Virus record (IMG/VR): IMGVR_UViG_3300010353_000347 | Span: 52,295 to 116,294 of that record | Reading direction: 5' to 3' (one strand) | From: a virus | DNA length: 64,000 nt | Shown here: positions 1-64,000 of the stretch, one piece after another | Layout of the letters: each line of letters opens with the position of its first letter | Position numbering within the stretch: position 1 is the stretch's first letter | Notes under the pieces: generated by a model | Database searches by the model: none | Told to the model about the DNA's origin: nothing | The model's input: the letters and a program-made list of their open reading frames with translations, nothing else | Position numbers and translations under genes: made by a program

Positions 1-280
1 CCGCTCGTATCGTCACTACCACGGGAGATGCTGCAAAGGAACCCCCCATCGCTGGCGGAGCAACCCCAAGTACCTGTATCGTCGCGGCGGTGTCTGCGAA
101 AATGTAGTCAGCGTCCCCCGAACCAGGGGACTCATCCACCTTCGCAAATGCCGATCCAGACGCGGGGTAGCTCTTCCACACCTTGCCCCCTAAGTCCACG
201 TTGGGGTACCCGACTTGGGTAATCCCCCACGTTACTGAGGCGACCAGGATGAGGCTAAGAGCCAATGCGATACGTAACAT
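1..280 (-). CDS. Partial (runs off window) fibre-associated protein with N-terminal signal peptide
   Basis: Hand translation from ATG at 280: MLRIALALSLILVASVTWG-ITQVGYPNVD..., open to base 1; overlaps end of upstream fibre gene; not in ORF track. Confidence 0.7.
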   Translation of the reverse strand, partial: MLRIALALSLILVASVTWGITQVGYPNVDLGGKVWKSYPASGSAFAKVDESPGSGDADYIFADTAATIQVLGVAPPAMGGSFAASPVVVTIRA

Positions 281-2753
281 TTATTGTCACTTCCGTTACG
301 GTGCTTGGGCAGGATGCACCTATGGTATACTCTCCCCAAGCTCCAGCGGTTATCGCGGAGTTGGCGATAGTCGTAGTCGTAGCTCCAGACGTAGTGGCGG
401 TGAGGTCGGAGGCTAGGACAGCCGTTCCGTTCACTTTGAACCCTATGTTACAGCTAGCCCCCCTCGTTCTAGCAGAGACTCGTGTGATCGCAGCGACGTT
501 GGGAAAGTAGAGGTACCCGACGCTGGAGGATGGCAGCGGATACGGGATGATGATGCTCTTCGTTTCCACCGCTACGTCACCAAGGTAGGTGGGAGCCACC
601 GTCCCTGACTTGATTGCCCCCCCCGCTACGGAACCGCTCGAAGAGATGGTTAAATTATTTTCTACTTGGGCATCAGTAAGAGGATCAGAAATCTGTGCAG
701 CAATTATTGATCCGGGAATTTGAGAAAGTTGAACTTGCCCAGGACCCAACCCCCAATCTATGTGATTGGTCGTTATACCATCATCTCTCAAAGACACACT
801 AGAATAATTCCCGTCCTGATCTATAGTAGTCAAAACAAATTGTTCCGGATGGAACGCCAATTTTGGTGATATATAACTGTACGGATCAAAAGTAGAATCA
901 TACCCAACAATGAGAAATGATGGGGAACCGGTATTGAAAACTTCCTTGTCTGTCCACACCAGGGCGTCCCCAACGGATGGTTGCCCGTCAATCAGGACTC
1001 CGTAGGATTCTAGGGTGCCATTCAAACCTGTTGCTACGACTGAAACTTCCGTTAGGTCAAGAGAGATGTTTGCTTCCCCGCGGGATTCCGTAACGTCAAA
1101 CCCGGCACCGAAGTCTAGGCTAGTCACGACGGGGACTACCTCCGTCCCTTCCTCGTTAACGGATGCGGTTGACCCGGAAACGTCGTCTGTCAGTACCCAT
1201 GCGCTACCGGCTGCTGACCACTTCAGGATATCCCCGTCCGATGGGGTAGCGGCTCCTGAGTCAATGTCATTGCCGAAAATCAACTCTGCCGATAGGGAAA
1301 GGGAGGATAGGTCTACGTCTACTTTGGCCTCCCCTAGAACATCGGTTACTACTAGGCCCGTTCCGAAATCTAAGGTGTTTGAGGTAACGACTGCCACCCC
1401 GTCATCTTTGGACACCACGATCTCCGGTATGGTGGCCTCAGATAAATCAAGGTCTATATCCGCATCGGTGCCAGAAAGAGTAGTATCAAAGCCTACCCCA
1501 AAGTTTAGGGACTGTACTCTCCCAATGCTTACGCTTTCTTCTTGAACGTCTACCGTAATCTGTGACGGTACCCACTCCCCATCCCCTACTACATACTGTA
1601 GAACGTCGCCGTCTGCGGGGGGTGAGTTGGCGGGGATGCCCCCGATCTCGTCTGCGGAAACCGTGATCTCCGATAGGTCAAGGTCAACCTGTACCTCTGA
1701 GGCGGAGGGCGTAGTCAGGTCAAACCCGACTCCGTAAGTCAGCTTAGTGGTGTCCCCCTGCACGAGACCCAAACCCTCGTAGAAGGACAAGCCGCTCGCC
1801 TGTACGTTGGCACCTACCGTTACGTCTACTTTCGTCCCATCGTCTACCACCGACATGGTGACGTTGGTTCCCGGTATGAGGTTCACTTTCGAGCGGGAGG
1901 CTATGGACACCCCACTCCGTAGGACTTCGACTGTCTGCGGGTCAGCTAGGACGCCCGACAGGCCCGCAACGTCCACCTCGTCAGCGCCCCCAAGCTCATG
2001 CTCGGAAGCGTGGGACTCCTCTTCCAAGTCTGCGGTCAGGTCTGTGCCCACGTTTAGGCTGGCGATCTGCGCCTGTGTTATGGTAACGGGATCTCCACCC
2101 CCTGCCCCATGACTTGCCGCGTGGGCGGATGGAGTCCGGGCATTCGTCATGCGGGGGTCTTGGGAGGTGACGTACCGATTCAGGTTGTTGGGTAGACCAG
2201 AGGTGCCCGACATGGCCGCTTTCTGGTTGGAGGACGGGTCATTCGCGTTGGAGTGCGTCGGGAAGTTCAAAGACAGCTTGGACTCCTCGATCCCCGCCGT
2301 CGCGGAGATATCCTCACTCAGAATCGTTCCGTCCTCGATCCGGGCTGAGGACAGCGTACCCGCCAAGTCGTTCAACCCTATCTCGTCGGTGCCACCCTCT
2401 TTGTGGGAATCCGCGTGAAGCTGAGTTCCTACAGGGATGTTGTCCGTTACGACAGCCCCAACCCCCGGCTTCGTGATCGACAGCTTGTAGAGTCCCGGTG
2501 CCGCCCAGAAGTCATAGTTCCCTTGGGCATCGGATGTATGGGGGTTCCCTTTGAGGGTTCCCTGGTCGTCGGAGTAAATGACCGCCAGGGTGTTTGTCCC
2601 GGCAAGATACACAGTTACCTGTGCCGCCTCTACGGCTGCACCTGTGGTGTCCCGAACGACGGAGAAGTAGTGCCCGTACTCTTCCCCAAGTCCGGGGGTA
2701 GCGGAAATCAGTAGGAGCAAGGCTCCCACGAGGAAAAGGTTACGAAGTCTCAC
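255..2753 (-). CDS. Tail fibre-like repeat protein with predicted signal peptide
   Basis: GTG at 2753 with AGGAG SD 8 nt upstream; MRLRNLFLVGALLLLISATPGLG leader; fibre-type repeats HADSHKEGGTDEI/HAASHGAGGGDPV/HASEHELGGADEV, several LxFGxGF repeats, PxDGDxLxW repeats. Confidence 0.7.
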   Translation of the reverse strand: MRLRNLFLVGALLLLISATPGLGEEYGHYFSVVRDTTGAAVEAAQVTVYLAGTNTLAVIYSDDQGTLKGNPHTSDAQGNYDFWAAPGLYKLSITKPGVGAVVTDNIPVGTQLHADSHKEGGTDEIGLNDLAGTLSSARIEDGTILSEDISATAGIEESKLSLNFPTHSNANDPSSNQKAAMSGTSGLPNNLNRYVTSQDPRMTNARTPSAHAASHGAGGGDPVTITQAQIASLNVGTDLTADLEEESHASEHELGGADEVDVAGLSGVLADPQTVEVLRSGVSIASRSKVNLIPGTNVTMSVVDDGTKVDVTVGANVQASGLSFYEGLGLVQGDTTKLTYGVGFDLTTPSASEVQVDLDLSEITVSADEIGGIPANSPPADGDVLQYVVGDGEWVPSQITVDVQEESVSIGRVQSLNFGVGFDTTLSGTDADIDLDLSEATIPEIVVSKDDGVAVVTSNTLDFGTGLVVTDVLGEAKVDVDLSSLSLSAELIFGNDIDSGAATPSDGDILKWSAAGSAWVLTDDVSGSTASVNEEGTEVVPVVTSLDFGAGFDVTESRGEANISLDLTEVSVVATGLNGTLESYGVLIDGQPSVGDALVWTDKEVFNTGSPSFLIVGYDSTFDPYSYISPKLAFHPEQFVLTTIDQDGNYSSVSLRDDGITTNHIDWGLGPGQVQLSQIPGSIIAAQISDPLTDAQVENNLTISSSGSVAGGAIKSGTVAPTYLGDVAVETKSIIIPYPLPSSSVGYLYFPNVAAITRVSARTRGASCNIGFKVNGTAVLASDLTATTSGATTTTIANSAITAGAWGEYTIGASCPSTVTEVTINVTYRIGS

Positions 2754-2763
2754 GGTAGGGCTC

Positions 2764-5700
2764 CTAGATCCCCGGACCATCCTCTCCGGGTTGTGGAAGT
2801 AGCTCGGTGATCCCAAGCGACTCAGGGTCGGACATAGCGTCAAGACTCGTGAACCACACACCCGGCAAGTCTGGCCGCTCGAAGAGGAGGCCAAGATCCG
2901 CGTCAAGGGGTGGGTAGCAACCGCTACGATCTAATAGCATATCCAGACCGTCTCTGTCAAGGTAGTAGGGGTCTCTGCTAGTGACAAGGGTGAATGACCC
3001 GTCTCTGTACCAAGTGTCAGGTTGATCCCGATACTTGGCCCCACCGTCTCTGTAGAGCGCAATGCACCACGACTGCGCCTCTTCCCAAGCCACGTGGATA
3101 TTGACCTCTTCTACGTCGTACCCGCAAGAGTCGCGCTTGGGGTCTCCAATGGGCATTCCGTCTCGGTAGTAGTGAAGCTCACCCCGCGTAGGCATGGGGG
3201 TAGGCCCGGTTTCCGAGTCTCGGGAGAGGATGTAGTATTCGTACTCAAACTGGTTCCGTCGTGGGGCGGTGTCAATGACGAGTCGGTAGTGCTGGTACTC
3301 GACTCGTGTGACCTCACTCCGATTCGGTACGAGACCGTCTCTCAGGTACTCAAACTGTGAGTTCTCACCCCGGTCAATGCAGATAGGGAACGGCCAAACA
3401 TCAATCTGCCCCGGAGTGAGTTCGGCAATGAAGTCGCTCTCCGAAACAGAGAAGGTGTCTGCCAGCGCCTTCACGTAGTCGATCCAGTCGAGAACCGTAT
3501 GGGCAGGGCGGACAAGCTCGATACGGTCGCGGATGTACCAGAACTCCTCTGGATCGAGAACGTAGTCCTTGATAGCAAAGACTTCGATCCCGAAGTGGGG
3601 GCTCTTGTACCAAGCCCCTCCGTTCTCTTTCAGGTCTACGAAGTCGTCTGGCACCACGGGGTTGAATCCGTACCAAGTTCCTGGGTACAGGCCAAGGATG
3701 GAGTAGGCGGACAGGGGAACGTCCTCTAGACGGACGGAAGATTCCTGACCCGACTCCAGCGAGCGGATAACGAGCTTCCCCCCCTCCACTACGCATTGCC
3801 CGCCTACGTCTACCAGCTTGACCTGAATCTCTTGGGCAATCGTATCCAAAGGCTTGGATACCTCCGGTGTCAACCGAATGTCTACTGCGGGGCTCCCATC
3901 AATGCGGATTCGGAGAGCGCACGTATTGGACGACACAGAGACCGTTGGGGATGAGGTACCGAAAACCTCCGCTCGGAACACCCTGGGGAGGAACGATCCG
4001 GGGTACTTATGGAACGTCTCGTAGTCTTTCGTCCAAAGCTCCACAAGGTTGATGACGTAGCCAAGGGAGTAGAACAGGATGCGGAAGGACTCCGTTAGAC
4101 CCTTCCTCTTGTACCACGATACCGCTTCCCTAAGCTGTGTTCTTTGTGAGTCCTCGTCGTCTCTCTCGGAGAGTGGGTACCCGATCATTTTAGCCAAGTA
4201 GGGCAGGTACTTGGTCTCACAGGTGTCAACGTCGAAGATCGTGGTGAACTCCTCAATGAACGAATCAAACTCGTCCATCGAGAGGGATACCACCTGGAGG
4301 AAGTCCTCTAGGTCTCCAATGCTCCTGTCCTGGTACGCGAACTCGCCGGGTAGGAAGCGAAGTAGGTTGTCCCGGAAGTAGTGGCTCCGCTGAATGACCT
4401 TACCGGAGATGCTTACGTTGACAGCCGCTTCTACGTCGATCCCCGCCGTTCGGATAACCCCCGGCTCAATCAAGACGTAGGGGTCAACCTCTACGGAGAC
4501 AGATGACTGCCGAATAACGAGAGGGGATACTGCAACGTCAACGGTACTTTCTACGCCTACCTCACCCGCGTCGTGGATAACCGTCATAACGGGGATGTCC
4601 CCGTCAATGTCCACGTTGACTTGGGCCTCTATGTCTACGTCACCCTTGTTGATTGTGGGTACGTGGTCAAGAGAAAGCACGTAGATCGCTGGGTTAGTTA
4701 CCCCTTGGAATTGGTTCGTTACGGCGGAATTGTTGTAGACCTCCAAGTCTAGGGTGTGTTCCAGACCATCCTCTGTGTAAGGATAGACGAGGGTTATTGC
4801 CCTGACACCAACGGTTGTACTTCCTCGACCTTGCGCTCTCTGGACACCGCCCTTCCTCTCTCTATCTTGATAAAGGTAGATCGATAGTTCTTGTCCGTAA
4901 GTCAACATCCCATTTCTCGGGCCAGCAACAACCAACGCCTTGCCCATGCCCGGGGTAGTAGTGTGGGATATAACGGGGTACGTCCCGGGGGGTGCGTATT
5001 TTTTTGCCGGGTCAGCTAGCTCCTGCCTCTGGATGCCTCCGATCCTGTCAAAGGGGATAGCGACTAGATACGCGGAGTGAGACGAGAAGGAAGAAGTGAG
5101 AACAATCTTATCCAGAGTGATCGTCTTACCTTCTGCACCTGTCTCCACAAAACAGAACGGAGAAATCACCTGCCTCTCTTGGGTCAACGGAATATTGGAG
5201 CCACCGTAAAAGATCGCGTCCAACCCAAACTGCAATGCTAGAGTTTCAGCGCCACTTTTGATTGCGTAGTTGGCTTGTCCGTTTGTAGAGATAGCTCTAG
5301 AGCTTATGACCGATCCCATGACAAAGAACGACTGGTTTGGTGGGAGGTCAAGAGTCAGTAGTGTGTGGGTCCCAACCCCGTGAGTTGCTGTGGTTTCCGA
5401 CTTGGCTACTAAATCCCCAAGCTCTCTGCGAAAAACCACAATAGAAGCATCCCTAAACTGACCAACTCCGTCGTTTTGGGGTTTTGCCATCCACAAAGAG
5501 AATTTGTGGTTCCCCGTGTACTTCGCTTCGTAGACAGCAACTCCGCCCAATCCCGTCCAGTCATACCATTCCGGGACACCCCCTACCCTGTGGTAGGTAA
5601 TTACATCTTCACCGCCCTCACTTTGCGCTCGCAGTTGAACGTGCGTTTGAACCGTGTCGTAGATTGACCCATAATTGACACAGGTGGAACCACCGATAAA

Positions 5701-6567
5701 CGCAAATACCTCTTCCCCCCTGTCTAAGAAGAGGTCGTCCGTTGTCAACTTTTCCGTGAAGTCGGTAGCCACCCCCGATTCCATCTGGTGAATAGTTGGA
5801 TCGTGGGCAGTTACATAGTGCCTACCGGCCTGCTCTGAGTAGTAGCTACCCCGACCTGATACGTCGCAGTCGGAAACGCTAGTGACTTCTACGTCGGCTG
5901 TAAACAGAATGTCGTCACTAAGCTCTACCCAAGCGTTGTAGCTCGTGTAGCTTCCGTTACCATCCGCCCCAGACAGGTCGGAAGCGTTATTGCTAGTACC
6001 ATAGATCCAGGGACCGTAAGTTGCGTTTCCAGTTAACGTGTTCTGCTGGCTGACTCCGACCTCAACCCGAAGTCTTGGCGCGTCCCACGACGGGTCGATA
6101 AGTACAGGTGTACCTATGGTGGAACCTACAGACTGTGCCCAAGCAAAGTATCTCTTCGTAGACCCTGAAGTCCACAAACTACTCACCGATCCAGACTTCA
6201 GAGGAATCAAAGTGGCGAGAAGCTGGTCGTTCCTGTCTACGATACCTACGAATATTTGGGCGCAGGCTTGCGCGGAAATCGATCCCGACGTGTTTTGGGC
6301 ACACTCCCACAGCGATGTAACTGTCCCGTCAATTGTCTGACCTGGGGCTAGGGGGGGAGACTCCAGAAGGAACATGGCGGTGTTCTTCCTGGAATCTTCT
6401 ACGACGTTGTTCATTGCCAATGAGAACCCAGTCTTAGTTCTCGACTGTGTGAGGATTCTTTGTCCGGGGGCAATGACGCGGTTCTGGAGACGCCTATCCT
6501 GATCCCAACCACCAACCAGGGATTTTCCGGTGAGGTTCGTAGTGCGTAAGTAGAAGCGGGTTGCCAA
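2764..6567 (-). CDS. Large baseplate wedge/tail protein containing P2 gpI-like domain
   Basis: 1267 aa; FDVDTCETKYLPYLAKMIGY...LREAVSWYKRKGLTESFRILFYSLGY is the P2 gpI-type signature; near baseplate J-like gene. Confidence 0.75.
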   Translation of the reverse strand: MATRFYLRTTNLTGKSLVGGWDQDRRLQNRVIAPGQRILTQSRTKTGFSLAMNNVVEDSRKNTAMFLLESPPLAPGQTIDGTVTSLWECAQNTSGSISAQACAQIFVGIVDRNDQLLATLIPLKSGSVSSLWTSGSTKRYFAWAQSVGSTIGTPVLIDPSWDAPRLRVEVGVSQQNTLTGNATYGPWIYGTSNNASDLSGADGNGSYTSYNAWVELSDDILFTADVEVTSVSDCDVSGRGSYYSEQAGRHYVTAHDPTIHQMESGVATDFTEKLTTDDLFLDRGEEVFAFIGGSTCVNYGSIYDTVQTHVQLRAQSEGGEDVITYHRVGGVPEWYDWTGLGGVAVYEAKYTGNHKFSLWMAKPQNDGVGQFRDASIVVFRRELGDLVAKSETTATHGVGTHTLLTLDLPPNQSFFVMGSVISSRAISTNGQANYAIKSGAETLALQFGLDAIFYGGSNIPLTQERQVISPFCFVETGAEGKTITLDKIVLTSSFSSHSAYLVAIPFDRIGGIQRQELADPAKKYAPPGTYPVISHTTTPGMGKALVVAGPRNGMLTYGQELSIYLYQDRERKGGVQRAQGRGSTTVGVRAITLVYPYTEDGLEHTLDLEVYNNSAVTNQFQGVTNPAIYVLSLDHVPTINKGDVDIEAQVNVDIDGDIPVMTVIHDAGEVGVESTVDVAVSPLVIRQSSVSVEVDPYVLIEPGVIRTAGIDVEAAVNVSISGKVIQRSHYFRDNLLRFLPGEFAYQDRSIGDLEDFLQVVSLSMDEFDSFIEEFTTIFDVDTCETKYLPYLAKMIGYPLSERDDEDSQRTQLREAVSWYKRKGLTESFRILFYSLGYVINLVELWTKDYETFHKYPGSFLPRVFRAEVFGTSSPTVSVSSNTCALRIRIDGSPAVDIRLTPEVSKPLDTIAQEIQVKLVDVGGQCVVEGGKLVIRSLESGQESSVRLEDVPLSAYSILGLYPGTWYGFNPVVPDDFVDLKENGGAWYKSPHFGIEVFAIKDYVLDPEEFWYIRDRIELVRPAHTVLDWIDYVKALADTFSVSESDFIAELTPGQIDVWPFPICIDRGENSQFEYLRDGLVPNRSEVTRVEYQHYRLVIDTAPRRNQFEYEYYILSRDSETGPTPMPTRGELHYYRDGMPIGDPKRDSCGYDVEEVNIHVAWEEAQSWCIALYRDGGAKYRDQPDTWYRDGSFTLVTSRDPYYLDRDGLDMLLDRSGCYPPLDADLGLLFERPDLPGVWFTSLDAMSDPESLGITELLPQPGEDGPGI

Positions 6568-6568
6568 G

Positions 6569-6955
6569 TTACGAGATCCTTACGCGGTACTTTCCTGTGG
6601 AGATGGTGTAGGTGGCTCCGATAGGCATAACCCACTCGGTTACTGGATCGGCCCACAGCAAAGTCCCGCCGGAAGCGGCGTCGAATGTGGCAACGTGGGT
6701 TACGTTCCCCCAATTCGCGGTATCTACAGGACCAAACACTACATCGGCCACGTTGGAGGCCAACCCGTTCGATGCTGCTCCTAGACCGGGAGATTGCCGG
6801 GAATACCCGTTCGTCCCTGGAGTGGTCACCTCCACACCAGCAACAGCGGGGTCACCCGTGTAGAGTGCAACGTAGAACGTAGGGGGGGTGTAGGTAGCAG
6901 TTCCCGTCAGGTGGTCAATGAGGGCGTTACGTATGGAGGCTGATAGGGAAGCCAT
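6569..6955 (-). CDS. Small phage tail/fibre-associated protein (paralog 1)
   Basis: 128 aa; YVALYTGDP...GY.RQ...FGP...WG.VTH...FDAASGG.LL; paralogous to next gene. Confidence 0.7.
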   Translation of the reverse strand: MASLSASIRNALIDHLTGTATYTPPTFYVALYTGDPAVAGVEVTTPGTNGYSRQSPGLGAASNGLASNVADVVFGPVDTANWGNVTHVATFDAASGGTLLWADPVTEWVMPIGATYTISTGKYRVRIS

Positions 6956-6958
6956 ACG

Positions 6959-7363
6959 TTACAGTCCCGGCTCTGTCTGCGTAACGGTAATGACCATGCT
7001 ACCAGGGTCAATCTGGAAATAGTCCCCGATAGCAACTGTCTTGGCTACGTCGATCTCGTCTAGGAACAGTAGGTTCCCTCCCGAAGCGGCGTCAAAGCCC
7101 CCAACGAAGGAACACTCCGCCCACTCTACGAGTGCAGGCCCCCAAGTTACCGCTGCGGCGTTGTCGATCACGCCCGACTCTGCGGCATTCATGGTGGCTA
7201 CCTGACGAGCGTACCCCTCCGTGCCCGGATTTGTTACCTCCGTCCCCGTGGTCTCCGGGTCACCGTTATACAACGAGAGGTATACAGTAGGGAAAGCGAA
7301 CTGCGCTCGCCCTGTGATATGGTCGAGGAACTTGTTCTTTGCGTAAGTGGATAGTCTGCCCAT
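6959..7363 (-). CDS. Small phage tail/fibre-associated protein (paralog 2)
   Basis: 134 aa; YLSLYNGDP...GYARQ...WGP...FDAASGGNLL; tandem paralog. Confidence 0.7.
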   Translation of the reverse strand: MGRLSTYAKNKFLDHITGRAQFAFPTVYLSLYNGDPETTGTEVTNPGTEGYARQVATMNAAESGVIDNAAAVTWGPALVEWAECSFVGGFDAASGGNLLFLDEIDVAKTVAIGDYFQIDPGSMVITVTQTEPGL

Positions 7364-7373
7364 GCTTTACTCC

Positions 7374-7763
7374 TCAAATGAAGTCACGAGAATGGGGGCT
7401 CTCGTCTTTGGTATAGTCCGCCAGCGACCGGAAGGCATCCGCCGCCGCCCGTACTGCATCTTTGTCACCGGAGATTCCGACGTAAGAACAGTACCCTACC
7501 TCCGGGTCTCTTCCTGCTCTCATGTACTCCCCCGTGTAGGGGTTGTTCCCCGTGACCACTACTCCGAAGTCTCCATACCACTCGAAGTACCCCTCCGGGC
7601 TCCGAACCATACCATCCGGTGTAGCTCCCATGATAGAGAGAACTTTTGTGAAGTTGTCCGGTGAGCAAACCGAGAGGTCAAAACCCCAATTCTCTTCGGG
7701 GGGCTTGGGCAGGAGGTGGCTCTCTACCATCTTCTCAAACTGTGACTTCTTAGCTCTCTTCAT
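7374..7763 (-). CDS. Hypothetical protein with basic leader ending VES
   Basis: 129 aa, co-oriented, GAGGA SD; leader MKRAKKSQFEKMVES. Confidence 0.65.
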   Translation of the reverse strand: MKRAKKSQFEKMVESHLLPKPPEENWGFDLSVCSPDNFTKVLSIMGATPDGMVRSPEGYFEWYGDFGVVVTGNNPYTGEYMRAGRDPEVGYCSYVGISGDKDAVRAAADAFRSLADYTKDESPHSRDFI

Positions 7764-7771
7764 GGCGATCC

Positions 7772-9313
7772 TCAGTCAACGGGAATGGGTACCTCTGGCG
7801 GGCAGGGGTACGAAGTAGCGATTGCAGGAACGTCCTGTGCCCTCTCCATTGTGAGGGTCAGGGTGCGTAGATACGGAAGCTCGTAGTTTTTCAGAGTCAC
7901 AGACTCTACAATAGTGTCTGGCTCGTCGGAGGAGAACTCGGTCAGGGTTACCCAAGCCACCCCATCTACGGAATCCAAAATTCTGTAGACGTTGCTCTTC
8001 CTGACTTCCTTCCCAAACACCGCGTTGTCCATGCTGAAGGCGTCCAGGATGGCCTCTTCGGCTCCCGCCTTGACCACACTCGGCAATACCCCCTTCTCGT
8101 AGTACAGGGTAGCCTTCAGGTCAATCGGGACGTAGACGGGATCGAGAAACTTGACCCGAGTGGTGATCGTCCTACGTTCCTCCAAAAACTTGAACAGGTC
8201 TGTCTTTAGCTGGTCGGACAGCTTCCCGTTGTTCACGGGGTCGTCTAGCAGGGCCTCCCGTGTCACCTCTTCGGGAGACACGACGATCATAACCCAATTG
8301 AACAGGTCGTAGTTGGGGGGGCCTGATTCCTGCTCACCCCAGCAATTGGCCTTCCCGACGCCTGGGAAGCCCTCAGACAGCGCAATGAAGTCTCCCTTGG
8401 TCATGGCCCGGAAAAGGGCTGATAGCTCCGCTGGGGCCTGTTTACGGGCGTGTTCGATGGTCTCCTGGTCGGCACCCCCCGTAGCAGCTTGGACGTTGGT
8501 TGCGGAGACGGAAACGGGAACCCCGCCGGAGTCCGTAATGTCGTCTATGATGACTTTGACTACGTTGATCCCAAGGTTGCCGTCCACTCCGTCGGACACG
8601 AGGTACCTGACGCTGGCATTGGGGGTATTCGACCGTCCCGGCTTGTACCCGAAGAACCCGTCTGGTAGGGTGATCCTGACCTCGCTGTTGTGGTCTACGT
8701 CCACCATGTAGACACGATCATCTGCCTGTGCGTTGACAAACGAGTCAACCTGCCGCCACAGAACTCCGTCAATGATGACTTCGACAGAGAGCGTGTCCAC
8801 CATCTTCTCGCTGAGTAGAAGGGTCTGCGACGCGACACCGGAGGTCGTGAACGTCTCTGTGGCCACCCTACCCTGCCTGACACCTACCTGTACGGTTGTG
8901 TCTCCAGCGGGGATAGCAGCGTATTCCGTCGTGGCGAAGTAGATCGGTTCCCCGCCCTGTGTGGCAAGCTGTGTCCACTTAGGGATCTCTACCCGAGTTG
9001 GGTAGGCCCCCGGTAGGGAGAACTCGACAACGGAGGTGGAAGAGGTTACGTGCGACAGTTTGTAGGCGATGAGCTTGCAGAGGTTGATGACGTTCCGCCG
9101 CTGCCTTGCGGTGGGCAGGAACGCCTCTTGGGCGCTCTGGTCTAGGTAGAATCCAAGCTGTGCCCCAATCGCTGCCCAAAGCTCCAGGAGTGCGATACCT
9201 GGGTCGCTTTGGGAGAAGTCTGTCCACCTATCCGTAATCCCCGGAATGAACTCGACAAGCTGTTGCCGAATTGACTCAAAGTCCCGCTGTGTGTACCTAA
9301 GTGTGCTTGACAC
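7772..9313 (-). CDS. Baseplate J-like / T4 gp6-like wedge protein
   Basis: YTQRDFESIRQQL...WTDFSQSDPGIALLE...QEAFLPTARQRRNV...GGADQETIEHAR...RAMTKGDF. Confidence 0.9.
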   Translation of the reverse strand: MSSTLRYTQRDFESIRQQLVEFIPGITDRWTDFSQSDPGIALLELWAAIGAQLGFYLDQSAQEAFLPTARQRRNVINLCKLIAYKLSHVTSSTSVVEFSLPGAYPTRVEIPKWTQLATQGGEPIYFATTEYAAIPAGDTTVQVGVRQGRVATETFTTSGVASQTLLLSEKMVDTLSVEVIIDGVLWRQVDSFVNAQADDRVYMVDVDHNSEVRITLPDGFFGYKPGRSNTPNASVRYLVSDGVDGNLGINVVKVIIDDITDSGGVPVSVSATNVQAATGGADQETIEHARKQAPAELSALFRAMTKGDFIALSEGFPGVGKANCWGEQESGPPNYDLFNWVMIVVSPEEVTREALLDDPVNNGKLSDQLKTDLFKFLEERRTITTRVKFLDPVYVPIDLKATLYYEKGVLPSVVKAGAEEAILDAFSMDNAVFGKEVRKSNVYRILDSVDGVAWVTLTEFSSDEPDTIVESVTLKNYELPYLRTLTLTMERAQDVPAIATSYPCPPEVPIPVD

Positions 9314-9327
9314 TAGACTACCTCTCC

Positions 9328-10059
9328 CTACACGATTCCTGCGATAGCCGACGGAGGAACATCGTCAATGACGAGGACTTCGTAAAACCCCTCCGGGAAC
9401 AAGTCAATCTCCAGGGCAGTCAGAACCTCAAAGCCCTGTCTACCCCCGTACTTGGGGAGGGCGATGGACTGAAACGGAACCCAACACTCAATCACGGTCG
9501 GCTCACCTGAGTCACCGTCAAACCGGCAAAGGTCATTCGTGAACACTCCCCCCGCTACATCTTCCCCAAGAGACCTAGCGATCCTGTTGACGTAGCTGGC
9601 AACGGAGGAGGCTATCTGGAGGTGCAACTCTGACCCGAACCCCTCTACGGATCGTGCGTACTCGCTCGCCGTGTGGTAGTCCGTCGTCATGTAGATCGCC
9701 TTGTCATCAAAGCCGAGCCTCCCCGTAGTGTGTCCACGTACAGCGGAGATGTACCCGTCGGTAATGTCCCAGAGCAAGTCGTCTGGAACCGTTCTCGGTA
9801 TCGCGTCCTGTGGAACACCCGATTCAAGGGCTAAACCCACCGCTCTCTCCCAATACACCGTTGCCATTTCGAGTACGGGTGCGTCAATCGTCGCCGTGGG
9901 AACCTTGATCCCCTCCCGGATGTACCGCTTCGCCTTGGCTAACACCGTGCCGTGGTACAGCTTCAGCGCCTTGGATGTCCAATCCAAGCTGTCTGTACCG
10001 CGAGAGATCCCTACAGGAGACTCCGTAAGCACCGCAGAAACCAATTTTTTGAATTTCAT
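9328..10059 (-). CDS. ADP-ribosyltransferase-fold protein (H-Y-E type), paralog 1
   Basis: LYHGT...IYMTTDYHTASEYA...EVLVIDDVPPSAI; leader MKFKKLVSAVLTES. Confidence 0.6.
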   Translation of the reverse strand: MKFKKLVSAVLTESPVGISRGTDSLDWTSKALKLYHGTVLAKAKRYIREGIKVPTATIDAPVLEMATVYWERAVGLALESGVPQDAIPRTVPDDLLWDITDGYISAVRGHTTGRLGFDDKAIYMTTDYHTASEYARSVEGFGSELHLQIASSVASYVNRIARSLGEDVAGGVFTNDLCRFDGDSGEPTVIECWVPFQSIALPKYGGRQGFEVLTALEIDLFPEGFYEVLVIDDVPPSAIAGIV

Positions 10060-10139
10060 TCGAGCGAGACAGTCCTATGGGAGACCTCATAGGATACTAG
10101 CTACCAGGGGTTGACACTTCTCGGAAGTGGGAGCATTGG

Positions 10140-10217
10140 TGGTGTTCCCTAGAGGACTCAAACCTCTACATCCGCCTCCGAAGGCGGCGGTACCCTATTC
10201 TGTTAGGTGAAGGGAAC
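10140..10217 (-). tRNA. Atypical tRNA-Arg(TCG)-like with enlarged anticodon arm
   Basis: Acceptor GTTCCCT/AGGGAAC, A73, CCA; CCGCC/GGCGG stem encloses GCCTTCGGA (9 nt); T-loop TTTGAGT. Confidence 0.6.
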
Positions 10218-10218
10218 A

Positions 10219-10293
10219 TGGAGCGGATGACCGGACTCGAACCGGCACCTCAAGGCTTGGAAGGCCCGTATGCGACCATAACACCCCATCCGC
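10219..10293 (-). tRNA. trnG: tRNA-Gly(TCC)
   Basis: Cloverleaf folded by hand, loop CTTCCAA, encoded CCA. Confidence 0.9.
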
Positions 10294-10296
10294 GTA

Positions 10297-10371
10297 TGGA
10301 GCCGAGTAGTGGAGTTAAACCACTCTGATACCGCTTTGCAGGCGGTTCCCTCATCGCTCAGGCAACTCGGC
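10297..10371 (-). tRNA. trnC: tRNA-Cys(GCA)
   Basis: Loop CTGCAAA, U73, CCA; T-loop TTTAACT. Confidence 0.9.
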
Positions 10372-10373
10372 AA

Positions 10374-10449
10374 TGGTGATCCCACTAGGACTTGAACCTA
10401 GACCTCCGGTTTCGTAGACCGGGGCTCTTTCCCGTTAAGCTATGGGATC
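10374..10449 (-). tRNA. trnR: tRNA-Arg(ACG)
   Basis: Loop CTACGAA, CCA. Confidence 0.92.
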
Positions 10450-10450
10450 G

Positions 10451-10526
10451 TGGTGTACCTGGGAGGATTTGAACCCCCACAGCCGGGGTAGAAGCCCGGT
10501 GCCCTCTCCGGTTAGGCGACAGGTAC
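10451..10526 (-). tRNA. trnR: tRNA-Arg(TCT)
   Basis: Loop CTTCTAC, CCA. Confidence 0.92.
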
Positions 10527-10527
10527 G

Positions 10528-10603
10528 TGGTGTCCCCACGAGGACTTGAACCTCGACCCTCGGTTTAGGAAACCGAAGCTCTATCCCGTTAAGCTATGAG
10601 GAC
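10528..10603 (-). tRNA. trnR: tRNA-Arg(CCT)
   Basis: Loop TTCCTAA, CCA. Confidence 0.92.
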
Positions 10604-10678
10604 AAACCCCCTCGCTGCCTCTCGTGGTGTCCGGTTCACTCGCTTTGGATCGGTTCGGCAGCGAGGGGTACTTTAGAG

Positions 10679-10755
10679 TGGTGGGGATGGAAGGAATCGA
10701 ACCTTCAACCTCAGCCTTATCAGAGCCGCACTCTAACCAATTGAGCTACATCCCC
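10679..10755 (-). tRNA. trnI: tRNA-Ile(GAT)
   Basis: Loop CTGATAA, CCA. Confidence 0.93.
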
Positions 10756-10831
10756 TGGTGGTCAGGGAGGGACTTGAACCCCCGACGCGGGGCTCTTCAG
10801 GCCCCCGCTCTACCGACTGAGCTACCCGACC
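10756..10831 (-). tRNA. trnF: tRNA-Phe(GAA)
   Basis: Loop CTGAAGA, CCA. Confidence 0.93.
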
Positions 10832-10837
10832 TCTAAC

Positions 10838-10860
10838 TGGCGGTAGGTAAAGGAATCGAA
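10838..10860 (-). pseudogene. 3-prime fragment of a tRNA (Ser/Asn-like, G73), truncated at the T-loop
   Basis: Minus strand TTCGATTCCTTTACCTACCGCCA resembles 3-prime ends of Ser(GGA), Ser(CGA) and Asn in this array; no matching 5-prime part upstream. Confidence 0.65.
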
Positions 10861-10917
10861 AACTGCCTTTTACCGCTACACCCACGAAATCTGTTCCTGT
10901 ATCTGGCAGGAGGCGCC

Positions 10918-11661
10918 ATGAAACCGCTTTACACGAAAGAACAGTTTGAGTCTGCTAAGAGCCGAGACTTACTCCCCCTAGAATGTTACTATTGCGGGAA
11001 CCCATTTCTCAGGGGGAAGAACGACTTACTGACGATGGAGCGTGCCAAAGGTTTTTGTGGAACGTGGGCTCGGGCTGGTAAGTATTGCAGCCAGTCTTGT
11101 AACTCTAAGGCTAGCCACCTCCTCCGTGGTAACCGCCTTAAGGTTAGTACCGTGTGTAGTCTCTGCGGAGAAAAATTAGAGCGGTGCTGGTCACAGTACG
11201 CCCGGTCGAAGAATCACTTTTGTTCTCGCTCCTGCTCTGTAACCTACCGGAACACTCACAAGACGGTGGGAGTCCGAAGATCCAAGCTGGAAGTTTGGTT
11301 AGAGGAGCAACTGACTCTTCTTTACCCTGACCTGGAAATCCACTTCAACAGGAAAGACGCTATCAACTCTGAGCTTGACATTTACTTTCCGACTTTAAAA
11401 CTCGCTTTTGAGTTGAATGGCCCTCTTCATTTTGAGGCTGTTTATGGTCCCGAAAAGTTAGCACAGATTCAGAACAATGACGACAGGAAGTTCCAAGCCT
11501 GTGCTGAGAGAGGCATCTCCCTTTGCCTGATTGACGTTTCCGCAATGAAGCATTTCAAACCCGCTCGTGGAGAGTGGGTACTGTCTGAAATCAAAAGCAA
11601 GGTGGAGGTTTGGTGCCGAAGGCCGGACTCGAACCGGCACGCCAGAGGCACAAGTTCCTAA
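10918..11661 (+). CDS. Free-standing homing endonuclease-like protein (Zn-finger repeats + Vsr/DUF559-like PD-(D/E)xK domain)
   Basis: CYYCG, YCSQSC, CSLCG, FCSRSC; ELDIYFPTLKLAFELNGPLH; AGGAGG SD; antisense to tRNAs, AT-richer than flanks, 3-prime end overlaps tRNA-Leu. Confidence 0.75.
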   Translation: MKPLYTKEQFESAKSRDLLPLECYYCGNPFLRGKNDLLTMERAKGFCGTWARAGKYCSQSCNSKASHLLRGNRLKVSTVCSLCGEKLERCWSQYARSKNHFCSRSCSVTYRNTHKTVGVRRSKLEVWLEEQLTLLYPDLEIHFNRKDAINSELDIYFPTLKLAFELNGPLHFEAVYGPEKLAQIQNNDDRKFQACAERGISLCLIDVSAMKHFKPARGEWVLSEIKSKVEVWCRRPDSNRHARGTSS

Positions 11662-11693
11662 GACTTGCGTGTCTGCCATTTCACCACTTCGGC
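11611..11693 (-). tRNA. trnL: tRNA-Leu(TAG)
   Basis: Loop CTTAGGA, long variable arm, CCA. Confidence 0.92.
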
Positions 11694-11707
11694 ATTTCGG
11701 ATTCGTT

Positions 11708-11786
11708 TGGTCGGGCGGGAGGGAGTCGAACCCTACAGCAGACAGCCGCTTATAAGACGGCCCGAGTCAACCGGACTTGCCACCCA
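11708..11786 (-). tRNA. trnI: Atypical tRNA-Ile(TAT)
   Basis: GCCGT-CTTATAA-GCGGC anticodon arm, TTCGACT T-loop, CCA; 5-nt D-loop, U1.G72. Confidence 0.7.
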
Positions 11787-11887
11787 AAACCTGTGCGTTC
11801 CCTTTATTCTTCGTCCGGTGAGTATGGACCCCTGACCTCCCCCAAGTACGGTTCACAGAATCAGGCGTGTGCTTACCGGGGCATCGT

Positions 11888-11977
11888 TGGCGGATAGATA
11901 GGGAATCGAACCCTAAAGGGCTTTTACACCTCGCTCGGCTTCCAACCGAGTGCCGTCACCTATCGGCTTGCCTATCC
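11888..11977 (-). tRNA. trnS: tRNA-Ser(GGA)
   Basis: Loop TTGGAAG, long variable arm, G73, CCA. Confidence 0.92.
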
Positions 11978-11980
11978 TTT

Positions 11981-12069
11981 TGGTGGGGTGCCCTGGAGTT
12001 GAACCAGGGGGGTGGTTTTGCCACGACGGGGTTACAGCCCGCTCCCGCCCCCTACGAGTCTAACACCCC
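11981..12069 (-). tRNA. trnY: tRNA-Tyr(GTA)
   Basis: Loop CTGTAAC, long variable arm, CCA. Confidence 0.9.
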
Positions 12070-12159
12070 TAAGTGACCGGCATAGGGTGGGGAAGCCGGT
12101 CTTTCCTACATCATCCCACCATTAGCCCCACGGTTAAGGTGAGGGGGCGGCACCTACTC

Positions 12160-12345
12160 CTCAGTTCTCTAGTCAGCCCACAGTACGCTCTTCAAACCGC
12201 ATCACGGGTCTCACCCCGCCGGTTTCAGGGATTTCCGGTACTGTGGTAGGTGTGAGACGGAACCTCACAGTTTTAGCTAGGGGGCCTGTTGCAACAGGCG
12301 TTCCCATGAGTACCCACCGGCTGTGGGCTGACTGGAAAACTGAGA
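12160..12345. ncRNA. Candidate ~185-nt structured RNA
   Basis: 24-bp closing inverted repeat (2 mismatches) enclosing several hairpins; between tRNA-Pro and tRNA-Tyr. Confidence 0.5.
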
Positions 12346-12346
12346 A

Positions 12347-12424
12347 TGGTCGGGGCAGAGGGATTTGAACCCCCGGCCTCACGCTCCCAAAGCGTGCGCT
12401 CTAGCCAAGCTGAGCTATGCCCCG
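12347..12424 (-). tRNA. trnP: tRNA-Pro(TGG)
   Basis: Loop TTTGGGA, C1-G72, CCA. Confidence 0.93.
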
Positions 12425-12932
12425 AAACTGCGGGAACTCCGGCAGCGGCCTTGCACCGCTGTAGTGGCCTTAACCTGTAGAGGTAGGACTACTCGCGTCT
12501 AATCCAAGCCCGAAGTTATCCCCCGAATCCCCCTACCTGTTAGAGTGCGGGTGTCTCGTGTCTGCCCAAGCCCGAAGCGCACCCTACGAGCCGAAGCTCG
12601 CCTCCCTCAGTCCTTAGTTACGGTCTCCCAAACCGGGTTCCCTAGCCGGGGCTTAGTGGGGCTAACCGGCGCACCATGTCGGGATTCAACGGGTTTATTG
12701 GGTATTCACCCGTTCCTTATTCACCCCACCTACGTCCGTATCGTCTTTAGAGTCGCACGGAGGAACGCGACATTCCTACTGTACCCACTCGTCGGGCTGG
12801 TCGGTACTCCCGGTACACCCGTCCAACCTCTGCTCCACACCCTTCTGCCTGGAGCGTGACAGGCCCGTATAAAACCCCCTACGGAGCCGAGGGTCAACCT
12901 CTGTTAGCTAGTTGTCAAAGACCGTTTCAACA
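12425..12932 (-). ncRNA. Candidate ~500-nt multi-helix non-coding RNA
   Basis: No credible ORF; many hairpins incl. CGAGC-TTCG-GCTCG; own sigma70-type promoter immediately upstream, tRNA-Pro immediately downstream. Confidence 0.6.
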
Positions 12933-12938
12933 GTAGGG

Positions 12939-12967
12939 AGTGTAGCAAGTAACTTTTCCTTTGTCAA
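12939..12967 (-). promoter_or_regulatory. sigma70-type promoter
   Basis: TTGACA-N17-TACACT. Confidence 0.75.
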
Positions 12968-12971
12968 CCCC

Positions 12972-13169
12972 CTACTCGGTACGAGTGATCGTGAAAATCG
13001 GAGATGCCCCACCCCCGAAAACCTCCGACTCCCCAACTCGGAGAGAGGAAACGGCGTCGAGAAGATCGTCGTCTCCCTCGTTGTCACGGGCGAACTCCTC
13101 CCATGTCGTCTCCCAGGTTTCTGACAGGAGGTCGGCACCTTCCATGCGGATGCTGTATTTCGTGTTCAT
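12972..13169 (-). CDS. Hypothetical protein
   Basis: 65 aa acidic ORF with AGGAG SD, last gene of promoter cassette. Confidence 0.65.
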   Translation of the reverse strand: MNTKYSIRMEGADLLSETWETTWEEFARDNEGDDDLLDAVSSLRVGESEVFGGGASPIFTITRTE

Positions 13170-13178
13170 TTCCTTCTC

Positions 13179-13607
13179 CTATGCGAAGTCGTAGTACCCG
13201 TCGAGGTACAGTCCACCCTCCCAGGTTGGGTAGTCACGAACCTTGTCAAGCCAATACGCGAACCCATCCCGGTGGTACCTGTCCTCCTCCATCGTAGCGG
13301 GGCGTCGAAGCATATCCAGCAGCCCAAGGTAGTCCTGGTAGGACGGGAGAGGGAACCTTCCGGGGGTGTCCGCAGACCCCGCTCGCCGGGTGGTTTCCGT
13401 AGCCTTGTGGCGAAGCCTGTCAGCACAGGCCGCACCATGCCAGAACGCTGCCAGAGTCGTGGGAAGTCCGACTTTCCCGTCCTCCCTCACCGTAGCGAAC
13501 TCACCACAGACGTTGGCGAAGTCTTTCCAGAACCCGAGAACGTCGGGAGTGGGCCGGGTCAGGTCAATGGAAATCGTAGCGTCGGACAGGGGAATCGTGG
13601 TGTTCAT
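13179..13607 (-). CDS. Hypothetical protein
   Basis: 142 aa, AGGAGG SD, overlaps upstream stop. Confidence 0.7.
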   Translation of the reverse strand: MNTTIPLSDATISIDLTRPTPDVLGFWKDFANVCGEFATVREDGKVGLPTTLAAFWHGAACADRLRHKATETTRRAGSADTPGRFPLPSYQDYLGLLDMLRRPATMEEDRYHRDGFAYWLDKVRDYPTWEGGLYLDGYYDFA

Positions 13608-14083
13608 GCAGCCTCCTGACAGTGGAAAGCGGAGCGGGTTCCGATCCGGTACTGACGGCCCGCTTCGTTCACGACCAGCAGCGAGCGGCGAATTCTTCCG
13701 ACCACGGTGTAGGGCTTCCCGTAGACCAGAACCTTGCTGCCCACACGGATGTCCTTCTTGCCCTCGTTACGAGCGTGGTGTGCCCGAACCTTGGCTCGCC
13801 ACTCGGGGTTCGTCTCCGGGGCCATGTCGAGGAAGGACAGGGGGCAAGTGAAGTAGTACGGCCCCGAGCTTTCCGGCATCCCCATGTAGCCCGTCATCCC
13901 ACGGCGGGTGGCGATCCTGTAGAGGACGATCATGTTCTGACCGCTGGGGGTCTCGACCACGATCCAGAGGTCGCTGCCCACCAGCTTGTGAGTGATCGGC
14001 TTGTACCCTGCCACGAACCGAGCGGGGTCCAGAAGATTCCGCACCGTCTCCGCCTTGCTCTCGTATCCGAAGTCCCATCCCAT
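13604..14083 (-). CDS. Conserved mobile-element hypothetical protein (DUF6927-like)
   Basis: MGW...GYMGMPESSGPYYFTCPLSFLDMAPETNPEWRAKVR pattern; first gene after promoter cassette. Confidence 0.65.
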   Translation of the reverse strand: MGWDFGYESKAETVRNLLDPARFVAGYKPITHKLVGSDLWIVVETPSGQNMIVLYRIATRRGMTGYMGMPESSGPYYFTCPLSFLDMAPETNPEWRAKVRAHHARNEGKKDIRVGSKVLVYGKPYTVVGRIRRSLLVVNEAGRQYRIGTRSAFHCQEAA

Positions 14084-14140
14084 TGTCCGTCCCTCCCTTC
14101 GATTGCAAATGTAGCATAACCGTTAGGTGGTGTCAACAGG
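14084..14140 (-). promoter_or_regulatory. Early-type promoter-RBS cassette copy 1
   Basis: TTGACA-N17(...GGTTATGC)-TACATT then GAAGGGAGGG. Confidence 0.8.
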
Positions 14141-14144
14141 AAAA

Positions 14145-14232
14145 TGGCGGATAGGGAGGGAATCGAACCCCCAAGGCCGTTAAGCTCCTCCGCTTTCGAG
14201 GCGGGCTTCGTCGCCAGTCGATTTGCCTATCC
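14145..14232 (-). tRNA. trnS: tRNA-Ser(CGA)
   Basis: Loop CTCGAAA, long variable arm, G73, CCA. Confidence 0.9.
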
Positions 14233-14241
14233 GTAGAGGCT

Positions 14242-14583
14242 TCAGTCCTCAGCGGTGGGCAGACCACGGTTGACTCTCTCCGCCAAGTCGTAGATTTCCC
14301 TGCCCGCCTGTTGGAGGGTGTCTGCGATGTCGAGGAGAACGTCTGCCGTGTTCTTCATGTCGAGAACGCTCCTACCGTCGGGCTCGTGGTAGTAGTCCCC
14401 CAAGTAGATTCGGTCACCCGCGATGATAAGCTGCACGGTTACGTCGATGGACTTGACCTTTCCATCGGGGTAGTCCACCTCTGTCACTTTGGCGAACACG
14501 CTATCCAGGTCGCCCCCCTGCCCGTCAACGGGACGGAGGAACCTTCGTTGAATCAGGTGGTCAATCTTCCTCTCTTCGCCCAT
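14242..14583 (-). CDS. Hypothetical protein between tRNAs
   Basis: 113 aa with AGGAGAGG SD. Confidence 0.65.
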   Translation of the reverse strand: MGEERKIDHLIQRRFLRPVDGQGGDLDSVFAKVTEVDYPDGKVKSIDVTVQLIIAGDRIYLGDYYHEPDGRSVLDMKNTADVLLDIADTLQQAGREIYDLAERVNRGLPTAED

Positions 14584-14603
14584 TGCCCTCTCCTGAGTTG
14601 GGT

Positions 14604-14681
14604 TGGTTGGGGTGGGAGGGCTCGAACCTCCACATGCTAGGGTCAGAGCCTAGTGCCTTTGTCCGATTTGGCGACACCCCA
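14604..14681 (-). tRNA. trnQ: tRNA-Gln(CTG)
   Basis: Loop CTCTGAC, U1-A72, CCA. Confidence 0.9.
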
Positions 14682-14703
14682 ATACGTTCGTTGCTTCTCG
14701 GAT

Positions 14704-14993
14704 GTTTCTAAGTGTGCCCGTCCACCAGCATTGTCCCCGACGGGATGGCGGCACCCGTTCGGGGGGAAGGTTTAGGCTCGCAAATGGCAGTCTGGTTCCT
14801 CCCCCGTGTACGACCCGCCAACGTAGGCCACCCGTGCCACCAGACAAACGAGTGCGCGAATTGGTTTGGTACACGCGACAGGGCCGCGTTCTGTTGCCTT
14901 GCGATTGGACGGAACCCTGGTAGCTAGTCAGGAGTTACACCGCTACGGCAGAAAGAGCGCCGTAACCTTGCCCGGACGGGCACGCTTAGAAAC
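14704..14993. ncRNA. Candidate ~290-nt structured RNA
   Basis: 20-bp closing inverted repeat with 1 mismatch; internal hairpins; no credible ORF. Confidence 0.55.
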
Positions 14994-15062
14994 ACAGAGC
15001 TTTGGAAGTAACCCCCCGGTTTGAGGTGCTTGGGAGCATAGCCTTGGGGGGTTTTGTCTGAT

Positions 15063-15135
15063 TGGTTGCGGGTAGGGGAGTTGAACCCCTCCGCAAAGGC
15101 TTATGAGACCTTGCTGGCCACCGGGCCTACCCGCG
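15063..15135 (-). tRNA. trnM: tRNA-Met(CAT), initiator-like
   Basis: Loop CTCATAA, C1.A72 mismatch, short D-loop, CCA. Confidence 0.85.
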
Positions 15136-15138
15136 TCA

Positions 15139-15215
15139 TGGTACCCCTACGGGGTGCTGCCCCCCGTTCTGCGGTTAGAGAGACCGCGATCCTAGCTAGC
15201 GTAGACGATAGGGGC
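15139..15215 (-). tRNA. trnE: tRNA-Glu(CTC)
   Basis: Loop CTCTCTA, atypical T-loop GGCAGCA, CCA. Confidence 0.8.
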
Positions 15216-15216
15216 T

Positions 15217-15292
15217 TGGTAGCGCAGACAGGACTTGAACCTGCTAGGTCTAGCTTGAAAGGCTAGGTACGCGACCCTTTGTATTCTGCGCC
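15217..15292 (-). tRNA. trnE: tRNA-Glu(TTC)
   Basis: Loop CTTTCAA, CCA. Confidence 0.88.
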
Positions 15293-15293
15293 G

Positions 15294-15367
15294 TGGTGGA
15301 CAAGGGGGGAATCGAACCCCCACCCGTACCTTGCAAGGGTACTGTTCTCCCTTTAAACTACTCGCCC
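15294..15367 (-). tRNA. trnA: tRNA-Ala(TGC)
   Basis: Loop CTTGCAA, CCA. Confidence 0.88.
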
Positions 15368-15369
15368 GT

Positions 15370-15440
15370 TGGCGGGCCTCCAAGGACTCGAACCTTGCGG
15401 TCAGGGTTTTGGAGACCCCGACGCTCCCTGAGCGAGACCC
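15370..15440 (-). tRNA. trnW: tRNA-Trp(CCA)
   Basis: Loop CTCCAAA, shortened D-arm, G73, CCA. Confidence 0.85.
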
Positions 15441-15446
15441 AAAGAT

Positions 15447-15521
15447 TGGCGGATAGGGGAGGATTCAAACCTCCGACAGTCCGGTTAACAGCCGGATGCT
15501 CTATCCCTGAGCTACCTACCC
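15447..15521 (-). tRNA. trnN: tRNA-Asn(GTT)
   Basis: Loop CTGTTAA, G73, CCA. Confidence 0.92.
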
Positions 15522-15530
15522 GAAGATTGA

Positions 15531-15607
15531 TGGTGCCCGCGAGTGGATTCGAACCACCACTTTTCTCGTTTTGAGGGAGATACCTCTGCCATTTGGGCTA
15601 CGCGGGC
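15531..15607 (-). tRNA. trnL: tRNA-Leu(CAA) with short variable loop
   Basis: Loop CTCAAAA, Leu-type D-arm, 5-nt variable region, CCA. Confidence 0.85.
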
Positions 15608-15800
15608 ATTCGTTTCCTTTGGTTAAATCTTCCTGCACAGGAGCGGCCACAGAACGGTCCAGCCTTACCCATGTTCACTTGATTATGCTTGACATGACTA
15701 CACAACTTTGATACTACCACCCCACACTCCGGGCAGGTCCGTCTATGTCAATGCAGAACAGGTAACCTTGTCTTGATTCGTAGGGTCCGTATCGTTTCAT
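15600..15800 (-). pseudogene. Internally deleted HNH homing endonuclease remnant
   Basis: MKRYGPYESRQGYLFCIDIDG joined out of frame to TCPECG...GKAGPFCGRSCAGRFN; these resemble N- and C-terminal ends of phage HNH proteins, no HNH core present. Confidence 0.55.
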
Positions 15801-16193
15801 GTCTACCACTTCCAGCCATGCGGGCGGAGGAAAAATGAGGTAGGGGGCGGATCAACCCGCTGCTCTCTCCCTTACGAGGAGGAGTGAGCGGTATGGCTAG
15901 TACCTCTCTGGAGGATTGTAGGGGGGCCAACCCCATTTTACCTCCCAGCTTCCCGAGCCTCACTTGGCGGTGGGAGTTCCCGCCTTGGCCAGAAACCGCC
16001 GGTCTCCACTTTGCCGACAGTCCAGTACGGGGTTTCGCGCAGATGCCCTACTTTGGCGACTGGCCGCTCTATTTTTTTCTCCCCTCTCTGATTGCCCCGC
16101 TTTCCGGGAGGGTGAGAGTCCTGACCGCTAGCTGTCAGGGCCGGTTATACATCGTACCAGGAACACGCGCATCGCTGCCTCCTGTCTTGTAGA

Positions 16194-16269
16194 TGGTGGG
16201 ATGCCAGGGATTTGAACCCTGATTGCTCAGCTTAAGAGGCTGGGGTCTTTGCCGTTAGACGAACATCCC
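16194..16269 (-). tRNA. trnK: tRNA-Lys(CTT)
   Basis: Loop CTCTTAA, CCA. Confidence 0.9.
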
Positions 16270-16275
16270 TCAGAT

Positions 16276-16352
16276 TGGAGCCCCCAGCCGGAATCGAACC
16301 AGCAACCTTGTCCTTACGAGGGACTTGCTCTTCCAAATTGAGCTATGGGGGC
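16276..16352 (-). tRNA. trnT: tRNA-Thr(CGT)
   Basis: Loop CTCGTAA, CCA. Confidence 0.92.
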
Positions 16353-16354
16353 AT

Positions 16355-16429
16355 TGGGGCGACCCGAGGGGGATGATCCCTCGCCTCTTCCTTCACAAAG
16401 AAGAATGCTACCGTTACACCAGGGACGCC
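16355..16429 (-). tRNA. trnH: tRNA-His(GTG)
   Basis: Loop TTGTGAA, G-1:C73, atypical T-loop ATCATCC, CCA. Confidence 0.8.
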
Positions 16430-16444
16430 GAAAAATCTTTCTTG

Positions 16445-16520
16445 TGGTGGGGAGAGAGGGACTTGAACCCCCGACCCGTTGCTTGTAAGGCAACCGCTCT
16501 CACCGCTGAGCTACCTCCCC
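16445..16520 (-). tRNA. trnV: tRNA-Val(TAC)
   Basis: Loop CTTACAA, CCA. Confidence 0.93.
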
Positions 16521-16534
16521 TTTCGTTGAAAATC

Positions 16535-16739
16535 TTGACCTCTTTTCCCAACACAGAGTTGCGAGATTCGCGCCCGCATTCAGGCCCAGCCGTCGCTGAG
16601 GGTGTGCGGATCTTCGGATTTAGTTCGCTTGCGGTCAGCGTAGCTGTTGGTTCCCCCGTCGGGGACAGCTACCTGGATCGGCAGCGCATCTCTTTCTCGC
16701 TCTCCATGTACGGCCCTCTGTGCTGGGAAAAGAAGTCAA
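16535..16739 (-). ncRNA. Candidate ~205-nt structured RNA
   Basis: ~24-bp closing inverted repeat, inner GCGAGA/TCTCGC helix, GTAGCTGT/ACAGCTAC hairpin; between tRNA-Asp and tRNA-Val. Confidence 0.5.
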
Positions 16740-16741
16740 AA

Positions 16742-16818
16742 TGGCGGGGCAGACGGGACTCGAACCCGCTTTCTCCTGATAGACAGTCAGGCGTCTCGGC
16801 CTCTTCGACTTCAACCCC
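16742..16818 (-). tRNA. trnD: tRNA-Asp(GTC)
   Basis: Loop CTGTCTA, G73, CCA. Confidence 0.88.
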
Positions 16819-16872
16819 GCGAGAAACTTTCCACTTCCGAGTTGTCAAGGAACCCTTCCTGCGACGATGGGA

Positions 16873-16901
16873 ACTCTAACACGGCATTACTGCTATGTCA
16901 A
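16873..16901 (-). promoter_or_regulatory. sigma70-type promoter at head of tRNA array
   Basis: TTGACA-N17-TAGAGT ~55 nt upstream of tRNA-Asp. Confidence 0.7.
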
Positions 16902-17215
16902 GCCCCAATTTGGATTTCGTTTTCGACTGCGTAGAGGAAGGCGACCATATTCCCTCTCCCTACAGGATTCCGGCTGTGAACGTGCCACTTTGGCAAGAAA
17001 GCGCCATGAAAAAGAACTTGGTCCCCGATCCACTTCACGAGGTCATACCCCGTTTCGGTACCCCCCAAGTCGTGGTCTAGGCTCATCTCCTCCACTTCGT
17101 CTGCCATGAAGTAGCGCCGGAAGTCTGAGGTATTCGTGACGCCTACCCACCCCGGAGGGGGGTGCTTCTCCGGTGCGTCCGGGTTGAATGCGTCATCATC
17201 AAGCCAGATTTTCAT
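16898..17215 (-). CDS. Cyclic-phosphate-processing receiver-like (cREC) domain protein
   Basis: MKIWLDDD...MSLDHDLGG..TGYDLVKW...HVHSRNPVGRGNM signature. Confidence 0.75.
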   Translation of the reverse strand: MKIWLDDDAFNPDAPEKHPPPGWVGVTNTSDFRRYFMADEVEEMSLDHDLGGTETGYDLVKWIGDQVLFHGAFLPKWHVHSRNPVGRGNMVAFLYAVENEIQIGA

Positions 17216-17227
17216 GGCTCCCCCCCT

Positions 17228-17500
17228 TTAGGACAGGATATCCGCGATCCTCCTGGCCGACTTTACAGCGGCAATCCACCTGTCCATGTCACCTTCGTCC
17301 CCTGGTACGCTCCAGGGGTCGGCAAACTCCAGTAGGGTCGAGAGTACCGAAAGCATCTCGGGAGCGGATGCCCACAGGTCGGCAATGGGCTTCTCCACCT
17401 GGAGAGACCGTCTGGGCAACCCGTTGGGGCCGTCATGGTCCCATTGGATGAGAGCCCACCCCGGCATAGTATCCTTCAAGTCCTTCACTCGGAAGTCCAT
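17228..17500 (-). CDS. Hypothetical protein
   Basis: 90 aa, SD GGAGG, contains phage-common SAPEMLSVL motif. Confidence 0.65.
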   Translation of the reverse strand: MDFRVKDLKDTMPGWALIQWDHDGPNGLPRRSLQVEKPIADLWASAPEMLSVLSTLLEFADPWSVPGDEGDMDRWIAAVKSARRIADILS

Positions 17501-17530
17501 ATCCTTACCTCCACCGTAACCCTAGCAAGG

Positions 17531-17680
17531 TTACTGCTCTGTGTCAACCTCTGTGCTGGTAGAGGCGAGCTTCCTGAGAGTACGGGCCTTCTTTCTCCGC
17601 TCCTCTGCCTCCCTCACCTTCCTGATTCTGTCCTGTAGGAAGTCCTGGATATGGGGGAGCTTCTTTCTGTCAGCGGTCAT
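17531..17680 (-). CDS. Small basic hypothetical protein (49 aa)
   Basis: Hand translation MTADRKKLPHIQDFLQDRIRKVREAEERRKKARTLRKLASTSTEVDTEQ fills the gap between genes. Confidence 0.45.
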   Translation of the reverse strand: MTADRKKLPHIQDFLQDRIRKVREAEERRKKARTLRKLASTSTEVDTEQ

Positions 17681-17695
17681 GTAGGATCGCATAGG

Positions 17696-18163
17696 TTACT
17701 CCTGTGACAGCAGGTTCTTAGTCAGGTTCTCTCGGAGAGTCGTTAGGGGCGCTACGTCCCCGTCGAGAGCCTGTAGAACGGCGGTTGCAACGGAGTCCAC
17801 GACGAAAGCCACGGCCCTCTTCTCACTTGGCACAGAGGACAGCTTGTCAACCGTGTCCTTTAGGTAACTGAGGGCTGAGAGGTTGGAGCGTACTAGTCCC
17901 AGGCTATAGGAGTCCTCCAAAAACTTGAATCCGTACAGTCGGAGGATGGCCCGCTCGGATGAGCTTCGGAGCCTCTGTGTGTCTCCCTTCTCCGATAGCT
18001 CTTGTGCCACAGAGAACAGGTACCGAGCCCCCTCTTTGGTAGCTCCGATCTTCCATGTACGGGAGCCCCGTCGTAGGATCTCAAAAGCGTGGGGCATCGC
18101 CTCTCCCGTGTCGAGGACAGCGGAACAGAAGATAGCGGGTAGGGTGATTTCGTTCATATACAC
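17696..18163 (-). CDS. Hypothetical protein
   Basis: 155 aa, GGAGG SD, downstream of promoter at 18180-18208. Confidence 0.7.
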   Translation of the reverse strand: MYMNEITLPAIFCSAVLDTGEAMPHAFEILRRGSRTWKIGATKEGARYLFSVAQELSEKGDTQRLRSSSERAILRLYGFKFLEDSYSLGLVRSNLSALSYLKDTVDKLSSVPSEKRAVAFVVDSVATAVLQALDGDVAPLTTLRENLTKNLLSQE

Positions 18164-18179
18164 CTCCAGGTAGGTGCCT

Positions 18180-18208
18180 ACCTTAGCACACTATCAGGTT
18201 CATGTCAA
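18180..18208 (-). promoter_or_regulatory. sigma70-type promoter
   Basis: TTGACA-N17-TAAGGT. Confidence 0.7.
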
Positions 18209-18240
18209 GAAAAAAAGAGCCCGGATGGTCAGTCCGGGCT
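18209..18240 (-). terminator. Intrinsic terminator
   Basis: AGCCCGGA-loop-TCCGGGCT followed by C and T-run. Confidence 0.8.
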
Positions 18241-18263
18241 TGGAGAGTCCTGCTCTGCTGCGC

Positions 18264-18614
18264 CTAGAATCTGTAATCGTGATACTTGCTGCGGAAGCCG
18301 AACGCGACGGCGGTACCTCCCAGCGTCTCCCACCGGCCCTTGCGGAACCGGCACTCCTCCTCCTGGGCGTCCGGGTCGGGGGTGAACTCGTAGTCCTGCG
18401 CTTCGGACATTCCGTTGGAGTCGAGTCGGGTGGCTTTGTCGAGCCGGATGTAGACGCGGTAGCGGCCCCGGATCTTCTCGATCCGAGTCACCGTGGCGGG
18501 GTCTCTGTCCGTCCAGTAGAGGAGGGTGGCCCCATCGCCGGGGGCGGGGGGTTCTGGGGCGGTGGCGCACTTGGAGCCGCCCATCAAGAGGTTCTGGAAG
18601 CTGCCGTGTCTCAT
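18264..18614 (-). CDS. Conserved phage hypothetical protein
   Basis: GDGATLLYWTDRDPATV...DSNGMSEAQDYEFTPDP...FGFRSKYHDYRF; single-gene promoter cassette. Confidence 0.7.
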   Translation of the reverse strand: MRHGSFQNLLMGGSKCATAPEPPAPGDGATLLYWTDRDPATVTRIEKIRGRYRVYIRLDKATRLDSNGMSEAQDYEFTPDPDAQEEECRFRKGRWETLGGTAVAFGFRSKYHDYRF

Positions 18615-18670
18615 GTCTCGTTCCTCCCTTCGACTAAGACACTAGCATAACCTTTAGGGGGTGTCAACCC
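18615..18670 (-). promoter_or_regulatory. Early-type promoter-RBS cassette copy 2
   Basis: TTGACA-CCCCCTAAAGGTTATGC-TAGTGT...GAAGGGAGGAACGAGAC-ATG. Confidence 0.8.
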
Positions 18671-18677
18671 CACCTGA

Positions 18678-19493
18678 CTAGAAATCCACGATCCACCCTA
18701 CTGACCGCTCAAACTCTAGGAGGCCGCTGCCCCCCTCCGGTGTCCCCCACAAGATGTCGGAAGCTGGGATGTCTTGGTGAACGAGGACTTCCCCTCCGGT
18801 TGATGCGTCGTAGATCGCTTGGCCGTAGTTTACTATTCGTGGCAGGTGCCAGAGGGGGTTGCTCCGGGTGTCCACCATTAACTGCACTTCCTTCAGCACC
18901 CTGTCTTTGTCTATGTTTGTAGCGTCCCAGGGAACCCATGCAGCGACAACCATCGCCCTCCCACCTCCAGAGAACCGTGTGGGCGCAACCTTCCACAGCA
19001 TCTCGGATACTTCGTGGTAGTTCCCTTTGGCTAAGTTGGCAACCGCGAAAATAGCTGCACCCCTTCCGCGTTCGTAAGCCTCAGATCCATGCTCGGCAGC
19101 TTGGTGTGCGTACCCAATCGCAGTTTTCCACGAAGGGGCCATGTAGATGTAGGCGTCTGAGTCCATGCTTACCTTAGAATACGCCATCCGCGTTCCGTGG
19201 ATGTAGTCCCTCACTTGGTAATCGAGATCAGAAGCGGCATCCTCCGGCTTGAATCCGGGTAGGTACTTGTCCACGATTCTCATGGCTTCCGGGGAGTCTA
19301 CTACCGCGTCCAACGTCTCACGAGCCACCCGCATTAAGTAGTCATAGATAGAACCCCTTGGAACCTGGAGCCCTCGATCCATGATTCTGGATATTTTTCC
19401 AGACGAGGTGCCATGATAGAGGAGTGCCTTGGGGGGTAACTCGCTCTTTAGCTTGTCCGCTATTGTAGACTCTGTAAGTCTTGAAAACCGCAT
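18678..19493 (-). CDS. ADP-ribosyltransferase-fold protein (H-Y-E type), paralog 2
   Basis: LYHGTSSG...YIYMAPSWKTAIGYA...EVLVHQDIPASDI; leader MRFSRLTES. Confidence 0.6.
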   Translation of the reverse strand: MRFSRLTESTIADKLKSELPPKALLYHGTSSGKISRIMDRGLQVPRGSIYDYLMRVARETLDAVVDSPEAMRIVDKYLPGFKPEDAASDLDYQVRDYIHGTRMAYSKVSMDSDAYIYMAPSWKTAIGYAHQAAEHGSEAYERGRGAAIFAVANLAKGNYHEVSEMLWKVAPTRFSGGGRAMVVAAWVPWDATNIDKDRVLKEVQLMVDTRSNPLWHLPRIVNYGQAIYDASTGGEVLVHQDIPASDILWGTPEGGSGLLEFERSVGWIVDF

Positions 19494-19502
19494 ACCGACC
19501 CC

Positions 19503-20033
19503 TCACCTACGGCGGTGGATTCTACCCAACTTCTTAGACGCCCCTACAGCACCGGCCCAGGAGGACGGAAGAGACTCGAAAACGAACGTGCGACCCTTCC
19601 AAGAAGAGAACGCCTGTGCGATCTTGCCGGGGTGGAATTCTCCTAAGTCGTCCTCTCCACCACTTGACCACAGGAGGAACACCCTGCCATCCGTCTCAGG
19701 ACCGGCATAGATGACCGCCTCTTGCCGGAAAGTCTGCAAGATGGAAACAGTCTGTGCCTTGGACATACCAGGGACGAAGTAGGAAGGTTCCGGCTCGTTC
19801 TCTTCCCAATGGCCCTCTAACTCGATATACCCGAGCCCCATATTCCTGATTTCCTGCCGAATGGCAGCGTCGGCCTTCTCGTTCTCCGCCTGGGGCTGAG
19901 AGGACAGCCAGCCCGACACGATAGCGAAGTTCCCGTCCTGTGCATGGGCGTAGAGACGGGACAGGGAAGCCTCTGTTACGGCCCTCTAGTCCTTCTCTAG
20001 TACCTTGCTGATTACCTCTGCGAAGCTGGTCAT
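19503..20033 (-). CDS. Conserved phage protein (EASLSRL...; DUF3293-like) interrupted by in-frame TAG at 19986-19988
   Basis: ATG 20033 overlaps upstream TAA (TAATG); MTSFAEVISKVLEKD*RAVTEASLSRLYAHAQDGNFAIVSGW... Confidence 0.6.
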
Positions 20034-20305
20034 TACAGTTTGTCTCCCCAGACTGGCCCGTCGTAGTAGTCGTTCCACCACTTGTAGTACGTCCACTTGG
20101 CGAACCGCTCCCGGTCCTCGTCGGTGACGTTGAAGTCAATGCCCTCGGGGGGAATCCCATCGGGGTTGTGATTGAGCCAAACGTAGGCTTCGTTCGTGAC
20201 GACACGAGCCAACTCTTCCTTCCCGGTGGCCGGGTTCTCCAGCATCATGAGTCCGTAGCTGCCGGGGATTGACTCAAACGGCTTGCCTCTGACTGTCCAT
20301 CCCAT
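20033..20305 (-). CDS. Hypothetical protein
   Basis: 90 aa, GGAGG SD, promoter TTGACT-N16-TATGAT at 20323-20350. Confidence 0.65.
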   Translation of the reverse strand: MGWTVRGKPFESIPGSYGLMMLENPATGKEELARVVTNEAYVWLNHNPDGIPPEGIDFNVTDEDRERFAKWTYYKWWNDYYDGPVWGDKL

Positions 20306-20381
20306 ACGTCACCTCCGAGGACATCATACCAACATTTTGGATTCAGTCAAGAGGTTGTCGTCCTGTTAGCGGAATTCCCAC

Positions 20382-21227
20382 CTAACCATTGCTTGTCATC
20401 CACTCAATCCAGTCCCGAACGTCCGGGTTGGTTGGGGGCTGTGACAAGAAGGATCGGATCGCCTTTTCCGCCTCCGACTTCCCCTCTAGGGCGTGCCCTG
20501 GTCCGTAGTTTGTCACCTCCCAGTAGAACGGGGAGAACAGGCTTTCAAAGGCTCCCGCGTTCTCGTCAATCTCATCCCAAATCCTGTGGAAGTCAGCCTC
20601 AGCAACGGATTGCTGCCCGTTCGCCTTCCTAGCGATGTTTAGCTCCCATGCCAAGTCTCTTGGCATCTTCACAAAGAGCATGGCGCAGTCGTACCCGATA
20701 TCCTCCAGGTCGGCCTTCATTTGCCACACCTTACCGTAGTCGGAAGAGGTCTGGTCAATGAGGAGCCCCAAACCCAACTCCTTATAAAGCTCTAACCTCT
20801 GTGCGTGCATCGGCTTTGCCCGGTTGGTGCGAAGATCCTGGGATTGGTCGTAAGCTGGTTTGTCGTACTGTTTCAGGTACTCGTAGTCCATCGAAATCTG
20901 GTTTGACTTCGGGTCGAGCGTTCCGAGACCGGCTTTCAGGTTGACATAGTTCGATACGTCGTCAATATTGACCACCTTCAAGCCGTAGGAAGATGTCGTG
21001 TTGATCGCTTGCCGGATCTCTCTTCCGATGATGTCGTCATAGGTGAGGTACGCTGGACCGGAGCCCATACCACCGGAAGCTGCCAACCCCACGGCAACGG
21101 AGGAGAACCCCTTCCCCGATCCGGGACCACCGCCCATGAACACGGCCTTGAAAATGCTTGGGTCGTAGGCACCCTCTTGGAGTAGGCTCTCGACTAGGAG
21201 GTAGAAAGAAGATTTTTGGACTCTCAT
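20382..21227 (-). CDS. P-loop kinase, zeta-toxin/AAA_33-like
   Basis: EGAYDPSIFKAVFMGGGPGSGK Walker A, VVNIDD, LLIDQT, lid Arg; leader FYLLVES. Confidence 0.75.
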   Translation of the reverse strand: MRVQKSSFYLLVESLLQEGAYDPSIFKAVFMGGGPGSGKGFSSVAVGLAASGGMGSGPAYLTYDDIIGREIRQAINTTSSYGLKVVNIDDVSNYVNLKAGLGTLDPKSNQISMDYEYLKQYDKPAYDQSQDLRTNRAKPMHAQRLELYKELGLGLLIDQTSSDYGKVWQMKADLEDIGYDCAMLFVKMPRDLAWELNIARKANGQQSVAEADFHRIWDEIDENAGAFESLFSPFYWEVTNYGPGHALEGKSEAEKAIRSFLSQPPTNPDVRDWIEWMTSNG

Positions 21228-21913
21228 ACTCTTATGATCTCCGTGATCCGGGACGGTGGGACATCCTGTGTAATTAGAACCTCTGACCGCCAGTTCTTGT
21301 AGGGGAACTCGTCCTGCTCCAAGTCAGCCTTGGTCATCCCCTGCCGCTTGTAGTCACGTAGCTTGGCTTTGAGGAAGTCCTTGAAGCTGCCCTGTGTGTA
21401 GAGCGGCACCGTGATCCACTCCCAATCCACTTCCATGACCACGACAATCGGTTCTGCCTTGTCGAATCGCGGGGGGAGGGTGAACCCGTACTCGCGCTCT
21501 AGGTACTGCCCGATGTAGTAGTACGGCTTGGCCGTTAGCTCAGACCCATTCTCCGCATACTTGATGGCATACGTCTCTGCCACCTCCATGAAGTAGGAGG
21601 CATAGATGTAGCCTTTGTTCTCGTCAGGCACAGAGCCCCAGATGCGCTTCTGGTAGTAGGTTTCGAGCTTGTCCTCTACCCAAGAAGGTAACCGTGACCC
21701 CGGAGAGATGGACGGGTCGGCTTGGGGAGCAAACTCATCCCACACCTTCTGAGCGAGGTTGAACAGGTACTCGCGGTGGTTCCCCCGTGGGACTCGCAGC
21801 CCCTCAGACCGGATTTTTTCTTCCTTCCCAGAGGACGTTCCGTGGTAAAGGGTGATCGTTGGCCCAAGATCGAGGAAATAGTCCTCCAGGAGGCTGTGTG
21901 TGGCCTTCTGCAT
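21224..21913 (-). CDS. ADP-ribosyltransferase-fold protein (H-Y-E type), paralog 3
   Basis: LYHGTSSG...GYIYASYFMEVAETYA...EVLITQDVPPSRI. Confidence 0.6.
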   Translation of the reverse strand: MQKATHSLLEDYFLDLGPTITLYHGTSSGKEEKIRSEGLRVPRGNHREYLFNLAQKVWDEFAPQADPSISPGSRLPSWVEDKLETYYQKRIWGSVPDENKGYIYASYFMEVAETYAIKYAENGSELTAKPYYYIGQYLEREYGFTLPPRFDKAEPIVVVMEVDWEWITVPLYTQGSFKDFLKAKLRDYKRQGMTKADLEQDEFPYKNWRSEVLITQDVPPSRITEIIRV

Positions 21914-21924
21914 GGTGTTCACAG

Positions 21925-22698
21925 CTAGACCTCTTTCCATACGGAGATTTCATGGGCCGGTACGTCTCGGGAAATCAGACACTCAAAGTATTGATTGTCA
22001 ATGAAGTCGAGAGCCCGTTTCGATTGGATGGCACCGTAAATGACCTCGTACATCTCGGAGTAAGGCGGACCTTCCGGGAACCTGTTGTAGAAGAACTGCA
22101 CCACATCCCGGAGAGACCGGACGGAAGATGCCTCCGCCTCCGGCTCCCCCTCTGTCCGCACCTTCTCGACTAAGAGGGGGGCAGACACACCCTCCCACGA
22201 GGTTTCAATGCGGAGGATGACTCCGCCGCTGTCCTCTTCGGGGTACCTCTGTTTCGCATCGGAAACGGACATTGCAAGGTTTTTTCTCAGGCGCTCCAGG
22301 GCAAAACCAATCCGTTGGATAAGGGCTCCCCAAGCCTCCGAACCTGTTCGCCCCGCTTTCAGGGCGTAGGCTTCCGTCCCGGCTGGTAGAATACAGGTGT
22401 AAATGTAGCTCTCCCCTGCCCCCACCTTGCTTTGCTTTCGGATCGTGCTGAGGTAGTCCTTAACGGCGTCGTCAATGACCTCTTGATACCTGCTCGGATC
22501 TTCACCGGGGAGGAACGTGGAGACGATCTCCAGCCCCCTCTGTTGCAGGTAGGCTTTGATCTTCCCCTTGGGGCGGCTCATCCCGTCCTCTAGGAACGCA
22601 CGAGCCTTGACCTTTGAGGTGCCGTGGTACAGCGTCACCTTGTCAGGAAGGTTAGCACTCTCGGTGAGGAGAGTCGAGACCAGGGCCTCAAACCGCAC
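21925..22698 (-). CDS. ADP-ribosyltransferase-fold protein (H-Y-E type), paralog 4
   Basis: LYHGTSK...SYIYTCILPAGTEAYA...ECLISRDVPAHEI; leader MRFEALVSTLLTES. Confidence 0.6.
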   Translation of the reverse strand: MRFEALVSTLLTESANLPDKVTLYHGTSKVKARAFLEDGMSRPKGKIKAYLQQRGLEIVSTFLPGEDPSRYQEVIDDAVKDYLSTIRKQSKVGAGESYIYTCILPAGTEAYALKAGRTGSEAWGALIQRIGFALERLRKNLAMSVSDAKQRYPEEDSGGVILRIETSWEGVSAPLLVEKVRTEGEPEAEASSVRSLRDVVQFFYNRFPEGPPYSEMYEVIYGAIQSKRALDFIDNQYFECLISRDVPAHEISVWKEV

Positions 22699-23234
22699 TA
22701 CGCACCCCCGATAGACGTTCTGCCCGTCGTCTGTTCAAACGGGAGGGCAGCTAGCTCGAACGGATAGATGTAGGCACCCTTAACGTGGTACTGTAGGATC
22801 TCGTACTGAATGAAAATCCCAATCCATGACCGCTCCTGCAACCGGGTGATCGCTTCGGGAGGTGTTCCTAGCTGCAAGAGGGTTTCCGCGCTCACCTCTC
22901 GCGGGGATACGAAAGAAATACCCGTCACCCTGATTCTCCTCTCCCACCGACGAAGAGCCTCCGCCGTTTCCACCCGAAGTTGTGGGTACAGGAAGTCGTC
23001 CAATGGCTCGAAAACCAGGAGGTGCAGGTTGGAGCCGAACTCGGGCATGAAGATCCTCTCACCCTTCCGGGTGGTGAGGATGCTATGAATGGATTGGTTG
23101 ACTTTCTGGACGCCTTTGGAGACAGAGACGGAGTTGACCCTGCCCGCCTCTGAAAACTTGAACGGGAACGACACCCCGGACCCGATGATCCGAAGCATAG
23201 TCTTTTCAGGGGAAAGCGGTCGTAGCTCAGGCAT
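22698..23234 (-). CDS. Baseplate wedge protein, GPW/gp25 family
   Basis: GVSFPFKF...VNQSIHSILTTRKGERIFMPEFGSNL..LVFEP...ALRRWERRI. Confidence 0.9.
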   Translation of the reverse strand: MPELRPLSPEKTMLRIIGSGVSFPFKFSEAGRVNSVSVSKGVQKVNQSIHSILTTRKGERIFMPEFGSNLHLLVFEPLDDFLYPQLRVETAEALRRWERRIRVTGISFVSPREVSAETLLQLGTPPEAITRLQERSWIGIFIQYEILQYHVKGAYIYPFELAALPFEQTTGRTSIGGA

Positions 23235-23243
23235 TGGTAGGCC

Positions 23244-23570
23244 CTATTCGTAATCCAAGACGTTGTACCTGTCGATACCCAAGAGATTGGCAATCTCTTC
23301 TGGGTAGTCTCCCCACAGTTGGTAGTTCGTTCTGACCTTTTCCCTACCCCTTTTACCGGGAGGTTTGATCCAGAATATGTCTTTTGGACCCCCCAAGTTC
23401 GTCCTGACGAACCCCTTGATGGTGTCCCCGTCCCGGAACCTGTCATTCATTAGCCTGTCAATAACCAGACGTTTCCGCTCTTCGGAACCGGCAGCGTAAG
23501 CGAAGGCGTCCTCGATCCCGGACGGATCGAAAAGGAAATCATCTTCCACTAGCCTACGAAAAGTACCCAA
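23244..23570 (-). CDS. Hypothetical protein with capsid-targeting-like leader
   Basis: 108 aa, MGTFRRLVED. Confidence 0.6.
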   Translation of the reverse strand: MGTFRRLVEDDFLFDPSGIEDAFAYAAGSEERKRLVIDRLMNDRFRDGDTIKGFVRTNLGGPKDIFWIKPPGKRGREKVRTNYQLWGDYPEEIANLLGIDRYNVLDYE

Positions 23571-23571
23571 G

Positions 23572-24423
23572 TCACACCCCCATCTTGATTCTCAGGCGCT
23601 CGTACTCTCCAGCCGCTCGGGAGAGGATAGACCGCCTTGTTTCTTCGCTGTACTCGTACCCGTTGGAGGCGGAAGAGGACAGGTAATCGTAGAAGAGCAA
23701 GGCAAACTCCTGTGCCGTGTACCCGAATGACCTCCCAAACCATTCCGGGTCTCCGAAGGCACCATACTTCATACTCCGCTCGAAGTGGTGCAACGTCTCT
23801 ACGAATCTGGCGTTTACTTCCACCGGGTTCTCAAAGTATGTCGAGTCCCCAATAGCGTTGACCCCAGAAAGAGCCTGTGCGAAGTCTACACCGCGAAGGT
23901 CGTCCATTGCATGGACAGCTTCGTGAATGAAGGCTTTGCGAACATCAAGCCCGTGGCCACCGAGAAGTCGAGTTGCCAACACGACAGACGCTTCCGTGCG
24001 ACCCGGCAAGTCCGTGTAGCTGGAGCCGAACATCGGCACAGGTTCTACAGCGGGGAGGAACGTAGTGGGTAAAACGAGAAGAATGCTCTTGTTATTTGGG
24101 TCGTACTCCCCCGAGAGGCTGGAGAACTTGCCGTAAGCCTGACTTTCTGTAGGGATTACTAACCTCACGAGAATGTCTCGCCCAAAGATTGACGGGAACC
24201 CCGGTGGGACCACATCTAGGGTACCACACCACAGGGCAGTATCCTCCCCACCACGCCTCAGTTTGAGGGTATTGCTCACTATTCCCTGTGAAGAGTACAC
24301 AGCATCCCCGAGAAGTCTGTACGCATCCTCAGCCGCTTGCACCATCGCAGCGTCGTTGACCCTCTCCACTAGGGATGTAAACCCGACTGCCCTACTCTCT
24401 TTCTTGTCTGTCTTGGTAGGCAA
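23572..24423 (-). CDS. Zincin-like metallopeptidase (HExxH)
   Basis: AFIHEAVHAMD followed by YFENPVEVNARF; probable TTG start 24423 with GGGTGAG SD. Confidence 0.65.
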   Translation of the reverse strand: MPTKTDKKESRAVGFTSLVERVNDAAMVQAAEDAYRLLGDAVYSSQGIVSNTLKLRRGGEDTALWCGTLDVVPPGFPSIFGRDILVRLVIPTESQAYGKFSSLSGEYDPNNKSILLVLPTTFLPAVEPVPMFGSSYTDLPGRTEASVVLATRLLGGHGLDVRKAFIHEAVHAMDDLRGVDFAQALSGVNAIGDSTYFENPVEVNARFVETLHHFERSMKYGAFGDPEWFGRSFGYTAQEFALLFYDYLSSSASNGYEYSEETRRSILSRAAGEYERLRIKMGV

Positions 24424-24427
24424 CGGC

Positions 24428-24748
24428 TCACCCGTACTGAGGTACGATTCTGTGTGTGTATTTTCCCGGATGGTGGTATTCTGACCCCGCGACATGGCTC
24501 TCTGCCTCCTCACGAGTGCCAAAGATCATTACGGAAGTGTTGCTCGTAACGAACGTATCCATCGAGGTGCCTGTCGAGATGACTGCCCAAGAGGTAGGTT
24601 CCGCTCCAGGGTACGGGGGGTCGTCGTAGAACTTCGTGGGCTTACTCTTGGGGTGTTCGTTTTGATAATCGTCCCACCAACTGGGCTTCTCGAAAGAACC
24701 GCTGTACTCTCCGTAGGTGATCTCCACCAATTTTTTGAATGCCGTCAT
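24428..24748 (-). CDS. Hypothetical protein with capsid-targeting-like leader
   Basis: 106 aa, MTAFKKLVE. Confidence 0.6.
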   Translation of the reverse strand: MTAFKKLVEITYGEYSGSFEKPSWWDDYQNEHPKSKPTKFYDDPPYPGAEPTSWAVISTGTSMDTFVTSNTSVMIFGTREEAESHVAGSEYHHPGKYTHRIVPQYG

Positions 24749-24753
24749 AGTTG

Positions 24754-25425
24754 TTAGCTCAGGTAGGCCACAACTTCCCAGGAAGCATTGGGGTAGTCAG
24801 CGGACGCTGTAGAAATCGGACTTAGCTCTCCGTCAAGGAACGGGAGGTTAAAGTCCTCCATCATTGTTGGGGAGAATGCGAGCATGGAAGAGCATGGGGT
24901 GTGGTCCGCCTCCATGCCGGTTTCGTCGTACTCCGCGTGCGTTAGCCGGAACGCTCCGTGGCGAGACATGACAGCGGATTCCATGTCGTAAATAGTAACG
25001 GCTTGCTCTGTGAACAGTCCGAAGTCCGAGAGGATACCCAAGGCCACCGACATTGCCTCGCTGGGGGAAGAGAACCTTCCGTTCCCGTCAAGGCCAGCGT
25101 TCGCCATCCTGTCAGCTATCTGCCGCCTATCCCGGTCGGGAACCTTGTAGTCACCGCTGGCCTCTCGCAAAGACTCCCCGCGAAATTTCCCCAAAAACAC
25201 GCTGTAAGCGTCCTCTTGGAAAGACTCCTTCACTACGTTTCTTGGGGTGAGGATGATTGGCCCTAGAAACCTCTGCGGACCATCGGCGTCAATGGAGAGA
25301 CCTTTGAACCCACCGAACGGCTCGCCAACGGTGTTGACAGTTCCCGTTTCCCCTGCGTACTTACCACTCACCACCCGCACACGGTCTCCGGGGTGTAGTG
25401 TGGCTCCGTTTTTGTCTGTCTGCAT
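24754..25425 (-). CDS. Modular protein: KOW-like module + second domain
   Basis: GDRVRVVSGKYAGETGTV...VVKES, then SLREASG linker. Confidence 0.65.
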   Translation of the reverse strand: MQTDKNGATLHPGDRVRVVSGKYAGETGTVNTVGEPFGGFKGLSIDADGPQRFLGPIILTPRNVVKESFQEDAYSVFLGKFRGESLREASGDYKVPDRDRRQIADRMANAGLDGNGRFSSPSEAMSVALGILSDFGLFTEQAVTIYDMESAVMSRHGAFRLTHAEYDETGMEADHTPCSSMLAFSPTMMEDFNLPFLDGELSPISTASADYPNASWEVVAYLS

Positions 25426-25498
25426 TTCGGTTACCTCAGAATCCGTAGATCATCCCGTCGTCGCCAACGTACAGGTCTTTCTGTCCGCACATCGCTGC

Positions 25499-26227
25499 TC
25501 ACTCTTGGGGACTGTTGACTTGAAGATTGCCCATCTCAGGGAAGCTCCGCGCCAATGCGTTTAGGAAGTCGGAGTCGTTCCCAAACCTGTCAAAGTAGTC
25601 TACCCCATAGTAGCGTCTGGCGTACCAGAAATCCGCACCAGCAATAGGCAGGAAAGCCTCCCCCGCCCGTGCTAACTGAGCGTAAGCCTTTTCTTGGAAT
25701 ACTCTACAGTCTTGGATGGCCCTTTGCAACTCGTCTGGGGCTACATCTTCAACGGTCGCATAGGTGCGCCCCCACAAGGCGGCTTCCAGGTACCCCCGCG
25801 TGAATGCGTCTAGGTTGTAGTAGGACTCTGACATCATCTTGCTCGGCATCCTCCGCTCGACTGTGCGAATGAACTCTTGGACGAATGACCGCTTGGGTTT
25901 CTTGTTCGTAGTCGCTACTCCCTCAAATGCGGTTCCCGGTACGGGCAGTCTCTTTGGCTTCTTGGATTCCGAAACGCGGGGCTGTACCCAATCTTCGGAC
26001 GGGTTAGTATCTACGTCGAACCCCTGGTCAGCTAGTTGCTGTACTACTTGGGCCAAGGTGCCGTCCTTCCCCTCACCCGCTGCCAAGTTCCCACTTGGGG
26101 TAAAGTAGTAGACTTGGAACATATCCATGTTGTAGTTTATGGAGTAAACCTCTACCGATACCCCATCTTCATGGTTGACTCCCCTAGCTACAATACCTTC
26201 TTTCAGCCCACGCTTTTTCATTTTCAT
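25499..26227 (-). CDS. Modular linker-delimited protein
   Basis: 242 aa; MKMKKRGLKEG leader, VSESKKPK linker, final domain FTRGYLEAALW...ADFWYARR. Confidence 0.65.
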   Translation of the reverse strand: MKMKKRGLKEGIVARGVNHEDGVSVEVYSINYNMDMFQVYYFTPSGNLAAGEGKDGTLAQVVQQLADQGFDVDTNPSEDWVQPRVSESKKPKRLPVPGTAFEGVATTNKKPKRSFVQEFIRTVERRMPSKMMSESYYNLDAFTRGYLEAALWGRTYATVEDVAPDELQRAIQDCRVFQEKAYAQLARAGEAFLPIAGADFWYARRYYGVDYFDRFGNDSDFLNALARSFPEMGNLQVNSPQE

Positions 26228-26649
26228 ACTCCGGTAGTCTCAAAGTCCCAAGCCAGGACAAGCAAGTCCTCAATCGGAACGTGAATGATGATGCAGTCAA
26301 TCGGGCTACCAAGAGAGGATGCCCACCCGTGGTGGCCGTCTAGGATGTAGTAGTCAGAGGATACCAGAACCGGCTTCGCATGACCAGCCCTAGAGGCACC
26401 GATCTTTTCCGAGTCAACGTGAGTCTGTGTCGGTTTCAGGTCGTCCGCTATGACGGTGGAGTCAGAGTAGGAAACGCCTGACCGATCCAAGAATTTGAAG
26501 AACTCGGGGAGACGGGCACTTGGAATCTGAGGCATCTGCTCCCTCGGGATACCAAGGCCCCCCGTAAGCTGAATCATCTGCTCGATGAGCTTACGGAACC
26601 CATTCCCAAAACGGGAACGATCCTTACCAAAGTGGGAATGGTTAGCCAA
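26224..26649 (-). CDS. ParB/Srx-like domain protein
   Basis: IPREQMPQI...DLKPTQ...PVLVSSDYYILDGHH. Confidence 0.7.
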   Translation of the reverse strand: MANHSHFGKDRSRFGNGFRKLIEQMIQLTGGLGIPREQMPQIPSARLPEFFKFLDRSGVSYSDSTVIADDLKPTQTHVDSEKIGASRAGHAKPVLVSSDYYILDGHHGWASSLGSPIDCIIIHVPIEDLLVLAWDFETTGV

Positions 26650-26992
26650 CGTAGGCCCCCATGTAGATAGCGAAAGTGTCCTCTTCCTCTTCCGGCTCTT
26701 CCTCGTCGTCCTGCATGACAGAGGCTACGATCCCCTTGAAACCTTTCTTGCCCTTAGACTCCCTACGAACGTGGGCGTCCCCTGGAAAGTACCCCTCAGC
26801 CCCAAGGTGAACAGCTAGGCTCTCGTTGGGGTGCAAGGTCTCCCTCGTCCGCGCAGTCAGTACCCCGTAGGGGTCAAACCAAAAGACCTCGTAGGTACCT
26901 TCGGGGAGGGGATCTCCGTAGTCGTCTACGTCGTAGACGGTAACGTAGGAGCCGTCGTGTTTGAGGTACATGGTTTCCATTACTCTATCCAT
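26642..26992 (-). CDS. Hypothetical protein
   Basis: 116 aa; N-terminal part resembles first module of 25499..26227; RRESKGKK linker. Confidence 0.6.
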   Translation of the reverse strand: MDRVMETMYLKHDGSYVTVYDVDDYGDPLPEGTYEVFWFDPYGVLTARTRETLHPNESLAVHLGAEGYFPGDAHVRRESKGKKGFKGIVASVMQDDEEEPEEEEDTFAIYMGAYVG

Positions 26993-27118
26993 ACTGCTAC
27001 CTTAGAACCTTAGTGAAGTCGGGAGGTACCGAGAGGTCAATCGTGGCGACTCGGAATCGACCGAACCCGTCTGCGGCAGCAAGTTCCTTCACCCTCTCAA
27101 AGGCGTCGGGGTTGGTAG

Positions 27119-29290
27119 TTAAATGACGCTCTCGTTCACCGTGGACTCAGACAAAGGGGCTCCCCTGTCTAACGACTCTGCCACCTGAAGCTGCCGGATC
27201 GCCGCTTGCTCGATCTCCGCGTCAATCGGGTCTTGCTTCCTACGGCCCTCTCCCAGCCTCTTGGACTCTACCGTGCCTGGGTACAGCCGGTCGTTGAACC
27301 CCTGGTGGAGAAGGTAGTTGGCAATGACGTAACCTGGGTGGTTGCTGTACGATAGTTGAACGTCTAGATCCATGTTGCGGCTCACGCTATCCGCTGCCGG
27401 GTGATGGTCGTAAGCTGTAACCTTCCCGTTCTCGTCGTGGAATATCTCTATCTGGTTCACAAGGAAAGGACCGCTGTTTCGGTGGTCAGAGAGAACCTGA
27501 TCCCAGAGAGCAACGAACGGTTCAAGGACGTTGGAGTCGTACTCGACATGGATGTACAGGTTACCAGACCAAGCATCGCCGTAAAAGTCGTAGGTTGCTC
27601 GGTTGGAGAAGTTCTGTGTGAACGGGAGTACGTCTGCAATCTTGACGGATGGGTCTTTGATTCTAACCGTAACCGAAGATCCGCCAGCGAAAGAGCTAGA
27701 GGTAACAGAAACCTGCGAGCTAGACAGGCCGAGTTCTGACTTCAGGGCTTGGCGCACTACCTTCGCCTCGGCGGAACCTTCCCGGATGTCTCGCTTACCC
27801 TCTACTACCTCTTTCGGGAGGAATATGAAATCCCTCGTGCCGCTGGTTGTCCTTTGTACGTTAACGATGTCCAATGGGACAGGACAGTTGTTCAAAACGT
27901 AGGACACAACCTCTTCGTTAGGGGTTGGCTCATCTTCGGCCCACACCATGTCGTCTGGCTCTGGATTCAGGATAAGCCAAACTCCCTCCTCCTGGTAGTT
28001 GTCAATCCACCAGTAGTAGGGGCCAAAAATATCTCTGGGTAGAGATTGGAACCACGAGTAGATTTTTTGCCTTCTATCGGAGGGAAACCACTCACGAATC
28101 TTTTTGGACTCGACGTAACGGATACCGTCCTTCGGTGGAATCAGGACAAACGAGGAGTCGTACACTCCGTCTACGAGCCCCCAAACCCCCGTTGTCCTGT
28201 TCTTATAGAGGGCGTAATCAGAATCATACCCGCTGTCCGGGTGGGCGTGGTAAAATACCTCGTCCCAATCCGCGAGACTACCCTCATTCTGGAAGTCCAT
28301 GTAGTCAATCGTCCACCCCAGACTTTTCAGGGCAGGAAAGAACTCTCTCTGTGACCACTCTCCGTCCCCAAGCAGGGGGGTAGGTAGGGATTGGAATACC
28401 TCTACGGGGTTCGGCTCCCTGTAGTAGTCCTCCGACCCAGGAATGAGGCTCTGATTCTGGTCTAGGGCGTCGTAAGCCTCTCGCACCTTTGACCGAGAAT
28501 GGGCGCGGATCATGTCGTACATGGAGTCCTGTGACTCCTCGAAATCGTCAAACCGCTCTTCGTCCTCCGCGTCCCGTATCCTACAGGACTCGCAAGAGTC
28601 GAAGCCAAAGTTATCTCTGCCGATTTCTGACCTACGAACGTAGTCACCACACGACTCGCACTTGGCGAACCTGGGGTCAGGGCGAACGATAAGGTACCCC
28701 TCGTCATCCCCCACTCCGCTATCAGGGTAGGAAATCTCGATAGTGACTTCACCACCACGGCTGACAGAAGAGCCCACTACCTCACGGCCTTGGCCCTCTG
28801 CACGAATAAGGTACCCGTCCAGCTTTAGCAGAACCTCGGACAGGGTTAGCTCGTCGGCAATGGAGTACCCCATACCGTTGTAGGCTTGGAAGTACATCTC
28901 AAAGATCCCGTTCTCGTCTACCTCACCTTGGTAGAAGGTGGGGAGTACCTGCCTGTAGGATGGGGACTCTTGGATGGACAAAGTTGCTTTAGAAGCCTTG
29001 CCCCTTTGGCGCATGGCGGGTGACCTTCCTTCTGTGTAAACATAAACCTTCTTGACTGTGGGGTCGTCTGTTGGAGCCGTAGATCCCCCCCAAGTGCCAC
29101 CAAGGCGTTGGACTAATCTCTCTTCCGACGGCCAATCCCCGGACAGTAACTTGACCAGCTTCTTTTCGATACTGCCACCCCGAGCTTTGGTCGGAAGTAT
29201 CTCCAGGGTGGCCCCGTCTAGCTCAAACGAAAAGTCGTAGTCGAAGTTGTCGCTCTCTCGCACGGCTTTGGCTCTCTTTGGCTTGCTCAC
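27119..29290 (-). CDS. Modular polyprotein (putative internal head protein)
   Basis: 723 aa; modules separated by KAVRES, SKVREA, ESKKIREW, EGKRDIREG, ESKRLGEG. Confidence 0.7.
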   Translation of the reverse strand: MSKPKRAKAVRESDNFDYDFSFELDGATLEILPTKARGGSIEKKLVKLLSGDWPSEERLVQRLGGTWGGSTAPTDDPTVKKVYVYTEGRSPAMRQRGKASKATLSIQESPSYRQVLPTFYQGEVDENGIFEMYFQAYNGMGYSIADELTLSEVLLKLDGYLIRAEGQGREVVGSSVSRGGEVTIEISYPDSGVGDDEGYLIVRPDPRFAKCESCGDYVRRSEIGRDNFGFDSCESCRIRDAEDEERFDDFEESQDSMYDMIRAHSRSKVREAYDALDQNQSLIPGSEDYYREPNPVEVFQSLPTPLLGDGEWSQREFFPALKSLGWTIDYMDFQNEGSLADWDEVFYHAHPDSGYDSDYALYKNRTTGVWGLVDGVYDSSFVLIPPKDGIRYVESKKIREWFPSDRRQKIYSWFQSLPRDIFGPYYWWIDNYQEEGVWLILNPEPDDMVWAEDEPTPNEEVVSYVLNNCPVPLDIVNVQRTTSGTRDFIFLPKEVVEGKRDIREGSAEAKVVRQALKSELGLSSSQVSVTSSSFAGGSSVTVRIKDPSVKIADVLPFTQNFSNRATYDFYGDAWSGNLYIHVEYDSNVLEPFVALWDQVLSDHRNSGPFLVNQIEIFHDENGKVTAYDHHPAADSVSRNMDLDVQLSYSNHPGYVIANYLLHQGFNDRLYPGTVESKRLGEGRRKQDPIDAEIEQAAIRQLQVAESLDRGAPLSESTVNESVI

Positions 29291-29299
29291 GGTAGACTC

Positions 29300-30499
29300 C
29301 TACTTAGACCGCTTAGAGCGGGGTTGACGCTTGCGGGACTCGGATACCCCCCTTTGCCCGGCAAAGAACGCAGCGATCATGATTTCCTTGTCCTCGTGGT
29401 AGTAGAGGTTCATTTCAGAAAGGAAGATGCCCGCAGAGGCATGGGGATTCAACGCGCCTAGCTCGTAAGAGTAAGCCACCAGGGCTTCGTACTCGTAGTC
29501 TAGAAACCCCTCCCTTTGGACGTAGGCTAGCGCATCCAGGGAGTAGGTGTCGCCTGGGTTGTCTGGCTCTACCCAACCGGAGCTTTCCCTCACCCTCTTG
29601 CGGGACTCTTTCACCACCTGAGAGGGCTTTAGGATAAGGGGACCCAGCAGGCTCTGCGGCCCGTCGGTAGTGATACTGAGGCCCTTGAACCCACCGAAGG
29701 GTTCCCCTACATGGAATACCGTGCCCGTCTCTCCCACGTTCCTACCTGACACTACGCGAACCCTGTCCCCAACTTCGAGACGGTTCCCGTTGTAGTCGAA
29801 CTGTGTCCCTTCTTTGATCCGCCTCTTGCGAGACTCACCCCGATAGTGGGGGGACTCATACTTGGCGCTTAGAATAGACATGGAAGTCTTATGGCCGGTC
29901 TCCAACTCGAACTCAGCCTCCGTCCACTCCCCATCCGCTCCCCACACGGTCAGGTACATCCCCTCGTCCCAACATTCCTTTGCGTAGTCCCAGAACAGGG
30001 CAACGGCTTCGACAAAGGATAGGTCGTCTAACGTAGCTGTGTTCCTACCATCCCGGTACAGCTTAAACGTGAAGGGACCTCCCATGTCGGGTTGCCAAGC
30101 ATCGAATACGTCACGCTGGATGTAGTCTGCGGTCTCTCGCCACGAGGACTCGTACTCGGACTCCCTCACCCTCTTGCCTTCAGCCTTGCGAGACTCTTTC
30201 ACCACTTGGGATGGCTTTAGGATGAGCGGGCCTAGTATGCTCTGTGGCCCGTCGCATTGGATACTGAGTCCTTTGAATCCACCGAAGGGCTCTCCTACGT
30301 GGAATACCGTGCCCGTCTCCCCCGTGTTCCTACCCGAGACTACGCGAACCCTGTCCCCAACTTCGAGACGGTTCCCGTTGTAGTCAAACTGTGTCCCCTC
30401 TTTAATCCTCTTCTTGCTGGATTCGGTGGGGCGGGAGTGACTTACCACCGCATCGGTGAACACGCTATGAACCTGTCCTGGGTTTGCCCGTCGCATCAT
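29300..30499 (-). CDS. Modular polyprotein with duplicated KOW-like module
   Basis: ATG 30499 with GAGGAG SD; ESSKKRIKEG, ESRKAEGKRVRES, ESRKRRIKEG, ESRKRVRES linkers. Confidence 0.7.
   Translation of the reverse strand: MMRRANPGQVHSVFTDAVVSHSRPTESSKKRIKEGTQFDYNGNRLEVGDRVRVVSGRNTGETGTVFHVGEPFGGFKGLSIQCDGPQSILGPLILKPSQVVKESRKAEGKRVRESEYESSWRETADYIQRDVFDAWQPDMGGPFTFKLYRDGRNTATLDDLSFVEAVALFWDYAKECWDEGMYLTVWGADGEWTEAEFELETGHKTSMSILSAKYESPHYRGESRKRRIKEGTQFDYNGNRLEVGDRVRVVSGRNVGETGTVFHVGEPFGGFKGLSITTDGPQSLLGPLILKPSQVVKESRKRVRESSGWVEPDNPGDTYSLDALAYVQREGFLDYEYEALVAYSYELGALNPHASAGIFLSEMNLYYHEDKEIMIAAFFAGQRGVSESRKRQPRSKRSK
29600..30424 (-). repeat. ~230-bp imperfect direct duplication (about 29600-29836 and 30190-30424)
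   Basis: Near-identical peptides EGTQFDYNGNRLEVGDRVRVVSGRN.GETGTVFHVGEPFGGFKGLSI..DGPQS.LGPLILKPSQVVKESRK. Confidence 0.9.
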
Positions 30500-30507
30500 A
30501 TTACTCC

Positions 30508-31137
30508 TCAGAGCCCCAACACCTGTGAGGCGATTTTGCATTCTGTTATGCGGTTGACCGTCTCCGCAGTCGCTTCCATGTTGTCCCGGAACGTGAGCGC
30601 AGCGTTCAAAGCGGCTTGGAGGTCTGCGTTGCCAGGATCGGCGTTCAAAGCGGCCTGTGCCGCGTCAATCGCTGATTCAGCCGCAGCGAGAGCGGAAGCA
30701 ATCATGTTGGCTAGGTACGGTGGGATAGTCAGCATGGAGAGCATCATTTCCATCTGAAACTGTGCCCAGAACTCGTCGCCAAGGATGCGGGTGGAGATTA
30801 GCTCCAGGATGAGGGCCTTGACCATCTCTGCCATATCGGAAATGTCGGCAATGAGGTCTCCCGCCGCCCCCATGCCAGGGAAGTTCTGCAAGTCCTCAGC
30901 GGCCATCCCAAGGGCGGCGGAGGCGATTTTCAGAATCAGTTGGTTGGCGATGTAGGTGGGAAGAGCTTGCGGGATCTGTGTAACAGCCGCAGCGAGAGCC
31001 GCAGCCGTTTGACCAATATCCGTTAGCTGTGTCTCTTCGAGCGCCGAGACTTGATCCTCCAAGCTCTTCAGTCTAGCCTGGAGGGCTTGCATCCCCCTGT
31101 TTAGTTCCCTCTGGCACGCTGTCTGATTCTCTCCCAT
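30508..31137 (-). CDS. Helical Ala/Leu-rich protein in baseplate hub cluster
   Basis: ATG 31137 with AGGAG SD; coiled-coil-like. Confidence 0.65.
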   Translation of the reverse strand: MGENQTACQRELNRGMQALQARLKSLEDQVSALEETQLTDIGQTAAALAAAVTQIPQALPTYIANQLILKIASAALGMAAEDLQNFPGMGAAGDLIADISDMAEMVKALILELISTRILGDEFWAQFQMEMMLSMLTIPPYLANMIASALAAAESAIDAAQAALNADPGNADLQAALNAALTFRDNMEATAETVNRITECKIASQVLGL

Positions 31138-31145
31138 CCCGTCTC

Positions 31146-33500
31146 CTAGGTCGTTACCTGCAAGATTTCGTCGGCCATGAGCCTCACTAGTAGCTCCGAA
31201 CGGACAAAGGCTTCGGCAGCGGAGGCGTGAATCCAACTCGCCCCGACTACCACAGCCTCCCCCATGTCACAACCAGCGGCCAATGCACCACCGTCAGCTA
31301 ATACTATGGGCGGGGAAGTGCATTTCGTGAAGAGGCCCCCCGAAGCGGTGAGAGTGGGGGCACCCGCGATCTCTACCTTGTGAACGGACAGCCCACTCCC
31401 CGTAGCTGTGAGGAGCCCCCCAATTTCACCCCGGAGAAACTGTAACACAGAATCCGTAATCACAACGTCTTTCGTCAGGTTGACTCGGGCGAAGTCCAAG
31501 AGGCTGTCCGTCGCCTCAGCCCCTCCCGTAACGTCGCAGTCAGACAGCTTGCAGGAGCTTTCGGCGTCCACGAGGATGTCCCCCGCCACTTCGGCGGATT
31601 GAACGGTAACGCTCGAAGCGTCCTCTGCAATGACCGCTCTGGGAGCCCCGATGAGTTCCCCAATAGCCTGTGCCACGACAACGGACTTCTTGGCTCCGAT
31701 TCCACCCTCCCCACCGCCTTCCCAACTGTCCACCGCAGAAGCCTCAGCGCGGGAGTGGTCATGGATCTTCAGCCCTACATCCCCCCCGAAGAGGCGGTCC
31801 AGGGTGTGGATTTGGGCCGTTGCCTTATTCTGTAGGTTGATCCCGGCTCCACCCCCCGTGATCCTCCCACACCGCTCGACCGTTAGCTGGCCTTTGGTGA
31901 CCCGGATCGCGTCTCCCTCTTCCGCGTGAACCCTGCCCACGTTAGAAAGCCGTACAACGCCCCCAGAGCCGCCAACCTGGATTCCCTCCCCGATGGTCGG
32001 GGATTCGATCTTTTCGACTGTACGGGCCACTACGCGGCTGCTAGGGGCATCTATCGCGTCCCCCTCCCATGCAACCACCCTCCCGCAGTTCGCAAGCTCT
32101 AAATCCGACCTTGACCCCAGGACGATCCCCCTCCCGTGCATCCCCAGGATCTCGTCTACGTCGGCACACCGGATGATGCTCTCGGAACCGGCCACGATCC
32201 CATCCCGGAGGAATCCCTGCACCGTGGTTACGTCTACGAGCGTAAGGTTCAACCTAGACCCGGCGATGATTCCAGAGTACTGGACTCCCTTGATGAGCGT
32301 GGACTTCTGGCAGGAAACGGTATTGCTGTCCCCGAGTAGGAACGCGGTGTGCTGCATCCCCTGAATGTCGTCTACGGACACGAAAAAGAAACTTGACCCG
32401 GAAGATGACGAGACTGCGTTTCCGGCTTGCCCCCGAAGCTGCGGGCAGGACGAGATATGGAAGGTGTCGTTTGTCCCCGCCTTGATCCCATCCCCTCCCA
32501 TGCCAATGATCCGGCTTGAAATGTTCCGAAGGGTAACAGAGCATCCCTGGTCGGTAGCGATCCCGTGGGAGGCGTTGGACAGAATCGTGGTTACGTCGGT
32601 GGCGGTGAGGACAGCCTCCCGGCTCATGCGGATCGCTTCCGCTCCATCCGATTGGATTTTGTCCCCCTTGGCCAGAGTGGCAGAGGCTTCCTGCTCGACT
32701 CGCACCGCTGCGTTCCCCTCCCCAACAACCTTGTCGAAGCGGTACACTTGGACGCTCGACTTGGTATCCGCAAAGACCGCTGTCTCGGGGCTTGTGAGGA
32801 TTGGGGTATTGGTAACCCGTACCTGTGCAGACTCCTCCGTTCGGATTGCCGCCCTCTGACCCAGCACAGGCTTTGGAATGGAAGTCAACAGGACTTCGGA
32901 GCCGTCCTTTGCATGGAGGGCGTACTGGTTCTCTCCCTGAAGCTCTCCCCCCATCATCTCGACACGGGACGTTCCAAAGGCTCGGATTCCGTCGTCTATG
33001 CCGATGATCTTGGAATTGCGGATGACCACAGAGGAGGAACTGTCCACCTCGACGGCACAGGGGAACCCGGCAGGGATCGTGTCGTCAATCAGGAGGGCTC
33101 GTGACCCCTCGACAACCTTGACACCCCAATCCCCGTTGACACCGGGCCGGTTGGTTTTCACGGCGTCAAGAGTTGACCCCTCCCGGAGAATGAACGAGTG
33201 GAGGTGGGTGCATTCCTTTTCCGTCGCCTTGACGGAAATGAACTCGACCGCCTCTTGGAAGGTGACACGATCCGCCGTGAACACCCCGTCGATCTGCTCT
33301 ACCTTACCGGAAACCTCTGACCGGCATACCACAACCGTAGAGTAGTTGTCAATCGTTAGCTTCCCGATCTTGCACTCCAGGAAGGTGACGGCACACCTTT
33401 CTGGCACAAAGGCGTCCCCGGACTCCCCAATGACTGTGATTGTCCGCTGAAACTTGCCCTCTTTGGAGAGGGACTTGTCAATGACGGATTGGCACGACAT
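31146..33500 (-). CDS. Right-handed beta-helix repeat protein (spike/tailspike-like)
   Basis: 784 aa of ~22-aa G/I/V/S repeats (I.G...DGI.AG....L.L..V..); follows gp5-like gene. Confidence 0.6.
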   Translation of the reverse strand: MSCQSVIDKSLSKEGKFQRTITVIGESGDAFVPERCAVTFLECKIGKLTIDNYSTVVVCRSEVSGKVEQIDGVFTADRVTFQEAVEFISVKATEKECTHLHSFILREGSTLDAVKTNRPGVNGDWGVKVVEGSRALLIDDTIPAGFPCAVEVDSSSSVVIRNSKIIGIDDGIRAFGTSRVEMMGGELQGENQYALHAKDGSEVLLTSIPKPVLGQRAAIRTEESAQVRVTNTPILTSPETAVFADTKSSVQVYRFDKVVGEGNAAVRVEQEASATLAKGDKIQSDGAEAIRMSREAVLTATDVTTILSNASHGIATDQGCSVTLRNISSRIIGMGGDGIKAGTNDTFHISSCPQLRGQAGNAVSSSSGSSFFFVSVDDIQGMQHTAFLLGDSNTVSCQKSTLIKGVQYSGIIAGSRLNLTLVDVTTVQGFLRDGIVAGSESIIRCADVDEILGMHGRGIVLGSRSDLELANCGRVVAWEGDAIDAPSSRVVARTVEKIESPTIGEGIQVGGSGGVVRLSNVGRVHAEEGDAIRVTKGQLTVERCGRITGGGAGINLQNKATAQIHTLDRLFGGDVGLKIHDHSRAEASAVDSWEGGGEGGIGAKKSVVVAQAIGELIGAPRAVIAEDASSVTVQSAEVAGDILVDAESSCKLSDCDVTGGAEATDSLLDFARVNLTKDVVITDSVLQFLRGEIGGLLTATGSGLSVHKVEIAGAPTLTASGGLFTKCTSPPIVLADGGALAAGCDMGEAVVVGASWIHASAAEAFVRSELLVRLMADEILQVTT

Positions 33501-33502
33501 AG

Positions 33503-34603
33503 CTACTCCCCTGCCCTTCCAATGACACGGCCAGAGACCAGAGCGTCACCATTCACCGCAAGATCCCCGTCAACGTGGACGTTCCCCCGGAGCATGATGA
33601 GGTTGGATAGGATGCTTAGGAATTCCGTGCTTAGGGACACGCCCCCCTGTGCCTTGACAGTCACTTGACCCGTCGCTGTCTCCACCTGAAGCCGGAAGGT
33701 TTCTTCCCCCTTGTAGACACCGGCAAAGTCAATGACTCCCAGGCCAGCGGCCAGAGTGAGCTTGACTTCGGATTTCTCTTCGGGGGGTGAGTCGAAGTCC
33801 CGTGCGTTCTGAGACACGATCTCTACGAACTCGGCATCCTTGCCTACGGACATTCGGAGCCTCTGCCCACTCGTTCCCACAAGCTCCAGGGTGGAGCCAC
33901 CCCCCTGTAAGTCGTCGTAGCCTACCCCGTCCCCGTCCCGTGCCTCTTTCCGAATCCTCTGTGCTTGGTTGTCGTCATTTTTTTCTTTTGTGACAGGGGC
34001 ATTCATGGTAAGCTGTTGACCCGCCCTGTCGATTACGTCAAGGGACTCAAACCCGTCCCTGTCCTCGACTATGAACGTATGCCCCTTGACGCTCTTCAGT
34101 AGCACCCGCACCGTAGGGTCGTGGTAGGGTACGGCCCCGATCTCTGAGGGCACCTCCGGGCCAATAGGCTGGAACCAGTACCCCGCCGTAATCGGGAACC
34201 TGTCCCGATCCGGTATGAGGTTACCGTCCTCTTTGTCTACCTTGAAGTTGATCGCTCTCGGCTGAGTCGGATTCTTGAACCACCCCCCGAAGTAGAGAGG
34301 TTGCTCAGGGTCGCCAGCCATGAAGGTGACAAAAACTGTCGTACCCGTGGGAGGCACGTTGAAGCTTCCTACGTCGTAGGCTCCCCCCATAGAGTGGATC
34401 GGGAGCGCCCACGGGAGGTCTTTCGTTTTGATACTCTTCTCTGTCTGGTGGAAGAGGGGAACACGAACCTTGACCCTCCCGATATGCAGGGGGTCTAGGT
34501 TGTACTCGACAACCCCCGGATACGTCCCGTAAATCCTGTTGCGGACGGTGGTTTCTTCTCGTGAGGAGGGGGTAGCGGTAAACTGTGACGGTAGGTTAGG
34601 CAT
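33503..34603 (-). CDS. Baseplate central spike, gp5/VgrG OB-fold
   Basis: YPGVVEYNLDPLHIGRVKVRVP...LPWALP...PPTGTTVFVTFMAGDPEQPLYFGG; C-terminal GNVHVDGDLAVNG beta repeats. Confidence 0.88.
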   Translation of the reverse strand: MPNLPSQFTATPSSREETTVRNRIYGTYPGVVEYNLDPLHIGRVKVRVPLFHQTEKSIKTKDLPWALPIHSMGGAYDVGSFNVPPTGTTVFVTFMAGDPEQPLYFGGWFKNPTQPRAINFKVDKEDGNLIPDRDRFPITAGYWFQPIGPEVPSEIGAVPYHDPTVRVLLKSVKGHTFIVEDRDGFESLDVIDRAGQQLTMNAPVTKEKNDDNQAQRIRKEARDGDGVGYDDLQGGGSTLELVGTSGQRLRMSVGKDAEFVEIVSQNARDFDSPPEEKSEVKLTLAAGLGVIDFAGVYKGEETFRLQVETATGQVTVKAQGGVSLSTEFLSILSNLIMLRGNVHVDGDLAVNGDALVSGRVIGRAGE

Positions 34604-35840
34604 TGACTTTTCCTGTCCCCTGTGTCCCCTCGATACCGGCATCCTCGCGGTACCCTGTACGGGTGAGGGTTAGCTGTGATAGGTACTTCCCATCCGAAAT
34701 CGTGTCTTTGATCTGCTGCACGAGCCAGAGGCCGGAGGTGTAGTGTACCTTTCCCTCTTTGTGGACGAAGATAACCCGAATGACAGAGAACGGTTTGAGC
34801 GTCGGATCGCCCACGATGGTCAGGGAGGCACCGAAGGTTGCGTTGTACATCTGCATGAAAGCGGACTTGGCCATTTGCTTGGCTTGATCCTCGTCTGCCA
34901 CTACACGGAGAGGGATCGCGTGCTGCCTCTCGTTTTTCGGGGCCTCGACAAGGGATAGGGGTCCGCCCAACAAGACCTTTTCAGGAGTATTGCTGTCGTG
35001 AATCTCCACTACCTTGTACTCACCCGTCCGAACGTCCATGAACGGGAGGCCCACCACCCCTGCCCCGAAGCTCTTGGCGATCATGGGGGTCATCATGGGG
35101 GAGTAGGAAACCACCTCGGACATTTTGTCGAACATGAAGTGGTACGTTTTGACAGGTGCCGCATCCATGCGAGGGGGGTGGAAGTGGATCTTCGTCTTGC
35201 CGTCGGTGTCGTCAAACCAGAACGCATACCCCCCAACCCCGTCTGACTTCCGAATAGCCCTTGGGAGGAGAACCTGCACGATAAACTGCTCGTCTGTTAG
35301 GTTCTGCTGTGTGAACTGTTTCGGGCCTACCTCTGACTTCTCCATCCAGGGGTTATCGGGCACCTCTTCCGTCTCGTCAATCTCTGTGTCCCACCCCCGC
35401 TGTGAAGCGATTTCGGCTACGATCTCGTCAATGCGCTTCTCCGTCCAGGCTACGGTTTTCTTGCGCTCTTCCCCCAGGGTTCCCATGAGGCCCTGAGTCA
35501 CCATGTTGACGTTGATCTTGGTACCCCCCACCACGTACTCAGGGGTGTATTCTGTTACAACGGCTGAGTACCAGGGTGAAAGACGCCCCTCCGTGTACCC
35601 GTATTGGAAGTAGACGGGCTCGGTGTCCAGCCCAACAAACATGGGCTCCAGGCGGTCTTTGTCCTTGTCAATCAAGTTGATCGTGGCCACGTTTCCAGCG
35701 TTGTCGGTTGTCCTAGTATAGCTGAATCCTAGCAGCGCATCGGGACGGCCATGCCGTAACGTGATAATCTCCCCCCTAACCTTGAAACGAACGTAGGCTA
35801 GGTAGGGGTTGGGGGCGTAGTCTCGTGGGGTGAGGGCCAA
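34596..35840 (-). CDS. Baseplate hub protein (gp27/late control D-like)
   Basis: FQYGY, RIDEIVAEIASQRGW, FTQQNLTDEQFI, ASLTIVGDPTL; position upstream of gp5-like gene. Confidence 0.75.
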   Translation of the reverse strand: MALTPRDYAPNPYLAYVRFKVRGEIITLRHGRPDALLGFSYTRTTDNAGNVATINLIDKDKDRLEPMFVGLDTEPVYFQYGYTEGRLSPWYSAVVTEYTPEYVVGGTKINVNMVTQGLMGTLGEERKKTVAWTEKRIDEIVAEIASQRGWDTEIDETEEVPDNPWMEKSEVGPKQFTQQNLTDEQFIVQVLLPRAIRKSDGVGGYAFWFDDTDGKTKIHFHPPRMDAAPVKTYHFMFDKMSEVVSYSPMMTPMIAKSFGAGVVGLPFMDVRTGEYKVVEIHDSNTPEKVLLGGPLSLVEAPKNERQHAIPLRVVADEDQAKQMAKSAFMQMYNATFGASLTIVGDPTLKPFSVIRVIFVHKEGKVHYTSGLWLVQQIKDTISDGKYLSQLTLTRTGYREDAGIEGTQGTGKVNA

Positions 35841-35841
35841 G

Positions 35842-36024
35842 TCAAGCTCCCGTCAACTTCAAAAAAATGAATTTCAGGATCTTGTAGACGGTCAGGACGG
35901 CCACGACAGGCCAGAGGATGATGACAACCCAACTCGTCCACTCTTTGAGGCTCGAAGGGGGGTAGCCGAGTAGCCACAGGCTGAGTCCAATTATCAGGTA
36001 AAAGGTGAACTGTGCCGCTATCAC
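35842..36024 (-). CDS. Small membrane protein
   Basis: Two hydrophobic segments, GTG start 36024. Confidence 0.5.
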   Translation of the reverse strand: MIAAQFTFYLIIGLSLWLLGYPPSSLKEWTSWVVIILWPVVAVLTVYKILKFIFLKLTGA

Positions 36025-36236
36025 ACTACCCCCTAGGGCATACAGGGTTTGAGGTACGGGTAGAAAGCAAAACAGCCGGAGGTACGGCCCCGGCTGTCCT
36101 GTAGGAGATTGCTGGCCGCGCACCCCTAGCTCTTTGGTCAGGCTTTCGGCGTGCCTCCCATTGACTTCCTGTTGGGCCGTCCGTACCCGGCTGTTTGTTG
36201 GCTACCCGGACAACCCCGGTAGCCGTGTCGAGCATA

Positions 36237-36431
36237 TCACGGCTTCTCCTCCAGCGCCCGAAGGATGGCAGCAAACTCATCGTCTGCCCCCGCCATTCCA
36301 ATGCTCCAGTCATAGGCCCAGTTTCCACACGCCTGAAGCTCCCGATTGGCGCAGGCGATGATGGCCTCCTTGTCCGCTACCGCCTTCCTAAGCCGCAGCA
36401 ACAAGACAGTTCTTCGCTCGGATTCGCTCAT
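36237..36431 (-). CDS. Hypothetical protein
   Basis: MSESERRTVLL..., GGAGGAGG SD. Confidence 0.55.
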   Translation of the reverse strand: MSESERRTVLLLRLRKAVADKEAIIACANRELQACGNWAYDWSIGMAGADDEFAAILRALEEKP

Positions 36432-36507
36432 CGCCCCTCCTCCAGCTCGCGGCGGAACGCGAGCGCGATCAAGACGAACAGGAGATTCCACGCGAGGAGG
36501 AGGGCGG

Positions 36508-36798
36508 TCATGGCTGAAACCCCAGACAGGCGAGTCCGAGTTCTTCGATGTGCCTGGACACGGCAGCGTGAATCGCCTGCGCCAACTCCAGCGGAGGGAC
36601 CCCGCACTCGACATCTGCGGCGCCCGGCAGCGTGGTCAAGAGGCCAAGCGCCTCCCGCAGCGCGGCGATCTCCTTCCGATACTCGTCAACCTTGTGCGGG
36701 CAGTATGGGCACTCGCTGTTCGACTGGCCGCAGTCCCATGCCTGAGAATCTTGTAACTCTCCGGTGTCCCTACAGACAGCACACGCTACCTCTCCCAT
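36508..36798 (-). CDS. Hypothetical protein with two CxxC pairs
   Basis: CAVCRDTG...CPYC. Confidence 0.6.
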   Translation of the reverse strand: MGEVACAVCRDTGELQDSQAWDCGQSNSECPYCPHKVDEYRKEIAALREALGLLTTLPGAADVECGVPPLELAQAIHAAVSRHIEELGLACLGFQP

Positions 36799-36814
36799 AT
36801 GTCACCCCTCCTGT

Positions 36815-37372
36815 CTACGGAAGTATATCACTTTTAGAACCCGACCACCTACGCAGCCCCCACTCGAACCCGTCCGCGAAGAGGTCAGGAGAGCCGACAC
36901 AAACCTGCCCTCCCCCAATCTGCCAGAACGTGGGGGAGGGGGCGGGGGGCTCTAAAGGACGGGCCACGTAGGCGCACCTTTGGTCAACCCGACCATCCCT
37001 GCAAAGGTAGTCTAGGCACAGTAAACACGGCCTCTCTCCAGCGCAAGAAACGTCGTAGGGGATCTCCCTCATGTAGGTATCGCTTTGTCCGGGCAGTAGG
37101 GTTACCAGAGGAGATTGCCTGTAGCTCACGTAACCGTAAACCGGACCCCGCCAGTAGTAAAAGTGCAGACGGAACTCGTTATACGCTGAGGAGGAAAATC
37201 GGGCTGATAACGAATCCAGCCTCCAAGGTACCCAACCTGGATAACCGGGGTAGGGGGGCTCCGGGGCCGGTGGGATCGTCCATGTTAGGGAGACGGGGGA
37301 CAGGGGTGTATGTTCTGCCCAAGCGACGGAGCATAGAGCAAACAGGACTATTGATGTCGCAAATAGCTTCAC
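36815..37372 (-). CDS. Secreted hypothetical protein
   Basis: Signal peptide MKLFATSIVLFALCSVAWA; Pro/aromatic-rich. Confidence 0.6.
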   Translation of the reverse strand: MKLFATSIVLFALCSVAWAEHTPLSPVSLTWTIPPAPEPPYPGYPGWVPWRLDSLSARFSSSAYNEFRLHFYYWRGPVYGYVSYRQSPLVTLLPGQSDTYMREIPYDVSCAGERPCLLCLDYLCRDGRVDQRCAYVARPLEPPAPSPTFWQIGGGQVCVGSPDLFADGFEWGLRRWSGSKSDILP

Positions 37373-37381
37373 GAACCCACC

Positions 37382-37465
37382 TCAGTCATTCCAACGCTTG
37401 TCAAGGTACCAAGCAAGGGAAAAGCACCCCACCACCACCCCCACCGCAGCCAGAAGGAAAGCCAT
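37382..37465 (-). CDS. 27-aa membrane peptide
   Basis: Hand translation MAFLLAAVGVVVGCFSLAWYLDKRWND, GGAGG SD. Confidence 0.5.
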   Translation of the reverse strand: MAFLLAAVGVVVGCFSLAWYLDKRWND

Positions 37466-37466
37466 G

Positions 37467-37682
37467 TTACGCCTCCGTTTCCCTGTCAAACGCGGCTACT
37501 ACGGTAATTGCCTTGGCAGCTAGACTAACCGCGTCTTTTCGATTCCTACAAGACCCAAGCAACAGGTCAACAACCTTAGCTGCTGGTTCCGTCTCGTAGG
37601 CCCCCTGCTTCTCCATCATAGCATAGGCTTCGTCCAGGGAGTCAAGAGCGGCAAGCCGTAACCGCCTAACTTGTGTACTCAC
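37467..37682 (-). CDS. Hypothetical protein
   Basis: 71 aa co-oriented operon ORF. Confidence 0.55.
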   Translation of the reverse strand: MSTQVRRLRLAALDSLDEAYAMMEKQGAYETEPAAKVVDLLLGSCRNRKDAVSLAAKAITVVAAFDRETEA

Positions 37683-37980
37683 GGATTCTCCTCCCGTTGG
37701 GCCTCATTAGGGGTATCCCTCTGTCCGCCAGGAATTTCCTTCTGGCTTTGGATACCGCTCCGTTTACGTTGTCGCTCTCGTGACCATACAGGCGCATAGA
37801 GAGGTAAGTTGGGGTCGGGTACAAGCCGTAGCTCCATAGCCAAGAACACGCCCTGTAGGCTCTCTCGTGCTTGTTCTCTCCCGGCCTCACCTCATCCTTC
37901 GGAATCACGACAAACGGCATCGTCTTGAACTTCTTACTTCTCGGGGATTCCACCTCCGCCCATTCACTTATCCAGTCCAT
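37666..37980 (-). CDS. Basic hypothetical protein
   Basis: MDWISEWAEV..., co-oriented operon ORF. Confidence 0.55.
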   Translation of the reverse strand: MDWISEWAEVESPRSKKFKTMPFVVIPKDEVRPGENKHERAYRACSWLWSYGLYPTPTYLSMRLYGHESDNVNGAVSKARRKFLADRGIPLMRPNGRRIREYTS

Positions 37981-37981
37981 G

Positions 37982-38386
37982 CTACCCCCTAGCGTCCTCA
38001 CGGTACGGCGCGGCTTTCTCGATGGCAGCATCAAGCTGTCTGACCACGAGGAGGATTTTCTTCCTTGTGTCTGCCACCCCCGTAGTCATTGGTGGGTGTG
38101 CGAGGTCGTCTAGGAGCCATGAAGCGTTCACACACGCCTGTAGGAGGTCGAAAGCCGCAGCAAAGAGCGTAGCGTTTGCAAGCGCAACAGCATCCCCGAT
38201 CTCCATGTTGTCGTCGGAGCCGTAAACCGTGGCAAGGGCGTCCCACTTGTCGTACCCTAACCTATGTTCACCACAAGGGGCGTCGATATCGTACTCGTGA
38301 GGGTTCCTACTCACTACGGCAAGCGGCCCCTGAGTCGGGTGTGTGATTGCAACAGGGGCTAAGGACTTTTCCCTTCCGCGTGGCAT
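37982..38386 (-). CDS. Hypothetical protein
   Basis: MPRGREKS..., contains ANATLFAAAFDLLQAC phage-common motif. Confidence 0.6.
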   Translation of the reverse strand: MPRGREKSLAPVAITHPTQGPLAVVSRNPHEYDIDAPCGEHRLGYDKWDALATVYGSDDNMEIGDAVALANATLFAAAFDLLQACVNASWLLDDLAHPPMTTGVADTRKKILLVVRQLDAAIEKAAPYREDARG

Positions 38387-38592
38387 AGCTACTCCCTCAA
38401 TACCGGAGCCGGGAGGGTGCCCTCCCCCGACTGACAAAGGTGTAGGCCGTCAGGCTCTCGATCTCCAGACATCCCTCCTCATGGTATCCAAGGAATTGGA
38501 TTCTCTCTCGGAGGATTCGGTTCTCCTCCGTCACGGCCTCCAACTCCTCCTCCAAGAGGCGAACCCTGTCCTCCAGGTATCTGGCAGAGGGT

Positions 38593-38874
38593 CTACTCAC
38601 CGTGGGCCTCCAGGATCGTTCTCAGGTTGGCCAAGGTAGCATCGGTGTCGATTAGCATATCCTCTTTGCCCGTGTCCCCTGCCAGGAACCAATCCGCGTC
38701 GTGAAGCAACTCAGAGGCTAGGCTCACGACGGTTGCAACGAGGTGGAGCCTTTCCACAACCTTGGGGTTGTATTCCTCCGGGAACTCGGCAGAGTACTTA
38801 CCCGCCTCCTCGTGGAGGGTGTCTGCCGCGTCGCTAATCCGGTACTGTAGGTAGTCGAAGGTTCCGCCGCTCAT
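38593..38874 (-). CDS. Conserved phage hypothetical protein
   Basis: MSGGTFDYLQYRI...LLHDADWFLAGDTGKE. Confidence 0.7.
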   Translation of the reverse strand: MSGGTFDYLQYRISDAADTLHEEAGKYSAEFPEEYNPKVVERLHLVATVVSLASELLHDADWFLAGDTGKEDMLIDTDATLANLRTILEAHGE

Positions 38875-39068
38875 GGGTTGCCCCCAATCACAGCAGCCTC
38901 GTGACGGCGCATCACACCACGCGCCTCACGGAACCACTCGTCTGCCACGTCTGCCACGGTGGCAGGGTCGGTGCCACGCTTCAGAGCGGTCCTCACGGTG
39001 GCGAGTGCCGAAGTAGCAAGACCCAAGGCGGTGAAGAGTTCAAAGATGATTTCGTCTTTGTCGTTCAT
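38871..39068 (-). CDS. Hypothetical protein
   Basis: 65 aa, first gene after promoter cassette copy 3. Confidence 0.65.
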   Translation of the reverse strand: MNDKDEIIFELFTALGLATSALATVRTALKRGTDPATVADVADEWFREARGVMRRHEAAVIGGNP

Positions 39069-39127
39069 GGTTTGTCCCTCCCTTCACCTGAGACACTACC
39101 ATAACCTTTTCGTAGTGTCAACCCCCC
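39069..39127 (-). promoter_or_regulatory. Early-type promoter-RBS cassette copy 3
   Basis: TTGACA-CTACGAAAAGGTTATGG-TAGTGT-CTCAGGTGAAGGGAGGG; 52 bp identical to copy 5. Confidence 0.85.
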
Positions 39128-39132
39128 ACAGC

Positions 39133-39339
39133 TTACGACTCGTCTGCCCCACGCTTCATGTCACGAGCTACGTAGGTAAGAGCCCGCTGCAAGTCAGTTA
39201 GGTCAGCGAGAGAGATACTGATAACCTCTCCTCCCTGCTCTAGGTTTATGAGGCTGTCCGCTTCGGGGTGTGCATACACGGAAATCGGATCAAGCGTGTC
39301 GGAAAGCTCTAGCTTGTACGTCTTGCTCACCTTAGCCAT
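39133..39339 (-). CDS. Hypothetical protein
   Basis: 68 aa co-oriented. Confidence 0.55.
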   Translation of the reverse strand: MAKVSKTYKLELSDTLDPISVYAHPEADSLINLEQGGEVISISLADLTDLQRALTYVARDMKRGADES

Positions 39340-39535
39340 TTTTTGTCTCCTCGTCTGGGGTTTCCTGTTCTATTACCAGGATTCCGTGATCTGGGAATTC
39401 GGCCTCAGCCTCTTCCCTCGTTTCGTACACGAGCAACGCTCCCACACCCGGACCTCGCACAGGGAGGGGGAGAAGGGAGGTAAAAAACTCCTCCCACTTG
39501 TGGATCGCCATAGGCACGTAGTAGGGCTTTCTCAT
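39332..39535 (-). CDS. Hypothetical protein
   Basis: MRKPYY..., TAATG coupling; LLVYETREEAEAEF motif. Confidence 0.6.
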   Translation of the reverse strand: MRKPYYVPMAIHKWEEFFTSLLPLPVRGPGVGALLVYETREEAEAEFPDHGILVIEQETPDEETKNG

Positions 39536-39969
39536 TAGGTGTCCAACCACGTTAGGAGGTGAACCTTCTTCCCGTACAGAGCCTCCAGGGCGGTCACAAT
39601 GCCAAGCCCCTCCTGAGTCAAACTGTCTCGTGTCGCTTTCCAGTATTCTCCCGCTTCTGTGTCCCACCCCGACCACCCGGTTGATCCCAAGAGGACAGAG
39701 GCCAACAGAGGAACGGAAATGTACCTCTCCAGGGAGCAAGCGATCTTGGGGCTTGTGTTCCGCATGAAGGGGAAAAGCTGCCCCTCCCAGGCATCGTGAG
39801 CCTCCCTTTCCCTGTCCATGTCCTCTAGGCTGGTCGGGGGTTCCGTCGGCTTCGGCCTGGGGTTCTCGCTGTCGTCAATCAGGGATTCGGCCATCGGGAA
39901 GTAGCTGTACCCGCCAAAGCAAATGGGCCAACGCTTGTCGAAGTCCTCATCCTCCAGAACGACGGCCAT
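39535..39969 (-). CDS. Hypothetical protein
   Basis: MAVVLEDED..., GGGGTG SD. Confidence 0.6.
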   Translation of the reverse strand: MAVVLEDEDFDKRWPICFGGYSYFPMAESLIDDSENPRPKPTEPPTSLEDMDREREAHDAWEGQLFPFMRNTSPKIACSLERYISVPLLASVLLGSTGWSGWDTEAGEYWKATRDSLTQEGLGIVTALEALYGKKVHLLTWLDT

Positions 39970-40053
39970 GACAAACACCCCCCCTCTCGGGAGTTCTCGT
40001 AGCGGGGATCGTGAACAGGGAAGTTCACGAAACCGTTGCACTCCTCCGACCGT

Positions 40054-40278
40054 CTACCCGTCTCTCGCTTCGCCATCGCCTTCCCTCCAGAACATTTCGA
40101 CCTCGCAGTCCATTGGGTAGTGTCTCAGGGCGAGGAAGAGGTTGTCAAGTAGCTCGATGGGCACCTTGACAAATTTTGTTTTCGGGTGGAGCCTAGCTCG
40201 TGCTGTCGCATGGAAGATTCGGAATGCTGCCTCTCCTAAGAGGCTAATCGCCCGCTTCCTCTCTCGGGGTAGTGTCAT
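40054..40278 (-). CDS. Hypothetical protein
   Basis: 74 aa co-oriented. Confidence 0.5.
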   Translation of the reverse strand: MTLPRERKRAISLLGEAAFRIFHATARARLHPKTKFVKVPIELLDNLFLALRHYPMDCEVEMFWREGDGEARDG

Positions 40279-40529
40279 CCCTTGTCACCCTCCGTGGGGG
40301 GCAAGGCGGAGTCCTTGGCGGCTGGCCGTAGAACCGAGTCGTAGACGTAGGTGGTACCACCGTACCCGGCGTAGATCGGCCCCACTTTTTTCCTGAACTC
40401 GATGATTACGTGGTACTCCTCCCCACACTTGGCGCACGCCCAGGGGTAGACACAGGGATAGAGGACTTGGATTGCGGGGCCGTCTGACTCTTCCGCGCAA
40501 CAGGGGCACAGGTAGGGAATCTTCTGCAT
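40275..40529 (-). CDS. Zn-ribbon hypothetical protein
   Basis: CPCC...CAKC; GGAGG SD; promoter TTGACT-N17-TAGGCT at 40554-40582. Confidence 0.6.
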   Translation of the reverse strand: MQKIPYLCPCCAEESDGPAIQVLYPCVYPWACAKCGEEYHVIIEFRKKVGPIYAGYGGTTYVYDSVLRPAAKDSALPPTEGDKG

Positions 40530-40602
40530 ACGACTACCTCCACGACGGCATGAAGCCTATCATGTGGTATCGTAAAAGTCAAGTTGTGGGGGCGCTTCGG
40601 GT

Positions 40603-40935
40603 TTAGGCGAGCCTCGTCCCAAAGACGTAGTTCGTGGACGGTATCCTCAGCACCTTGCCGGATACTACGTCCTTGAAGGGGTGGAAAATCTCGTTCGCCT
40701 CTGCCACTACCCACCACAGGAGGGCGGAGCCGTAATACTCGTGGGCTATCAGGTCAAGCCGACCCTCTTCCCCCGACCCTACCTCGTGGTACTTGTCCTC
40801 AGCGGAGTAGGGGTACTCGTGAGAGTAGTAGGTGGCGAAGAACTCCTGGTCGTCATCAAACAGGATAGGCCACCTCCTGAATCGGGAGGTTCCGTCGGGG
40901 TACAGCTTCTTCGTCGGGATTAGTTCGTCTGTCAT
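40603..40935 (-). CDS. LysM-like baseplate wedge protein (gp53/tail X-like)
   Basis: RLDLIAHEYYGSALLWWVVAEANEIFHPF...GKVLRIP. Confidence 0.88.
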   Translation of the reverse strand: MTDELIPTKKLYPDGTSRFRRWPILFDDDQEFFATYYSHEYPYSAEDKYHEVGSGEEGRLDLIAHEYYGSALLWWVVAEANEIFHPFKDVVSGKVLRIPSTNYVFGTRLA

Positions 40936-41456
40936 GCTAGCCCTGCCTGTGTCATGCCCATGCGAACCTCCTCATAGCCCTTCGGGATGTCGTCTACTTC
41001 GCTGAATGAAACGGTCACCTTGGCATTGTAGGCCAACCCGGTGTGAACGTCGTAGGGGTCAGAGTATGTCACAGAAACCGATCCGACAATGGCGGTGAAC
41101 GATACCTGATTCCCGATATGCACGAGAACACGGTGGGGAGGCTTGATAGCTCCGCCGCTGTAGTCAGGGTAGGCTAGGGAAAGAAAGAAGTCACACGCCT
41201 TCTTTACGTCCTCCGGGGTCGTGTCGTCCTCTTGCTCGACGGAAGTGTGGAAGTTGAAGGTGTAGTTCAACGTCCTGCTACCCGAGTAACTGTACCCGTA
41301 GATCGGAGAGCTTCGGCCAATGATGTTCGTAGGCGTCCAAGTCGGAGTCTTGGAGTCCGTATAGTTAGCCATAATGGCGTGGGCTTCCATCTTATCGCCC
41401 GTCTCGATATCCTTAACCCAAATATGCCGACGAACGGCCCTTGCAGCGAATGACAC
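40932..41456 (-). CDS. Tail tube initiator / CIS-tube-like protein
   Basis: IIGRSSPIYGYSYSGSRTLNYTFNF...AYPDY...PPHRVLVHIG; between tape measure and LysM gene. Confidence 0.75.
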   Translation of the reverse strand: MSFAARAVRRHIWVKDIETGDKMEAHAIMANYTDSKTPTWTPTNIIGRSSPIYGYSYSGSRTLNYTFNFHTSVEQEDDTTPEDVKKACDFFLSLAYPDYSGGAIKPPHRVLVHIGNQVSFTAIVGSVSVTYSDPYDVHTGLAYNAKVTVSFSEVDDIPKGYEEVRMGMTQAGLA

Positions 41457-41459
41457 AGG

Positions 41460-44400
41460 TTACCTCCCGAATGCCGCTATCGAATCGGTCGCCTCTGCGA
41501 AAGCTGACCGCTGGAAAGTGTTACTTACAGGGTTTGCAGCGACGGTAGTGGTCAGGACAGCTAGGATCTGCTCTAGCAGGTTCGCTTGTGTCCCTCCCGT
41601 AGATCGTACCGCCTCGACAACCTCTGTCTGCTCTAGGCCGGAAGTCGTCTCTCTCAGAGAAGCGATCTGGTCAGCCCCGAATCCCTCACCCCCGAGCTTG
41701 TCCTGGATATCCGCGTACCTACCCATGATCTTGGGGACATAGGCTTGCGTTTCCTTCGGCAGGACAGAAAGGTCGCCCGTCTGTGCGTATCTACGCACCG
41801 CCTTGGAGTTCGGGCCAGCGTTGTACGCCGCAAGAGCAACCTCGACCGATCCAAACTGTTGGAGAAGTTGCTTAAAATAGCGTGTCCCGGCCTCTGTGGA
41901 CTTGGCGGGGTCAAAGAAGTCTTGATCCTTGTGGAGCCCTAGATCCTTCCCCGTCCCTGGCATGATCTGGAATAGGCCCCTGGCCCCGGCACCGGATACT
42001 GCGTTTGGGTCTCCGCCTGATTCCTGCTGCATCATCGCCATAGCGAGCATGGGGTCAATATGACTGTGCTGTTGGATCGTATCCCACCACTTACCGCCCC
42101 GGATGCCGGATAGGTCGCCCATTGGCCGTCCTAGCGACGTAGCTAGGTTAGGGGGGGTAGTACCCTGCTCTACGGTTGCTGGAGTGTTCCTCGCCGCTGC
42201 CCTAGCTGCTGACCGATCCGCACCGACTTTCTCAAAGCCAGAGAGGGAGTCCATCGTCGCATCAAACCCGGCCACTACCCTCTCGGATACCCAGTCCGCT
42301 GCACCCTTCAACGGCTTCGTGACGATCTTGTACAGGGACGACACTTTCTCCCACAGAGGTCCGAGGTACTTATCGAACGCCCCGGTTATCCATGTCGTGA
42401 AAGTTTCCCAATGCCCCTTTAGCTCAGCTAGACCCTTTTTCCAGTCGTCTACTACCCACTTGAACGCCTTACCTAGCTTCTCCCAGATTGCGACTCCCAA
42501 CCCCTCTAGGACGTTCTTGACTCTCTTTGCCCGGCCAATGAAGCCGTCCATTTTTCCACCGGCTTCCCACAGGGACTTGCCGAATCCGATAACGGCTTCC
42601 CCTATCAACCCAATGACGATACCGACACCACTCGCCTTACCAAGCCACTTCATGCCCGTCAAGAGAGAGCCCCACCGGAAACCGGATACGATACGTCCGA
42701 AAGTAGAGAGCTTCGAGCTAGCGGTTACAATTTTCGGTGTCATACCCATGAGGCTACGGGAAAGGTCGCCCGTTGACTTAGCCATCCGTGCTGTCGTGGC
42801 CGCTGTTGTGGTAGCTGCCGGTGTGGCACCTAACCCGAAGAGCTTCCCGAGTGCAGTAGTCGCCTTTTGGACACCACCCGCCGCAAAGAGTTTTTTCAGG
42901 GGCCACATGACCGCCTTACCGATGTCCTTACCGAAGTACATGAGGGCGATACTGCTCAGTACGTTGGCAGTATCCCTCACCCCCTGCGGAGCATTGAGCC
43001 ATTGCTGTGCCAGGGAGGTAGAGAGGTCAGAGAACTTCTGGAGCGGCCCGTCTACAATCCGTTGGATTGTGCTTCCCATATCCCTGAACAAGGCCCCCGT
43101 CATATTGGCCCACCGCTTCGTGCTTGTGGTCAGGGCATCTTCGATAGGCTCTGTTGGTTCTGCCCCCGTGAGGACTGTCTCCGTCTTTAGCTGCGAGGCG
43201 GTTTTCGTCGCGTCTTTCTTCTGTGTCTCCCCCACCTCTAACATCTTCAGGATGTCGTCTGACTTCATCCCGGACAGTTGCGGGAGCATCTGGTAGAGGA
43301 GCATCTGGAACTGGTCAGAGGTTCTTTCCACCCCCTGGAACCTCTGCTGGACTTCCTGAGTGATCCTATCGTAGATTTCAGAGGACTTGCCCTGCCGAGC
43401 CATCATGGATAGCTCCTGGGTGGACATACCCAGGAAGGATGCCATCTTGGCAGTAGCTATGGCACTATCCTGCCCACCGTAAGCACCCGCAGAAAACTTC
43501 TTTAGCATATCGGTGACTTCGGAGGTGCGAAGGCTCTGCCCCGCTTGGTCGAAGGCTGCGACGGTAGCAGCGATTTCCTGCATCGTGCCCATCCGTTCTT
43601 CCCGAGACAGGCGGCGAACGTAGTCAGCCGATTCTACCATACCCTTCATAATCTCGGCAGAGGATTTCGTCGTCTGCTGAGCGAGCTTCTGAGCCGTAGC
43701 CAGCATCTCAGGAGCCTTGTCGAAGCTGATTTTGAGGTCACGATTCAACGTATTGAGCGTGGAGATAGCCTCTGGAGCCGCAACCCCTAGGGCTGTGTGA
43801 AGCATCATCCCCACCCTACCCGCTGCCTCAATATCAGCTAGGTTGCGCCTGTCCCCGATGATTACGAGGTCTCGGAGTAGCTGCTGGTACAGGTCGTTGT
43901 CGTAGAGAAAACCTTTTTCCGCTTGGAGAGAGCGTGCAACGGGGCCAACGAGCTTCTTCACCTCCGCTTCGCTCATCCCCCCTTCTACATTCAGCCGCTT
44001 GGCCTTGTAGTAGTCCTGGTCAGCCGCTAGAGCCGCCATCCAGGGAGAGGACTTCACGATCTTGTCAGGGAGGTCTTGGATTGCGCGAATCAGCTTGTCT
44101 GTAGGTGACTCTTCCCCAACCCCCCTACCATGCGAACCCCCACGGCGACCCCCGAAACCCCCCCTCTCGGAGGTTCCGTCCATGTCGTCCGCTATCTCAC
44201 GAGAAGAGACAGCGGCCCGCTTGAACGAGTCCTCAAACTCACGGGCCTGACTTGTGACCCGCTCCAAATTATTGGATAGTTTGACTTGCTGAGCCCTCGC
44301 CTCTTCGTATAGGTCTTTGATCTCCGCTTGGGAGAGGAGGGTGATATCCCTCCCCATGCGTTTGGCATAGTCTTTGGCGAATGCCTCTCTCCCTGCCAGG

Positions 44401-44675
44401 GAGTCTAGCACCCCAAGGGACTCGACGCCTCTCTCATGCAGAATGGAAGCGAGGGACTGTAGGCCGGAGTGGATATCCCCGAGTGTCGATTTGAGTTGGG
44501 CGTCTACCGCACCTACCTGCCCCTCTGCGATCTTCTGGAACGCCCCCAGCATGGAGAGGACACCCTCACTCCCCTGAGAGAAGGACTGTAGTAGAGGCTC
44601 GGTATCGAAGCCGACGGCAAAACGAACGGCCCCCATAACGGAGGCTCCTGTGGTCGCTTGTGGGGCTCTAGCCAT
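41460..44675 (-). CDS. Tape measure protein with C-terminal lytic transglycosylase (SLT) domain
   Basis: Helical Ala/Gly-rich body; MMQQESGGDPNAVSGAGARGLFQIMP...ALAAYNAG...ETQAYV. Confidence 0.9.
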   Translation of the reverse strand: MARAPQATTGASVMGAVRFAVGFDTEPLLQSFSQGSEGVLSMLGAFQKIAEGQVGAVDAQLKSTLGDIHSGLQSLASILHERGVESLGVLDSLAGREAFAKDYAKRMGRDITLLSQAEIKDLYEEARAQQVKLSNNLERVTSQAREFEDSFKRAAVSSREIADDMDGTSERGGFGGRRGGSHGRGVGEESPTDKLIRAIQDLPDKIVKSSPWMAALAADQDYYKAKRLNVEGGMSEAEVKKLVGPVARSLQAEKGFLYDNDLYQQLLRDLVIIGDRRNLADIEAAGRVGMMLHTALGVAAPEAISTLNTLNRDLKISFDKAPEMLATAQKLAQQTTKSSAEIMKGMVESADYVRRLSREERMGTMQEIAATVAAFDQAGQSLRTSEVTDMLKKFSAGAYGGQDSAIATAKMASFLGMSTQELSMMARQGKSSEIYDRITQEVQQRFQGVERTSDQFQMLLYQMLPQLSGMKSDDILKMLEVGETQKKDATKTASQLKTETVLTGAEPTEPIEDALTTSTKRWANMTGALFRDMGSTIQRIVDGPLQKFSDLSTSLAQQWLNAPQGVRDTANVLSSIALMYFGKDIGKAVMWPLKKLFAAGGVQKATTALGKLFGLGATPAATTTAATTARMAKSTGDLSRSLMGMTPKIVTASSKLSTFGRIVSGFRWGSLLTGMKWLGKASGVGIVIGLIGEAVIGFGKSLWEAGGKMDGFIGRAKRVKNVLEGLGVAIWEKLGKAFKWVVDDWKKGLAELKGHWETFTTWITGAFDKYLGPLWEKVSSLYKIVTKPLKGAADWVSERVVAGFDATMDSLSGFEKVGADRSAARAAARNTPATVEQGTTPPNLATSLGRPMGDLSGIRGGKWWDTIQQHSHIDPMLAMAMMQQESGGDPNAVSGAGARGLFQIMPGTGKDLGLHKDQDFFDPAKSTEAGTRYFKQLLQQFGSVEVALAAYNAGPNSKAVRRYAQTGDLSVLPKETQAYVPKIMGRYADIQDKLGGEGFGADQIASLRETTSGLEQTEVVEAVRSTGGTQANLLEQILAVLTTTVAANPVSNTFQRSAFAEATDSIAAFGR

Positions 44676-44877
44676 AGGGTTGTGGTCCGGGCACAAAATG
44701 GGGGAACGGCGCTGTGTGTACCCGATTCCTTCACTAGGATACAGGGGGCGCATAAAGGGGGGGTTTGCCTTTGTGGGGTTTTTGGTATTCCGTTACGTTT
44801 GTTGTGGGTACCTACCCGATTGGGTAGTAGACGGGGGGTTGGGTTGTGTTAGGATGGCATCCGAAGGGAGGCACAGC

Positions 44878-45093
44878 ATGGGACAGGCTACCAAGCTCTT
44901 CGTGAAGTGGGAGGTGACTCCCTATCTCATCATCCTCCACTACTCCGACGAGTTCGGGGGGTGGCATGGGGGTAGCTCCCATACGATTCCCCGGAACCTT
45001 CGGGAGGATGAGTACCCTGACTTCGCCTATGAGTTGGCCTCGTTCACCGCCAAGTGGGAGGGGTTGCGGCTGGAATGCGTCCAGAGGGGTTGA
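44878..45093 (+). CDS. Hypothetical protein
   Basis: MGQATKLFVKW..., GGGAGG SD; first gene of plus-strand island. Confidence 0.55.
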   Translation: MGQATKLFVKWEVTPYLIILHYSDEFGGWHGGSSHTIPRNLREDEYPDFAYELASFTAKWEGLRLECVQRG

Positions 45094-45142
45094 CAGGCAG
45101 TAAAGGTTATGCTAGATTCGTAATCGAAGGGAGGAACGAGAC
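45086..45142 (+). promoter_or_regulatory. Early-type promoter-RBS cassette copy 4
   Basis: TTGACA-GGCAGTAAAGGTTATGC-TAGATT...GAAGGGAGGAACGAGAC-ATG. Confidence 0.85.
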
Positions 45143-45478
45143 ATGGCCGAGTTCGAGTGGGAGTTCTCGCGGTGGGACGAAGAGACAGGGGAGTCTGAGC
45201 GGTTCCTGGTCGGGTTCACTTACAGCTATCGTCCGGGTCGGTACTCTGGCCGTCCCGAGGACTGCTACGAGGCCGAGGAAGAGTTGGAGTTCCTGAACGT
45301 CTACCGGGTCGGGGAGGGCGGGCACCTGACCAAGCTGGAGCCCCACGAGTGGCCCGAGTTTGACGAGGACGACGAGCGGGAGGCCATCGGAGAGGCGGAG
45401 CGCCAGATGGATCGTGACGAAGAGGACTGGGCGGACGCGGAGTACGACGCCCGCAAGGAAGAGGAGATGTTCGGATGA
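45143..45478 (+). CDS. Highly acidic small early protein
   Basis: 111 aa, very E/D-rich with aromatic residues. Confidence 0.75.
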   Translation: MAEFEWEFSRWDEETGESERFLVGFTYSYRPGRYSGRPEDCYEAEEELEFLNVYRVGEGGHLTKLEPHEWPEFDEDDEREAIGEAERQMDRDEEDWADAEYDARKEEEMFG

Positions 45479-45705
45479 GTGAGGACACGGGACTGCTCGC
45501 TTCCGCCTACGTCTGCAAGAAAGAGGGGTACATGAGGCTGGAGTTCTCAGAGAAGGGTACTCCTCACAGAACGAAGTACGTCAGCTTTGCTCCGGGCTCT
45601 TCCCGTAGCGTGATCTCCAAGAGGATCAAGATGGAAGTCCTGAGAGAGGCACAGGAGCGGAGCTTGGAAGTGGACACCCCAATCAAGGTTCTCTACCTGT
45701 CCTGA
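45475..45705 (+). CDS. Hypothetical protein
   Basis: 76 aa, ATGA coupling. Confidence 0.6.
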   Translation: MSEDTGLLASAYVCKKEGYMRLEFSEKGTPHRTKYVSFAPGSSRSVISKRIKMEVLREAQERSLEVDTPIKVLYLS

Positions 45706-45716
45706 GAGGAGACAAC

Positions 45717-45956
45717 GTGGTCAAAATGGTCGAGATGGAGAAAGCGAGAGCCGCTGTGATCGCCGGGAAAGATTTTTCCACCGTCATCCTCGAAAGCACG
45801 CTCGGGTGGCGGTGTGAGGTTCGGGTTGGTACCCCGGATGGGCTGTCCGGTTCCGATGCGCTCCCCAAACTGTGTGAGTTGGTTTACCACCTCTGCGAGT
45901 GGAGGGGCGCTTACCTCGCTGGGGTCTACCTGGAGTCCGAAGGAGAAACGGAATGA
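45717..45956 (+). CDS. Hypothetical protein
   Basis: 79 aa, GAGGAG SD. Confidence 0.6.
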   Translation: MVKMVEMEKARAAVIAGKDFSTVILESTLGWRCEVRVGTPDGLSGSDALPKLCELVYHLCEWRGAYLAGVYLESEGETE

Positions 45957-46321
45957 TCGCCAAGACAGACAACCTCAGAAACAAGGTTCTCGCAATCTTC
46001 CGGGAGTGCGGGAAGATCGAGGCTATCAAGTACCTCCGGTATCAGGAGGGGTTCCGTAACGTCGGGCTCGTGAAGATCAAGGATCTGGTCGAGGGCCTGT
46101 GCGAGGGTCGGGCGGTTTGGGCGGAGGACACGGGGAGGTGGGAGTCGGAGCTTTCCGACGCTGCCGAGCTGACTTACCTCCGTACCATCGTCGCCAAGTG
46201 CTTCATGTACGACGACAGGAAGAAGCGTCTCGCTTTCGACAGGGAGGGGTTCAAGAGCCTCACGGGAGAAGAGGTGGGGGTCGTGAGCGAGGTGACCAAG
46301 ACGCGGAACGGGTGGGACTGA
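45953..46321 (+). CDS. Hypothetical protein with KIEAIKYLR (L7/L12-C-terminal-like) motif
   Basis: MIAKTDN...GKIEAIKYLR...GLVKIKDLVE. Confidence 0.6.
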   Translation: MIAKTDNLRNKVLAIFRECGKIEAIKYLRYQEGFRNVGLVKIKDLVEGLCEGRAVWAEDTGRWESELSDAAELTYLRTIVAKCFMYDDRKKRLAFDREGFKSLTGEEVGVVSEVTKTRNGWD

Positions 46322-46339
46322 GACTTGACTAAACTGTCT

Positions 46340-46361
46340 GACTTGACGGTACCGTCAAGTC
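46340..46361. promoter_or_regulatory. Perfect 22-bp palindrome, operator-like
   Basis: GACTTGACGGTACCGTCAAGTC in intergenic gap downstream of a TTGACT. Confidence 0.5.
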
Positions 46362-46376
46362 GAGAAGGGAGGCGGT

Positions 46377-46589
46377 ATGTACGGGAAGCGAATAGAGAGG
46401 CTACAGAGGGCGGTAGCTGCCGTCTACTTCGTCTACAGGGACAGAGAGGACGGGCCACTCCAGGTGGCAACGTACCCTGACCCCGACCTCAGCGGGTTGG
46501 ATAAGGACACCGTAGCGGAAGTGGTGAGAGCGTTGCAGTCAGATGGACCGGAAACAGTACCAACTTACATGAGGGATTCCGAGCTATGA
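46377..46589 (+). CDS. Hypothetical protein
   Basis: 70 aa, GGGAGG SD. Confidence 0.6.
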   Translation: MYGKRIERLQRAVAAVYFVYRDREDGPLQVATYPDPDLSGLDKDTVAEVVRALQSDGPETVPTYMRDSEL

Positions 46590-47071
46590 GAAACGTAGGG
46601 GTTGCAGTACGGGCGGTTGCCGAACTAGCCGACGTTTTGTCGATTACCCCCCAACTGTCCCTCGCTGCCAAGGGAATCCTCACCCCCGCTATGAACACGG
46701 CCCCTTGGGTAACCACCTTCGCTACCCCAGCCGTGTACCTGGACTGTATACGTTTCGGTGGGACGGTCGCCACGCTGTTTGTGGGCAACTGCCACCGGAT
46801 TGATGATGAGGCCATCCTAGTAGCTAACCTAAACGTCATCCCTCCTGGAGGGAAGAACGAGCTTTCCCTAGAGTTGCAGTACCTACCGGGGATGGGGGAT
46901 AGGAGTTGGGAAATCCTCGTTGACTGTGTGGACGAAGCATGGGCGTATGCGACGGCTCACCTCCAGATGACGAACCTCGATGACGGGAGCAAGTCATGGG
47001 CGTTTGATGGAAACCACTTCCGCGTTGGTAGAACCTACCTCATGGAGGTTTTAGACGGAGAGGAAGGATGA
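46586..47071 (+). CDS. Hypothetical protein
   Basis: 161 aa, ATGA coupling. Confidence 0.65.
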   Translation: MRNVGVAVRAVAELADVLSITPQLSLAAKGILTPAMNTAPWVTTFATPAVYLDCIRFGGTVATLFVGNCHRIDDEAILVANLNVIPPGGKNELSLELQYLPGMGDRSWEILVDCVDEAWAYATAHLQMTNLDDGSKSWAFDGNHFRVGRTYLMEVLDGEEG

Positions 47072-47454
47072 GACAGGTTGGGGAGGAAGATACCAAAGAG
47101 CTTTTCCGAATCTTCCGTGACAGATTCAAGGATTTGGATTGCATCCCCACCGTAGGGGTGCCAGGACGGTTTGTGGACGCCTACAGCGCCTTTGCTCTCG
47201 GTTGGCTCGTGAGGGACGAATGCGAGAGCCCTGAGCTTGACAGGACACCGTTTCAGTCGCACAGCTTCTCTCGGGGTGAAGAGTACGGTATCGAAGAGGC
47301 GATACGGGGGGTGGAGGATATCCTGTCAGGGAAGGACGACGGTTCTGCTCCTAGCTTCCTACGGTTCCCCCCCTTTGAGGGTGTTAGGGGTCGGTTGATC
47401 GCACTCAAACAGAAAGCGGAGGGGCCTAGCTTACGGAGGGACGGGGGGGGTTGA
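47068..47454 (+). CDS. Hypothetical protein
   Basis: 128 aa, ATGA coupling. Confidence 0.6.
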   Translation: MRQVGEEDTKELFRIFRDRFKDLDCIPTVGVPGRFVDAYSAFALGWLVRDECESPELDRTPFQSHSFSRGEEYGIEEAIRGVEDILSGKDDGSAPSFLRFPPFEGVRGRLIALKQKAEGPSLRRDGGG

Positions 47455-47503
47455 CACTACGAAAAGGTTATGGTAGTGTCTCAGGTGAAGGGAGGGCGAG
47501 ACA
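47445..47503 (+). promoter_or_regulatory. Early-type promoter-RBS cassette copy 5
   Basis: 52 bp (47445-47496) identical to reverse complement of 39076-39127. Confidence 0.85.
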
Positions 47504-47950
47504 ATGACAACGGAAGCCAACAGCCTGAGCCTGACAGAGTTCTGGGGCGAACCCATCTCCGTCTACACGGAGGAGGACGCCCTGAGAGACGGAACCCTCG
47601 TGGAGGTCACCGACACGGCCCGTGAGGCTGGGTTCTCCTGCCGCTACTTCCTGACCCGTGCAGCGTGGGAGGATTTCGCGGAGTGGACCCCGCAAGACGA
47701 GAAGGCCAAGGGTGGGGCCGGTCAGTCCGTTCGGGGTCGCCTGTGGGATGTCGTCTGGATGTCCAAGTTCGCCAGCAGCCGTGCCAACGTCGAGCGGGGA
47801 TACGGATACTTCAAGTTCTCCCGTGTCCCCCGTCCTGGCCGGGGTCGGCAGAGAGTGGTCACCGCCAAGATCGTTTTCGGCGGCACGTTCAACGGGGAGC
47901 CGTCTGCCACGGTCATGCTCCCTAACGATCCGAGTTCAGCGGCGCGATAG
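47504..47950 (+). CDS. DUF6573-like protein; C-terminus altered by cassette insertion
   Basis: ISVYTEEDALRDGTLVEV...EAGF...GRLWDVVWM...TVMLPN; original end PNED* displaced to 49927-49941. Confidence 0.75.
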   Translation: MTTEANSLSLTEFWGEPISVYTEEDALRDGTLVEVTDTAREAGFSCRYFLTRAAWEDFAEWTPQDEKAKGGAGQSVRGRLWDVVWMSKFASSRANVERGYGYFKFSRVPRPGRGRQRVVTAKIVFGGTFNGEPSATVMLPNDPSSAAR

Positions 47951-47975
47951 CGTCCGCTGCAACGAGTGGTTAGGT
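47921..47975. other. attC site 1 (permuted, extrahelical base on right arm)
   Basis: CCTAAC...TTCAGCGG...CCGCTGCAA...GTTAGGT. Confidence 0.85.
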
Positions 47976-47998
47976 CTCATAAAACTGAAGGAGGAAGC

Positions 47999-48970
47999 AT
48001 GAAAAGAAAGACGCAGACATTGTTCAATCAGAATCACACGGTCGCCGATGTGTTCAACCAATCGGAATCTATTGTCGTGTACCCCGGCGATTGCCTCGAC
48101 CTCTTAAAATCAATACCGGATGAGACACTCCAACTTGTTGTCACTTCACCCCCTTACAACATCGGCAAAGAATACGAGAAGAAACTTCATCTCGATGTGT
48201 ACTTACAACAGCAAGCCCAGGTCATCGCCGAGTGTGTCCGTGCCTTGTCCCCCAAGGGCAGCATTTGTTGGCAGGTCGGCAACTACGTTGACAGGGGAGC
48301 CATCATACCTTTGGACACCGTGTTATATCCCATTTTCGCAGACTTTGGTCTTCGGATGCGGAATCGCATCATCTGGCACTTTGAGCATGGACTACACTGT
48401 AGCCGCCGATTTTCTGGCCGCTACGAAACAATAATCTGGTTCACAAAGTCGGATGAGTACGTCTTCAATCTCGACCCAGTGCGCATCCCACAGAAATACC
48501 CCGGGAAAAAGTATTTCAAAGGCCCGAAAGCCGGCCAGTATTCGTGCAACCCACTTGGCAAGAATCCCGGAGACCTGTGGGTAATTCCGAACGTAAAAAG
48601 CAATCATGTCGAAAAGACCGAACACCCGTGTCAGTTCCCCGTTGAGCTGATTGAGCGATTGGTGCTTTCCCTCACCAATGAAGGGGATTGGGTGCTAGAT
48701 CCTTTCCTTGGAACGGGCACGTCGATTATCGCCGCTATCCGTCATGGACGCCGGGGTGTTGGGGCCGAGACTGTAGCGAAGTATGTAGAGCTTGCACGAC
48801 AGAGAATCCAGCAGGAAATGGACGGCACATTGCGAACCCGGCCTATGGCCAGGCCAGTTTATGACCCTGTGGAAGCCGGAAACAGCCTTACAATAGCTCC
48901 TTGGGATAAGAAGGAATCCAAGCAAATGAGGTTACTTGAAAAAAGAGCAAAGTATGGAAAGGAACACTGA
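47999..48970 (+). CDS. Type II DNA methyltransferase (beta class, probably N4-C)
   Basis: TSPPYN motif IV, HPCQFPVELIERLV, VLDPFLGTGT motif I; GGAGG SD. Confidence 0.92.
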   Translation: MKRKTQTLFNQNHTVADVFNQSESIVVYPGDCLDLLKSIPDETLQLVVTSPPYNIGKEYEKKLHLDVYLQQQAQVIAECVRALSPKGSICWQVGNYVDRGAIIPLDTVLYPIFADFGLRMRNRIIWHFEHGLHCSRRFSGRYETIIWFTKSDEYVFNLDPVRIPQKYPGKKYFKGPKAGQYSCNPLGKNPGDLWVIPNVKSNHVEKTEHPCQFPVELIERLVLSLTNEGDWVLDPFLGTGTSIIAAIRHGRRGVGAETVAKYVELARQRIQQEMDGTLRTRPMARPVYDPVEAGNSLTIAPWDKKESKQMRLLEKRAKYGKEH

Positions 48971-49581
48971 TGAATATCTCTGAGACATATTCCCATTTGA
49001 ACGGGCTTGAATTCCTTTTAGTTCACAAGCCAAACCTTTGGAAAGAAATACAAGCTGTCATTGCTGCGGTGGATGCCAATAAATGTCGAACGAAAGTATC
49101 CAAAGAAAAAACGATGAAGGGCAAGCTTCTATTTAGTCCCATCGACATGAATTCTGAATTCAATCGTCTGCTTCGGGAACAATCTTGGGACGAAAGCCGA
49201 GTGAGCTATTGGGTTACCAAAAGCGAAAAGTTGATTCGGAAAACGCTTACGATGCCTGCGGAAGAGCAAAAACGGGAGATTGAGGCAGCTGGCGAAACAC
49301 CTATTTTTAGCTATAACCAGACTGATTTTGTCAAAGATCGGGTGGCCGTTGAGGTTCAGTTTGGAAAGTATGCTTTTGTCGCATATGACCTTTTCGTCAA
49401 ACATCTCGCGTTCTATGTTGGTGATCGAATAGACGTAGGAATTGAAATTCTTCCAATGAAATCCCTTCAAAGCCAGATGAGTTCCGGTGTCGCTTACTAT
49501 GAGGGCGAGTTCTATAACGTAGTTCGTCAAGGGCGCGGTGTGCCAGCAGTCCCACTCGTGCTTATTGGTATTGAACCTTGA
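48970..49581 (+). CDS. Type II restriction endonuclease, BglII/BstYI family
   Basis: NQTDFVKDRVAVEVQFGKYAFVAYDLFVKH...IDVGIEILP...MSSGVAYYEGE (D...E-x-Q active site). Confidence 0.88.
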   Translation: MNISETYSHLNGLEFLLVHKPNLWKEIQAVIAAVDANKCRTKVSKEKTMKGKLLFSPIDMNSEFNRLLREQSWDESRVSYWVTKSEKLIRKTLTMPAEEQKREIEAAGETPIFSYNQTDFVKDRVAVEVQFGKYAFVAYDLFVKHLAFYVGDRIDVGIEILPMKSLQSQMSSGVAYYEGEFYNVVRQGRGVPAVPLVLIGIEP

Positions 49582-49591
49582 AAACTTTGAG

Positions 49592-49649
49592 ACCTAACAA
49601 TCGGTTGCAGCGGACGGCGTTCCGCCGCCGCTGAACCGGAGCGTTAGGT
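49592..49649 (+). other. attC site 2 (canonical)
   Basis: ACCTAAC-AATCGG-TTGCAGCGG...CCGCTGAA-CCGGAGC-GTTAGGT. Confidence 0.9.
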
Positions 49650-49664
49650 GGCGAAGGAGAAAAG

Positions 49665-49931
49665 ATGAGAGATCAACTGAAAGAACCATCCGAATACTTG
49701 GGGAAACTGGAAGCCTTGCGAAAGGTGAATCGTTATGCAAAACGCTGGGCGCTACGTCTGGAATCGCACACGAACAGGCATCCCGAGTGCAGCGGCAGAC
49801 CGTGGGGATGGTATGAAATCTACCCACTCGGGATCGAGGTTGGATTCTGGGGATCTGACAAAGACGACTTGAAGGGTGTGGACATTGTCGCCTGGAACGA
49901 GGAAGCCGAGCGCATCAGTCGAGCCACCTAA
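49665..49931 (+). CDS. Cassette-borne hypothetical protein (88 aa)
   Basis: AAGGAG SD just after attC2; stop TAA lies in the R-double-prime box GCCACCTAAC as typical of cassettes. Confidence 0.8.
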   Translation: MRDQLKEPSEYLGKLEALRKVNRYAKRWALRLESHTNRHPECSGRPWGWYEIYPLGIEVGFWGSDKDDLKGVDIVAWNEEAERISRAT

Positions 49932-49956
49932 CGAGGACTGAGGGCCAAACGGACTA

Positions 49957-49979
49957 GAGGCAGGGCAACCCCCTGCCTC
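49957..49979 (+). terminator. GC-rich hairpin, possible terminator
   Basis: GAGGCAGGG-loop-CCCTGCCTC; weak T-tract. Confidence 0.4.
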
Positions 49980-50027
49980 GTCTCTTATCGTGTCACAGCG
50001 GCCCGATATGAGGGCGGAGAGGGGAAC

Positions 50028-50207
50028 ATGAAGCTACGGACGAATGCGAAGGGTACAGGGGAGACCGTGGAAGTGAGTTGGCCCTACGTGGTCACCCTTG
50101 GGGTTCTGTGGGCAGAAGCGGGGTGGCCGGTAGCCTTGGGCACCCTCATTGCCGGGGTATGGGTAGCCATCCTCGTTTGGATGCTTTCAGGGAGCAAGAC
50201 AAAATGA
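50028..50207 (+). CDS. Small membrane protein (59 aa)
   Basis: Hand translation MKLRTNAKG...VALGTLIAGVWVAILVWML; GAGGGG SD. Confidence 0.5.
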   Translation: MKLRTNAKGTGETVEVSWPYVVTLGVLWAEAGWPVALGTLIAGVWVAILVWMLSGSKTK

Positions 50208-50467
50208 AAATGCCACAAGAGAGCATCGAGATTGCCGAGAAGCTGCTGGAGGGGGTCTACGAGGCGGTTGTGACCGCTGTTGGCAACGACAAAGACGGGG
50301 TTCTAGGTACCCACTCGTTCCATGTTGGCACAGACGTTGGGGACGTTCGGATGGGGTGCATTATGACCGTTGACCCCGTTCTGTTCTCTGCCCTGAATGC
50401 ACTCGTGGAAAAGTACATGGCCGAAGTAGAGGACTTTGCAGCCCGGTGGAAAGAGACTCTTAACTAG
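50204..50467 (+). CDS. Hypothetical protein
   Basis: MKMPQESIEIAEK..., converges on tail chaperone. Confidence 0.6.
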   Translation: MKMPQESIEIAEKLLEGVYEAVVTAVGNDKDGVLGTHSFHVGTDVGDVRMGCIMTVDPVLFSALNALVEKYMAEVEDFAARWKETLN

Positions 50468-50722
50468 GGCCTCAGACCACCGGACTTCAGGAAGTCCGCA
50501 AGGGCAGGATTGGAGGGCATTTCCATCATGCCCCCCATGTCCTGCTCTTGCTGCTCTTTCTTCTTTTGATCCAAGAACCGCCTGTAGAGCCAGAAGAACT
50601 CAGCCAACGGCATCGAATCGGATACGTCGAAGGCGAGAAACTTCGTGTAGGCGCACGCGAACTGCGCCTCAATGAGGTCGTGCTGAATCTCAGGGCCGGG
50701 GAGGAAGAAATGATAGGGCTCC
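50464..50722 (-). CDS. C-terminal extension of tail/baseplate assembly chaperone (+1 frame, no own start)
   Basis: DLIEAQFACAYTKF...SDSMPLAEFFWLYRRFLDQKKKEQ; open in +1 frame across upstream stop. Confidence 0.6.
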
Positions 50723-51469
50723 TCAAACCTCCCTTGGACGAAAAAACTCCATCGACCACGGCATCGCCATAACGATTTCGTTGCCACACGCGGGACACTT
50801 TGTCTCGACGGTGGAGTCCACCCCAAAGGACTTGGAATCCATCTCTGACTGGAGCTTGGCGCTATCCCGACCAATGAGGTCGTCTAGCCATAGGAGCTTT
50901 TCCTGCAACCCAAGGGGTTTCCCGTTGACGCTGACCACCTGAAAAGCGAGACGGTAGACGTAGGCTTGGTCACCCTCCGGTGGAGTACCCAGCGACGTGT
51001 AGGATGACCGAATGAGCTTGGAAATCTCTTCCTCGTCTGTGGCCCGTAGGAGTCGGTACTCCACCTTGTCCCCCGACACAGGGAGAGTCGTGGCAAACGG
51101 CTCCGCCCACTCCGGGTTGGCCATCTTCGTTTCCAGAGCGTTTAGGTCGAGTTTGTACTGGAACTTGACAGAGCAAGATCCGCACTTGATCGGGAACCTG
51201 TACAACTCCCCATAGCTCAGAACCCTGAGAACCAGGAGGAGGTAGAACCTGTCCTCTAGGATCATCTTGGACGGGTCGAAGTCCGTTTTCAGGCACGAGC
51301 GTAGGAGCGTGTTGATCGCCTTGGAGAACGACTCCTGTGCCATGCCAGAAAGAACCTTCTCTTCCCTAACTCGGATGGGGTATAGCTCCACCTCACCACC
51401 GGGAAGCCCCTCATAGAAGAGCCCCTGTGAGGGGAGGGTGAACGGGGTTGCGATTCTCTCGACGGCCAT
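50723..51469 (-). CDS. Tail/baseplate hub assembly chaperone (gp26-like)
   Basis: LPSQGLFY...IRVREEKVL...DRFYLLLVLRVLSYG...CGSC...CPACG...MEFFRP. Confidence 0.8.
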   Translation of the reverse strand: MAVERIATPFTLPSQGLFYEGLPGGEVELYPIRVREEKVLSGMAQESFSKAINTLLRSCLKTDFDPSKMILEDRFYLLLVLRVLSYGELYRFPIKCGSCSVKFQYKLDLNALETKMANPEWAEPFATTLPVSGDKVEYRLLRATDEEEISKLIRSSYTSLGTPPEGDQAYVYRLAFQVVSVNGKPLGLQEKLLWLDDLIGRDSAKLQSEMDSKSFGVDSTVETKCPACGNEIVMAMPWSMEFFRPREV

Positions 51470-51470
51470 G

Positions 51471-51725
51471 CTAAATCTCCGATACGATGAGTCTGATTAG
51501 GAATGCTTTGCGCTGCAACTCGACACCCTCCTCGTCGGTGAGGATCGCGTCCACCACGAATCCCTCCGGGTGAGGCTCAGGTGGGGTGTACGAAAGGAAA
51601 CCACCGGGAACCCCCATAGCCTCCGCCAAGTCGATAGCGGGCAGCGTGAGGAAGTCTCCAGCGAAAATCGTAGAAAGGGCGTTCTCTGCTAGGTCGGCAG
51701 ATACAGGCAACCAATCGAGGGGCAT
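51471..51725 (-). CDS. Hypothetical protein
   Basis: ATG 51725, AGGAGG SD, promoter TTGACT-N17-TAGCTT at 51745-51773. Confidence 0.6.
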   Translation of the reverse strand: MPLDWLPVSADLAENALSTIFAGDFLTLPAIDLAEAMGVPGGFLSYTPPEPHPEGFVVDAILTDEEGVELQRKAFLIRLIVSEI

Positions 51726-51784
51726 ACGCACCTCCTGTCGATACAAGCTATCACGAAATGTAAGGAAAGTCAAGGGGGGAGGGA

Positions 51785-51805
51785 AGGGGGGCTTTCGCCC
51801 CCCTC
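51785..51805 (-). terminator. Hairpin terminator after tail tube gene
   Basis: AGGGGGG-CGAAAG-CCCCCCT. Confidence 0.55.
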
Positions 51806-51812
51806 TTGCTAC

Positions 51813-52316
51813 TTAGCCCTGGAAGAAGTAGCGGTCGAATACGAGGGCTAGGGTAAGCTGCACTACGCCGGACTGCGAGTAGGACAGGTTAGAGGCTGTC
51901 AGGTTAGACGGCCACACACCCTCTAGCTTGTACGTCCTGGGTGAGGTTCCGTCGGGTGCCAGTAGGCGGAGGAACGCTTGCTTCTTGTAGTCCCTTGCCC
52001 AACCGATTGCTCCTGTCTCTGCGTTGTACACGAGCTTGCGCCACGACTCTAACGCCTGTGCGATACCCTCGTCTACGAAGTCCTTGACCACGAGAGAACC
52101 ACCCTGAGCGGATGCCCTACCAGCGACCTTCCGATCCTCGCCCATGTAAGCAATGTTGATCGTGTTGTTCTGCATGGACGGGACGAACATCTGCTCGACT
52201 GCGAGACGGACGTTCTCTGCATTCGGAACGCCGACGAGGACTACCTCAAAGTCAAACGCTCTCTGAGGCTCGAACCCTCCCCCTTGTGGGGCAAGATGCT
52301 GTGCTGTGATTGCCAT
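51813..52316 (-). CDS. Tail tube protein (gp19-like)
   Basis: FEPQRAFDFEV...YMGEDRKVAGRA...WRKLVYNAETG...YKKQAFLRLLAPDG...LEGVWPS..NLSYS. Confidence 0.9.
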   Translation of the reverse strand: MAITAQHLAPQGGGFEPQRAFDFEVVLVGVPNAENVRLAVEQMFVPSMQNNTINIAYMGEDRKVAGRASAQGGSLVVKDFVDEGIAQALESWRKLVYNAETGAIGWARDYKKQAFLRLLAPDGTSPRTYKLEGVWPSNLTASNLSYSQSGVVQLTLALVFDRYFFQG

Positions 52317-52382
52317 TCTGTTCTCCTATTCCAAAGCCTCTTTGTGAGGCGGTGTTACAGTAAAGCCTTCAACCCGGTGTAG

Positions 52383-53351
52383 TTACCGCGAGCGTCGTGA
52401 CTCGTCGTAAATAACCCTAGCTGCCTTTAGTCTGCTCCCGGACAAAAGGTCGAGTGTCCCATCTTCACGCCGCATATAGTACGTCTGGTCCGTACCGCCG
52501 AAGTCAACGAAGTTTTCTACTTTGCCCCTGACCGTTACACCCCTGGCATCCTCGTACTCCCACCACGGACCTGACTCTTTCAGGCTACGGGCCTTGGGGC
52601 GCTTGGACTCCACCCGGCGCATGGGAGTTTTCGCTGAGTCCGGTAAGAAGTACCCCGTCTCGATCTTTGCCTCCATCTGCGCGATGGCATCCTCGTCGGA
52701 CGGCAGTTGGCCAAGAAACCCTCCAGCATCGGGGCTTGTGTACCCGTACCCGTAGTCATCCCGGTACAGAACTACCCAATGCTTGCCTGTCTTAGACTCC
52801 CACTTCGCCACTACCCTGCCATTCTCCAGACTCTCGTACATGCCTTCCCGTAGCTTGCGCTTGGGCTTACGAGACTTGGATTCCATACGGAGTGCCCTGT
52901 GCGCCACCTCGTCGGCAAAAGCGTGCAGCCAAGGGGACTCAGACGGGTAGACCTTTAGTGCATCTTCCACGGTGTACAGGAGGCTATCCGGGTCGTGGAT
53001 TTTCAACGCCTCGTAGGCAGCAGTGGACGGTTCGTAGTTCGTGTTTATGAAAGCCCCAAGGTAATCCACCATCGTAGCCTCTGGGCCAATATGCACGGGA
53101 ACCCGAGACCCCTGCACTAGCTCTTCTCTCAGCATCTTCTTGCCCTTGGGCTTGGCGGACTCGTCAACGGGGGGCCAGTAGTAGATCGGAACACCCTCTG
53201 CGGTCCAACCCGTTAGGTACCTCTTCGCACCGCACTTGTTACAGATGAAGATAGTGGGGTTGTAAGTACGTTGAAAGATAACCCGGTCAAAGTGTTCCGG
53301 TGCCCCACGGAACCTTCGTACCCAAGTCAGTAAAGTCGGCGGGTAAGCCAC
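52383..53351 (-). CDS. Modular polyprotein (probably fused to 53287..53466 by +1 frameshift)
   Basis: Linkers ESAKPKGKKMLREE, ESKSRKPKRKLREG, ESKRPKARSLKES; ends DESRRSR. Confidence 0.7.
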   Translation of the reverse strand: MAYPPTLLTWVRRFRGAPEHFDRVIFQRTYNPTIFICNKCGAKRYLTGWTAEGVPIYYWPPVDESAKPKGKKMLREELVQGSRVPVHIGPEATMVDYLGAFINTNYEPSTAAYEALKIHDPDSLLYTVEDALKVYPSESPWLHAFADEVAHRALRMESKSRKPKRKLREGMYESLENGRVVAKWESKTGKHWVVLYRDDYGYGYTSPDAGGFLGQLPSDEDAIAQMEAKIETGYFLPDSAKTPMRRVESKRPKARSLKESGPWWEYEDARGVTVRGKVENFVDFGGTDQTYYMRREDGTLDLLSGSRLKAARVIYDESRRSR

Positions 53352-53466
53352 AGTTTGGGCATTCCTTCGTGTACTCGTAGTCCCAGCCCACTTCCTCTAA
53401 CAACGTCCCTCGCTGATTCTGCACAGCGGAAACGAAATCTTCTCGTAGCTTACCTAGTGGTCTCAT
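53287..53466 (-). CDS. 59-aa leader ORF ending at CTT-TGA-C
   Basis: ATGA-coupled to upstream stop; MRPLGKLRED...ECPNCG...WGTGTL*. Confidence 0.65.
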   Translation of the reverse strand: MRPLGKLREDFVSAVQNQRGTLLEEVGWDYEYTKECPNCGLPADFTDLGTKVPWGTGTL

Positions 53467-53681
53467 CGCTCGCTCCCCGACACTTGCCTCACAAGGGCAA
53501 GAATGTTTTCTGCATCCTGCCCGACGATTCCAACGGATTCAGCCCAACGGCGAAAGTCCTCTTCGTGATCCTCTGGATTCTCGAACCAAAGGATGTCGAA
53601 GTCGGGGAAGGCCGTCTTAAACGTGCTAGCCTTCCCCCCTACTCCGACGCTCGAAATGGAGGTATCCTCTCTGAGAGCCAT
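53463..53681 (-). CDS. Hypothetical protein
   Basis: MALREDTS..., SD supplied by upstream AAGAGGAAG. Confidence 0.6.
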   Translation of the reverse strand: MALREDTSISSVGVGGKASTFKTAFPDFDILWFENPEDHEEDFRRWAESVGIVGQDAENILALVRQVSGSER

Positions 53682-53682
53682 G

Positions 53683-55107
53683 TTACTTCCTCTTCCTCTT
53701 CTTGGACTCCGAGAGAGACAGTAGCATATCCGCAATCTCGTCCCAAGTTCCTGAGAACCCAGGTAGGTTGCCACCGTAGGAAGTGTTGTCAACGGGGAAG
53801 TCCTCTATCCACAACCTATCGTCCCCGTCATAGTCCCCAAGCGTCCAAACATTGTAGGTTGCCCCTCGCCAACTCACTCGTGCGTAAGGGCCTTGGTACT
53901 TATCAAACCCGTGGACAGATAGGAATTGGAACTCAGGAACTTCCGCAGAGATACCAAGCACAGCCGCTTGCAGGGCATCCATCCAGGCACGATCTTCCTC
54001 GTCACCCGACCACTCTCCCGTTTCTTTCAGGCTGCGCTTAGACTTTTTGGACTCCAAGTAGTCATCGTAGGGGGAATGCTCTGTGCCGGGAGGCGGATGT
54101 ACCCAGTTCCTCTCACCGTACTCGTCTGTGCCCATGTAGACACCACAGTTTGTGCTGCTGCCACGGTCTCGCCAAACGTCTCCATCCTCATCGTACTCTA
54201 TGTCCTGCCCGCACAGCGCACAAACCTCATGCTGCCCGTCAAAAGGCTCAGACTCGTACTCGTACTCTTTCAGATTGCGCTTAGACTTTTTGGACTCCAA
54301 TTGGATGCAAGCCGTGTTCTTCCCCGTCTTATAGCGTGCCCCAGTTACGTCGTCTGTGTACCAGCCGCCGTTGCTCTGTTTGGTAAATGTTACGGAGTCG
54401 GTTTCCCTAAACTTAAACCTACCCCCAACCGGGATATAGTCGAAGATGGTGGATTGTCCGCTACCCGTTACCAAGTCCGCCCACGCAGAAGCCTCCATGC
54501 CCGACTCCGTAACCGCCCGCAACCCTCTACGCTTTGGCTTTTTGGCCTCGTTGAACCTGTTAGAAGAGATACCCTGCTGCATGGAGTTGTAGAGTTCTCC
54601 TGTCAGCACCCTGCCGAAAAACCCGTTGAACATCTCCTCTGCTAGGCTCTCGTCCCCCCCAAGGGATACAGAGAAGAAGCCGCACCAGTACGCACCGGCA
54701 TCTCTCGGCATTGGGACAAACATAGCCTCGTCTTTGTACGGAAGAACCCCAGCGGTTATCTGTACCTGGAGGCAAAAGTCCTCCCAGTAGGCTAGATCCC
54801 AAACCCCGTAGTCTCTGAGGTGCCGCCCAAAGTCGTAGACTGACTCGGGAACAATGTCCGAGGGCTCTTCCCGCAACCTTCTACGCTGAGACGGCTTGCG
54901 CCGATTGGACTCGTCATTCTCGGAAAGGACTTTCCGCTGTGACGGGGATACGAACTCCCGTGCCACCGGCTTTGATGGCTCGTACATGACGCCCAAACGA
55001 CCACGGATGGGGTAACCCTCGACTCGCCCACTACTGTCCGTTTTCCCTTTCGAGATGGCGGCAGTCGTAGCGAAGAATGAATCTCTTACGTTCTCTCTCG
55101 GGGACAT
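53683..55107 (-). CDS. Modular polyprotein
   Basis: Linkers ESNRRKPSQRRRLREE, EAKKPKRRGLRAVTES, ESKKSKRNLKEY, ESKKSKRSLKET; ends ESKKRKRK. Confidence 0.75.
   Translation of the reverse strand: MSPRENVRDSFFATTAAISKGKTDSSGRVEGYPIRGRLGVMYEPSKPVAREFVSPSQRKVLSENDESNRRKPSQRRRLREEPSDIVPESVYDFGRHLRDYGVWDLAYWEDFCLQVQITAGVLPYKDEAMFVPMPRDAGAYWCGFFSVSLGGDESLAEEMFNGFFGRVLTGELYNSMQQGISSNRFNEAKKPKRRGLRAVTESGMEASAWADLVTGSGQSTIFDYIPVGGRFKFRETDSVTFTKQSNGGWYTDDVTGARYKTGKNTACIQLESKKSKRNLKEYEYESEPFDGQHEVCALCGQDIEYDEDGDVWRDRGSSTNCGVYMGTDEYGERNWVHPPPGTEHSPYDDYLESKKSKRSLKETGEWSGDEEDRAWMDALQAAVLGISAEVPEFQFLSVHGFDKYQGPYARVSWRGATYNVWTLGDYDGDDRLWIEDFPVDNTSYGGNLPGFSGTWDEIADMLLSLSESKKRKRK
54024..54300. repeat. 34-bp direct repeats (32/34 identical) flanking one protein module
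   Basis: ctttcagNNtgcgcttagactttttggactccaa at 54024-54057 and 54267-54300. Confidence 0.9.
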
Positions 55108-55109
55108 AG

Positions 55110-55691
55110 TCACTTCCTCTTCCGGGACTCGTCAAAGTCCTCTTCGTCGCCGTACATATCCGCTAGGTCGGCCTGAGCCTCTTCCGCTGAGTCGTAGATC
55201 GCCCAAGGTATGGAGTCAAGGTAACCTGGGGCCTGATACCTACCAATCCAGCCTGTCACCTCTCGGAACGATAGGGGGTCACCCTCGCAGTAGTCACGAA
55301 GCTGCTGAATGTCGGTGACAGCCCCTACTACGTCCACAGGGATGATCTCTGTACCGTGAGTGGTGTCCACTTCGTAGGCTGTGCCGTAGTAAATCTCAGG
55401 CTCCATGAAGCCTTCCTTAACGACACGCTTCCGGGAACGCTTGGATTCCTCGATCACGTTTTCAACAGGAACCCCACCGATAACACGGCCAATGTTGGTT
55501 TCTACGCTCACACGAGTTCCCGAATCGTTAATGTAGAACAGGGTTCCGATAAACACTTCGCCCGTATCAGGGTGCGAAATAGTTATAGTGTCCCCCAGGG
55601 CTACTTCGGAACCGCTGGGTAGCGTAGCCTTGTAGAGACCATCCTCGCTATCCCACTCCCTCAGCTTCGCACGGCGAAAGGGTGGCGCTTC
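55110..55691 (-). CDS. Modular protein lacking its own start (open in -1 frame of upstream gene)
   Basis: Frame open from 55691: ...FRRAKLREWDSEDGLYKATLPSG...HPDTGEVFIG; first GTG (55556) has no clear SD. Confidence 0.6.
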   Translation of the reverse strand, partial: EAPPFRRAKLREWDSEDGLYKATLPSGSEVALGDTITISHPDTGEVFIGTLFYINDSGTRVSVETNIGRVIGGVPVENVIEESKRSRKRVVKEGFMEPEIYYGTAYEVDTTHGTEIIPVDVVGAVTDIQQLRDYCEGDPLSFREVTGWIGRYQAPGYLDSIPWAIYDSAEEAQADLADMYGDEEDFDESRKRK

Positions 55692-58132
55692 TCACCCTCC
55701 CGTACTCTCTTGGACTCTCCGAAGAGGCCACCCTTGCGCTTTAGATCCTCGTGGGGAACGACAAGAGACTGACCGTTGCCGAAGGCTACGGCGTACAGGT
55801 AACCGTCACCGTGGGGGAACTGCTGGACGATCTTTCCGTCACCATAAGCACCCTCAGAGCCGAAGTAGGTTACGTCCTCTCCAATCTGATACTGCGGATC
55901 GGCTGTATCCTTCGCGTCTACCTTTTCCTTAACGGCGAAAGGGCGACGGCGGCGGGCCTCCTTAGCCTCGCCTGACTTGTCTCGGAGGTCTTTCTTCTCG
56001 TCCTCTTCCTCCTCGATTTCCTCGTCGTCCTCTTCCTCTAGCTCGTCCTCTTCGTCGTCCTGCTCACGGATCTTGCGGGACTTCCGGCGGAGAGCTTCCA
56101 TGCGACGGCGGAGGCGACGACGGGACTCTTCCTTCTTGTCCTTGTCCTCTTCGTCGTCATCTTCCTCCTCGATTTCCTCGTCGTCCTCTTCCTCTAGCTC
56201 TTCGTCATCTTCGTCGTCCTCTTCACGAAGTTTTCGAGCCTTGGCACGGAGACGGGACTCTTCCTTCTTGTCCTCACCCTCTTCGTCGTCCTCTTCCTCT
56301 AGCTCGTCATCTTCGTCGTCATCCTGCTCGCGGATCTTACGTGCTAGCCTACGACGGCGGGACTCTTCCTTGTCCTTCTTCTTTAGGAAGTCGGGCTTGT
56401 CGTCACCCTTATCCTCGTCGTCCTCTTCCTCTAGCTCTTCGTCACCCTCTTCGTCCTCTTCCTTCAGGAACTTGTCGAGAACGGACTTGGCTTGCTTGCG
56501 GTACTTCTCAGCAAACGAGAGGTTGCCACCGTCGGTAGGAGCGGACTTCGCCTTCTTCTCGGCGTCACCCGGCTCATCGCCAGCTACGGTCGGGTCAGGA
56601 GTCGTGAAAGCGGTGTCCTCTGCCTCACCCTCTTCACCCTTGGACTTGGTTCCTGTGGTCGGGAAGGAAGCATCCGCCGAGGCAGGAATAACCTCCTCTT
56701 CCCGCAGACTGTTTAGGTAGGCGGCGACTGCGGCTTGCGCGTTCTTGCCCCGTGCTACCTGCTCGATTAGGTCTCTAACTGTCAGCTTCATAGCGGTTGC
56801 TCCTCTTTTAGTGCTAAAGGACTTTCCTGAATTTGTTGACTCCCGTACATAACCACTAGTACAGAAGTTAAGTGACTCCCTATCGGAACCGAACAGAATC
56901 AACCCAAGACGTTTTATCTCACCGATTACAACGTCCGCGATACGCATACGGGAAGCGTTATCGGTGTAACTGCCTTCCGGTGGAAGTACCGAAAGTACCA
57001 AATCCCCATCCCACATCCTGATTTTAACCTCTATGTTTGGGTCAATCGAAGCGAGCGTGTGACGGACTTCGGCGGCTATGGAATCTAAGAAGGAGTCGGA
57101 TGATTCCTCTCTGTACACTCGGGTTGACTCCATTTTTGAAAGTGCCTTCTCTTGGCACCTTGAACAGCGATTCGTGATGCCGTCTGCGTACTCAGTTACC
57201 TGCATGAATCGGTTACAGCCCTCACAACGGCGATGGTTTCCTTCGGTGACGGATTCGTACCCCATCCAAGCACTCCGGTTCTCAAAGTCCCGATCCAAGT
57301 TTGTGTCGGGATCATACTCCTCACCACGCTCGTAGGGCGGAGGAGTATCTTCTTTACAGGAGAAGCACACCGGGCCGTATTCATAGGTGTTCGGGATTTC
57401 CCCTGTGAGAACGTAGAACTTCTGCCCTGCGGCTTCCCAAGGTGTACCACAAGAGATGCAAGCAACGTCTGGGTCTACGGGAGTGAACCCGGAGTATTCT
57501 CTCGCCTCTAGGGTGGACCCCCCTAGCTCTGACCAACCAGAATTGGAAGCCAGACTTTCGGAAACCCTCTTGGATTCAGCAAGATCAACGTCGTAGCTGC
57601 CGCACTTGGGGCACTTGGGGCTCATGCTCCCCGACTTGAAAACCTTACCACACTCCTGACACTTGACTTTCATGGATGCGCTCTCTTCCACACTAACCGA
57701 GGTTTCCTGTGCTACTGGCCACGGCACAATGATCTCCTCTTCGGCAAACGTCCCCTTACCTAAAGCCTCGCTGTAGGAGAGGATTTCGGAAACCGGGATG
57801 CGAAGCTGCCACAACCCGCCCCTGCTCGCTCGCCGTGCAACCCCACGATCTAAAGTGAGACTCACAGTATTCGTGAACCCCTCACTCCCTGTTAGGCCAC
57901 GGTAAGCTGTTACCTCTTCCCCGTACACCCGCCGTAGAAGCTCTTGTGACCGCCTAGCTACCTCTTGTCTCACCGCTTGGACATCCTCCACCCTGACAGT
58001 ATCCAAGTCAAGAGCGGTGGCAATCGCGTCAAGCGGATCGTCCTCGTAGAGGGCATGAACTAGGTCAGACGCGACCCCGGAATCCAGAATCATGCTTAGG
58101 ATTTCGGAGGATCGGGTGCCTGTGACGATCAT
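55661..58132 (-). CDS. Polyprotein: ART-like (R-S-E) domain + Zn fingers + acidic scaffold/core-like region
   Basis: TAYRG...VSLT...AEEEIIV; CQEC/CPKC, CISC/CFSC, CEGC/CSRC; internal ATG 56791 with AGAGGAG SD (MKLTVRDLIEQ) then EEDDEE/ESRRRR repeats. Confidence 0.7.
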   Translation of the reverse strand: MIVTGTRSSEILSMILDSGVASDLVHALYEDDPLDAIATALDLDTVRVEDVQAVRQEVARRSQELLRRVYGEEVTAYRGLTGSEGFTNTVSLTLDRGVARRASRGGLWQLRIPVSEILSYSEALGKGTFAEEEIIVPWPVAQETSVSVEESASMKVKCQECGKVFKSGSMSPKCPKCGSYDVDLAESKRVSESLASNSGWSELGGSTLEAREYSGFTPVDPDVACISCGTPWEAAGQKFYVLTGEIPNTYEYGPVCFSCKEDTPPPYERGEEYDPDTNLDRDFENRSAWMGYESVTEGNHRRCEGCNRFMQVTEYADGITNRCSRCQEKALSKMESTRVYREESSDSFLDSIAAEVRHTLASIDPNIEVKIRMWDGDLVLSVLPPEGSYTDNASRMRIADVVIGEIKRLGLILFGSDRESLNFCTSGYVRESTNSGKSFSTKRGATAMKLTVRDLIEQVARGKNAQAAVAAYLNSLREEEVIPASADASFPTTGTKSKGEEGEAEDTAFTTPDPTVAGDEPGDAEKKAKSAPTDGGNLSFAEKYRKQAKSVLDKFLKEEDEEGDEELEEEDDEDKGDDKPDFLKKKDKEESRRRRLARKIREQDDDEDDELEEEDDEEGEDKKEESRLRAKARKLREEDDEDDEELEEEDDEEIEEEDDDEEDKDKKEESRRRLRRRMEALRRKSRKIREQDDEEDELEEEDDEEIEEEEDEKKDLRDKSGEAKEARRRRPFAVKEKVDAKDTADPQYQIGEDVTYFGSEGAYGDGKIVQQFPHGDGYLYAVAFGNGQSLVVPHEDLKRKGGLFGESKRVREGEKRHPFAVRS
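55977..56470 (-). repeat. Coding low-complexity tandem repeats (acidic blocks alternating with basic linkers)
   Basis: Repeated ELEEEDDEE and ESRRRR...KIREQDD units. Confidence 0.85.
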
Positions 58133-58205
58133 AGGGTAGTTTTCAAAGAGGGGGATAGGGGGGGAGGCGACCGGGAATCCCCTGTCCAACCTCCCCCCTC
58201 ACCAC

Positions 58206-60443
58206 TTAGTAGACCGCCTCGTCAAACGACGCGCCAGTCGGTGTCAGCACGAGGTCAACCTGAATGACCTCTGCTGCCTTCGTCGGCTTCAGGTACACGC
58301 GAGCGGCCATAACACCCCGGTCAATAAGCTCCGGCGTGTTTGTCGTCTCGTCGCACACGACTCGGAAGTCGTAGAGTCCACGACGATCCTTGATCGTCTG
58401 TAGGTAGGGCTCCACGACACCCGTGAACTGTAGCCAAGTAATCGGGTCGTTCGGCTCGAACACGAAGTAGCGGATGCTCGAAGCGAGGACTTTGCGGAGG
58501 TACAGAATCAGCCTACGCACGTTGACACGATCCAGAGCCGTCGGCTTACGCTGTAGCGTCCTCTGGCCCCAAACCACGATACCGTCCTTCTGGAACTTCA
58601 CGATGGGGTTGACCGCATTCATGTTCCCGTAGAGAAGGTCGCGCTCCCCAAGGTCAGGAGAATGCTCTAGCTCTTTCGCTACGATGATCCTACCACGGGT
58701 GTAACCGGCGGGAGCGTACCAAAGCTCCGTGTTGTTGTCCGTGTAGGCGTAGATCGCTGCAAGGTGGCCCGATGGAGGCGTCCAAACGTGCGTATCGTTT
58801 ACCGCGTCGTACACCTTGCACCACGGCCAGTAGAGGGCACCGTAGGAAGAGTTGAACGCTTGGTGGTCAGCGTATGCGTTGGCTCCGTTGTGCCAATCCG
58901 TTACCTGCTGCACACTCAGGCCGAGCGGTGGGTCAATGATTGCCATGCAATCCCCACGAGTGATGCAGAGGGAGAGCATTTCATTGATGACGTTCGGGGA
59001 GTGGATGCCAGGGATCGCAATGAGGTTTACGTCGATCTCTTCCGGGTTACCGAAGCATTGTAGCCCCGTCCTGGTAGAACCGGAGACCGCCCCAATGAAG
59101 TCGTCATCGGAAACGGCGTCTAGCCCGTCAAGTCCACCGGAGAAGGTGTAGGTACCGTAGACAGGGAATCCCATGTCTCCGCCAACGTCCTCTGCCAGAA
59201 GATAGCTGGATACGTCGGTAATGGCATCCACGAAGAACCGCGAGCCAACCTCTGCGTCCTCTAGCTCAGGGGAAGAGACTAGGTTGTCCCACACCTCGAC
59301 CACGGCACCCGAGAACTGCACCGTGATCTTGAAAGTGTCCGTTGCCGAACCAGGGCCTACCACAACGGCTAGGTTGTTGCCCCATGTCCCCTCGTTGTGA
59401 GCGAAGAGCTTCATGGTCTCGACGTTCGGAAGAGCGCCACGGCCAGAAACCCAAACATCGGGGGTAATGCCTAGCAGAGTGAATGCACCTACGTCCGTCG
59501 GTAGGGCAGCGGACGGGAGGGAGACCATAATCTCGTAATCCTCTCCGTAGCTGTCGTGGGTTAGCTGGAGCCTCCCACCTACAACCGACGCTGTGATCGG
59601 TACCGGCACGGCATTGAGAGCCGCCTCGATAGTCGTCACCACGTTATCAAGGGACTGTGCCGCATCCCACGAGAAGTCAACCGTAGCCGTGGCCGTGGTT
59701 GCTGTGGACTTGCGGTACGAAGTGACTTCCATCGTGCTGATGCCGTTAGCACCGTAGTACGTTCCGGCTGTGAACCCAAGTAGAGCATACGCACTATTAG
59801 CACCCGCCACAAGGTCAAGCCTCGTGGACGATCCCACACCGTCAACCTGGATCGCTACCTGCGTTGCAAGCCCTGTCCCGTCTCGGAAGGTGTCTCCGGC
59901 GATGGCAGACGCACCTAGACCAGAAAGTGCCGCGTCAATCTCACCGATGATCGCAGCCTTGGCTACCCCGACTCCAGGAGTCAAAGTAATCGTCACGGGA
60001 GCGGCACCGTTGATTGACAGGTACAGCTTGTTGTCGCCAGAGGTAACGTCTACCGTGGCATCGTCGTTCGTGCCGAGGAACCCGGCACCGTAGGACGGGA
60101 AGAACGTGAACGGGCCTGTCTGGCTTGCCACGATCTTGGCCTGTGTCGCCGTACCTTTTAGGGTCTGGCATTGGGCCTTGGCGGAAGAGGAACTGTTTAC
60201 GCGAACGAACCATAGCTGCCTACCGTAGCGTAGGTACTCTAGCGCGGAGTAGGTAGCAAGGTGGTTCGGGTGGGGGTTACCGAATACGTTGGTAAACGCC
60301 GCCACGTTGGAAATGTAGGTTGGGGTGTTGACGGGTCCTCTTGTCGCCGTACCAACCATCCCGAGAATCGTGGATGATAGGTTAGGCAAGTAGAGGGATA
60401 GGTCAACTTCCCTAAAATATACGCCTGGGGAAACGAAGTTCAT
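58206..60443 (-). CDS. Tail sheath protein (gp18-like)
   Basis: MNFVSPGVYFREVDLS...GPVNTPT; PPSGH.AAIYA.TD...WYAPAG..RG; VWGQRTL...DRVNVRRL. Confidence 0.95.
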   Translation of the reverse strand: MNFVSPGVYFREVDLSLYLPNLSSTILGMVGTATRGPVNTPTYISNVAAFTNVFGNPHPNHLATYSALEYLRYGRQLWFVRVNSSSSAKAQCQTLKGTATQAKIVASQTGPFTFFPSYGAGFLGTNDDATVDVTSGDNKLYLSINGAAPVTITLTPGVGVAKAAIIGEIDAALSGLGASAIAGDTFRDGTGLATQVAIQVDGVGSSTRLDLVAGANSAYALLGFTAGTYYGANGISTMEVTSYRKSTATTATATVDFSWDAAQSLDNVVTTIEAALNAVPVPITASVVGGRLQLTHDSYGEDYEIMVSLPSAALPTDVGAFTLLGITPDVWVSGRGALPNVETMKLFAHNEGTWGNNLAVVVGPGSATDTFKITVQFSGAVVEVWDNLVSSPELEDAEVGSRFFVDAITDVSSYLLAEDVGGDMGFPVYGTYTFSGGLDGLDAVSDDDFIGAVSGSTRTGLQCFGNPEEIDVNLIAIPGIHSPNVINEMLSLCITRGDCMAIIDPPLGLSVQQVTDWHNGANAYADHQAFNSSYGALYWPWCKVYDAVNDTHVWTPPSGHLAAIYAYTDNNTELWYAPAGYTRGRIIVAKELEHSPDLGERDLLYGNMNAVNPIVKFQKDGIVVWGQRTLQRKPTALDRVNVRRLILYLRKVLASSIRYFVFEPNDPITWLQFTGVVEPYLQTIKDRRGLYDFRVVCDETTNTPELIDRGVMAARVYLKPTKAAEVIQVDLVLTPTGASFDEAVY

Positions 60444-60460
60444 GGGCTCTCCTCTCTACC

Positions 60461-60679
60461 TTAGCTTAGAGCGTCAAAACCGGCTGTGACCGGATCGGTT
60501 GTCACCGCGATTTCAAAGACGCCGAACGATTCCTTGTCAAGTATGTCCTGAGTCAGCCGCGTGTCGTCCATGACCACCGCTCTACGGGCAGTCATCAAGA
60601 CAGTAGCTTGCCCTGACTCGGTTGCATACAGGACAGGGATAACCTGACCCGTCTTGTTCCGCACTTTCTGGCTTGCCAT
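60461..60679 (-). CDS. Small conserved tail-region protein
   Basis: 72 aa, GAGGAG SD, directly upstream of sheath. Confidence 0.65.
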   Translation of the reverse strand: MASQKVRNKTGQVIPVLYATESGQATVLMTARRAVVMDDTRLTQDILDKESFGVFEIAVTTDPVTAGFDALS

Positions 60680-60759
60680 AGTTTAAGCTCCTCTTGTCCT
60701 TCATGCAATACCCGCCACTCGTCGCAGCGGGTATGAGAAAGGTCTAGGTTTTCCTAGTG

Positions 60760-61638
60760 CTACCTGCCTCCCGGATAGGAGACCTCCTCTAGCGATTTCA
60801 CGTTGTCAGGTACCGTTTCATCGGCAAACTGGTAGTTCACCTCACGAACCGTCCTGGTAGCTTTCGTAGACGACGGGATCTGCCCCTGAATCGTGAAGGT
60901 GTAGACGGTGCGGAGGATCTTCTCGGCACGGTCGGATGCACCCTCTATCTGTGACGTTTCCCTAACAGAATCCAAAACAATGAATATGGGTAGGTACCCC
61001 CACGGCTCCCCGTGGTTGACTTTGACAGGAACGGGAACCTTGTCCAAGAACGTCCGGGAATAGTGGAGGAGGGCCGCGTTGGTATCCCTCATGGTGAGGG
61101 TCAGCAAGTCAAGCTGGTACTGAATCGTTACAGGAACAGGCTGGAGCCCCTGCATGACGGCGTTCCCGTCCCCCGACCATGCGAGCTTCCTTCGGAGGGG
61201 GCGGGAGAACCTACGTTGGTCCTGCTGCGGTGCGAACCTCTGAAGGGCAGCAACCGGGTAGTGGACGTTCCGGGTAGCTGCGTAGTCAGGTGCCTCTTCT
61301 ACGTTACCCGTCATGTACTCGGGGAAGGCCCAAGCGTTCGCCGGGGTGGCAAACACGATAGGCACCCGCTGTGTGTTTAGGACGTTCTGGATTAGCTGCC
61401 CCCTGTGGGGAGACTTGGAATCCCGACCCCTGGAGTCTAAAATCTCTCTCAGAGTGTCCAAAGGCAGTAGCTCTAGCTCCTGTGGTGAGTACACCCGACC
61501 CCCTGTATTGAGGGGGATCGAAAGAACGTCAAGCATAACAGAATCGTAGGTGGCAAGCAAGTCCTCATCGGGGAGCCATTCCTGCCCCACCCCTACGGAG
61601 CCTAAGTACCTCTCGGGTGCCAGAGCGTTTGGGTTCAT
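60760..61638 (-). CDS. Tail terminator/completion protein
   Basis: PVPVTIQYQLDLLTLTMRD...RTVYTFTIQG; ATGA coupling; upstream of sheath. Confidence 0.7.
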   Translation of the reverse strand: MNPNALAPERYLGSVGVGQEWLPDEDLLATYDSVMLDVLSIPLNTGGRVYSPQELELLPLDTLREILDSRGRDSKSPHRGQLIQNVLNTQRVPIVFATPANAWAFPEYMTGNVEEAPDYAATRNVHYPVAALQRFAPQQDQRRFSRPLRRKLAWSGDGNAVMQGLQPVPVTIQYQLDLLTLTMRDTNAALLHYSRTFLDKVPVPVKVNHGEPWGYLPIFIVLDSVRETSQIEGASDRAEKILRTVYTFTIQGQIPSSTKATRTVREVNYQFADETVPDNVKSLEEVSYPGGR

Positions 61639-62204
61639 GCTGGTAGGGTTACCTCCACGCCCAGAGCCTCTAGCCTCTCTACGAGTAGGGGAACGATCCC
61701 CTCCCAATACTGAGCGGCAAACTCTTTTTTGTGGGCCTCCATATTCTCTACCATGTCCGTTATCACGGGCCTCCAATGGGGCCTAGCTGGCATCCTCACC
61801 GTACCGTCCGCGTTGACCGTCCCGTACTCTAACCACTCCCCAATCTGAGACAGGGTTGCATCTGACTTGCTCAACCTTTGGTCCCTGTGGGGCCTGTCTG
61901 CCGGTGCCACAACGTACTGCCTGTTTTCCTCGTCTACTCTAGGCACGATGGAAGCGGCATACTCACCCGTTGCCCGAAGAATCCTCTCGTCTAGCCCAAG
62001 GGCCGCTTTACGGGCCTTATAGGGCGGGGAAAGGGGAGGCCACTCAGCTACCCCTACCTGACGGAGAATTTGGTCTCTAACACGCCCTGCTGCCCTCCCA
62101 GCAACCTTTAGGGCGGTCTTACGCCCCACCTCTTGGGCTTTGTCCCGAAGAACGGAAGCCATCTCGGCCAGAGCGGCTGGCATGGTGGCAGCGTCATTCG
62201 CCAT
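61635..62204 (-). CDS. Neck/tail completion protein (HK97 gp10-like)
   Basis: WPPLSPPYKARK...EWLEYGT...MPARPHWRP. Confidence 0.75.
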   Translation of the reverse strand: MANDAATMPAALAEMASVLRDKAQEVGRKTALKVAGRAAGRVRDQILRQVGVAEWPPLSPPYKARKAALGLDERILRATGEYAASIVPRVDEENRQYVVAPADRPHRDQRLSKSDATLSQIGEWLEYGTVNADGTVRMPARPHWRPVITDMVENMEAHKKEFAAQYWEGIVPLLVERLEALGVEVTLPA

Positions 62205-62745
62205 AAATGTCCCTGTACACCGATTTTGTCGGCATGGCGGAGTCCGATGCCTTCACTTCGGGTGGCTTCCCAGGGTTCGATAGGGGCTTGACCTTCAGGC
62301 CAGCCGCCTCTAGGGTCATAGGGGTGTCTGAGGCGTTCCCGAAGTAGTCCATTGGCCGTATGTCCGTTAGGACATAAAGCTCACCCTGCAAGAGTACGAA
62401 GTCCCCCACCTCCGGCCACGGGAATGGGGTTGCCTTGGGCTCCCCTGGAGGTAGGAAGCCGTCCTGTAGCACCTCTGTGGAAAACTGCACCCGAATGTCC
62501 CGCTTCTCTGCTATACCGAACCTCGTTAGCTCCGCCTGTTGGGGCTGGATGCGAACGAAGGCCGGGATGTCGTAGACCTCACCCGATAGGTAGTCCTCTA
62601 CCCTCTCCTCTTTGTAGAGAGGATCGTAGCTTCCTACCGCACGGTTCCTCTTGTGCAGCCGGATCGGTGCGAAAGCGAGACGATGTAGCTCCGCATGGTT
62701 GTTGCGGACAAACTGCATATCTCGCTTCGGGACGAAGAGTGGCAC
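62194..62745 (-). CDS. Head closure / neck protein
   Basis: YDPLYKEE...ELTRFGIAEKRDIRVQF...PEVGDFVLLQGELY. Confidence 0.7.
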   Translation of the reverse strand: MPLFVPKRDMQFVRNNHAELHRLAFAPIRLHKRNRAVGSYDPLYKEERVEDYLSGEVYDIPAFVRIQPQQAELTRFGIAEKRDIRVQFSTEVLQDGFLPPGEPKATPFPWPEVGDFVLLQGELYVLTDIRPMDYFGNASDTPMTLEAAGLKVKPLSNPGKPPEVKASDSAMPTKSVYRDIYGE

Positions 62746-62978
62746 TACACCCCCTCTAAATCACGGGCTGATCGTGCCAGCCGGTCAATGACCCTCTCCA
62801 ACTCAATCTCCAAAGCCTCGACATCTTCCCGTACTCCGCTCACAACAGGCCAATCCACCGGATCGGGGAGCCCGTGGAGGTCGCTGTAAGCGGCCCTCAG
62901 CTTCATAATGGTAGTGTCCAGGAAGCCCATAGCAGCCGCCAAGTTATTGATTGCCGAATCTGTCCTGCCCGTGTGCAT
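62745..62978 (-). CDS. Hypothetical protein
   Basis: MHTGRTDSAINN..., helical, coupled to next gene. Confidence 0.5.
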   Translation of the reverse strand: MHTGRTDSAINNLAAAMGFLDTTIMKLRAAYSDLHGLPDPVDWPVVSGVREDVEALEIELERVIDRLARSARDLEGV

Positions 62979-62983
62979 AACGG

Positions 62984-63790
62984 TTACCCCAACGAGGGAG
63001 TGATAAGGGGGACGCTTCGGATCATGTCGCGTAGCGTCTTTTCCCACAGGTCAGTACCCTCTCTGACCAGGGTGTCCCCGTCCATGTTGATTGTTGACTT
63101 GTCTGCCCCTGGAATGCCCTGGTACTTCCGCCTCATGTACCCTAGCTGCTCTTTCGCCTTGGCGAAGGACAGCTTCCTAATCCAAACCTCGTGCTGTGGC
63201 CTGATTCCTGCCAGAGCGGCGTCAAGCCGTTCCGTCTTTAGGGGTGATCCCTGGTCGTCTAGGGGGTTTGGAGAGTCAACAGGGTCGGCCTCCTCATCGA
63301 AAGCCGCGTCTACGTTAAGCATCCCGACGAACGAAACCTTTACGTCCTCTGTTGGAATGTACAGGTACAGGTTTCCGTCCTCCGGCACAAAGCGCCAGTC
63401 CGGGTTCGCAGAGAACACCGTGCGAGCCACCTTCGACCATTGGATGTAGATAGCCCAAGCTCTCGGAGACGAGAATTGGAAACTCGATCCGAGAGTAGAC
63501 AACCTACCCCCTAGCAAGGCTACCTCCGGGGAGGAAAGCTGTGCCGTGATCGTGGGGACAAAAGAAATTTCTTCGATCCCTCTCACGGGGGGATTGGGGT
63601 GGTAAACGTGCATCCCCTTGGTAGCCAGAAACGATTGATGAGAGCGCAGCGGAAAATAGCGGCTGTACTCCAACAGGGCGAGACGAATGGAGTGAGCGAT
63701 TTGAACGTCGCTCGACTCCACCGTAACGCCGTAGTTTCTGTCCTCTCCAAGCTGGAGACGGATGGAGCGAATCAGGTCTACCGACCTCAT
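62984..63790 (-). CDS. Neck / head-tail connector protein (gp13-like)
   Basis: IRLQLG..NYGV...AIRL ALLEY; WIRKLSFAKAKEQLGYMRRKYQGIPG...INMDGDTLVREG. Confidence 0.75.
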   Translation of the reverse strand: MRSVDLIRSIRLQLGEDRNYGVTVESSDVQIAHSIRLALLEYSRYFPLRSHQSFLATKGMHVYHPNPPVRGIEEISFVPTITAQLSSPEVALLGGRLSTLGSSFQFSSPRAWAIYIQWSKVARTVFSANPDWRFVPEDGNLYLYIPTEDVKVSFVGMLNVDAAFDEEADPVDSPNPLDDQGSPLKTERLDAALAGIRPQHEVWIRKLSFAKAKEQLGYMRRKYQGIPGADKSTINMDGDTLVREGTDLWEKTLRDMIRSVPLITPSLG

Positions 63791-63794
63791 AGGG

Positions 63795-64000
63795 TTAGAC
63801 CCCCTGGACTGCCTTGATAGCCTCGACTAGCTCTTGCTTTTTCATGCTCTTGGCATCGTGTACCCCGAGCTTGGTAGCCATTGATACTAGCTGCGGGCGA
63901 GATAGCTCATCCACGTTGGGAGAGTCTGCCTCTTCCGACTCATGCTCCACAGGGGCGGGCTCTACAGGCTTAGGAGCCTCCACCTTGGGAGCTTCTACCT
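63795..64000 (-). CDS. Partial protein with C-terminal Rho-N/HeH-like domain
   Basis: LSRPQLVSMATKLGVHDAKSMKKQELVEAI; extends beyond window. Confidence 0.65.
   Translation of the reverse strand, partial: VEAPKVEAPKPVEPAPVEHESEEADSPNVDELSRPQLVSMATKLGVHDAKSMKKQELVEAIKAVQGV

Follow-up and report, generated by a model that had tools for sequence, protein, structure and literature searches.

RNA C and RNA D of bacteriophage T4 (the species 1 and species 2 RNAs) are stable orphan RNAs of 120–140 nt that are co-transcribed in the phage tRNA cluster and freed by tRNA processing. The larger orphan RNAs GOLLD and ROOL assemble into cages by way of kissing loops and are located near phage tRNA islands, and the abundance of ROOL can equal that of 16S rRNA (PMC12286853). 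Few unrelated examples of such large RNAs in phage tRNA islands are available. In rRNA operons, Nus antitermination complexes nucleate on boxA (PMC8632103). A sequence-only reading of the locus described here had invoked the occurrence of GOLLD and ROOL in phage tRNA clusters, in agreement with the published setting of both (PMC12286853).

The window, the whole stretch of 64,000 nt that was analyzed, is part of a 132-kb virus record that contains tail sheath and baseplate genes (a sludge myophage). Nearly identical DNA was found in activated sludge, anaerobic digester, and wastewater runs from 11 studies. The element lies on the minus strand, flanked by a 65-codon gene and tRNA-Pro, in an array of 23 tRNAs, and the best reading is that of a non-coding, probably structured RNA of the phage tRNA array. 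Its features, together with those of the strain lineage L285, in which the element is followed by additional DNA, are as follows.

12939–12967, minus strand: sigma70-type promoter with an extended −10 TG, matching 10 of 12 consensus positions (−35 box perfect, −10 box 4 of 6).
12911–12923, minus strand: putative boxA-like antitermination site (NusB–NusE type), about 15 nt past the −10 box.
12432–12905, minus strand: candidate non-coding RNA of about 470 nt, with a predicted 5′ end and a 3′ end placed from two landmarks, the closing helix and the point (12433) at which homology with L285 ends.
12644–12905, minus strand: 5′ domain of local hairpins and possible pseudoknots; z = −0.32, and an ensemble-distance test gives it no support.
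12803–12817, minus strand: short hairpin; in variants (linked T12817G and G12810A), the loop remains GNRA-compatible and the stem is longer by one pair, in a register picked after the variants were seen.
12792–12800, minus strand: alternative site at which the repeat might dock, through 9 bp and one bulge; its 10-mer is found again in a hairpin loop of the L285 extension.
12735–12771, minus strand: candidate H-type pseudoknot, consisting of hairpin 12771–12752, the loop of which (12761–12757) can pair with 12739–12735.
12688–12714, minus strand: 7-bp hairpin with a 13-nt loop, invariant across all strains.
12644–12671, minus strand: hairpin with an 8-nt complement (12656–12649) of the repeat in its loop; C12671A adds an A–U pair to the stem.
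12432–12642, minus strand: 3′ multibranch domain of about 210 nt, closed by the helix of 12642–12633 with 12442–12432.
12586–12601, minus strand: UUCG tetraloop hairpin, invariant.
12554–12577, minus strand: repeat copy 1, with an exact 12-nt core at 12566–12577 and similarity to about 24 nt (p = 0.016).
12491–12515, minus strand: repeat copy 2, core 12504–12515, running into a GNRA-capped hairpin (12505–12486) with a U·G to C–G variant at 12502.
12443–12461, minus strand: T-arm-like hairpin (loop of 7 nt) that directly adjoins the closing helix.
12425–12434, minus strand: junction resembling a deletion scar relative to L285; a 9-mer recurs 39 nt into the L285 extension.
12347–12424, minus strand: tRNA-Pro(UGG), whose 5′ end at 12424 is the boundary of the element region, where RNase P cleavage would release the element.
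L285 8176–8536, plus strand: 361-nt ORF-poor extension between the element and tRNA-Pro, with a hairpin loop that has two tandem 6-mers complementary to the repeat.

The promoter belongs to a phage-wide class with 19 copies in the genome, and its hexamers vary among strains (C12942G and C12945G in the L285 lineage). There is no terminator-like site on the minus strand between it and tRNA-Pro, so the promoter would also serve tRNA-Pro and the downstream tRNAs. The sequence-only reading was right that a promoter with a perfect −35 box is present and that the region stops at the 5′ end of tRNA-Pro (12424), but a promoter that is imperfect at −10, has so many copies, and is shared with downstream tRNAs is neither perfect nor the element's own. 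As in rrn operons, a boxA-like site (12923–12911) that resembles the consensus comes soon after the transcription start. The promoter at 16901 is followed at an equal distance by a second copy (16841–16853), and sense-strand occurrences of the motif are also seen in the tRNA arrays of related phages; the count of the motif in the window is circular, since the search pattern was built from these very sites. By analogy with rRNA operons, the site may nucleate antitermination here too. The first 25 nt or so are probably a boxA-like leader outside the folded RNA, and from the position of the boxA-like site, the folded part probably begins near 12905.

The seven helices of the sequence-only reading are present as complementary strings on the minus strand, but they are no more than chance gives. 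The MFE of the whole element has z = 0.01, none of its 120-nt windows falls below z = −0.9, and perfect helices of at least 5 bp number 99, compared with 107 in shuffles. The 12-nt direct repeat already noted in that reading does stand out mildly against shuffles on the minus strand (p = 0.016), as do C-closed UUCG or GNRA loop strings (5 vs. 1.95 in shuffles, p = 0.04), and the UUCG tetraloop that it had reported is the one in hairpin 12586–12601. Among the controls, L. salivarius ROOL has z = −1.09 and a phage tmRNA has z = −0.72; since these true RNAs also score weakly, a flat z-score is compatible with a pseudoknotted RNA. One of the proposed helices, 12538–12532 with 12487–12481, is probably in the wrong register because it overlaps the hairpin supported by the U·G to C–G variant.

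The 3′ domain has an identical MFE topology in three alleles, with z = −1.5 in L285 and −2.2 in strain L139. The loop of hairpin 12443–12461 in this domain can be read as a T-loop, and a 16-nt stretch of the element may resemble 16S rRNA. The pair 12762/12734 that flanks the candidate pseudoknot in the 5′ domain is C·C, G·G, or G–C, depending on the strain. The similarity of the two repeat copies reaches about 24 nt in the commonest alleles, and each copy can pair with either 5′-domain site, 12656–12649 or 12800–12792, a two-site complementarity that is not significant (p = 0.08). Such repeat–loop pairing, if formed, would recall the kissing-loop contacts of the ROOL and GOLLD cages (PMC12286853).

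The comparison strains were found by a look-up of flanking proteins, and their elements are 96–99% identical. All strain lineages fetched carry the element, which diverges by 0.8–4.2%, while the two genes just upstream diverge by up to 12–13%. Because some neighboring genes are as conserved as the element (1–2.5% variable sites) and the genomes are mosaic, this low divergence is weak evidence of selection. No helix is broken by any of the 16 substitutions. The expected number of breaks is 2.2 with the helices of the sequence-only reading (p = 0.086), 3.4 (p = 0.017) under a model made without recourse to the variants, and 4.5 (p = 0.004) under one that is partly post hoc; these p-values are optimistic, since the variants are few and linked on haplotypes. 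An ensemble-based test of the variants is significant in one of six measures. In L139, an inserted base and a C>T substitution turn the bulged helix 12642–12633/12442–12432 into 11 contiguous pairs, and other variants retain a GNRA-type loop, extend stems, or convert U·G to C–G. No pair is changed on both sides among these strains, all of which are 96–99% identical. The strain variation is compatible with the helices; the fold is weakly supported by the sequences, with only near-identical strains as carriers.

L285 is a common sister lineage, represented on about 20 contigs, and its homology with the window stops at 12433, the end of the closing helix. In L285–L287, 361 extra ORF-poor bases, for which neither Rfam nor BLAST gave a match, precede a different tRNA-Pro allele; swapped tRNA alleles are seen between strains in other cases as well, e.g., tRNA-Gly. 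The last nine bases of the window form recur inside the L285 extension, as they did in 10 of 20 000 shuffles (p about 5e-4), and from this recurrence the window form is probably a deletion derivative of the long L285 form. The element could then be either a self-contained module that has lost its neighbor or the 5′ segment of a longer RNA (about 850 nt). Paralogy or pairing of the element with the extension was considered and rejected, as the two do not align and their complementarity is below the shuffle mean; that they neither align nor pair above chance favors separate modules.

No distant homologue of the element was found in related phages, IMG/VR, GTDB genomes, or phage and plasmid collections. 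Blastn of phages and plasmids and scans of GTDB genomes gave no homologue, the matches in IMG/VR motif scans were those of chance only, and the inspected matches in a metagenome motif scan were coding-type repeats. A covariance model of the 3′ domain found no homologue in 37 sources and 5 records, nor was there one at the loci of phages with baseplate or sheath relatives at 33–71% identity. In the closest relative (71% baseplate identity), the tRNAs come in the same order, but the contigs end before the equivalent site. Between two tRNA-Arg genes, this relative has a 310-nt purine-rich spacer with short repeats (L281 567–878, plus strand), which is unfolded by energy (z about +0.5). In a relative with 61% baseplate identity, the layout is similar and the cargo is different: a promoter, a pistol ribozyme, a 300-nt spacer, and tRNA-Ile. 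The pistol ribozyme (L313 1004–1076, plus strand), which immediately follows the promoter in the tRNA array of a related phage, scores 47 bits, above gathering; the 300-nt spacer that follows it is ORF-free, and further folded spacers are located at 1455–1800 and 1960–2440. The tRNA array of a distant relative contains, behind a boxA-like site, a tmRNA with the tag AKFQPLALAA (L154 13763–14119, plus strand).

Rfam 15 gave nothing at E ≤ 10 for either the window allele or the longer L285 allele. The check proposed with the sequence-only reading, a search of the genome with GOLLD, ROOL, RNase P, tmRNA, and group I models, was negative at the element and assigns it to no known family. The ROOL model (RF03087, threshold 99.1 bits) gave no match at E ≤ 10, while it detects the known carrier pMP118, the positive control, at 130.4 bits. 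The conserved 3′ domain of the GOLLD model (RF02032, gathering 150 bits), a model run without a positive control, was not matched. The tmRNA model (RF00023) matches tRNAs only, and the element has no CCA, G3·U70, or tag frame. Neither the P4 consensus nor a model match for RNase P RNA type A (RF00010) was found, and neither was the P3–P7 core of a group I intron (RF00028) with R and S elements, a terminal G, and flanking exons. The Rfam 15 models of small self-cleaving ribozymes and manA gave none at E ≤ 10, and a pistol ribozyme was detected in a relative. Hammerhead, D5, P4, SRP, and group I S motifs are absent from the element. Several specific candidates were also rejected: a tRNA split by a group I intron, as ligation yields no valid anticodon arm; a group II domain 5 at 12673–12644, for its wrong spacing; HDV-like, twister, pistol, and hammerhead cores; and a Csr/Rsm-type sponge, as GGA is about as frequent, by hand count, as composition predicts. 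The element is not GOLLD or ROOL and is like them in setting only. The sequence-only reading had proposed a divergent member of these classes or a new class, and what stands of this is a non-coding, probably structured RNA with no Rfam match. Membership in GOLLD or ROOL does not, as neither model scores, and neither does an ornate new class, since homologues are limited to near-identical strains, compensatory changes on both sides of a pair are lacking, and nothing points to high abundance.

The array contains other RNA candidates. A 185-nt RNA at 12160–12344 (minus strand) has a 24-bp closing helix, z = −7, and no Rfam match; its interior is 17% diverged in L285 with the closing helix kept, and it is better supported than the element. 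Spacers at 14700–14993 and 16540–16738 (minus strand) have long closing helices, with z = −4.1 and −6.0, respectively, and no Rfam match. An ORF-poor spacer of about 590 nt at 15608–16193 (minus strand) has several hairpins, and its 15884–16068 part folds at chance level. An HNH-like endonuclease gene at 10918–11661 lies on the opposite (plus) strand within the array; it is absent from L139 and L290, and L285 has other HNH genes elsewhere in the array. ARAGORN missed tRNA-like genes at 15220–15292, 15369–15445, and 10144–10218 (minus strand), of which Rfam scores 15220–15292, and tRNA-Glu and tRNA-Arg(CCG) are called in the matching parts of the L285 array.

Only contigs are informative for expression, and contigs cannot show absence. 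In run X19 (contigs; RNA by guess), the neighboring 185-nt RNA has a depth of 87, about 20-fold above background; of the element there is only a 5′ piece, which extends into upstream DNA and has a depth of 5, like other background pieces (4–6). Since ROOL can match 16S rRNA in abundance, this depth counts mildly against a ROOL-like abundance of the element. Run X20 (RNA) contributes a single piece of 151 nt, with the promoter in it and a depth of 2, and run X24 has next to no reads, so neither is evidence of expression.

We consider it somewhat better than an even bet that the element is an orphan, lineage-restricted structured non-coding RNA freed from a phage tRNA transcript with a boxA leader. 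Host RNA polymerase would start at the 12967–12939 promoter, be joined at the boxA-like site by Nus antitermination factors, in the manner of rRNA operons, and transcribe through the element into tRNA-Pro and the remaining array. Cleavage at the tRNA 5′ end, presumably by RNase P, would then yield an RNA of about 470–500 nt, whose 3′ domain (210 nt) is compact and whose 5′ domain is looser and probably pseudoknotted. Its most likely working mode would be that of a protein-independent scaffold of the GOLLD/ROOL type, in which the two repeat copies may pair with the complementary 5′-domain loops, either in cis or between molecules. A bolder version, to which we give little weight, is that the element founds a new family, 470 nt or, in the L285 form, about 850 nt long, that self-assembles via the duplicated 12–24 nt motif and the complementary loops, and would be a third, sequence-independent cage or scaffold RNA of phage tRNA islands with natural long and short forms.

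A simpler proposal is that the element is a mere long 5′ leader of the tRNA operon, a spacer from the promoter and boxA to the first tRNA with local hairpins, which is degraded after tRNA maturation. The zero z-score and chance-level helix counts, the general phage promoter type with no terminator before tRNA-Pro, the missing homologues, and the missing abundance signal where the neighboring RNA shows one are all what such a leader predicts. However, 470 nt far exceeds what boxA is generally known to need, and at 16901, where a boxA-like site also follows the promoter, only some 55 nt separate the −10 box from tRNA-Asp. Furthermore, the variants avoid helices, and an indel repairs the pairing of a long-range helix (span about 200 nt). 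The three other strongly folded spacers (z of −4 to −7) show that this phage does use the array to carry RNAs. We regard the leader proposal as unlikely but deserving of serious attention. Truncation is a lesser prospect, and we doubt it: the window would hold a cut-down RNA of about 850 nt (element plus extension), or the first of two tandem modules, the second having been deleted. The 361 further bases before a different tRNA-Pro allele in L285–L287 and the recurrence of the last 9 nt in the extension suggest this, and five of those nucleotides have a pairing partner only in L285; in addition, the 5′-domain 10-mer recurs in an extension loop, and 850 nt is the size of GOLLD (PMC12286853). 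Nevertheless, the low complementarity and the lack of alignment between the two parts speak against a single RNA, the short form is present in 12 of 15 junction-spanning loci, in several alleles, and so is viable, and the closing helix stops at the junction, as expected of a self-contained module. As to structure, truncation is compatible with the orphan RNA that we prefer.

That the element belongs, in highly diverged form, to a known catalytic or housekeeping class (tmRNA, group I or II intron, RNase P, or self-cleaving ribozyme) is largely refuted, and we think it very improbable. In its favor, the T-arm-like hairpin is contiguous with the terminal helix, in the fashion of tmRNA, and two relatives encode such RNAs, a tmRNA within the array in one case and, immediately after the equivalent promoter, a pistol ribozyme in the other. 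However, no model scores even at E = 10, the CCA end and the G3·U70 pair are lacking, and none of the hammerhead, D5, P4, SRP, or group I S motifs is there. The least probable proposal, with almost nothing left to it, is a small protein, encoded by a 104-aa frame on the plus strand or a 55-aa frame on the minus strand. The indels seen, a net −3 and a +1/−1 pair, would suit a coding sequence. However, the 104-aa frame is broken in L139, the substitutions have no third-position bias, neither frame is ever called by gene callers, and both are without a Pfam match and absent from a collection of 15 billion proteins. Both candidate ORFs are not genes, and no ORF is conserved, as expected from the earlier statement that the segment lacks a credible ORF.

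The orphan, structured RNA that we prefer is a candidate for probing and not a result, with a family depth of nil at present. If it is real, its natural long and short alleles and the three other strongly folded orphan RNAs in the same array offer a ready comparison for tests of folding and assembly. How does it compare with known systems? RNA C and RNA D of T4 have a similar layout, but the element is much longer, and they are likened to it by description alone. The tmRNA (RF00023) shares with the element a 3′ T-arm-like hairpin beside a terminal helix and possible pseudoknots, and occurs in a related phage's array, whereas the element has no model match (tRNAs aside), CCA, G3·U70, or tag frame. 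The boxA-containing leader of rRNA operons (PMC8632103) likewise has a strong sigma70 promoter, a boxA-like site within about 20 nt, and structured RNAs after it, whereas the phage cargo is tRNAs and orphan RNAs, and NusB binding here is putative. The universally conserved 3′ region of GOLLD (RF02032; PMC12286853) is not matched by the element, but the phage tRNA island setting and the distinct 5′ and 3′ domains are alike, and the long L285 form is GOLLD-sized. ROOL (RF03087; PMC5737381, PMC12286853) differs in that its model is silent on the element, which shows no covariation, multi-phylum spread, or high abundance. Like ROOL, which averages 581 nt, the element is an orphan RNA of several hundred nucleotides beside phage tRNAs in which pseudoknots or kissing loops are possible, and the MFE z-score of L. 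salivarius ROOL (−1.09) is weak as well.

Follow-up and report, generated by a model that had tools for sequence, protein, structure and literature searches.

Modules of late polyproteins in a T4-like phage are exchanged at a recurring linker that is a predicted head-protease site

The genes described here belong to an uncultured T4-like phage from sewage sludge with a genome of 132,356 bp (191 ORFs, 42,242 aa). The window, which is the whole stretch of DNA that was analyzed, comprises 64,000 nucleotides, and positions refer to it unless the genome is named. The phage is read as a distant T4-type myovirus and has T4-like tail genes (gp15, gp19, gp25, and gp51). The linker-bearing genes form two islands (25499-30541 and 52383-58189) within the late tail operon, separated by 22 kb that harbor spike, baseplate, tape-measure, and tube genes as well as a plus-strand island. 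A sequence-only reading had treated 27119-58132 as one system; linker genes do lie within this span, but in two separate islands instead of a single block. In the island 52383-58189, polyprotein genes split the sheath-tube gene pair, which is normally adjacent, and in the island 25499-30541 they follow the spike and beta-helix genes. All polyprotein genes are thereby located among tail and baseplate genes and do not adjoin the head genes, a position that counts against packing of their products in the head.

The 842-aa polyprotein (55661-58189, minus strand) is encoded directly downstream of the tail sheath gene. Besides an N-terminal region, it comprises zinc-ribbon modules, acidic (E/D-rich) blocks that alternate with basic linkers, and a small beta module at the C-terminus, with linkers at 57557-57577, 56327-56365, 56222-56260, 56063-56098, and 55697-55717. 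Its profile matches, HypA and Zn-ribbon, are weak. In strain L023, the gene harbors one additional module between two linkers near the C-terminus. The adjoining region (55110-55691, minus strand) is composed of a 148-aa ORF (55110-55556) and an open -1 frame upstream. The ORF is constructed from two modules with a linker between them (55413-55448) and ends in DESRKRK-stop; in strain L026, the region and the 842-aa gene are one in-frame fusion. The 476-aa polyprotein (53683-55113, minus strand) starts with a constant 63-aa N-terminal leader, followed by modules A, B, C (a zinc ribbon), and D; its N-terminus, M-x-x-P-R-E, does not have the form of a canonical targeting leader, which counts against the head-cargo reading. 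Its linkers are located at 54868-54912, 54505-54549, 54265-54297, and 54022-54054, and its C-terminal end is SESKKRKRK-stop. In a 59-aa ORF (53287-53466, minus strand), the leader MRPLGKLRE precedes the first zinc-finger half, and in other strains this ORF is continuous with the next gene; a contig of run X4 carries 14 extra bases behind 53301, which bring both zinc-finger parts into one frame. This next gene, directly upstream of the tail tube gene, encodes the 322-aa polyprotein (52383-53351, minus strand), which is composed of a zinc-finger half and, behind it, modules G, H, and I. Its linkers are located at 53124-53162, 52845-52883, and 52575-52610, and it ends in DESRRSR-stop.

In the second island, the 413-aa polyprotein (29300-30541, minus strand) is encoded downstream of the spike and beta-helix genes. 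It is built from a KOW module, an uncharacterized module, a duplicate KOW module, and a further uncharacterized module (profile matches to KOW, 9.9e-09, and KOW4_SPT5, 8.1e-12), with linkers at 30398-30424, 30161-30196, 29810-29836, and 29585-29608 and an ES-basic tail. In the 723-aa polyprotein (27119-29290, minus strand), five modules (a to e) come after the leader MSKPKRAKAVRE. It has one strict linker (28091-28111), and additional [VIL]-R-E junctions (KVRE, DIRE) fall outside the strict count. In its 915-aa relative L040, modules a, b, e, and c are reordered, and the module of the 116-aa gene is fused at the N-terminus. This 116-aa gene (26642-26992), a single module here, is the first in a group of small accessory genes that also belong to this island (25499-26992, three genes, all minus strand). 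The second encodes a ParB-like 141-aa protein (26224-26649) with a leader ending in FRKLIE, which matches phrog_2859 (2e-18) and phrog_11358 (a 3431-position profile), PHROGs that were built from giant proteins. The third, a 242-aa gene (25499-26227), carries the leader MKMKKRGLKE and an internal SESKKPKR. The median module length is about 107 aa. The joined domains had been described as unrelated, which applies to most of them, the exception being the KOW pair in the 413-aa protein, whose members are near-identical duplicates.

A strict pattern, E-[SAG]-(1-16 residues, at least two and at least 40% K/R)-[VILM]-[RKSTV]-E, was scanned over the 191 ORFs. It yields 19 matches, which correspond to 18 non-overlapping linkers in the whole genome. 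All of them are confined to six minus-strand genes (27119-29290, 29300-30541, 52383-53351, 53683-55113, 55110-55556, and 55661-58189) that total 2,924 of the 42,242 aa. Shuffling within proteins (1000 times) gives 0.62 +/- 0.76 matches with a maximum of 4. The genome-wide comparison with background that the sequence-only reading had suggested reveals a strong excess, and the claimed recurrence of one linker in six or more genes is real, with six genes being the full extent. Counted from S to E, the linkers span 6-14 residues, and they carry a net charge of +1 to +6. In the closing triplet of the 18 linkers, P1 is Glu, P2 is R/K in 16, and P3 is L/V/I in all, the latter being imposed by the search pattern itself. 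P3 of the opening E|S is heterogeneous (R, V, Y, F, K, and others) and not consistently hydrophobic. By our own count, a closing triplet comes within the next 14 residues at 15 of the 18 ES-basic sites that are internal. The linker DNA of ~30 nt is repeated between all modules, and TCC encodes the linker Ser in 14 cases out of 16, versus a genome-wide share of 31%.

Gene ends and starts are two halves of the same motif. Four genes (encoding the 413-, 322-, 476-, and 148-aa proteins) end in ES-basic-stop, and M-basic-[VL]-[RK]-E is the beginning of three ORFs (MSKPKRAKAVRE, MKMKKRGLKE, and MRPLGKLRE), in agreement with what had been noticed from the letters. Only partial ES-basic motifs are found in the genes at 25499-26227 and 26642-26992. 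Inside the modules, [VIL]-x-E occurs 1.58 times per 100 aa with 1.67 expected. Because the triplet is not depleted there, it cannot define cutting by itself, and the depletion test supports neither cleavage nor its absence.

The modules are autonomous units. Modules H and I match hundreds of free-standing proteins of 60-90 aa, and the boundaries of the matches are those of the linkers. Module D is the only confident fold in the 476-aa protein (pLDDT about 90); none of 48,161 PDB chains is a convincing structural relative (best Z 5.7), and none was found in BFVD. The rest of this protein was modeled by AlphaFold without an alignment at a pLDDT below 50, and because of this, the model says little about linker disorder; its linker regions are of low confidence and mostly without regular structure. 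Atlas look-ups of module A, a HExxH protein described below, and P0017, a free-standing relative of module H, gave weak leads only. The 476-aa protein, the only polyprotein compared in this way, had no tblastn match in 50,697 cultured phage records. In IMG/VR, neither this protein nor the tube protein nor the 22-nt linker DNA as an exact query returned anything outside the phage's own record. The ES-basic form of the linker is specific to this lineage, because the motif is absent from its IMG/VR relatives with about 40% sheath identity (L001-L016). None of the modules resembles a T4 internal protein in sequence.

Even where the tube protein is 100% identical, strains harbor differing module sets at the same loci, and the repertoire of putative cargo differs even between such closely related phages. 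The gene of the 476-aa protein takes on the architectures A-B-C-D, A-A-D, E-F-D, E-F-B, and M'-C, and that of the 322-aa protein ZnF-G-H-I, ZnF-J-K, and ZnF-J-G-L-M-K, some of them being derived from short-read metagenome assemblies that are possibly chimeric at repeats (e.g., A-A-D in L018). In-frame breakpoints between strains are located in the linkers, and hybrid and fused linkers mark the junctions. In contigs of other studies, exactly one cassette (243 nt, 54022->54266) is missing between two near-identical linkers, and the in-frame skips amount to 243 nt and 561 nt net. Each of the 12 joint endpoints falls within a linker or an ES-basic tail or no more than 11 nt away from one, with three of the six joints being weak evidence on account of short flanks or unidentified inserts. 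Ten studies contain 45-68% of the words of the locus; the runs that hold its DNA are metagenome contigs, none recorded as RNA and two of low share guessed to be RNA.

The linker DNA is an in-frame recombination joint, as the same ~30-nt DNA recurs between all modules, and it is here that co-circulating strains acquire or lose modules, duplicate them, and change their order. The earlier proposals of the linker as the unit of domain shuffling and of an expandable cassette system are borne out by module swaps between tube-identical strains with junctions at linkers, and module order, which was examined across relatives, varies and is not fixed. Two other origins of the variation were rejected. 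A reservoir of silent cassettes within the genome, of the kind used in antigenic variation, does not apply, as no copies of the foreign modules are present at other places in the genome. An assembly artifact is not the source of all variation, as the variable modules are novel and three runs agree: their contigs (L023-L025) encode an identical 373-aa protein in the same gene order, and the two that were translated (L023 and L025) have the same module arrangement.

A candidate for the processing enzyme is encoded about 3.8 kb past the window end, where Peptidase_S77 (PF03420) matches with an E of 1.5e-22 and 76 bits (cut-off 27) at 120070-120525 of the genome (minus strand). The gene (119284-120579 of the genome) encodes a 431-aa protease-scaffold fusion and adjoins the capsid gene; the S78 protease (PF04586) has no match in the genome. 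The capsid protein is a gp23 homolog, of which residues 71-131 align with residues 95-154 of T4 gp23 (E 2.5e-07), and it carries RVNE (residue 14) and LLLE (residue 47) before the position equivalent to the mature N-terminus in T4. T4 gp21 cuts after L/I-x-E (PMC9026906), and a 10-residue capsid-targeting sequence loads the variable T4 internal proteins (PMC9026906, PMC3012670, PMC12373910). The closing [LVI]-[RK]-E of the linker matches the T4 rule, whereas the opening E-S does not. Leaders of the [VIL]-x-E type followed by S are found on many neighboring accessory genes, for example that of a zeta-toxin-like kinase. Leaders of the L/I-x-E type are carried by the 723-, 242-, and 59-aa ORFs and at least eight neighboring accessory genes, with no clear one on the 476-, 413-, and 842-aa proteins. 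In distant AT-rich phages, module D is always preceded by LNE, LIE, LRE, or LDE. Eight of the ten records with L-x-E and module D encode S77, including all three complete ones, a co-occurrence to be weighed against the fact that S77 proteases are common in large myoviruses. The junctions of L040 read GLTE, DLKE, GLKE, and LLKE, and the linker of P0097 reads KEET[VLM]xE. By these comparisons, L-x-E is the junction feature conserved across deep divergence.

The explanation favored here, with moderate confidence, is that of head-loaded cargo polyproteins that are cut by the head protease and whose linker DNA doubles as the recombination joint. The loci probably encode an exchangeable set of head-packed, injected proteins, with cutting and packing being predicted. 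The reaction path would start with late-expressed polyproteins, each of them a string of autonomous modules that are small (about 60-110 aa); these polyproteins would enter the prohead under the guidance of the constant N-terminal leader and/or the basic linkers. Subsequently, the gp21-type (Peptidase_S77) protease would cut after the linker-closing [L/V/I]-[R/K]-E and possibly also at the opening E|S. The freed modules would be co-injected with the DNA and act as early accessory or counter-defense proteins. The K/R-rich stretch would leave the cutting site accessible and may keep the fragments bound to DNA. For head-protease cleavage, which had been proposed from the sequence, the S77 gene, the fit of [LVI]-[RK]-E, and L-x-E at distant junctions provide circumstantial support, with the opening E|S being off the rule. 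Double cleavage with the release of free basic peptides stays a conjecture because P3 of E|S is heterogeneous; cleavage after the closing Glu, head location, and injection are predicted.

Polyvalent phage proteins with 2-15 unrelated domains are known from late operons (PMC5512222), and the proteins described here could be multidomain proteins of this type that stay uncleaved. The basic stretch would then be a flexible, exposed, perhaps nucleic-acid-binding spacer whose repetition matters only for in-frame recombination. The undepleted [VIL]-x-E inside the modules, the E|S end off the protease rule, and the low-confidence, mostly irregular linkers of the alignment-free AlphaFold model are in keeping with this reading. 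It is nevertheless unlikely: it leaves unexplained the constant linker closure [LVI]-[RK]-E, the persistence of L-x-E, and not of the basic character, at distant junctions, the half-linker gene starts with their complementary ES-basic-stop ends, and the leaders of the same type on single-domain neighbors.

K/R runs are classic targets of trypsin-like and dibasic-specific proteases. Processing might be carried out by a host basic/dibasic-site protease or a phage zincin-like metallopeptidase, such as a 316-aa HExxH protein (23572-24522). Six ORFs of the genome contain HExxH, one of them about 1 kb downstream of the island 25499-30541, and polyvalent proteins use embedded MPTase domains (PMC5512222). 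For the 316-aa protein, LPD23 and zincin families came up as weak look-alike leads, but it matches no Pfam or PHROG family and its atlas scores stay below the level of more than a lead. Another enzyme is quite improbable, as the invariant terminal Glu and L/V/I at P3 are left unexplained and distant lineages retain L-x-E without basic runs. Cargo borne by the tail, in the tube lumen or at the baseplate like the payloads of contractile injection systems, would explain why the genes lie between those of the sheath and the tube and behind that of the spike, but is highly improbable, as no known tail-loading signal was recognized, the junction and leader motifs fit the rule of the head protease, and other leader-bearing accessory genes are located among the baseplate genes, so that position seems to reflect late co-expression and not the assembly site. 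A reading of the K/R runs as nuclear localization signals was dropped, as nothing ties the phage to a eukaryotic host.

If the head-packed cargo reading holds, one signal would let a phage load and exchange many injected accessory proteins, and the T4 internal-protein paradigm would extend from single genes to recombining polyproteins. The sequence rule (lineage-specific linker plus [VIL]-x-E) would predict virion cargo among unannotated small phage proteins, a reach to which modules H and I alone contribute hundreds of free-standing relatives, and would open a pool of counter-defense candidates against bacterial defenses. For engineering, it would offer a natural multi-cargo packaging design, similar to T4 CTS vectors but multiplexed, and for evolution, a clean example of a (predicted) protein processing site doubling as a DNA recombination joint. 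More tentatively, and with somewhat less than even confidence, "cargo polyproteins" may be common among T4-type phages in nature, with a single short peptide acting at once as head-protease site, as address or DNA-binding tag, and, in its DNA, as universal in-frame recombination joint. The K/R run would be the tag and might be set free in the form of basic counter-ion peptides. Once flanked by the joint, a small protein of any kind could turn into virion-delivered, strain-traded cargo, a natural plug-and-play arming of virions that would have gone unrecognized because cultured model phages use separate internal-protein genes.

A published description of [VIL]-x-E polyproteins in uncultured phages was not found in the literature. 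Among the closest known systems are the T4 internal proteins (IPI, IPII, IPIII, and Alt), which carry a capsid-targeting sequence and are processed by gp21. The likeness extends to a gp21-family protease, a gp23-type capsid protein, and, on part of the genes, short N-terminal leaders ending in [LIV]-x-E as candidate targeting signals (PMC9026906, PMC3012670, PMC12373910), as well as to late expression, a (putative) cargo set that is highly variable between related phages, and a presumed anti-defense role after injection. T4 internal proteins are, however, encoded by separate genes with a leader each, whereas here many modules share one polypeptide, and the internal linker is repeated, has a core rich in K/R, opens with a conserved E-S, and also serves as the recombination joint.

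Polyvalent proteins (Iyer, Burroughs, Anand, de Souza, and Aravind 2017; PMC5512222) similarly string unrelated domains together in one phage protein encoded by late or virion genes, and co-delivery with DNA followed by proteolytic release has been proposed for them (PMC5512222). Their embedded peptidase and signature domains (LPDs, ArdC-N, DdrB-ParB, and others) are absent from the polyproteins, whose only matches are KOW and zinc-ribbon; leads in this direction come from neighboring genes alone, namely that of the ParB-like 141-aa protein with its PHROGs from giant proteins and that of the 316-aa HExxH protein with its weak LPD23 lead. The differences are the small modules of uncharacterized families, the one uniform linker, and a protease that is predicted to act in trans, the head maturation protease.

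The inner-body and ejection proteins of phiKZ-like phages (phiKZ gp175, SPN3US gp245, 201phi2-1) share gp21-related proteases and repeated cuts after Glu in a three-residue motif. The SPN3US protease prefers Ser at P1' (PMC10052503, PMC9026906), comparable to E|S here. The phiKZ-like motif is S/A-x-E, whereas P3 at the closing Glu is L/V/I here, and the cuts mainly strip long propeptides off paralogous proteins, whereas here unrelated modules are predicted to be separated. With the 476-aa polyprotein as the only tblastn query against 50,697 phage records, no homology to phiKZ-like inner-body proteins was detected.

In polymorphic toxin loci (e.g., CdiA with its VENN motif), a constant N-terminal part is followed by a short junction motif and variable cassettes that are recombined between strains. 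The constant N-terminus, the junction motif, and the exchange of cassettes at the junction resemble the loci described here. CdiA-type loci differ in that they belong to bacterial secretion systems, with a single terminal cassette per protein and no link to a head protease, whereas the modules described here are predicted to be phage cargo.

The window takes in bases 52295-116294 of a virus record that is linear, 132,356 bp long, 89% complete by CheckV and 56% G+C; by its gene content the virus is a distant T4-type myovirus. Sequencing runs containing its DNA were made from activated sludge, wastewater and anaerobic digesters. The sheath gene product (58206-60443) is 30-46% identical to annotated SPO1-like and T4-like phage sheaths, and the tube protein (51813-52316) is assigned from a weak Phage_T4_gp19 match on the identical protein of relative contig L018. 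Further tail and baseplate genes encode a T4_baseplate protein, a gp15-like protein, gp25, Baseplate_J, a spike OB domain and an SLT-domain tape-measure protein. Just outside the window lie the gp23-type capsid gene and the gene of a 431-aa fusion of scaffold and Peptidase_S77 (S77, the T4 gp21-type head protease family); an HK97-type S78 protease was sought in the genome and not found. Two minus-strand islands carry the polyprotein genes. Island A (25499-30541) comes after the spike and beta-helix genes and contains the 723-aa (27119-29290) and 413-aa (29300-30541) genes. Island B (52383-58189), with the 322-aa (52383-53351), 476-aa (53683-55113), 148-aa (55110-55556) and 842-aa (55661-58189) genes, lies between the sheath and tube genes, which are normally neighbours. 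The two islands are separated by 22 kb of ordinary tail DNA that includes one plus-strand island. On the plus strand at 47966-49581, a DNA methyltransferase-like gene and a 203-aa gene stand beside a DUF6573 gene in a stretch of low G+C (0.50 versus 0.56); this insert seems strain-specific, since the syntenic contigs L018 and L023 carry only small ORFs after the DUF6573 gene.

The strict linker pattern, E-[S/A]-(K/R-rich)-[VILM]-x-E, has 19 matches genome-wide, corresponding to 18 non-overlapping linkers, all within the six polyprotein genes (7% of the proteome). After shuffling within each protein, 0.62 ± 0.76 matches are obtained (maximum 4 in 1000), and the linker-joined genes described in the sequence-only reading are thereby confirmed. 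Linkers are 6-14 residues long with a net charge of +1 to +6. At the closing end, P3 is L in seven, V in six and I in five, L/V/I being a requirement of the pattern itself; P2 is R or K in 16 of 18, P1 is always Glu, and G, S or E usually follows it. At the opening Glu-Ser, P3 is inconsistent (R4, V3, Y2, F2, K2, others). A looser pattern (E-S, then at least three K/R among the next six residues) additionally picks up four C-terminal gene tails, as well as partial motifs in two neighbouring genes. The half-linkers reported earlier at gene ends and starts recur: one gene ends in ES-KKRKRK-stop and the next starts with M-x-LRE, and further starts are MRPLGKLRE, MKMKKRGLKE and MSKPKRAKAVRE. Gene borders resemble linkers interrupted by a stop and a start. 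The Ser codon of the ES linkers is TCC in 14 of 16 and TCT in 2 (TCC genome-wide, 31%), and two linkers of the 476-aa gene have 22 identical bases in common; the linkers therefore appear to be related by descent or homogenised, and not only convergent.

Between the linkers, the only domains known to Pfam are zinc ribbons and KOW, the latter occurring twice in the 413-aa protein. When the 322-aa protein was used in an exhaustive profile search, 342 proteins matched at E ≤0.001; most of the matches listed are 60-90 aa long. The matched stretches, residues ~179-247 or ~260-317, are modules H and I as bounded by the linkers, and both are also found within other long proteins. The modules are best described as autonomous units. 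Module D has a confident predicted fold with no clear structural relative. H and I also occur in long proteins of other lineages, where the linkers differ and are specific to the lineage. P0097 (1422 aa), on a contig with T4-like replication genes, joins module I by KEET[VLM]xE; the linkers of P0016 and P0023 consist of Asn-Pro and then an Arg/Lys-rich run with no terminal Glu, which may reflect another processing rule.

Contigs with a tube protein 100% identical to the window's differ in the modules that they carry at the same loci, which demonstrates shuffling at the linker. The 476-aa gene reads leader-A-B-C-D in the window, leader-A-A-D in L018, leader-E-F-D in L023 and L025 (L024 encodes the identical protein), leader-E-F-B in L026 and leader-M'-C in L022; its N-terminal leader of 63 aa is constant in all five arrangements. 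The 322-aa gene reads ZnF-G-H-I in the window, ZnF-J-K with a tandem hybrid linker in L018, ZnF-J-K in L023, with a fused linker whose two halves, first and second, stem from different linkers, and ZnF-J-G-L-M-K in L022. The 842-aa gene of L023 has one extra module between two linkers. The more distant relative L040 orders island A as a, b, e, c (window: a, b, c, d, e) and fuses the window's separate 116-aa gene to the N-terminus of the island A polyprotein. Module order across relatives is thus not fixed. A contig from another study skips 243 nt (54022 to 54266), namely module C plus one linker, at a joint sharing 8 bases; further skips in other-study contigs amount to net 561 nt and net 378 nt (module A). 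Across six joints, three of them weak owing to short flanks, all 12 endpoints fall inside a linker or ES-basic tail or no more than 11 nt away from one, which upholds the proposal that the linker is the unit of domain shuffling. Non-source runs from ten studies contain 45-68% of the locus's words, which fits a constant backbone with variable cassettes. A silent cassette store is ruled out: the foreign modules are not found at any other place in this genome, and the module pool is therefore pan-genomic.

The 842-aa gene stops at ...KRHPFAVRS (minus strand, 55660-55700); from this point the -1 frame runs on without a stop into the 148-aa ORF, and its first ~45 codons include no start codon. A slippery heptamer of correct phase, C CCT TTC (X XXY YYZ), lies in the zero frame, and a -1 slip there would yield ...PFRRAKLRE and one more module. 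L026 (3195-3290) has one extra A (GCGCCAACCC) and encodes the slip product save one residue (Gln for His); the run X14 contig likewise gains one base at this position. The frameshifted form is kept in the window, L018, L023 (aligned) and L025 (same stop), and the junction represents a tolerated indel or else a programmed -1 frameshift. Upstream of the tube gene, the window has a 59-aa ORF (53287-53466) and the 322-aa frame (52383-53396) where L018, L022 and L023 have one continuous gene. A run X4 contig has 14 extra bases behind 53301, which bring the two parts into a single frame; the simplest reading is that the window has lost 14 nt by deletion or contains an assembly error, and a prfB-type programmed +1 shift is disfavoured.

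T4 gp21 cuts after L/I-x-E, and in T4 variable internal proteins enter the head by means of a 10-residue leader that ends in this motif; the related proteases of giant phages cleave after S/A-x-E, and that of SPN3US favours Ser at P1' (PMC9026906, PMC3012670, PMC10052503, PMC12373910). The phage encodes an S77 protease, and its linkers close with the T4-type motif. Short leaders ending in [VIL]-x-E and followed by Ser head many single-domain accessory genes among the baseplate genes, for example MKFKKLVSAVLTE, MRFSRLTE and MRVQKSSFYLLVE, the last on a zeta-toxin-like kinase. On the minus strand at 7374-26649, at least eight accessory genes have such leaders, usually with Ser next (starts 7763, 10059, 19493, 21227, 21940, 22698, 23570 and 26649); that at 20382-21227 has a Zeta_toxin Pfam match (3.6e-07). 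These genes look like single-module counterparts of the polyproteins. Over deep divergence L-x-E persists at junctions and the basic run does not: in AT-rich phages (25-41% G+C), module D is always preceded by LNE, LIE, LRE or LDE, and the proteins containing it show ...LNE at further junctions and have in common a leader that ends in KLNE. S77 is present in 8 of the 10 AT-rich module-D records, the other two being 15-19% complete fragments. The conserved N-terminal leader of these phages (L027-L032, L042-L046 of G001; P0005-P0011), MKK..KQRLFEVM.RLDKTFKPKLNE, resembles a capsid-targeting sequence common to unrelated cargo proteins; in the IMG/VR record G001, a P-loop kinase-like protein is headed by a related leader with a different ending. 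Within modules, [VIL]-x-E shows no depletion. Among the possible processing enzymes, the head protease is the strongest candidate, and S77 cleavage with virion delivery would be the most likely mechanism, at slightly better than even confidence. From sequence we infer that the polyproteins are cleaved, reside in the head and are injected.

A double cut freeing basic peptides, as originally proposed, is possible and unsupported, because the opening Glu-Ser is conserved yet off the T4 rule. A single cut, an equally good reading, would leave each module with a C-terminal basic tail, which would explain the terminal modules ending in ES-basic-stop. Rival proteases also exist, and the polyproteins might be processed by another enzyme, e.g. 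of the HExxH type. Six HExxH ORFs are encoded in the genome, and some lineages have other linkers (Asn-Pro with Arg-rich runs in P0016 and P0023). One of the six ORFs, a 316-aa minus-strand gene near island A (23572-24522; FIHEAVHAMDD), has no Pfam or PHROG match; its protein-atlas look-alikes are phage proteins, and the LPD23 and zincin peptidase leads are weak. Its product is possibly an alternative processing enzyme or itself cargo.

The closest known system is that of the T4 internal proteins, their capsid-targeting sequence and gp21. In contrast to the T4 internal proteins, the modules here are concatenated, and a repeated, basic internal linker doubles as the recombination joint. Polyvalent proteins follow a similar logic, but their defining features, an embedded peptidase and signature domains, are absent here. 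The 141-aa protein (26224-26649, minus) has ParB-like motifs (LKPTQ, ILDGHHG) and matches PHROGs built from very large phage proteins (phrog_2859, 2e-18; phrog_11358, 3431 positions); its ParB-like domain stands alone behind a leader ending in ...KLIE. A full-text literature search found no paper on polyproteins delimited by prohead-protease sites. Particular to this phage are the ES-(K/R) form of the linker and the strain-level, multi-study evidence of cassette exchange.

What the first reader, a model, noticed from the sequence alone, without database searches (positions are those of the whole stretch)
47921..49941. A circular two-cassette integron intermediate integrated into a phage gene
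Seen: the DUF6573-like gene reads ...ATG CTC CCTAACGA[2-kb insert]CCTAACGA GGAC TGA, so removing the insert restores MLPNED*. The insert is attC body - MTase - REase - attC2 - ORF - R-double-prime box. Each cassette has self-complementary ends: GTTAGGTCTC/GAGACCTAAC and GTTAGGTGGC/GCCACCTAAC. The second cassette's attC is split, with its first box at the right end and its body at the left, as expected if a circle was opened inside that attC. No integrase is in the window. Established: IntI excises cassette circles and can insert them at non-att secondary GTT-type (attG) sites. Inference: a host integron integrase delivered defence cassettes into an infecting phage genome, a route for phages to capture integron cargo.
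Basis: partly seen in the sequence, partly recalled or inferred. Interest (0 to 1): 0.9.

Follow-up and report, generated by a model that had tools for sequence, protein, structure and literature searches.

The report
Integron cassettes nested in phage gene
Two integron-type gene cassettes, one of them a complete BstYI-like restriction-modification system that also sits in bacterial integrons, were inserted one after the other into the last codons of a gene of a large tailed phage, which shows in natural data how phages pick up integron cargo, although integron parts in phages have been reported before.

Summary
A 2,006-bp insert (47926-49931) lies in the last codons of a phage DUF6573 gene, between two copies of CCTAACGA. 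It holds two attC hairpins, a methylase, a BstYI-like endonuclease and an 88-codon ORF.

The one-step "two-cassette circle" reading is not supported. Public assemblies show two separate units:
- **ORF88 cassette (332 bp).** It is attC1 plus ORF88, with the attC reversed relative to the gene. It occupies this site without the RM genes in about 16 contigs. It also sits at five or more other G|TT sites in unrelated phages.
- **RM cassette (1,674 bp, 47970-49643).** It occurs at 99.3-99.8% identity in non-phage cassette arrays. A homologue at 85% identity lies in a complete bacterial integron. Here it is inserted at the GTTAGGT box of attC1.
- **A third allele.** It carries a different 277-bp cassette (ORF62) at the identical site.

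That sister cassette has a clean filled/empty pair in another phage, with no duplication or deletion. No empty allele of this site was found, but DUF6573 relatives end in LPxED, as predicted.

The best reading is sequential insertion by a host integron integrase acting in trans at secondary sites. Integrase-less attC clusters in lytic phages are published, and this scan has noted attC cassettes in phages on other DNA.

The parts
47504..47950 (+). Phage DUF6573 gene as it now reads (148 aa). The native part ends at Asn (47924-47926). The last 7 residues, DPSSAAR, are read-through into attC1.
   Evidence: Pfam PF20213, E 6e-15. Relatives end in LP[NSDT]ED.
47921..47928 (+). Left copy of CCTAACGA. 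The inferred crossover is AA|C at 47925|47926, which is G|TTAGGG on the - strand.
   Evidence: Three alleles share the same junction.
47917..47978 (-). attC1, the site of the ORF88 cassette. Its top strand lies on the - strand, so its recombining bottom strand is the + strand. The box on the phage side is a hybrid (GTTAGGG).
   Evidence: CM 56.1 bits, E 1.8e-12, - strand only. The fold puts two bulged bases on the 3' arm of the + strand.
47970..49643 (+). RM cassette of 1,674 bp: TTAGGTCTC, methylase, endonuclease, GAGACCTAAC, attC2 body, G.
   Evidence: Exactly this stretch is missing in RM-less alleles. Homology to non-phage arrays (99.3-99.8%) and to a complete integron (85%) starts at 47969 and ends at 49646-49651, at the cassette limits.
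47999..48970 (+). DNA methyltransferase (N6_N4_Mtase), 323 aa.
   Evidence: Pfam E 1.2e-51.
48970..49581 (+). BstYI-like type II restriction endonuclease, 203 aa. Its start overlaps the methylase stop.
   Evidence: Pfam Endonuc-BglII, E 1.5e-35. Full-length match to BstYI (1sdo), E 3.3e-91. The identical protein lies on 54 contigs.
49589..49652 (+). attC2, the site of the RM cassette, in canonical orientation behind its genes. After G 49643 it continues into the ORF88 cassette.
   Evidence: CM 74.5 bits, E 1.7e-17 on +, against 23.1 bits on -. Same orientation relative to intI in a complete integron.
49644..49931 (+). Right part of the ORF88 cassette: TTAGGTGGC, ribosome-binding site, ORF88 (49665-49931), ending GCCACCTAA. 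Together with 47926-47969 it makes the 332-bp cassette.
   Evidence: The same unit, 98-100% identical, lies in unrelated phage contigs.
49927..49941 (+). Right copy of CCTAACGA, with the crossover at 49931|49932. The displaced last codons of DUF6573 follow (GAG GAC TGA).
   Evidence: DUF6573 family C-termini.
49957..49979 (+). Terminator-like hairpin just behind the original stop codon. The cassettes therefore lie between the gene body and this hairpin.
   Evidence: This is a consensus scan only.

Best explanation
Two integron gene cassettes entered the phage DNA in separate steps. Each step was a site-specific recombination of the kind catalysed by an integron integrase (IntI), supplied in trans by the infected host.

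**Step 1.** A 332-bp circular cassette (ORF88 plus attC1) recombined through the folded bottom strand of attC1. That strand is the sense strand of ORF88. Its partner was a double-stranded secondary site, G|TTAGGG, formed on the opposite strand by the Pro-Asn codons near the end of the DUF6573 gene. The crossover at AA|C left the attC body at the left end of the insert and its first box at the right end. It replaced the last two residues of DUF6573 with a 7-residue tail.

**Step 2.** A 1,674-bp RM cassette of bacterial integron origin recombined through the bottom strand of attC2. Its partner was the perfect GTTAGGT core at the gene-side end of the resident attC1. This put the methylase and endonuclease in the same direction as the phage genes.

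**Expression and benefit (inferred).** All three ORFs lie upstream of the DUF6573 terminator-like hairpin, so they are probably transcribed with that gene. The likely benefit is that the BstYI-like methylase protects the 105 RGATCY sites of the phage from hosts that carry the same cassette. The endonuclease may be a passenger, or it may act against competing DNA.

**Shown:** the anatomy, the cassette limits, the alleles, the family membership and orientation of the attC sites, and the bacterial origin of the RM cassette.
**Inferred:** the enzyme, the order of the two events, expression and benefit.
For: **The attC sites are genuine and their orientation is known**
- The shared core of attC2 and reversed attC1 hits more than 120 genome contigs of many phyla.
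- These hits are nearly always flanked by xxCTAAC ... GTTRRRY, and they are co-oriented wherever several lie together.
- The covariance model separates the strands: 74.5 against 23.1 bits for attC2, and the - strand only for attC1.
- Two contigs fix the orientation. In L042, a degraded intI on + has attC sites on -, pointing away from it. In L183, intI (TIGR02249, 391 bits) on - is followed by cassettes on +.

**The cassettes are separate units**
- Contigs of other runs join 47968 to 49643, skipping 1,674 bp.
- L141, L144, L148, L151, L156, L157 and L172 are the same phage, 98-100% identical nearby. They carry attC1 directly followed by ORF88.
- The allele with the RM cassette was seen only in SRR5168925/6 and in the window's own record.
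- The RM cassette lies in non-phage arrays beside outer-membrane, toxin-antitoxin, APH and Mrr cassettes at 99.3-99.8% identity. Homology ends at the cassette limits.

**The junction chemistry fits IntI**
- The ORF88 cassette sits at six fully read sites, and a sister cassette (ORF62, 277 bp, attC3 at 43 bits) at four, in unrelated phages.
- Every junction is AA|C.
- ORF62 occupies exactly the same site as ORF88 in a 98-99% identical phage.
- A filled/empty pair (L173 and L187, 99.1-99.5% identical over 7.8 kb) differs by exactly 277 bp, with no duplication or deletion.

**The target end is as predicted**
- DUF6573 relatives end in LPxED, three of them in LPNED.

**The insert is recent and foreign**
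- GC drops inside it.
- It carries CAGCTG and GCCGGC, which are absent from the 130-kb palindrome-purged backbone.
Against: - No integron integrase is in the phage record, and the host is unknown.
- No empty allele of this particular site was found. The denominators in the two collection scans were small.
- The RM cassette did not enter at the canonical bottom-strand cleavage point of attC1. It entered at the opposite box, which requires either a double-stranded secondary-site reaction or use of the top strand of attC1.
- In this whole attC family the bulged base nearest the R box is C on the bottom strand. From memory, the classic attC of aadA7 has G there.
- ORF88 and ORF62 point away from their attC, which is unusual for cassettes.
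- The order of events rests on parsimony. Precise loss of the RM cassette from a two-cassette ancestor is not formally excluded.
Confidence: 0.8

Rival explanations
1. One-step insertion. A single circle carrying both cassettes was excised from a host integron and opened inside the attC of the second cassette. The RM-less alleles arose later by precise excision of the RM cassette.
For: The outer junctions are the same with or without the RM cassette. The flanks of RM-plus and RM-less alleles are 100% identical nearby, so the two differ by one very recent event whose direction is not observed directly.
Against: - attC1 and attC2 are oppositely oriented, so excision from a co-oriented array cannot yield that circle.
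- ORF88 alone sits at five or more other sites in unrelated phages.
- The RM cassette was never seen next to ORF88 outside this phage.
- The RM-plus allele is confined to one study, while RM-less alleles come from many samples.
Confidence: 0.07
2. The cassettes moved without an integron integrase. Candidates are microhomology-mediated or illegitimate recombination at the CCTAAC boxes, as Qi et al. 2023 suggested for phage CALINs, or another enzyme such as a hairpin-specific HUH transposase or the phage's own small serine recombinase.
For: No IntI is linked to any phage copy. An 8-bp identity lies at the window's junctions. A serine recombinase is encoded at G000:C1:2136-2537.
Against: - All ten cassette insertions have the crossover at the same AA|C, while the shared identity with the target is as short as 3 bp.
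- The filled/empty pair shows no loss or gain of bases.
- The unit limits coincide with the G|TT of attC sites that belong to a family found next to intI.
- No Y1 transposase is in the record.
- No recombinase family was listed for any called gene within a few kb of the cassette in the other phage contigs.
Confidence: 0.08
3. Assembly artefact. Metagenome assemblers joined a phage contig and integron cassettes at shared attC repeats.
For: attC sites are repeats, and contigs often break at them.
Against: - The sequence shared at the junctions is 7-8 bp, far below assembler word sizes.
- The same junctions appear in IMG/VR, Logan, ENA, JGI and NCBI assemblies from several studies.
- Logan contigs of two runs carry the whole RM-plus allele at 100% identity.
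Confidence: 0.02

Closest known systems
[quoted passage not shown] 2023, PMC9892861)
   Same: attC sites and cassettes inside phage genomes with no integrase. Methylase cassettes occur among them, and some sites point in divergent directions. That paper showed IntI1 recombining phage attC sites.
   Different: That work required at least two predicted attC sites per locus, did not establish how the cassettes entered, and suggested illegitimate recombination. Here the junctions, three alleles at one site, a filled/empty pair and a bacterial counterpart of the cassette point to site-specific entry. Solo cassettes are the common form. A full RM pair is carried, not an orphan methylase.
attC x attG insertion of cassettes at non-classical genomic sites (Loot et al. 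2024, Nat Microbiol, as cited in PMC12614218)
   Same: A cassette enters a double-stranded site outside any integron, and the result is a stranded cassette without an integrase. Here the targets share little beyond GTT and the insertions are precise.
   Different: Described for bacterial genomes. Here the targets are phage genomes, the same cassettes recur at many sites in unrelated phages, and a resident attC box then served as the next landing site.
Defence systems as integron cassettes (Kieffer et al. 2025; Getz et al. 2025, as cited in PMC12614218; RM cassettes as noted in PMC9892861)
   Same: A type II RM system packaged as one cassette with its own attC, present in a complete bacterial integron.
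   Different: Here the defence cassette is carried by the phage, where the methylase would work as counter-defence.
Strand selection and insertion orientation at attC sites (Bouvier et al. 2009, PMC2727003; Nivina et al. 2016, PMC5027507)
   Same: Unpaired features decide which strand recombines. The split arrangement of attC1 is what follows when the recombining strand is the + strand.
   Different: These are experimental systems with canonical cassettes. Here the ORF itself is reversed relative to its attC, in two independent phage-borne cassettes.

Membership tests
Integron attC recombination site | Inverted core boxes R'' (RYYYAAC) and R' (GTTRRRY) | tested here: met
   attC2 has ACCTAAC ... 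GTTAGGT. attC1, read on the - strand, has ACCTAAC ... GTTAGGG, the second box being a hybrid with the phage.
Integron attC recombination site | Imperfect hairpin with a second pair of boxes, an unpaired spacer and bulged bases on one arm that mark the recombining strand | tested here: met
   The folds show an R stem, an internal loop, an L stem and two single-base bulges. On the presumed bottom strand the bulges lie on the 3' arm. The proximal bulged base is C, where G is the classic case.
Integron attC recombination site | Belongs to a family that occurs in co-oriented arrays next to an integron integrase | tested here: met
   More than 120 genome contigs. CM scores of 74.5, 56.1 and 43 bits. 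intI lies next to arrays in L183 and L042.
Integron attC recombination site | Accepted by the curated attC models (IntegronFinder, HattCI) | not testable with these tools
   Those models are not available here. A covariance model of 91 bacterial sites was used instead. Its seed pattern came from the window, but the R boxes and spacers were not part of that pattern.
Integron attC recombination site | Recombined by IntI | not testable with these tools
   Needs a conjugation-based attC x attI or target assay.
Integron gene cassette | A discrete unit whose limits fall at G|TT and which is found in different contexts | tested here: met
   RM cassette: homology in six or more other contexts starts at 47969 and ends at 49646-49651. 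ORF88 cassette: six fully read sites. ORF62 cassette: four sites.
Integron gene cassette | The ORF reads towards its attC (usual, not universal) | tested here: not met
   Met for the RM cassette. ORF88 and ORF62 read away from their attC. Reverse-oriented cassettes are known, so this does not exclude membership.
Complete integron | intI, attI and a promoter next to the array | tested here: not met
   No PF00589 or TIGR02249 match in the 132-kb record.
CALIN as called by IntegronFinder | At least two attC sites within 4 kb and no integrase | tested here: inconclusive
   Two sites lie 1.6 kb apart but on opposite strands. From memory, IntegronFinder groups sites by strand and drops singletons by default, so this locus and the solo cassettes might go unreported.
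attC x secondary-site (attG) insertion | Target with GTT, crossover at G|TT, no duplication or deletion | tested here: met
   AA|C at all ten cassette junction pairs. An exact filled/empty pair for the sister cassette. For the window's own site the empty state is inferred from family C-termini.
IS200/IS605-type hairpin transposon or its non-autonomous derivatives | Y1 transposase, with subterminal hairpins at both ends | tested here: not met
   No PF01797 match. There is one hairpin per unit, and it is completed only on circularisation.

The most novel reading that the evidence does not exclude
Small cassettes such as ORF88 and ORF62, whose genes are reversed relative to their attC and which were seen here only in phage contexts, may form a phage-adapted cargo class. 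They would use host integron integrases to move between unrelated phage genomes. Each landed cassette would leave an attC that works as an integrase-less landing pad through which the phage can capture bacterial cassettes such as this RM system. Integron recombination would then be a gene-exchange network among lytic phages, not only a bacterial device.
Probability: 0.4. Interest if true: 0.75.

Novelty: new variant of a known kind. Interest (0 to 1): 0.6.

Why it matters
Integron parts in phages have been catalogued, but how they get there was left open. This locus offers natural evidence for site-specific entry:
- identical junction chemistry at ten insertions;
- three alleles at one site;
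- a clean filled/empty pair;
- a cassette shared at over 99% identity with non-phage cassette arrays.

It suggests three things. A phage can neutralise a host RM defence by capturing the very cassette that encodes it. One landed cassette can seed further capture. Surveys that require two co-oriented attC sites may undercount integron cargo in phages. It also supplies concrete substrates for testing integrase action on phage DNA.

Tried and rejected
- **Empty allele of this site.**
  - The exact predicted junction gave no hit in metagenome contigs or viral contigs.
  - The filled allele itself was found only once in those collections, so this is weak negative evidence.
  - None of about 22 contigs carrying the downstream 59-aa gene is empty.
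- **Empty sites for three ORF88 insertions in other phages.** None found in IMG/VR.
- **Close relatives by DUF6573 protein in IMG/VR.** Only one weak match.
- **Isolated phages and plasmids.** No match to either small cassette in INPHARED, and none to the RM cassette in PLSDB. INPHARED gave only 70% methylase matches in Burkholderia phages.
- **Function of ORF88.**
  - No Pfam or PHROG family.
  - A confident AlphaFold model (pLDDT 85, helix, three strands, helix) has no significant match in the PDB or BFVD.
  - Function left open.
- **Rejected readings.** Hairpin transposon, assembly chimera and one-step circle, for the reasons given under rival explanations.
- **Not followed.** The methylase-only contig in run X18 could not be tied to any stored protein.
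Full report
**Setting.** The window is part of a 132,356-bp IMG/VR virus record. The record is linear, estimated 89% complete, and 56% GC. Tail sheath, tail tube, baseplate hub and a lytic tail protein show that it is a contractile-tailed phage. Neither the tyrosine-recombinase family nor the integron-integrase model finds anything in the record. A small serine recombinase lies about 100 kb from the finding. No Y1 transposase is present.

**Observation.**
- The gene at 47504-47950 is a DUF6573 member. It runs ...ATG CTC CCT AAC and then into foreign sequence.
- CCTAACGA occurs at 47921-47928 and again at 49927-49934. The second copy is followed by GGACTGA.
- Removing 47926-49931 (2,006 bp) gives a protein ending in MLPNED.
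- Sixteen aligned family members all end in LPxED or a close variant, three of them in LPNED. The inferred target is therefore the natural end of the gene.
- The insert holds attC1, a methylase, an endonuclease, attC2 and ORF88.
- The endonuclease matches BstYI over its whole length (E 3e-91). The likely target is therefore RGATCY.
- GC falls to 41-52% inside the insert.

**Are the hairpins attC sites, and which way do they point?**
- attC2 on the + strand and attC1 on the - strand share a core. A pattern made from that core hits more than 120 genome contigs from many phyla, plus nine viral contigs.
- In nearly all of these hits the core is flanked by xxCTAAC and GTTRRRY. Multiple hits on one contig are co-oriented.
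- The consensus of 91 bacterial copies is a textbook attC: GCCTAAC ... GTTAGGC.
- A covariance model built from those copies gives the following scores:

| Site | Strand | Bits |
|---|---|---|
| attC2 | + | 74.5 |
| attC2 | - | 23.1 |
| attC1 | - | 56.1 |
| attC1 | + | none |
| attC3 (a third site, found later) | - | 43.0 |

- Nothing else in the window scores.
- Two contigs tie the model's strand to the integron frame. In L042 a degraded intI points away from attC sites on the other strand. In L183 an intact integron integrase (TIGR02249, 391 bits against a cut-off of 265) is followed by cassettes on the opposite strand.
- attC2 is therefore canonical behind the RM genes. attC1 is reversed relative to ORF88, so its recombining bottom strand is the window's + strand. 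The folds agree: the two bulged bases lie on the 3' arm of that strand.

**Are there two units or one?**
- Contigs of four public runs were laid on the region.
  - One run without the phage flanks joins 47968 to 49643, skipping 1,674 bp.
  - A digester run has a 1,752-bp contig covering exactly 47969-49645 between unrelated flanks.
  - Two runs from other studies hold the same phage with 268 other letters in place of 47928-49924.
- Exact-protein look-ups explain all three.
  - **ORF88 without RM.** L141, L144, L148, L151, L156, L157 and L172 are the same phage, 98-100% identical nearby. In them attC1 is followed directly by ORF88.
  - **ORF62 allele.** L152-L154 are the same phage (98.3-99.8% identical). 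At the identical AA|C they carry a different 277-bp cassette with attC3 and a 62-codon ORF.
  - **RM plus ORF88.** This allele appears only in SRR5168925/6 and in the window's own record.
- Of about 22 places carrying the downstream 59-aa gene, counting places the tool grouped as similar, about 16 have ORF88 alone, 5 have ORF62, 1 has RM plus ORF88, and none is empty.

**Where else do the cassettes occur?**
- **RM cassette.**
  - It lies in non-phage arrays beside outer-membrane, PIN/DUF433, APH and Mrr cassettes at 99.3-99.8% identity.
  - Homology starts at G 47969 and ends at 49648-49651.
  - In the complete integron of L183 the homologue is 85% identical over exactly 47969-49646.
  - That copy has the same TTAGGTCTC start and GAGACCTAAC box.
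- **ORF88 cassette.**
  - At 98-100% identity it lies in contigs that share nothing else with the window.
  - The sites are L142/L147 (TGCAA|CGGC), L143 (GCCTAA|CTAG), L149 (GCCTAA|CTTT), L150 (GCCAA|CCTG) and L181 (GTCTAA|CGAC).
  - A further partial site appears in run X4, and L182 holds a copy with a decayed attC1.
- **ORF62 cassette.**
  - Its protein is indexed in 176 blocks.
  - It lies in three further phage contexts.
- Every junction is AA|C, which is G|TT on the other strand.
- In all eight annotated contexts the cassette ORF runs in the same direction as the phage gene upstream of it.
- For the L173-type insertion an empty site exists. L187 is 99.1-99.5% identical over 7.8 kb on both sides and lacks exactly the 277 bp, with no duplication or loss.

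**Mechanism.**
- By established integron chemistry, the folded bottom strand of an attC is cleaved at AA|C. It is then exchanged with the AA|C strand of a double-stranded partner, and the product is fixed by replication.
- A cassette whose bottom strand is the + strand must therefore appear on that strand as: target-AA, then C plus the attC body, the cassette contents, the first box ending in AA, then C-target.
- That is what ORF88 and ORF62 show at every site. The 'split attC' is thus the canonical product and not a sign of an unusual opening.
- The RM cassette lies between G 47969 and T 47970. This is the GTTAGGT core at the gene-side end of attC1, read on the + strand. It is the canonical product for the bottom strand of attC2.
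- The partner in that step was not the canonical cleavage point of attC1. Either the box served as a double-stranded secondary site, or the top strand of attC1 folded.
- The cassettes sit upstream of a terminator-like hairpin at 49957-49979. Co-transcription with DUF6573 is plausible but not shown.

**What the RM cassette might do.**
- The backbone is strongly purged of 6-bp palindromes: 339 observed against 1,487 expected, with 20 of 64 absent.
- It still has 105 RGATCY sites. A phage that expresses the endonuclease therefore needs the methylase.
- The simplest benefit is self-methylation, which defeats hosts carrying the same cassette. This is inference.

**ORF88.**
- The family is small (28 clusters) and has no name.
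- Diverged members lie in phage early regions. Some have no attC, and some have only minimal boxes on both sides.
- A confident model has no structural match.

**Comparison with what is known.**
- Qi et al. 2023 reported integrase-less attC clusters in virulent phages, methylase cassettes among them, some sites in divergent orientation, and IntI1 activity on phage attC sites. They left the entry mechanism open.
- Insertion at attG sites is described for bacterial genomes.
- This scan has noted attC cassettes in phages on other DNA.
- New here are the following:
  - the population-level evidence for site-specific entry;
  - the recurrence of two reverse-oriented solo cassettes across unrelated phages;
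  - capture of a complete RM cassette at a resident attC.

Noticed in passing
whole record G000 (backbone without 47926-49931): Extreme avoidance of 6-bp palindromes: 339 observed against 1,487 expected, and 20 of 64 absent, including AGATCT, GGATCC, CTGCAG and CTCGAG. The insert carries CAGCTG and GCCGGC, which the 130-kb backbone lacks.
   Followed up: partly
window 47445-47496 and 39076-39127 (inverted): A 52-bp element containing TTGACA is present twice in the window. It is a branching node in contig graphs of other samples, with different sequence on either side. It may be a repeated phage promoter.
   Followed up: no
run X18, record 4: A 3.3-kb contig carries 47969-48931 (cassette start and most of the methylase, 100% identical) without the endonuclease. 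Its end overlaps the 52-bp element. It may be a phage with an orphan methylase derived from this cassette. It could not be tied to a stored protein.
   Followed up: partly
G000:C1:2136-2537 (outside the window): A small serine recombinase (Resolvase domain, 78 bits, 205-aa open frame) is encoded by the phage. Nothing links it to the cassettes.
   Followed up: no
L123, L125, L127, L129 (IMG/VR contigs): These viral contigs hold several co-oriented attC sites of the same family: two in L129 and about three to seven in the others, counting weak matches. Whether they are phages or misfiled bacterial integrons was not checked.
   Followed up: no
L169 1961-2949 and L170 44-1032: A 69%-identical ORF88 homologue follows a phage methylase. 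It is flanked on both sides by a minimal CTAAC-TCC-GTTTAGG motif, that is, R boxes without the hairpin body. It may be a decayed or miniature attC.
   Followed up: no
L142 about 5900-6350: There the ORF88 cassette appears to split a small CxxC...CxxC (zinc-ribbon-like) phage ORF. Insertions are therefore not always at gene ends.
   Followed up: no
L183 5432-5800 and 8930-8990: In the complete bacterial integron, a stretch of about 60 bp that begins with TTGACAT and lies just upstream of the RM cassette resembles the sequence next to intI. It may be a duplicated attI or promoter region.
   Followed up: no
L137 1-47: Upstream of the RM cassette in the 99%-identical arrays lies a perfect 18-bp palindrome (AGTTGCTATATAGCAACT), and contigs break there. 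It could be an operator near an attI.
   Followed up: no

Follow-up and report, generated by a model that had tools for sequence, protein, structure and literature searches.

The cargo gene is split between two reading frames

Does the CTT-TGA-C heptamer that closes a 59-codon open reading frame (ORF) in this phage genome mark a programmed +1 frameshift of the prfB type, or is it a by-product of the mutation that split the gene? We addressed this question in a 64,000-nt stretch (the window) of the virus record IMGVR_UViG_3300010353_000347. The record spans 132,356 bp with a terminal repeat, corresponding to a unit of 131,697 bp with 56% GC and 23 tRNAs. Tail sheath, gp19 tube and baseplate hub genes, together with a gp21-like prohead protease (PF03420, E 1.7e-20) and a gp23 capsid gene (PF07068, E 1.3e-67), identify the source as a T4-like myovirus. 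Its tail sheath shares 40-46% identity with the best cultured-phage matches, and the relatives whose records state a habitat come from anaerobic digesters. The tRNA genes form a cluster on the minus strand (G000:C1:62513-69112, window about 10200-16800) that lacks a suppressor anticodon. Elsewhere in the window, a methyltransferase and a BglII-family nuclease (47966-49581) are absent from the genes called at that position in L009 and L012, relatives that have the same tail-tube gene, a pattern consistent with a recent insertion of the pair.

The features of the locus are listed in Table 1. As the earlier note had described, the 59-codon ORF is joined to the upstream stop and ends ACC GGA ACA CTT TGA C, and the +1 frame brings CNKC to CPNC before leading into a polyprotein of about 300 aa. 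Our count gives 301 open codons beyond the TGA. The start of the leader is preceded by a Shine-Dalgarno (SD) sequence with a pairing energy of -7.3 kcal/mol, and by analogy with T4 the leader may serve as a capsid-targeting propeptide. The ATGA overlap with the 72-aa upstream gene (window 53462-53470) recurs in L023; in the other relatives this small protein has 70 aa and 3 nt separate its stop from the ATG, the junction differing by 1 nt.

Table 1 Features of the split cargo gene and its surroundings (window coordinates).
Feature	Position	Strand	Comment
T4 gp19-like tail tube gene	51813..52316	-	Protein identical in relatives; anchors locus orthology
72-aa upstream gene	53463..53681	-	TGA overlaps the cargo-gene ATG (ATGA)
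59-codon frame-0 ORF, ATG 53466 to TGA	53287..53466	-	Truncated product with the first CxxC only
CTT TGA C, prfB-like heptamer	53286..53292	-	Falls within His-Phe-Asp codons of the +1 frame; lacks the SD expected 3 nt upstream
+1 open frame	52383..53396	-	Rest of module 1 and three cargo modules; ends at TAA 52383
24-codon leader	53395..53466	-	Contains KLRE, ends LLE; kept in relatives
Module 1, C4 zinc-ribbon-like (putative)	53163..53394	-	Split by the frame change; homologous module intact in relatives, missing from one allele
CPNC	53361-53350	-	Frame 0
CNKC	53243-53232	-	+1 frame
ES-basic-L[RK]E linkers separating modules	53162-53124, 52883-52845, 52610-52575	-	+1 frame
Possible internal starts	GTG 53351, ATG 53135, ATG 53072	-	+1 frame
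Module 2 with its linkers	52845..53133	-	Shares 84% DNA identity with the third module of a 669-aa allele that has a continuous frame there
Most likely net +1 indel interval (inferred)	53300..53337	-	Includes the short runs TTT 53334-53332 (favoured most by homology) and GGGG 53306-53303

Module 1, the module split by the frame change, resembles a C4 zinc ribbon and is putatively assigned as such. Its four cysteines are conserved between the window and the homologous module of a relative, for which a predicted model shows four strands at a pLDDT of only 56, with a poorly ordered loop between the two knuckles. Fold searches returned weak zinc-ribbon matches, none at E<=0.001, and Pfam matches below the cut-off. 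For the cargo gene as a whole, no Pfam or PHROG match above threshold was found and none of the known polyvalent domains was detected; an ESM Atlas query with the homolog retrieved only unnamed viral clusters (0.89).

The gene is continuous in relatives

We gathered 15 distinct contigs from relatives in which the leader is present and the flanking DNA is 94-98% identical. Each of the 15 carries the orthologous gene without interruption: where complete, it encodes 418, 429 or 669 aa, and elsewhere it stays open as far as the contig reaches. An in-frame CTT-TGA is present in none of them, in a comparison where the zinc module of the relatives has diverged (about 34% identity to that of the window) or is absent. 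The homologous module is intact in 14 of the 15 and missing from L023. In a protein search, the peptide joined from both halves matches P0003, a 429-aa protein whose gene occupies the same position, immediately upstream of the identical tail-tube protein, and in which a single frame holds the same leader and the homologous module, with its four cysteines and, downstream, the YL-GWTA-GV stretch. Because relatives have an unbroken frame from the leader through both CxxC pairs to the later modules, these comparisons support the reading that the two ORFs are halves of one former gene, a point on which the earlier note was right.

DNA similarity to the relatives stops at the last Glu codon of the leader (53394), a residue missing in the L023 allele, and returns close to the end of the gene or at linkers. 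Searches of IMG/VR, JGI metagenomes, GTDB genomes, GenBank phages and protein collections did not find an intact copy of the exact module variant of the window. L023, with 69 open codons, was considered as an unbroken copy and rejected, as it is another allele without the zinc module. That absence indicates that module 1 is dispensable and, together with the recurrence of module 2 in the 669-aa allele, the alignments argue that the cargo modules are swappable and dispensable.

Turnover of this kind is visible among near-identical strains with an identical tail-tube protein. Across window 52383-55113, L004, L008, L009, L014 and L023 differ in their modules, which have been gained, lost, duplicated or swapped as whole units, with the ES-basic-L[RK]E linkers as the exact boundaries. 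A 243-bp module between repeats at 54024-54300 is missing from L023, L008 has one module duplicated, and L014 has a deletion between two linkers.

The frame change probably lies upstream of the heptamer

The two frames overlap for about 20 codons, from the first CxxC to the stop, and every possible crossover within this overlap was scored against the intact homolog. The best crossover fell at codon 45 (window about 53332, in the TTT run; score 97), and the CTT-TGA junction scored 66, the lowest value after the first CxxC. Codon 45 ranked first in all five scoring schemes, whereas the junction ranked 19th-21st of 21. The associated p values were 0.007-0.02 in four schemes and 0.15 in one against off-frame peptides of the genome, and 0.03 against shuffles, in a test that draws on one homolog family at about 34% identity, on a low-confidence loop and largely on one match, that of the +1-frame triplet PEH just before the motif to PDH in the homolog. 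Crossovers as late as codon 55 retain a gain of 15-24 points, for the most part through this PEH/PDH match. With BLASTP, both CxxC pairs were aligned only when the crossover was early (43.9 vs 35.8 bits). Models of codon usage and Markov models, for which this genome served as training set, have their maximum at codons 50-53 and score codon 59 within 1-3 bits of it, too close to tell these positions apart.

Taken together, moderate evidence places the frame break at about 53337-53300, probably 4-14 codons upstream of the stop and not at the motif. If the break does lie upstream, the heptamer consists of old His-Phe-Asp codons read one base early.

A spontaneous indel is the most likely explanation of the split

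We consider the best explanation to be an indel that arose spontaneously in a dispensable module of the cargo polyprotein, a T4-like chain predicted to be cleaved by the prohead protease, and put its probability at about 0.72, a value that, like our grading of the alternatives, reflects judgement and not computation. The locus would be an accessory late gene encoding a short leader and, after it, a series of small exchangeable modules with ES-(K/R)n-L[RK]E linkers between them. By analogy with T4 (PMC5694885), the leader would direct the chain to the prohead, where the gp21-like protease would cleave after Glu in the linkers and free the modules for ejection. A net +1 indel in module 1, most likely within the interval given in Table 1, would have changed the frame; the ribosome would then read 4-14 wrong codons before meeting a TGA made of the last T of the Phe codon and the GA of the Asp codon, so that the CTT-TGA-C motif would be a by-product of the indel. 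The main product would be the truncated 59-aa peptide, and modules 2-4 would arise at most through a low leak, or through initiation within the +1 frame at codons such as ATG 53135, which would leave out the leader. Because the modules appear dispensable, the phage would tolerate the loss of those downstream.

The sequence context of the motif was analyzed across the genome. CTT-TGA-C occurs 23 times in the 131.7-kb genome, 17 of them on the coding strand, and upstream of most of the latter the +1 frame stays open over a long stretch, as Phe-Asp codons in ordinary genes would produce. When net +1 indels were simulated in the genes of this phage, the first stop appeared a median of 17 codons downstream and was TGA in 61% of cases, TGAC in 28%, CTT-TGA in 2.9% and CTT-TGA-C in 0.6%. 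The exact heptamer is thus an uncommon outcome of an indel, yet well within reach of a genome scan. Bacteria show high conservation of the prfB SD, which lies 3 nt upstream and has a consensus close to AGGGGG (PMC12421855). This element is absent here: as the earlier note had seen, only GGA occupies that position, and ACCGGA pairs at -3.5 kcal/mol vs -10.2 for an E. coli-type element, a strength equalled by 31% of random 12-mers. No stimulatory RNA structure was found downstream of the heptamer (z 0.19), and no promoter or same-strand terminator near the site. Readthrough of the TGA was also considered and rejected: frame 0 closes after 16 more codons, TGA is a normal stop in this phage, and none of the 23 tRNAs is a suppressor.

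Alternative readings

The indel could be an ordinary one whose effect is softened by chance, with +1 slippage of a few percent at CUU-UGA-C reconnecting the leader to modules 2-4. Such slippage would be compensatory and not an evolved sensor; the loop of module 1 would be scrambled, and the leak would help the allele to persist. Slippage on CUU-U with a weak UGA-C terminator is mechanistically sufficient in some hosts, where prfB sites without an SD shift as well as the native site of F. johnsoniae, about 7% (PMC10798248). Frameshifting that compensates for indels is an established category (PMC5009743), and the loop that would be scrambled is the poorly ordered one of the homolog model. In E. 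coli, however, SD substitutions nearly abolish the prfB shift (PMC10798248). This phage uses SD-led starts, and its host is therefore probably not SD-blind. The allele is, moreover, known as a single strain, 100% identical wherever found, and thus gives no sign of persistence. We regard such an accidental rescue as unlikely.

The earlier note had gone further and proposed a prfB-type shift through which cargo synthesis could respond to RF2 availability. On a programmed reading, an SD-less prfB-type site would have evolved in this module variant so that full-length ejected head cargo is made only when RF2 is limiting. If that were true, the phage would set its load of injected protein by the release-factor level of the host. 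The main argument for such a site is the 0.6% frequency of the heptamer after a random indel, to which the exact motif in the correct +1 phase, a stop inside a domain, the long open frame that follows, a compatible codon model and the existence of SD-less prfB sites that still shift (PMC10798248) can be added. The motif is nevertheless unconserved in relatives, and their continuous frame without it, though in a diverged or missing module, is what the earlier note itself had named as counting against its proposal. The SD is missing, and homology puts the frame change upstream, leaving the motif near last as a crossover. The module is also dispensable and has no evident link to termination. On this evidence the proposal is unsupported, and we consider a programmed site quite improbable.

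An assembly or sequencing error in a gene that is really continuous would agree with its continuity in all relatives, but is very unlikely: across 7,651 bp that include the break, a Logan contig assembled separately from the short reads of SRR5168926 matches the window at 100% identity, and 59-aa and 250-aa products are both recorded from Logan and ENA assemblies, records that may share one source with the window, and the interval holds no long homopolymer. Equally doubtful is a pair of independent functional genes, a 59-aa peptide and a protein of 322 aa (from GTG 53351) or 250 aa (from ATG 53135): gene callers chose 322, 250 or 229 aa for the downstream part, and weak SD-like pairing precedes the GTG (-5.7 kcal/mol, about 11 nt upstream) and the ATG (-4.2 kcal/mol), but the GTG lies inside the first CxxC, each product would hold half a zinc site, the downstream protein would miss the conserved leader, and relatives encode a single chain.

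A second break at the scaffold-like gene

Another frame break follows the scaffold-like gene (window 55661-55700, minus strand), where C CCT TTC precedes a TGA and the -1 frame runs on, without a start, into a KLRE linker and two modules. This break is common to four relative contigs (L004:569, L005:569, L007:347 and L008:640), which across 186 codons differ by 2-3 synonymous changes and 1-4 replacements. Judged by its conservation, unlike the CTT-TGA-C site, it is the better recoding candidate. Frame 0 reads PFAV, a repeat of a linker that occurs earlier in this protein, and an inherited deletion after it would fit as well.

On the present reading, the split cargo gene is an ordinary broken accessory gene and a programmed regulatory switch is not supported. 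Since the first stop after a +1 indel is TGA in most simulated cases and is often followed by C, a phage proteome rich in Asp and Glu will generate prfB look-alikes spontaneously, and a conservation test is needed before one is interpreted. Head-cargo polyproteins that swap modules at linker repeats among near-identical strains appear to us more interesting than the frameshift.

Comparison with known systems

The site shares with prfB (AGGGGG-N3-CUU-UGA-C; PMC12421855, PMC10798248) the heptamer, the +1 phase and an early UGA-C not far into the gene. It differs in having ACCGGA in place of the SD 3 nt upstream, in being unconserved among relatives, in lying in a gene unrelated to termination, and in a frame change that homology sets upstream of the motif. 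Compensatory frameshifting of indels (PMC5009743) offers a partial parallel, in that leaky slippage, hypothetical here, could partly offset the effect of the indel. With phage polyvalent proteins (Iyer et al, 2017, PMC5512222), the gene has in common a multidomain, variable product that is likely packaged in the virion, with proposed processing into units. The differences are that the known polyvalent domains were undetected and no embedded MPTase was seen in the cargo protein, for which processing by the prohead protease is inferred instead.

There is also a likeness to the T4 internal head proteins and Alt, in which a capsid-targeting sequence is removed by gp21 cleavage after Glu (PMC5694885). 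Here too, a short N-terminal leader ends in hydrophobic-X-E, the gene stands in a late-gene position, and a gp21-like protease and gp23 are encoded in the same genome; packaging and cleavage of the cargo protein are predicted. The cargo gene departs from the T4 arrangement in carrying several modules in one ORF, separated by repeated ES-basic-L[RK]E linkers at which modules are swapped between strains.
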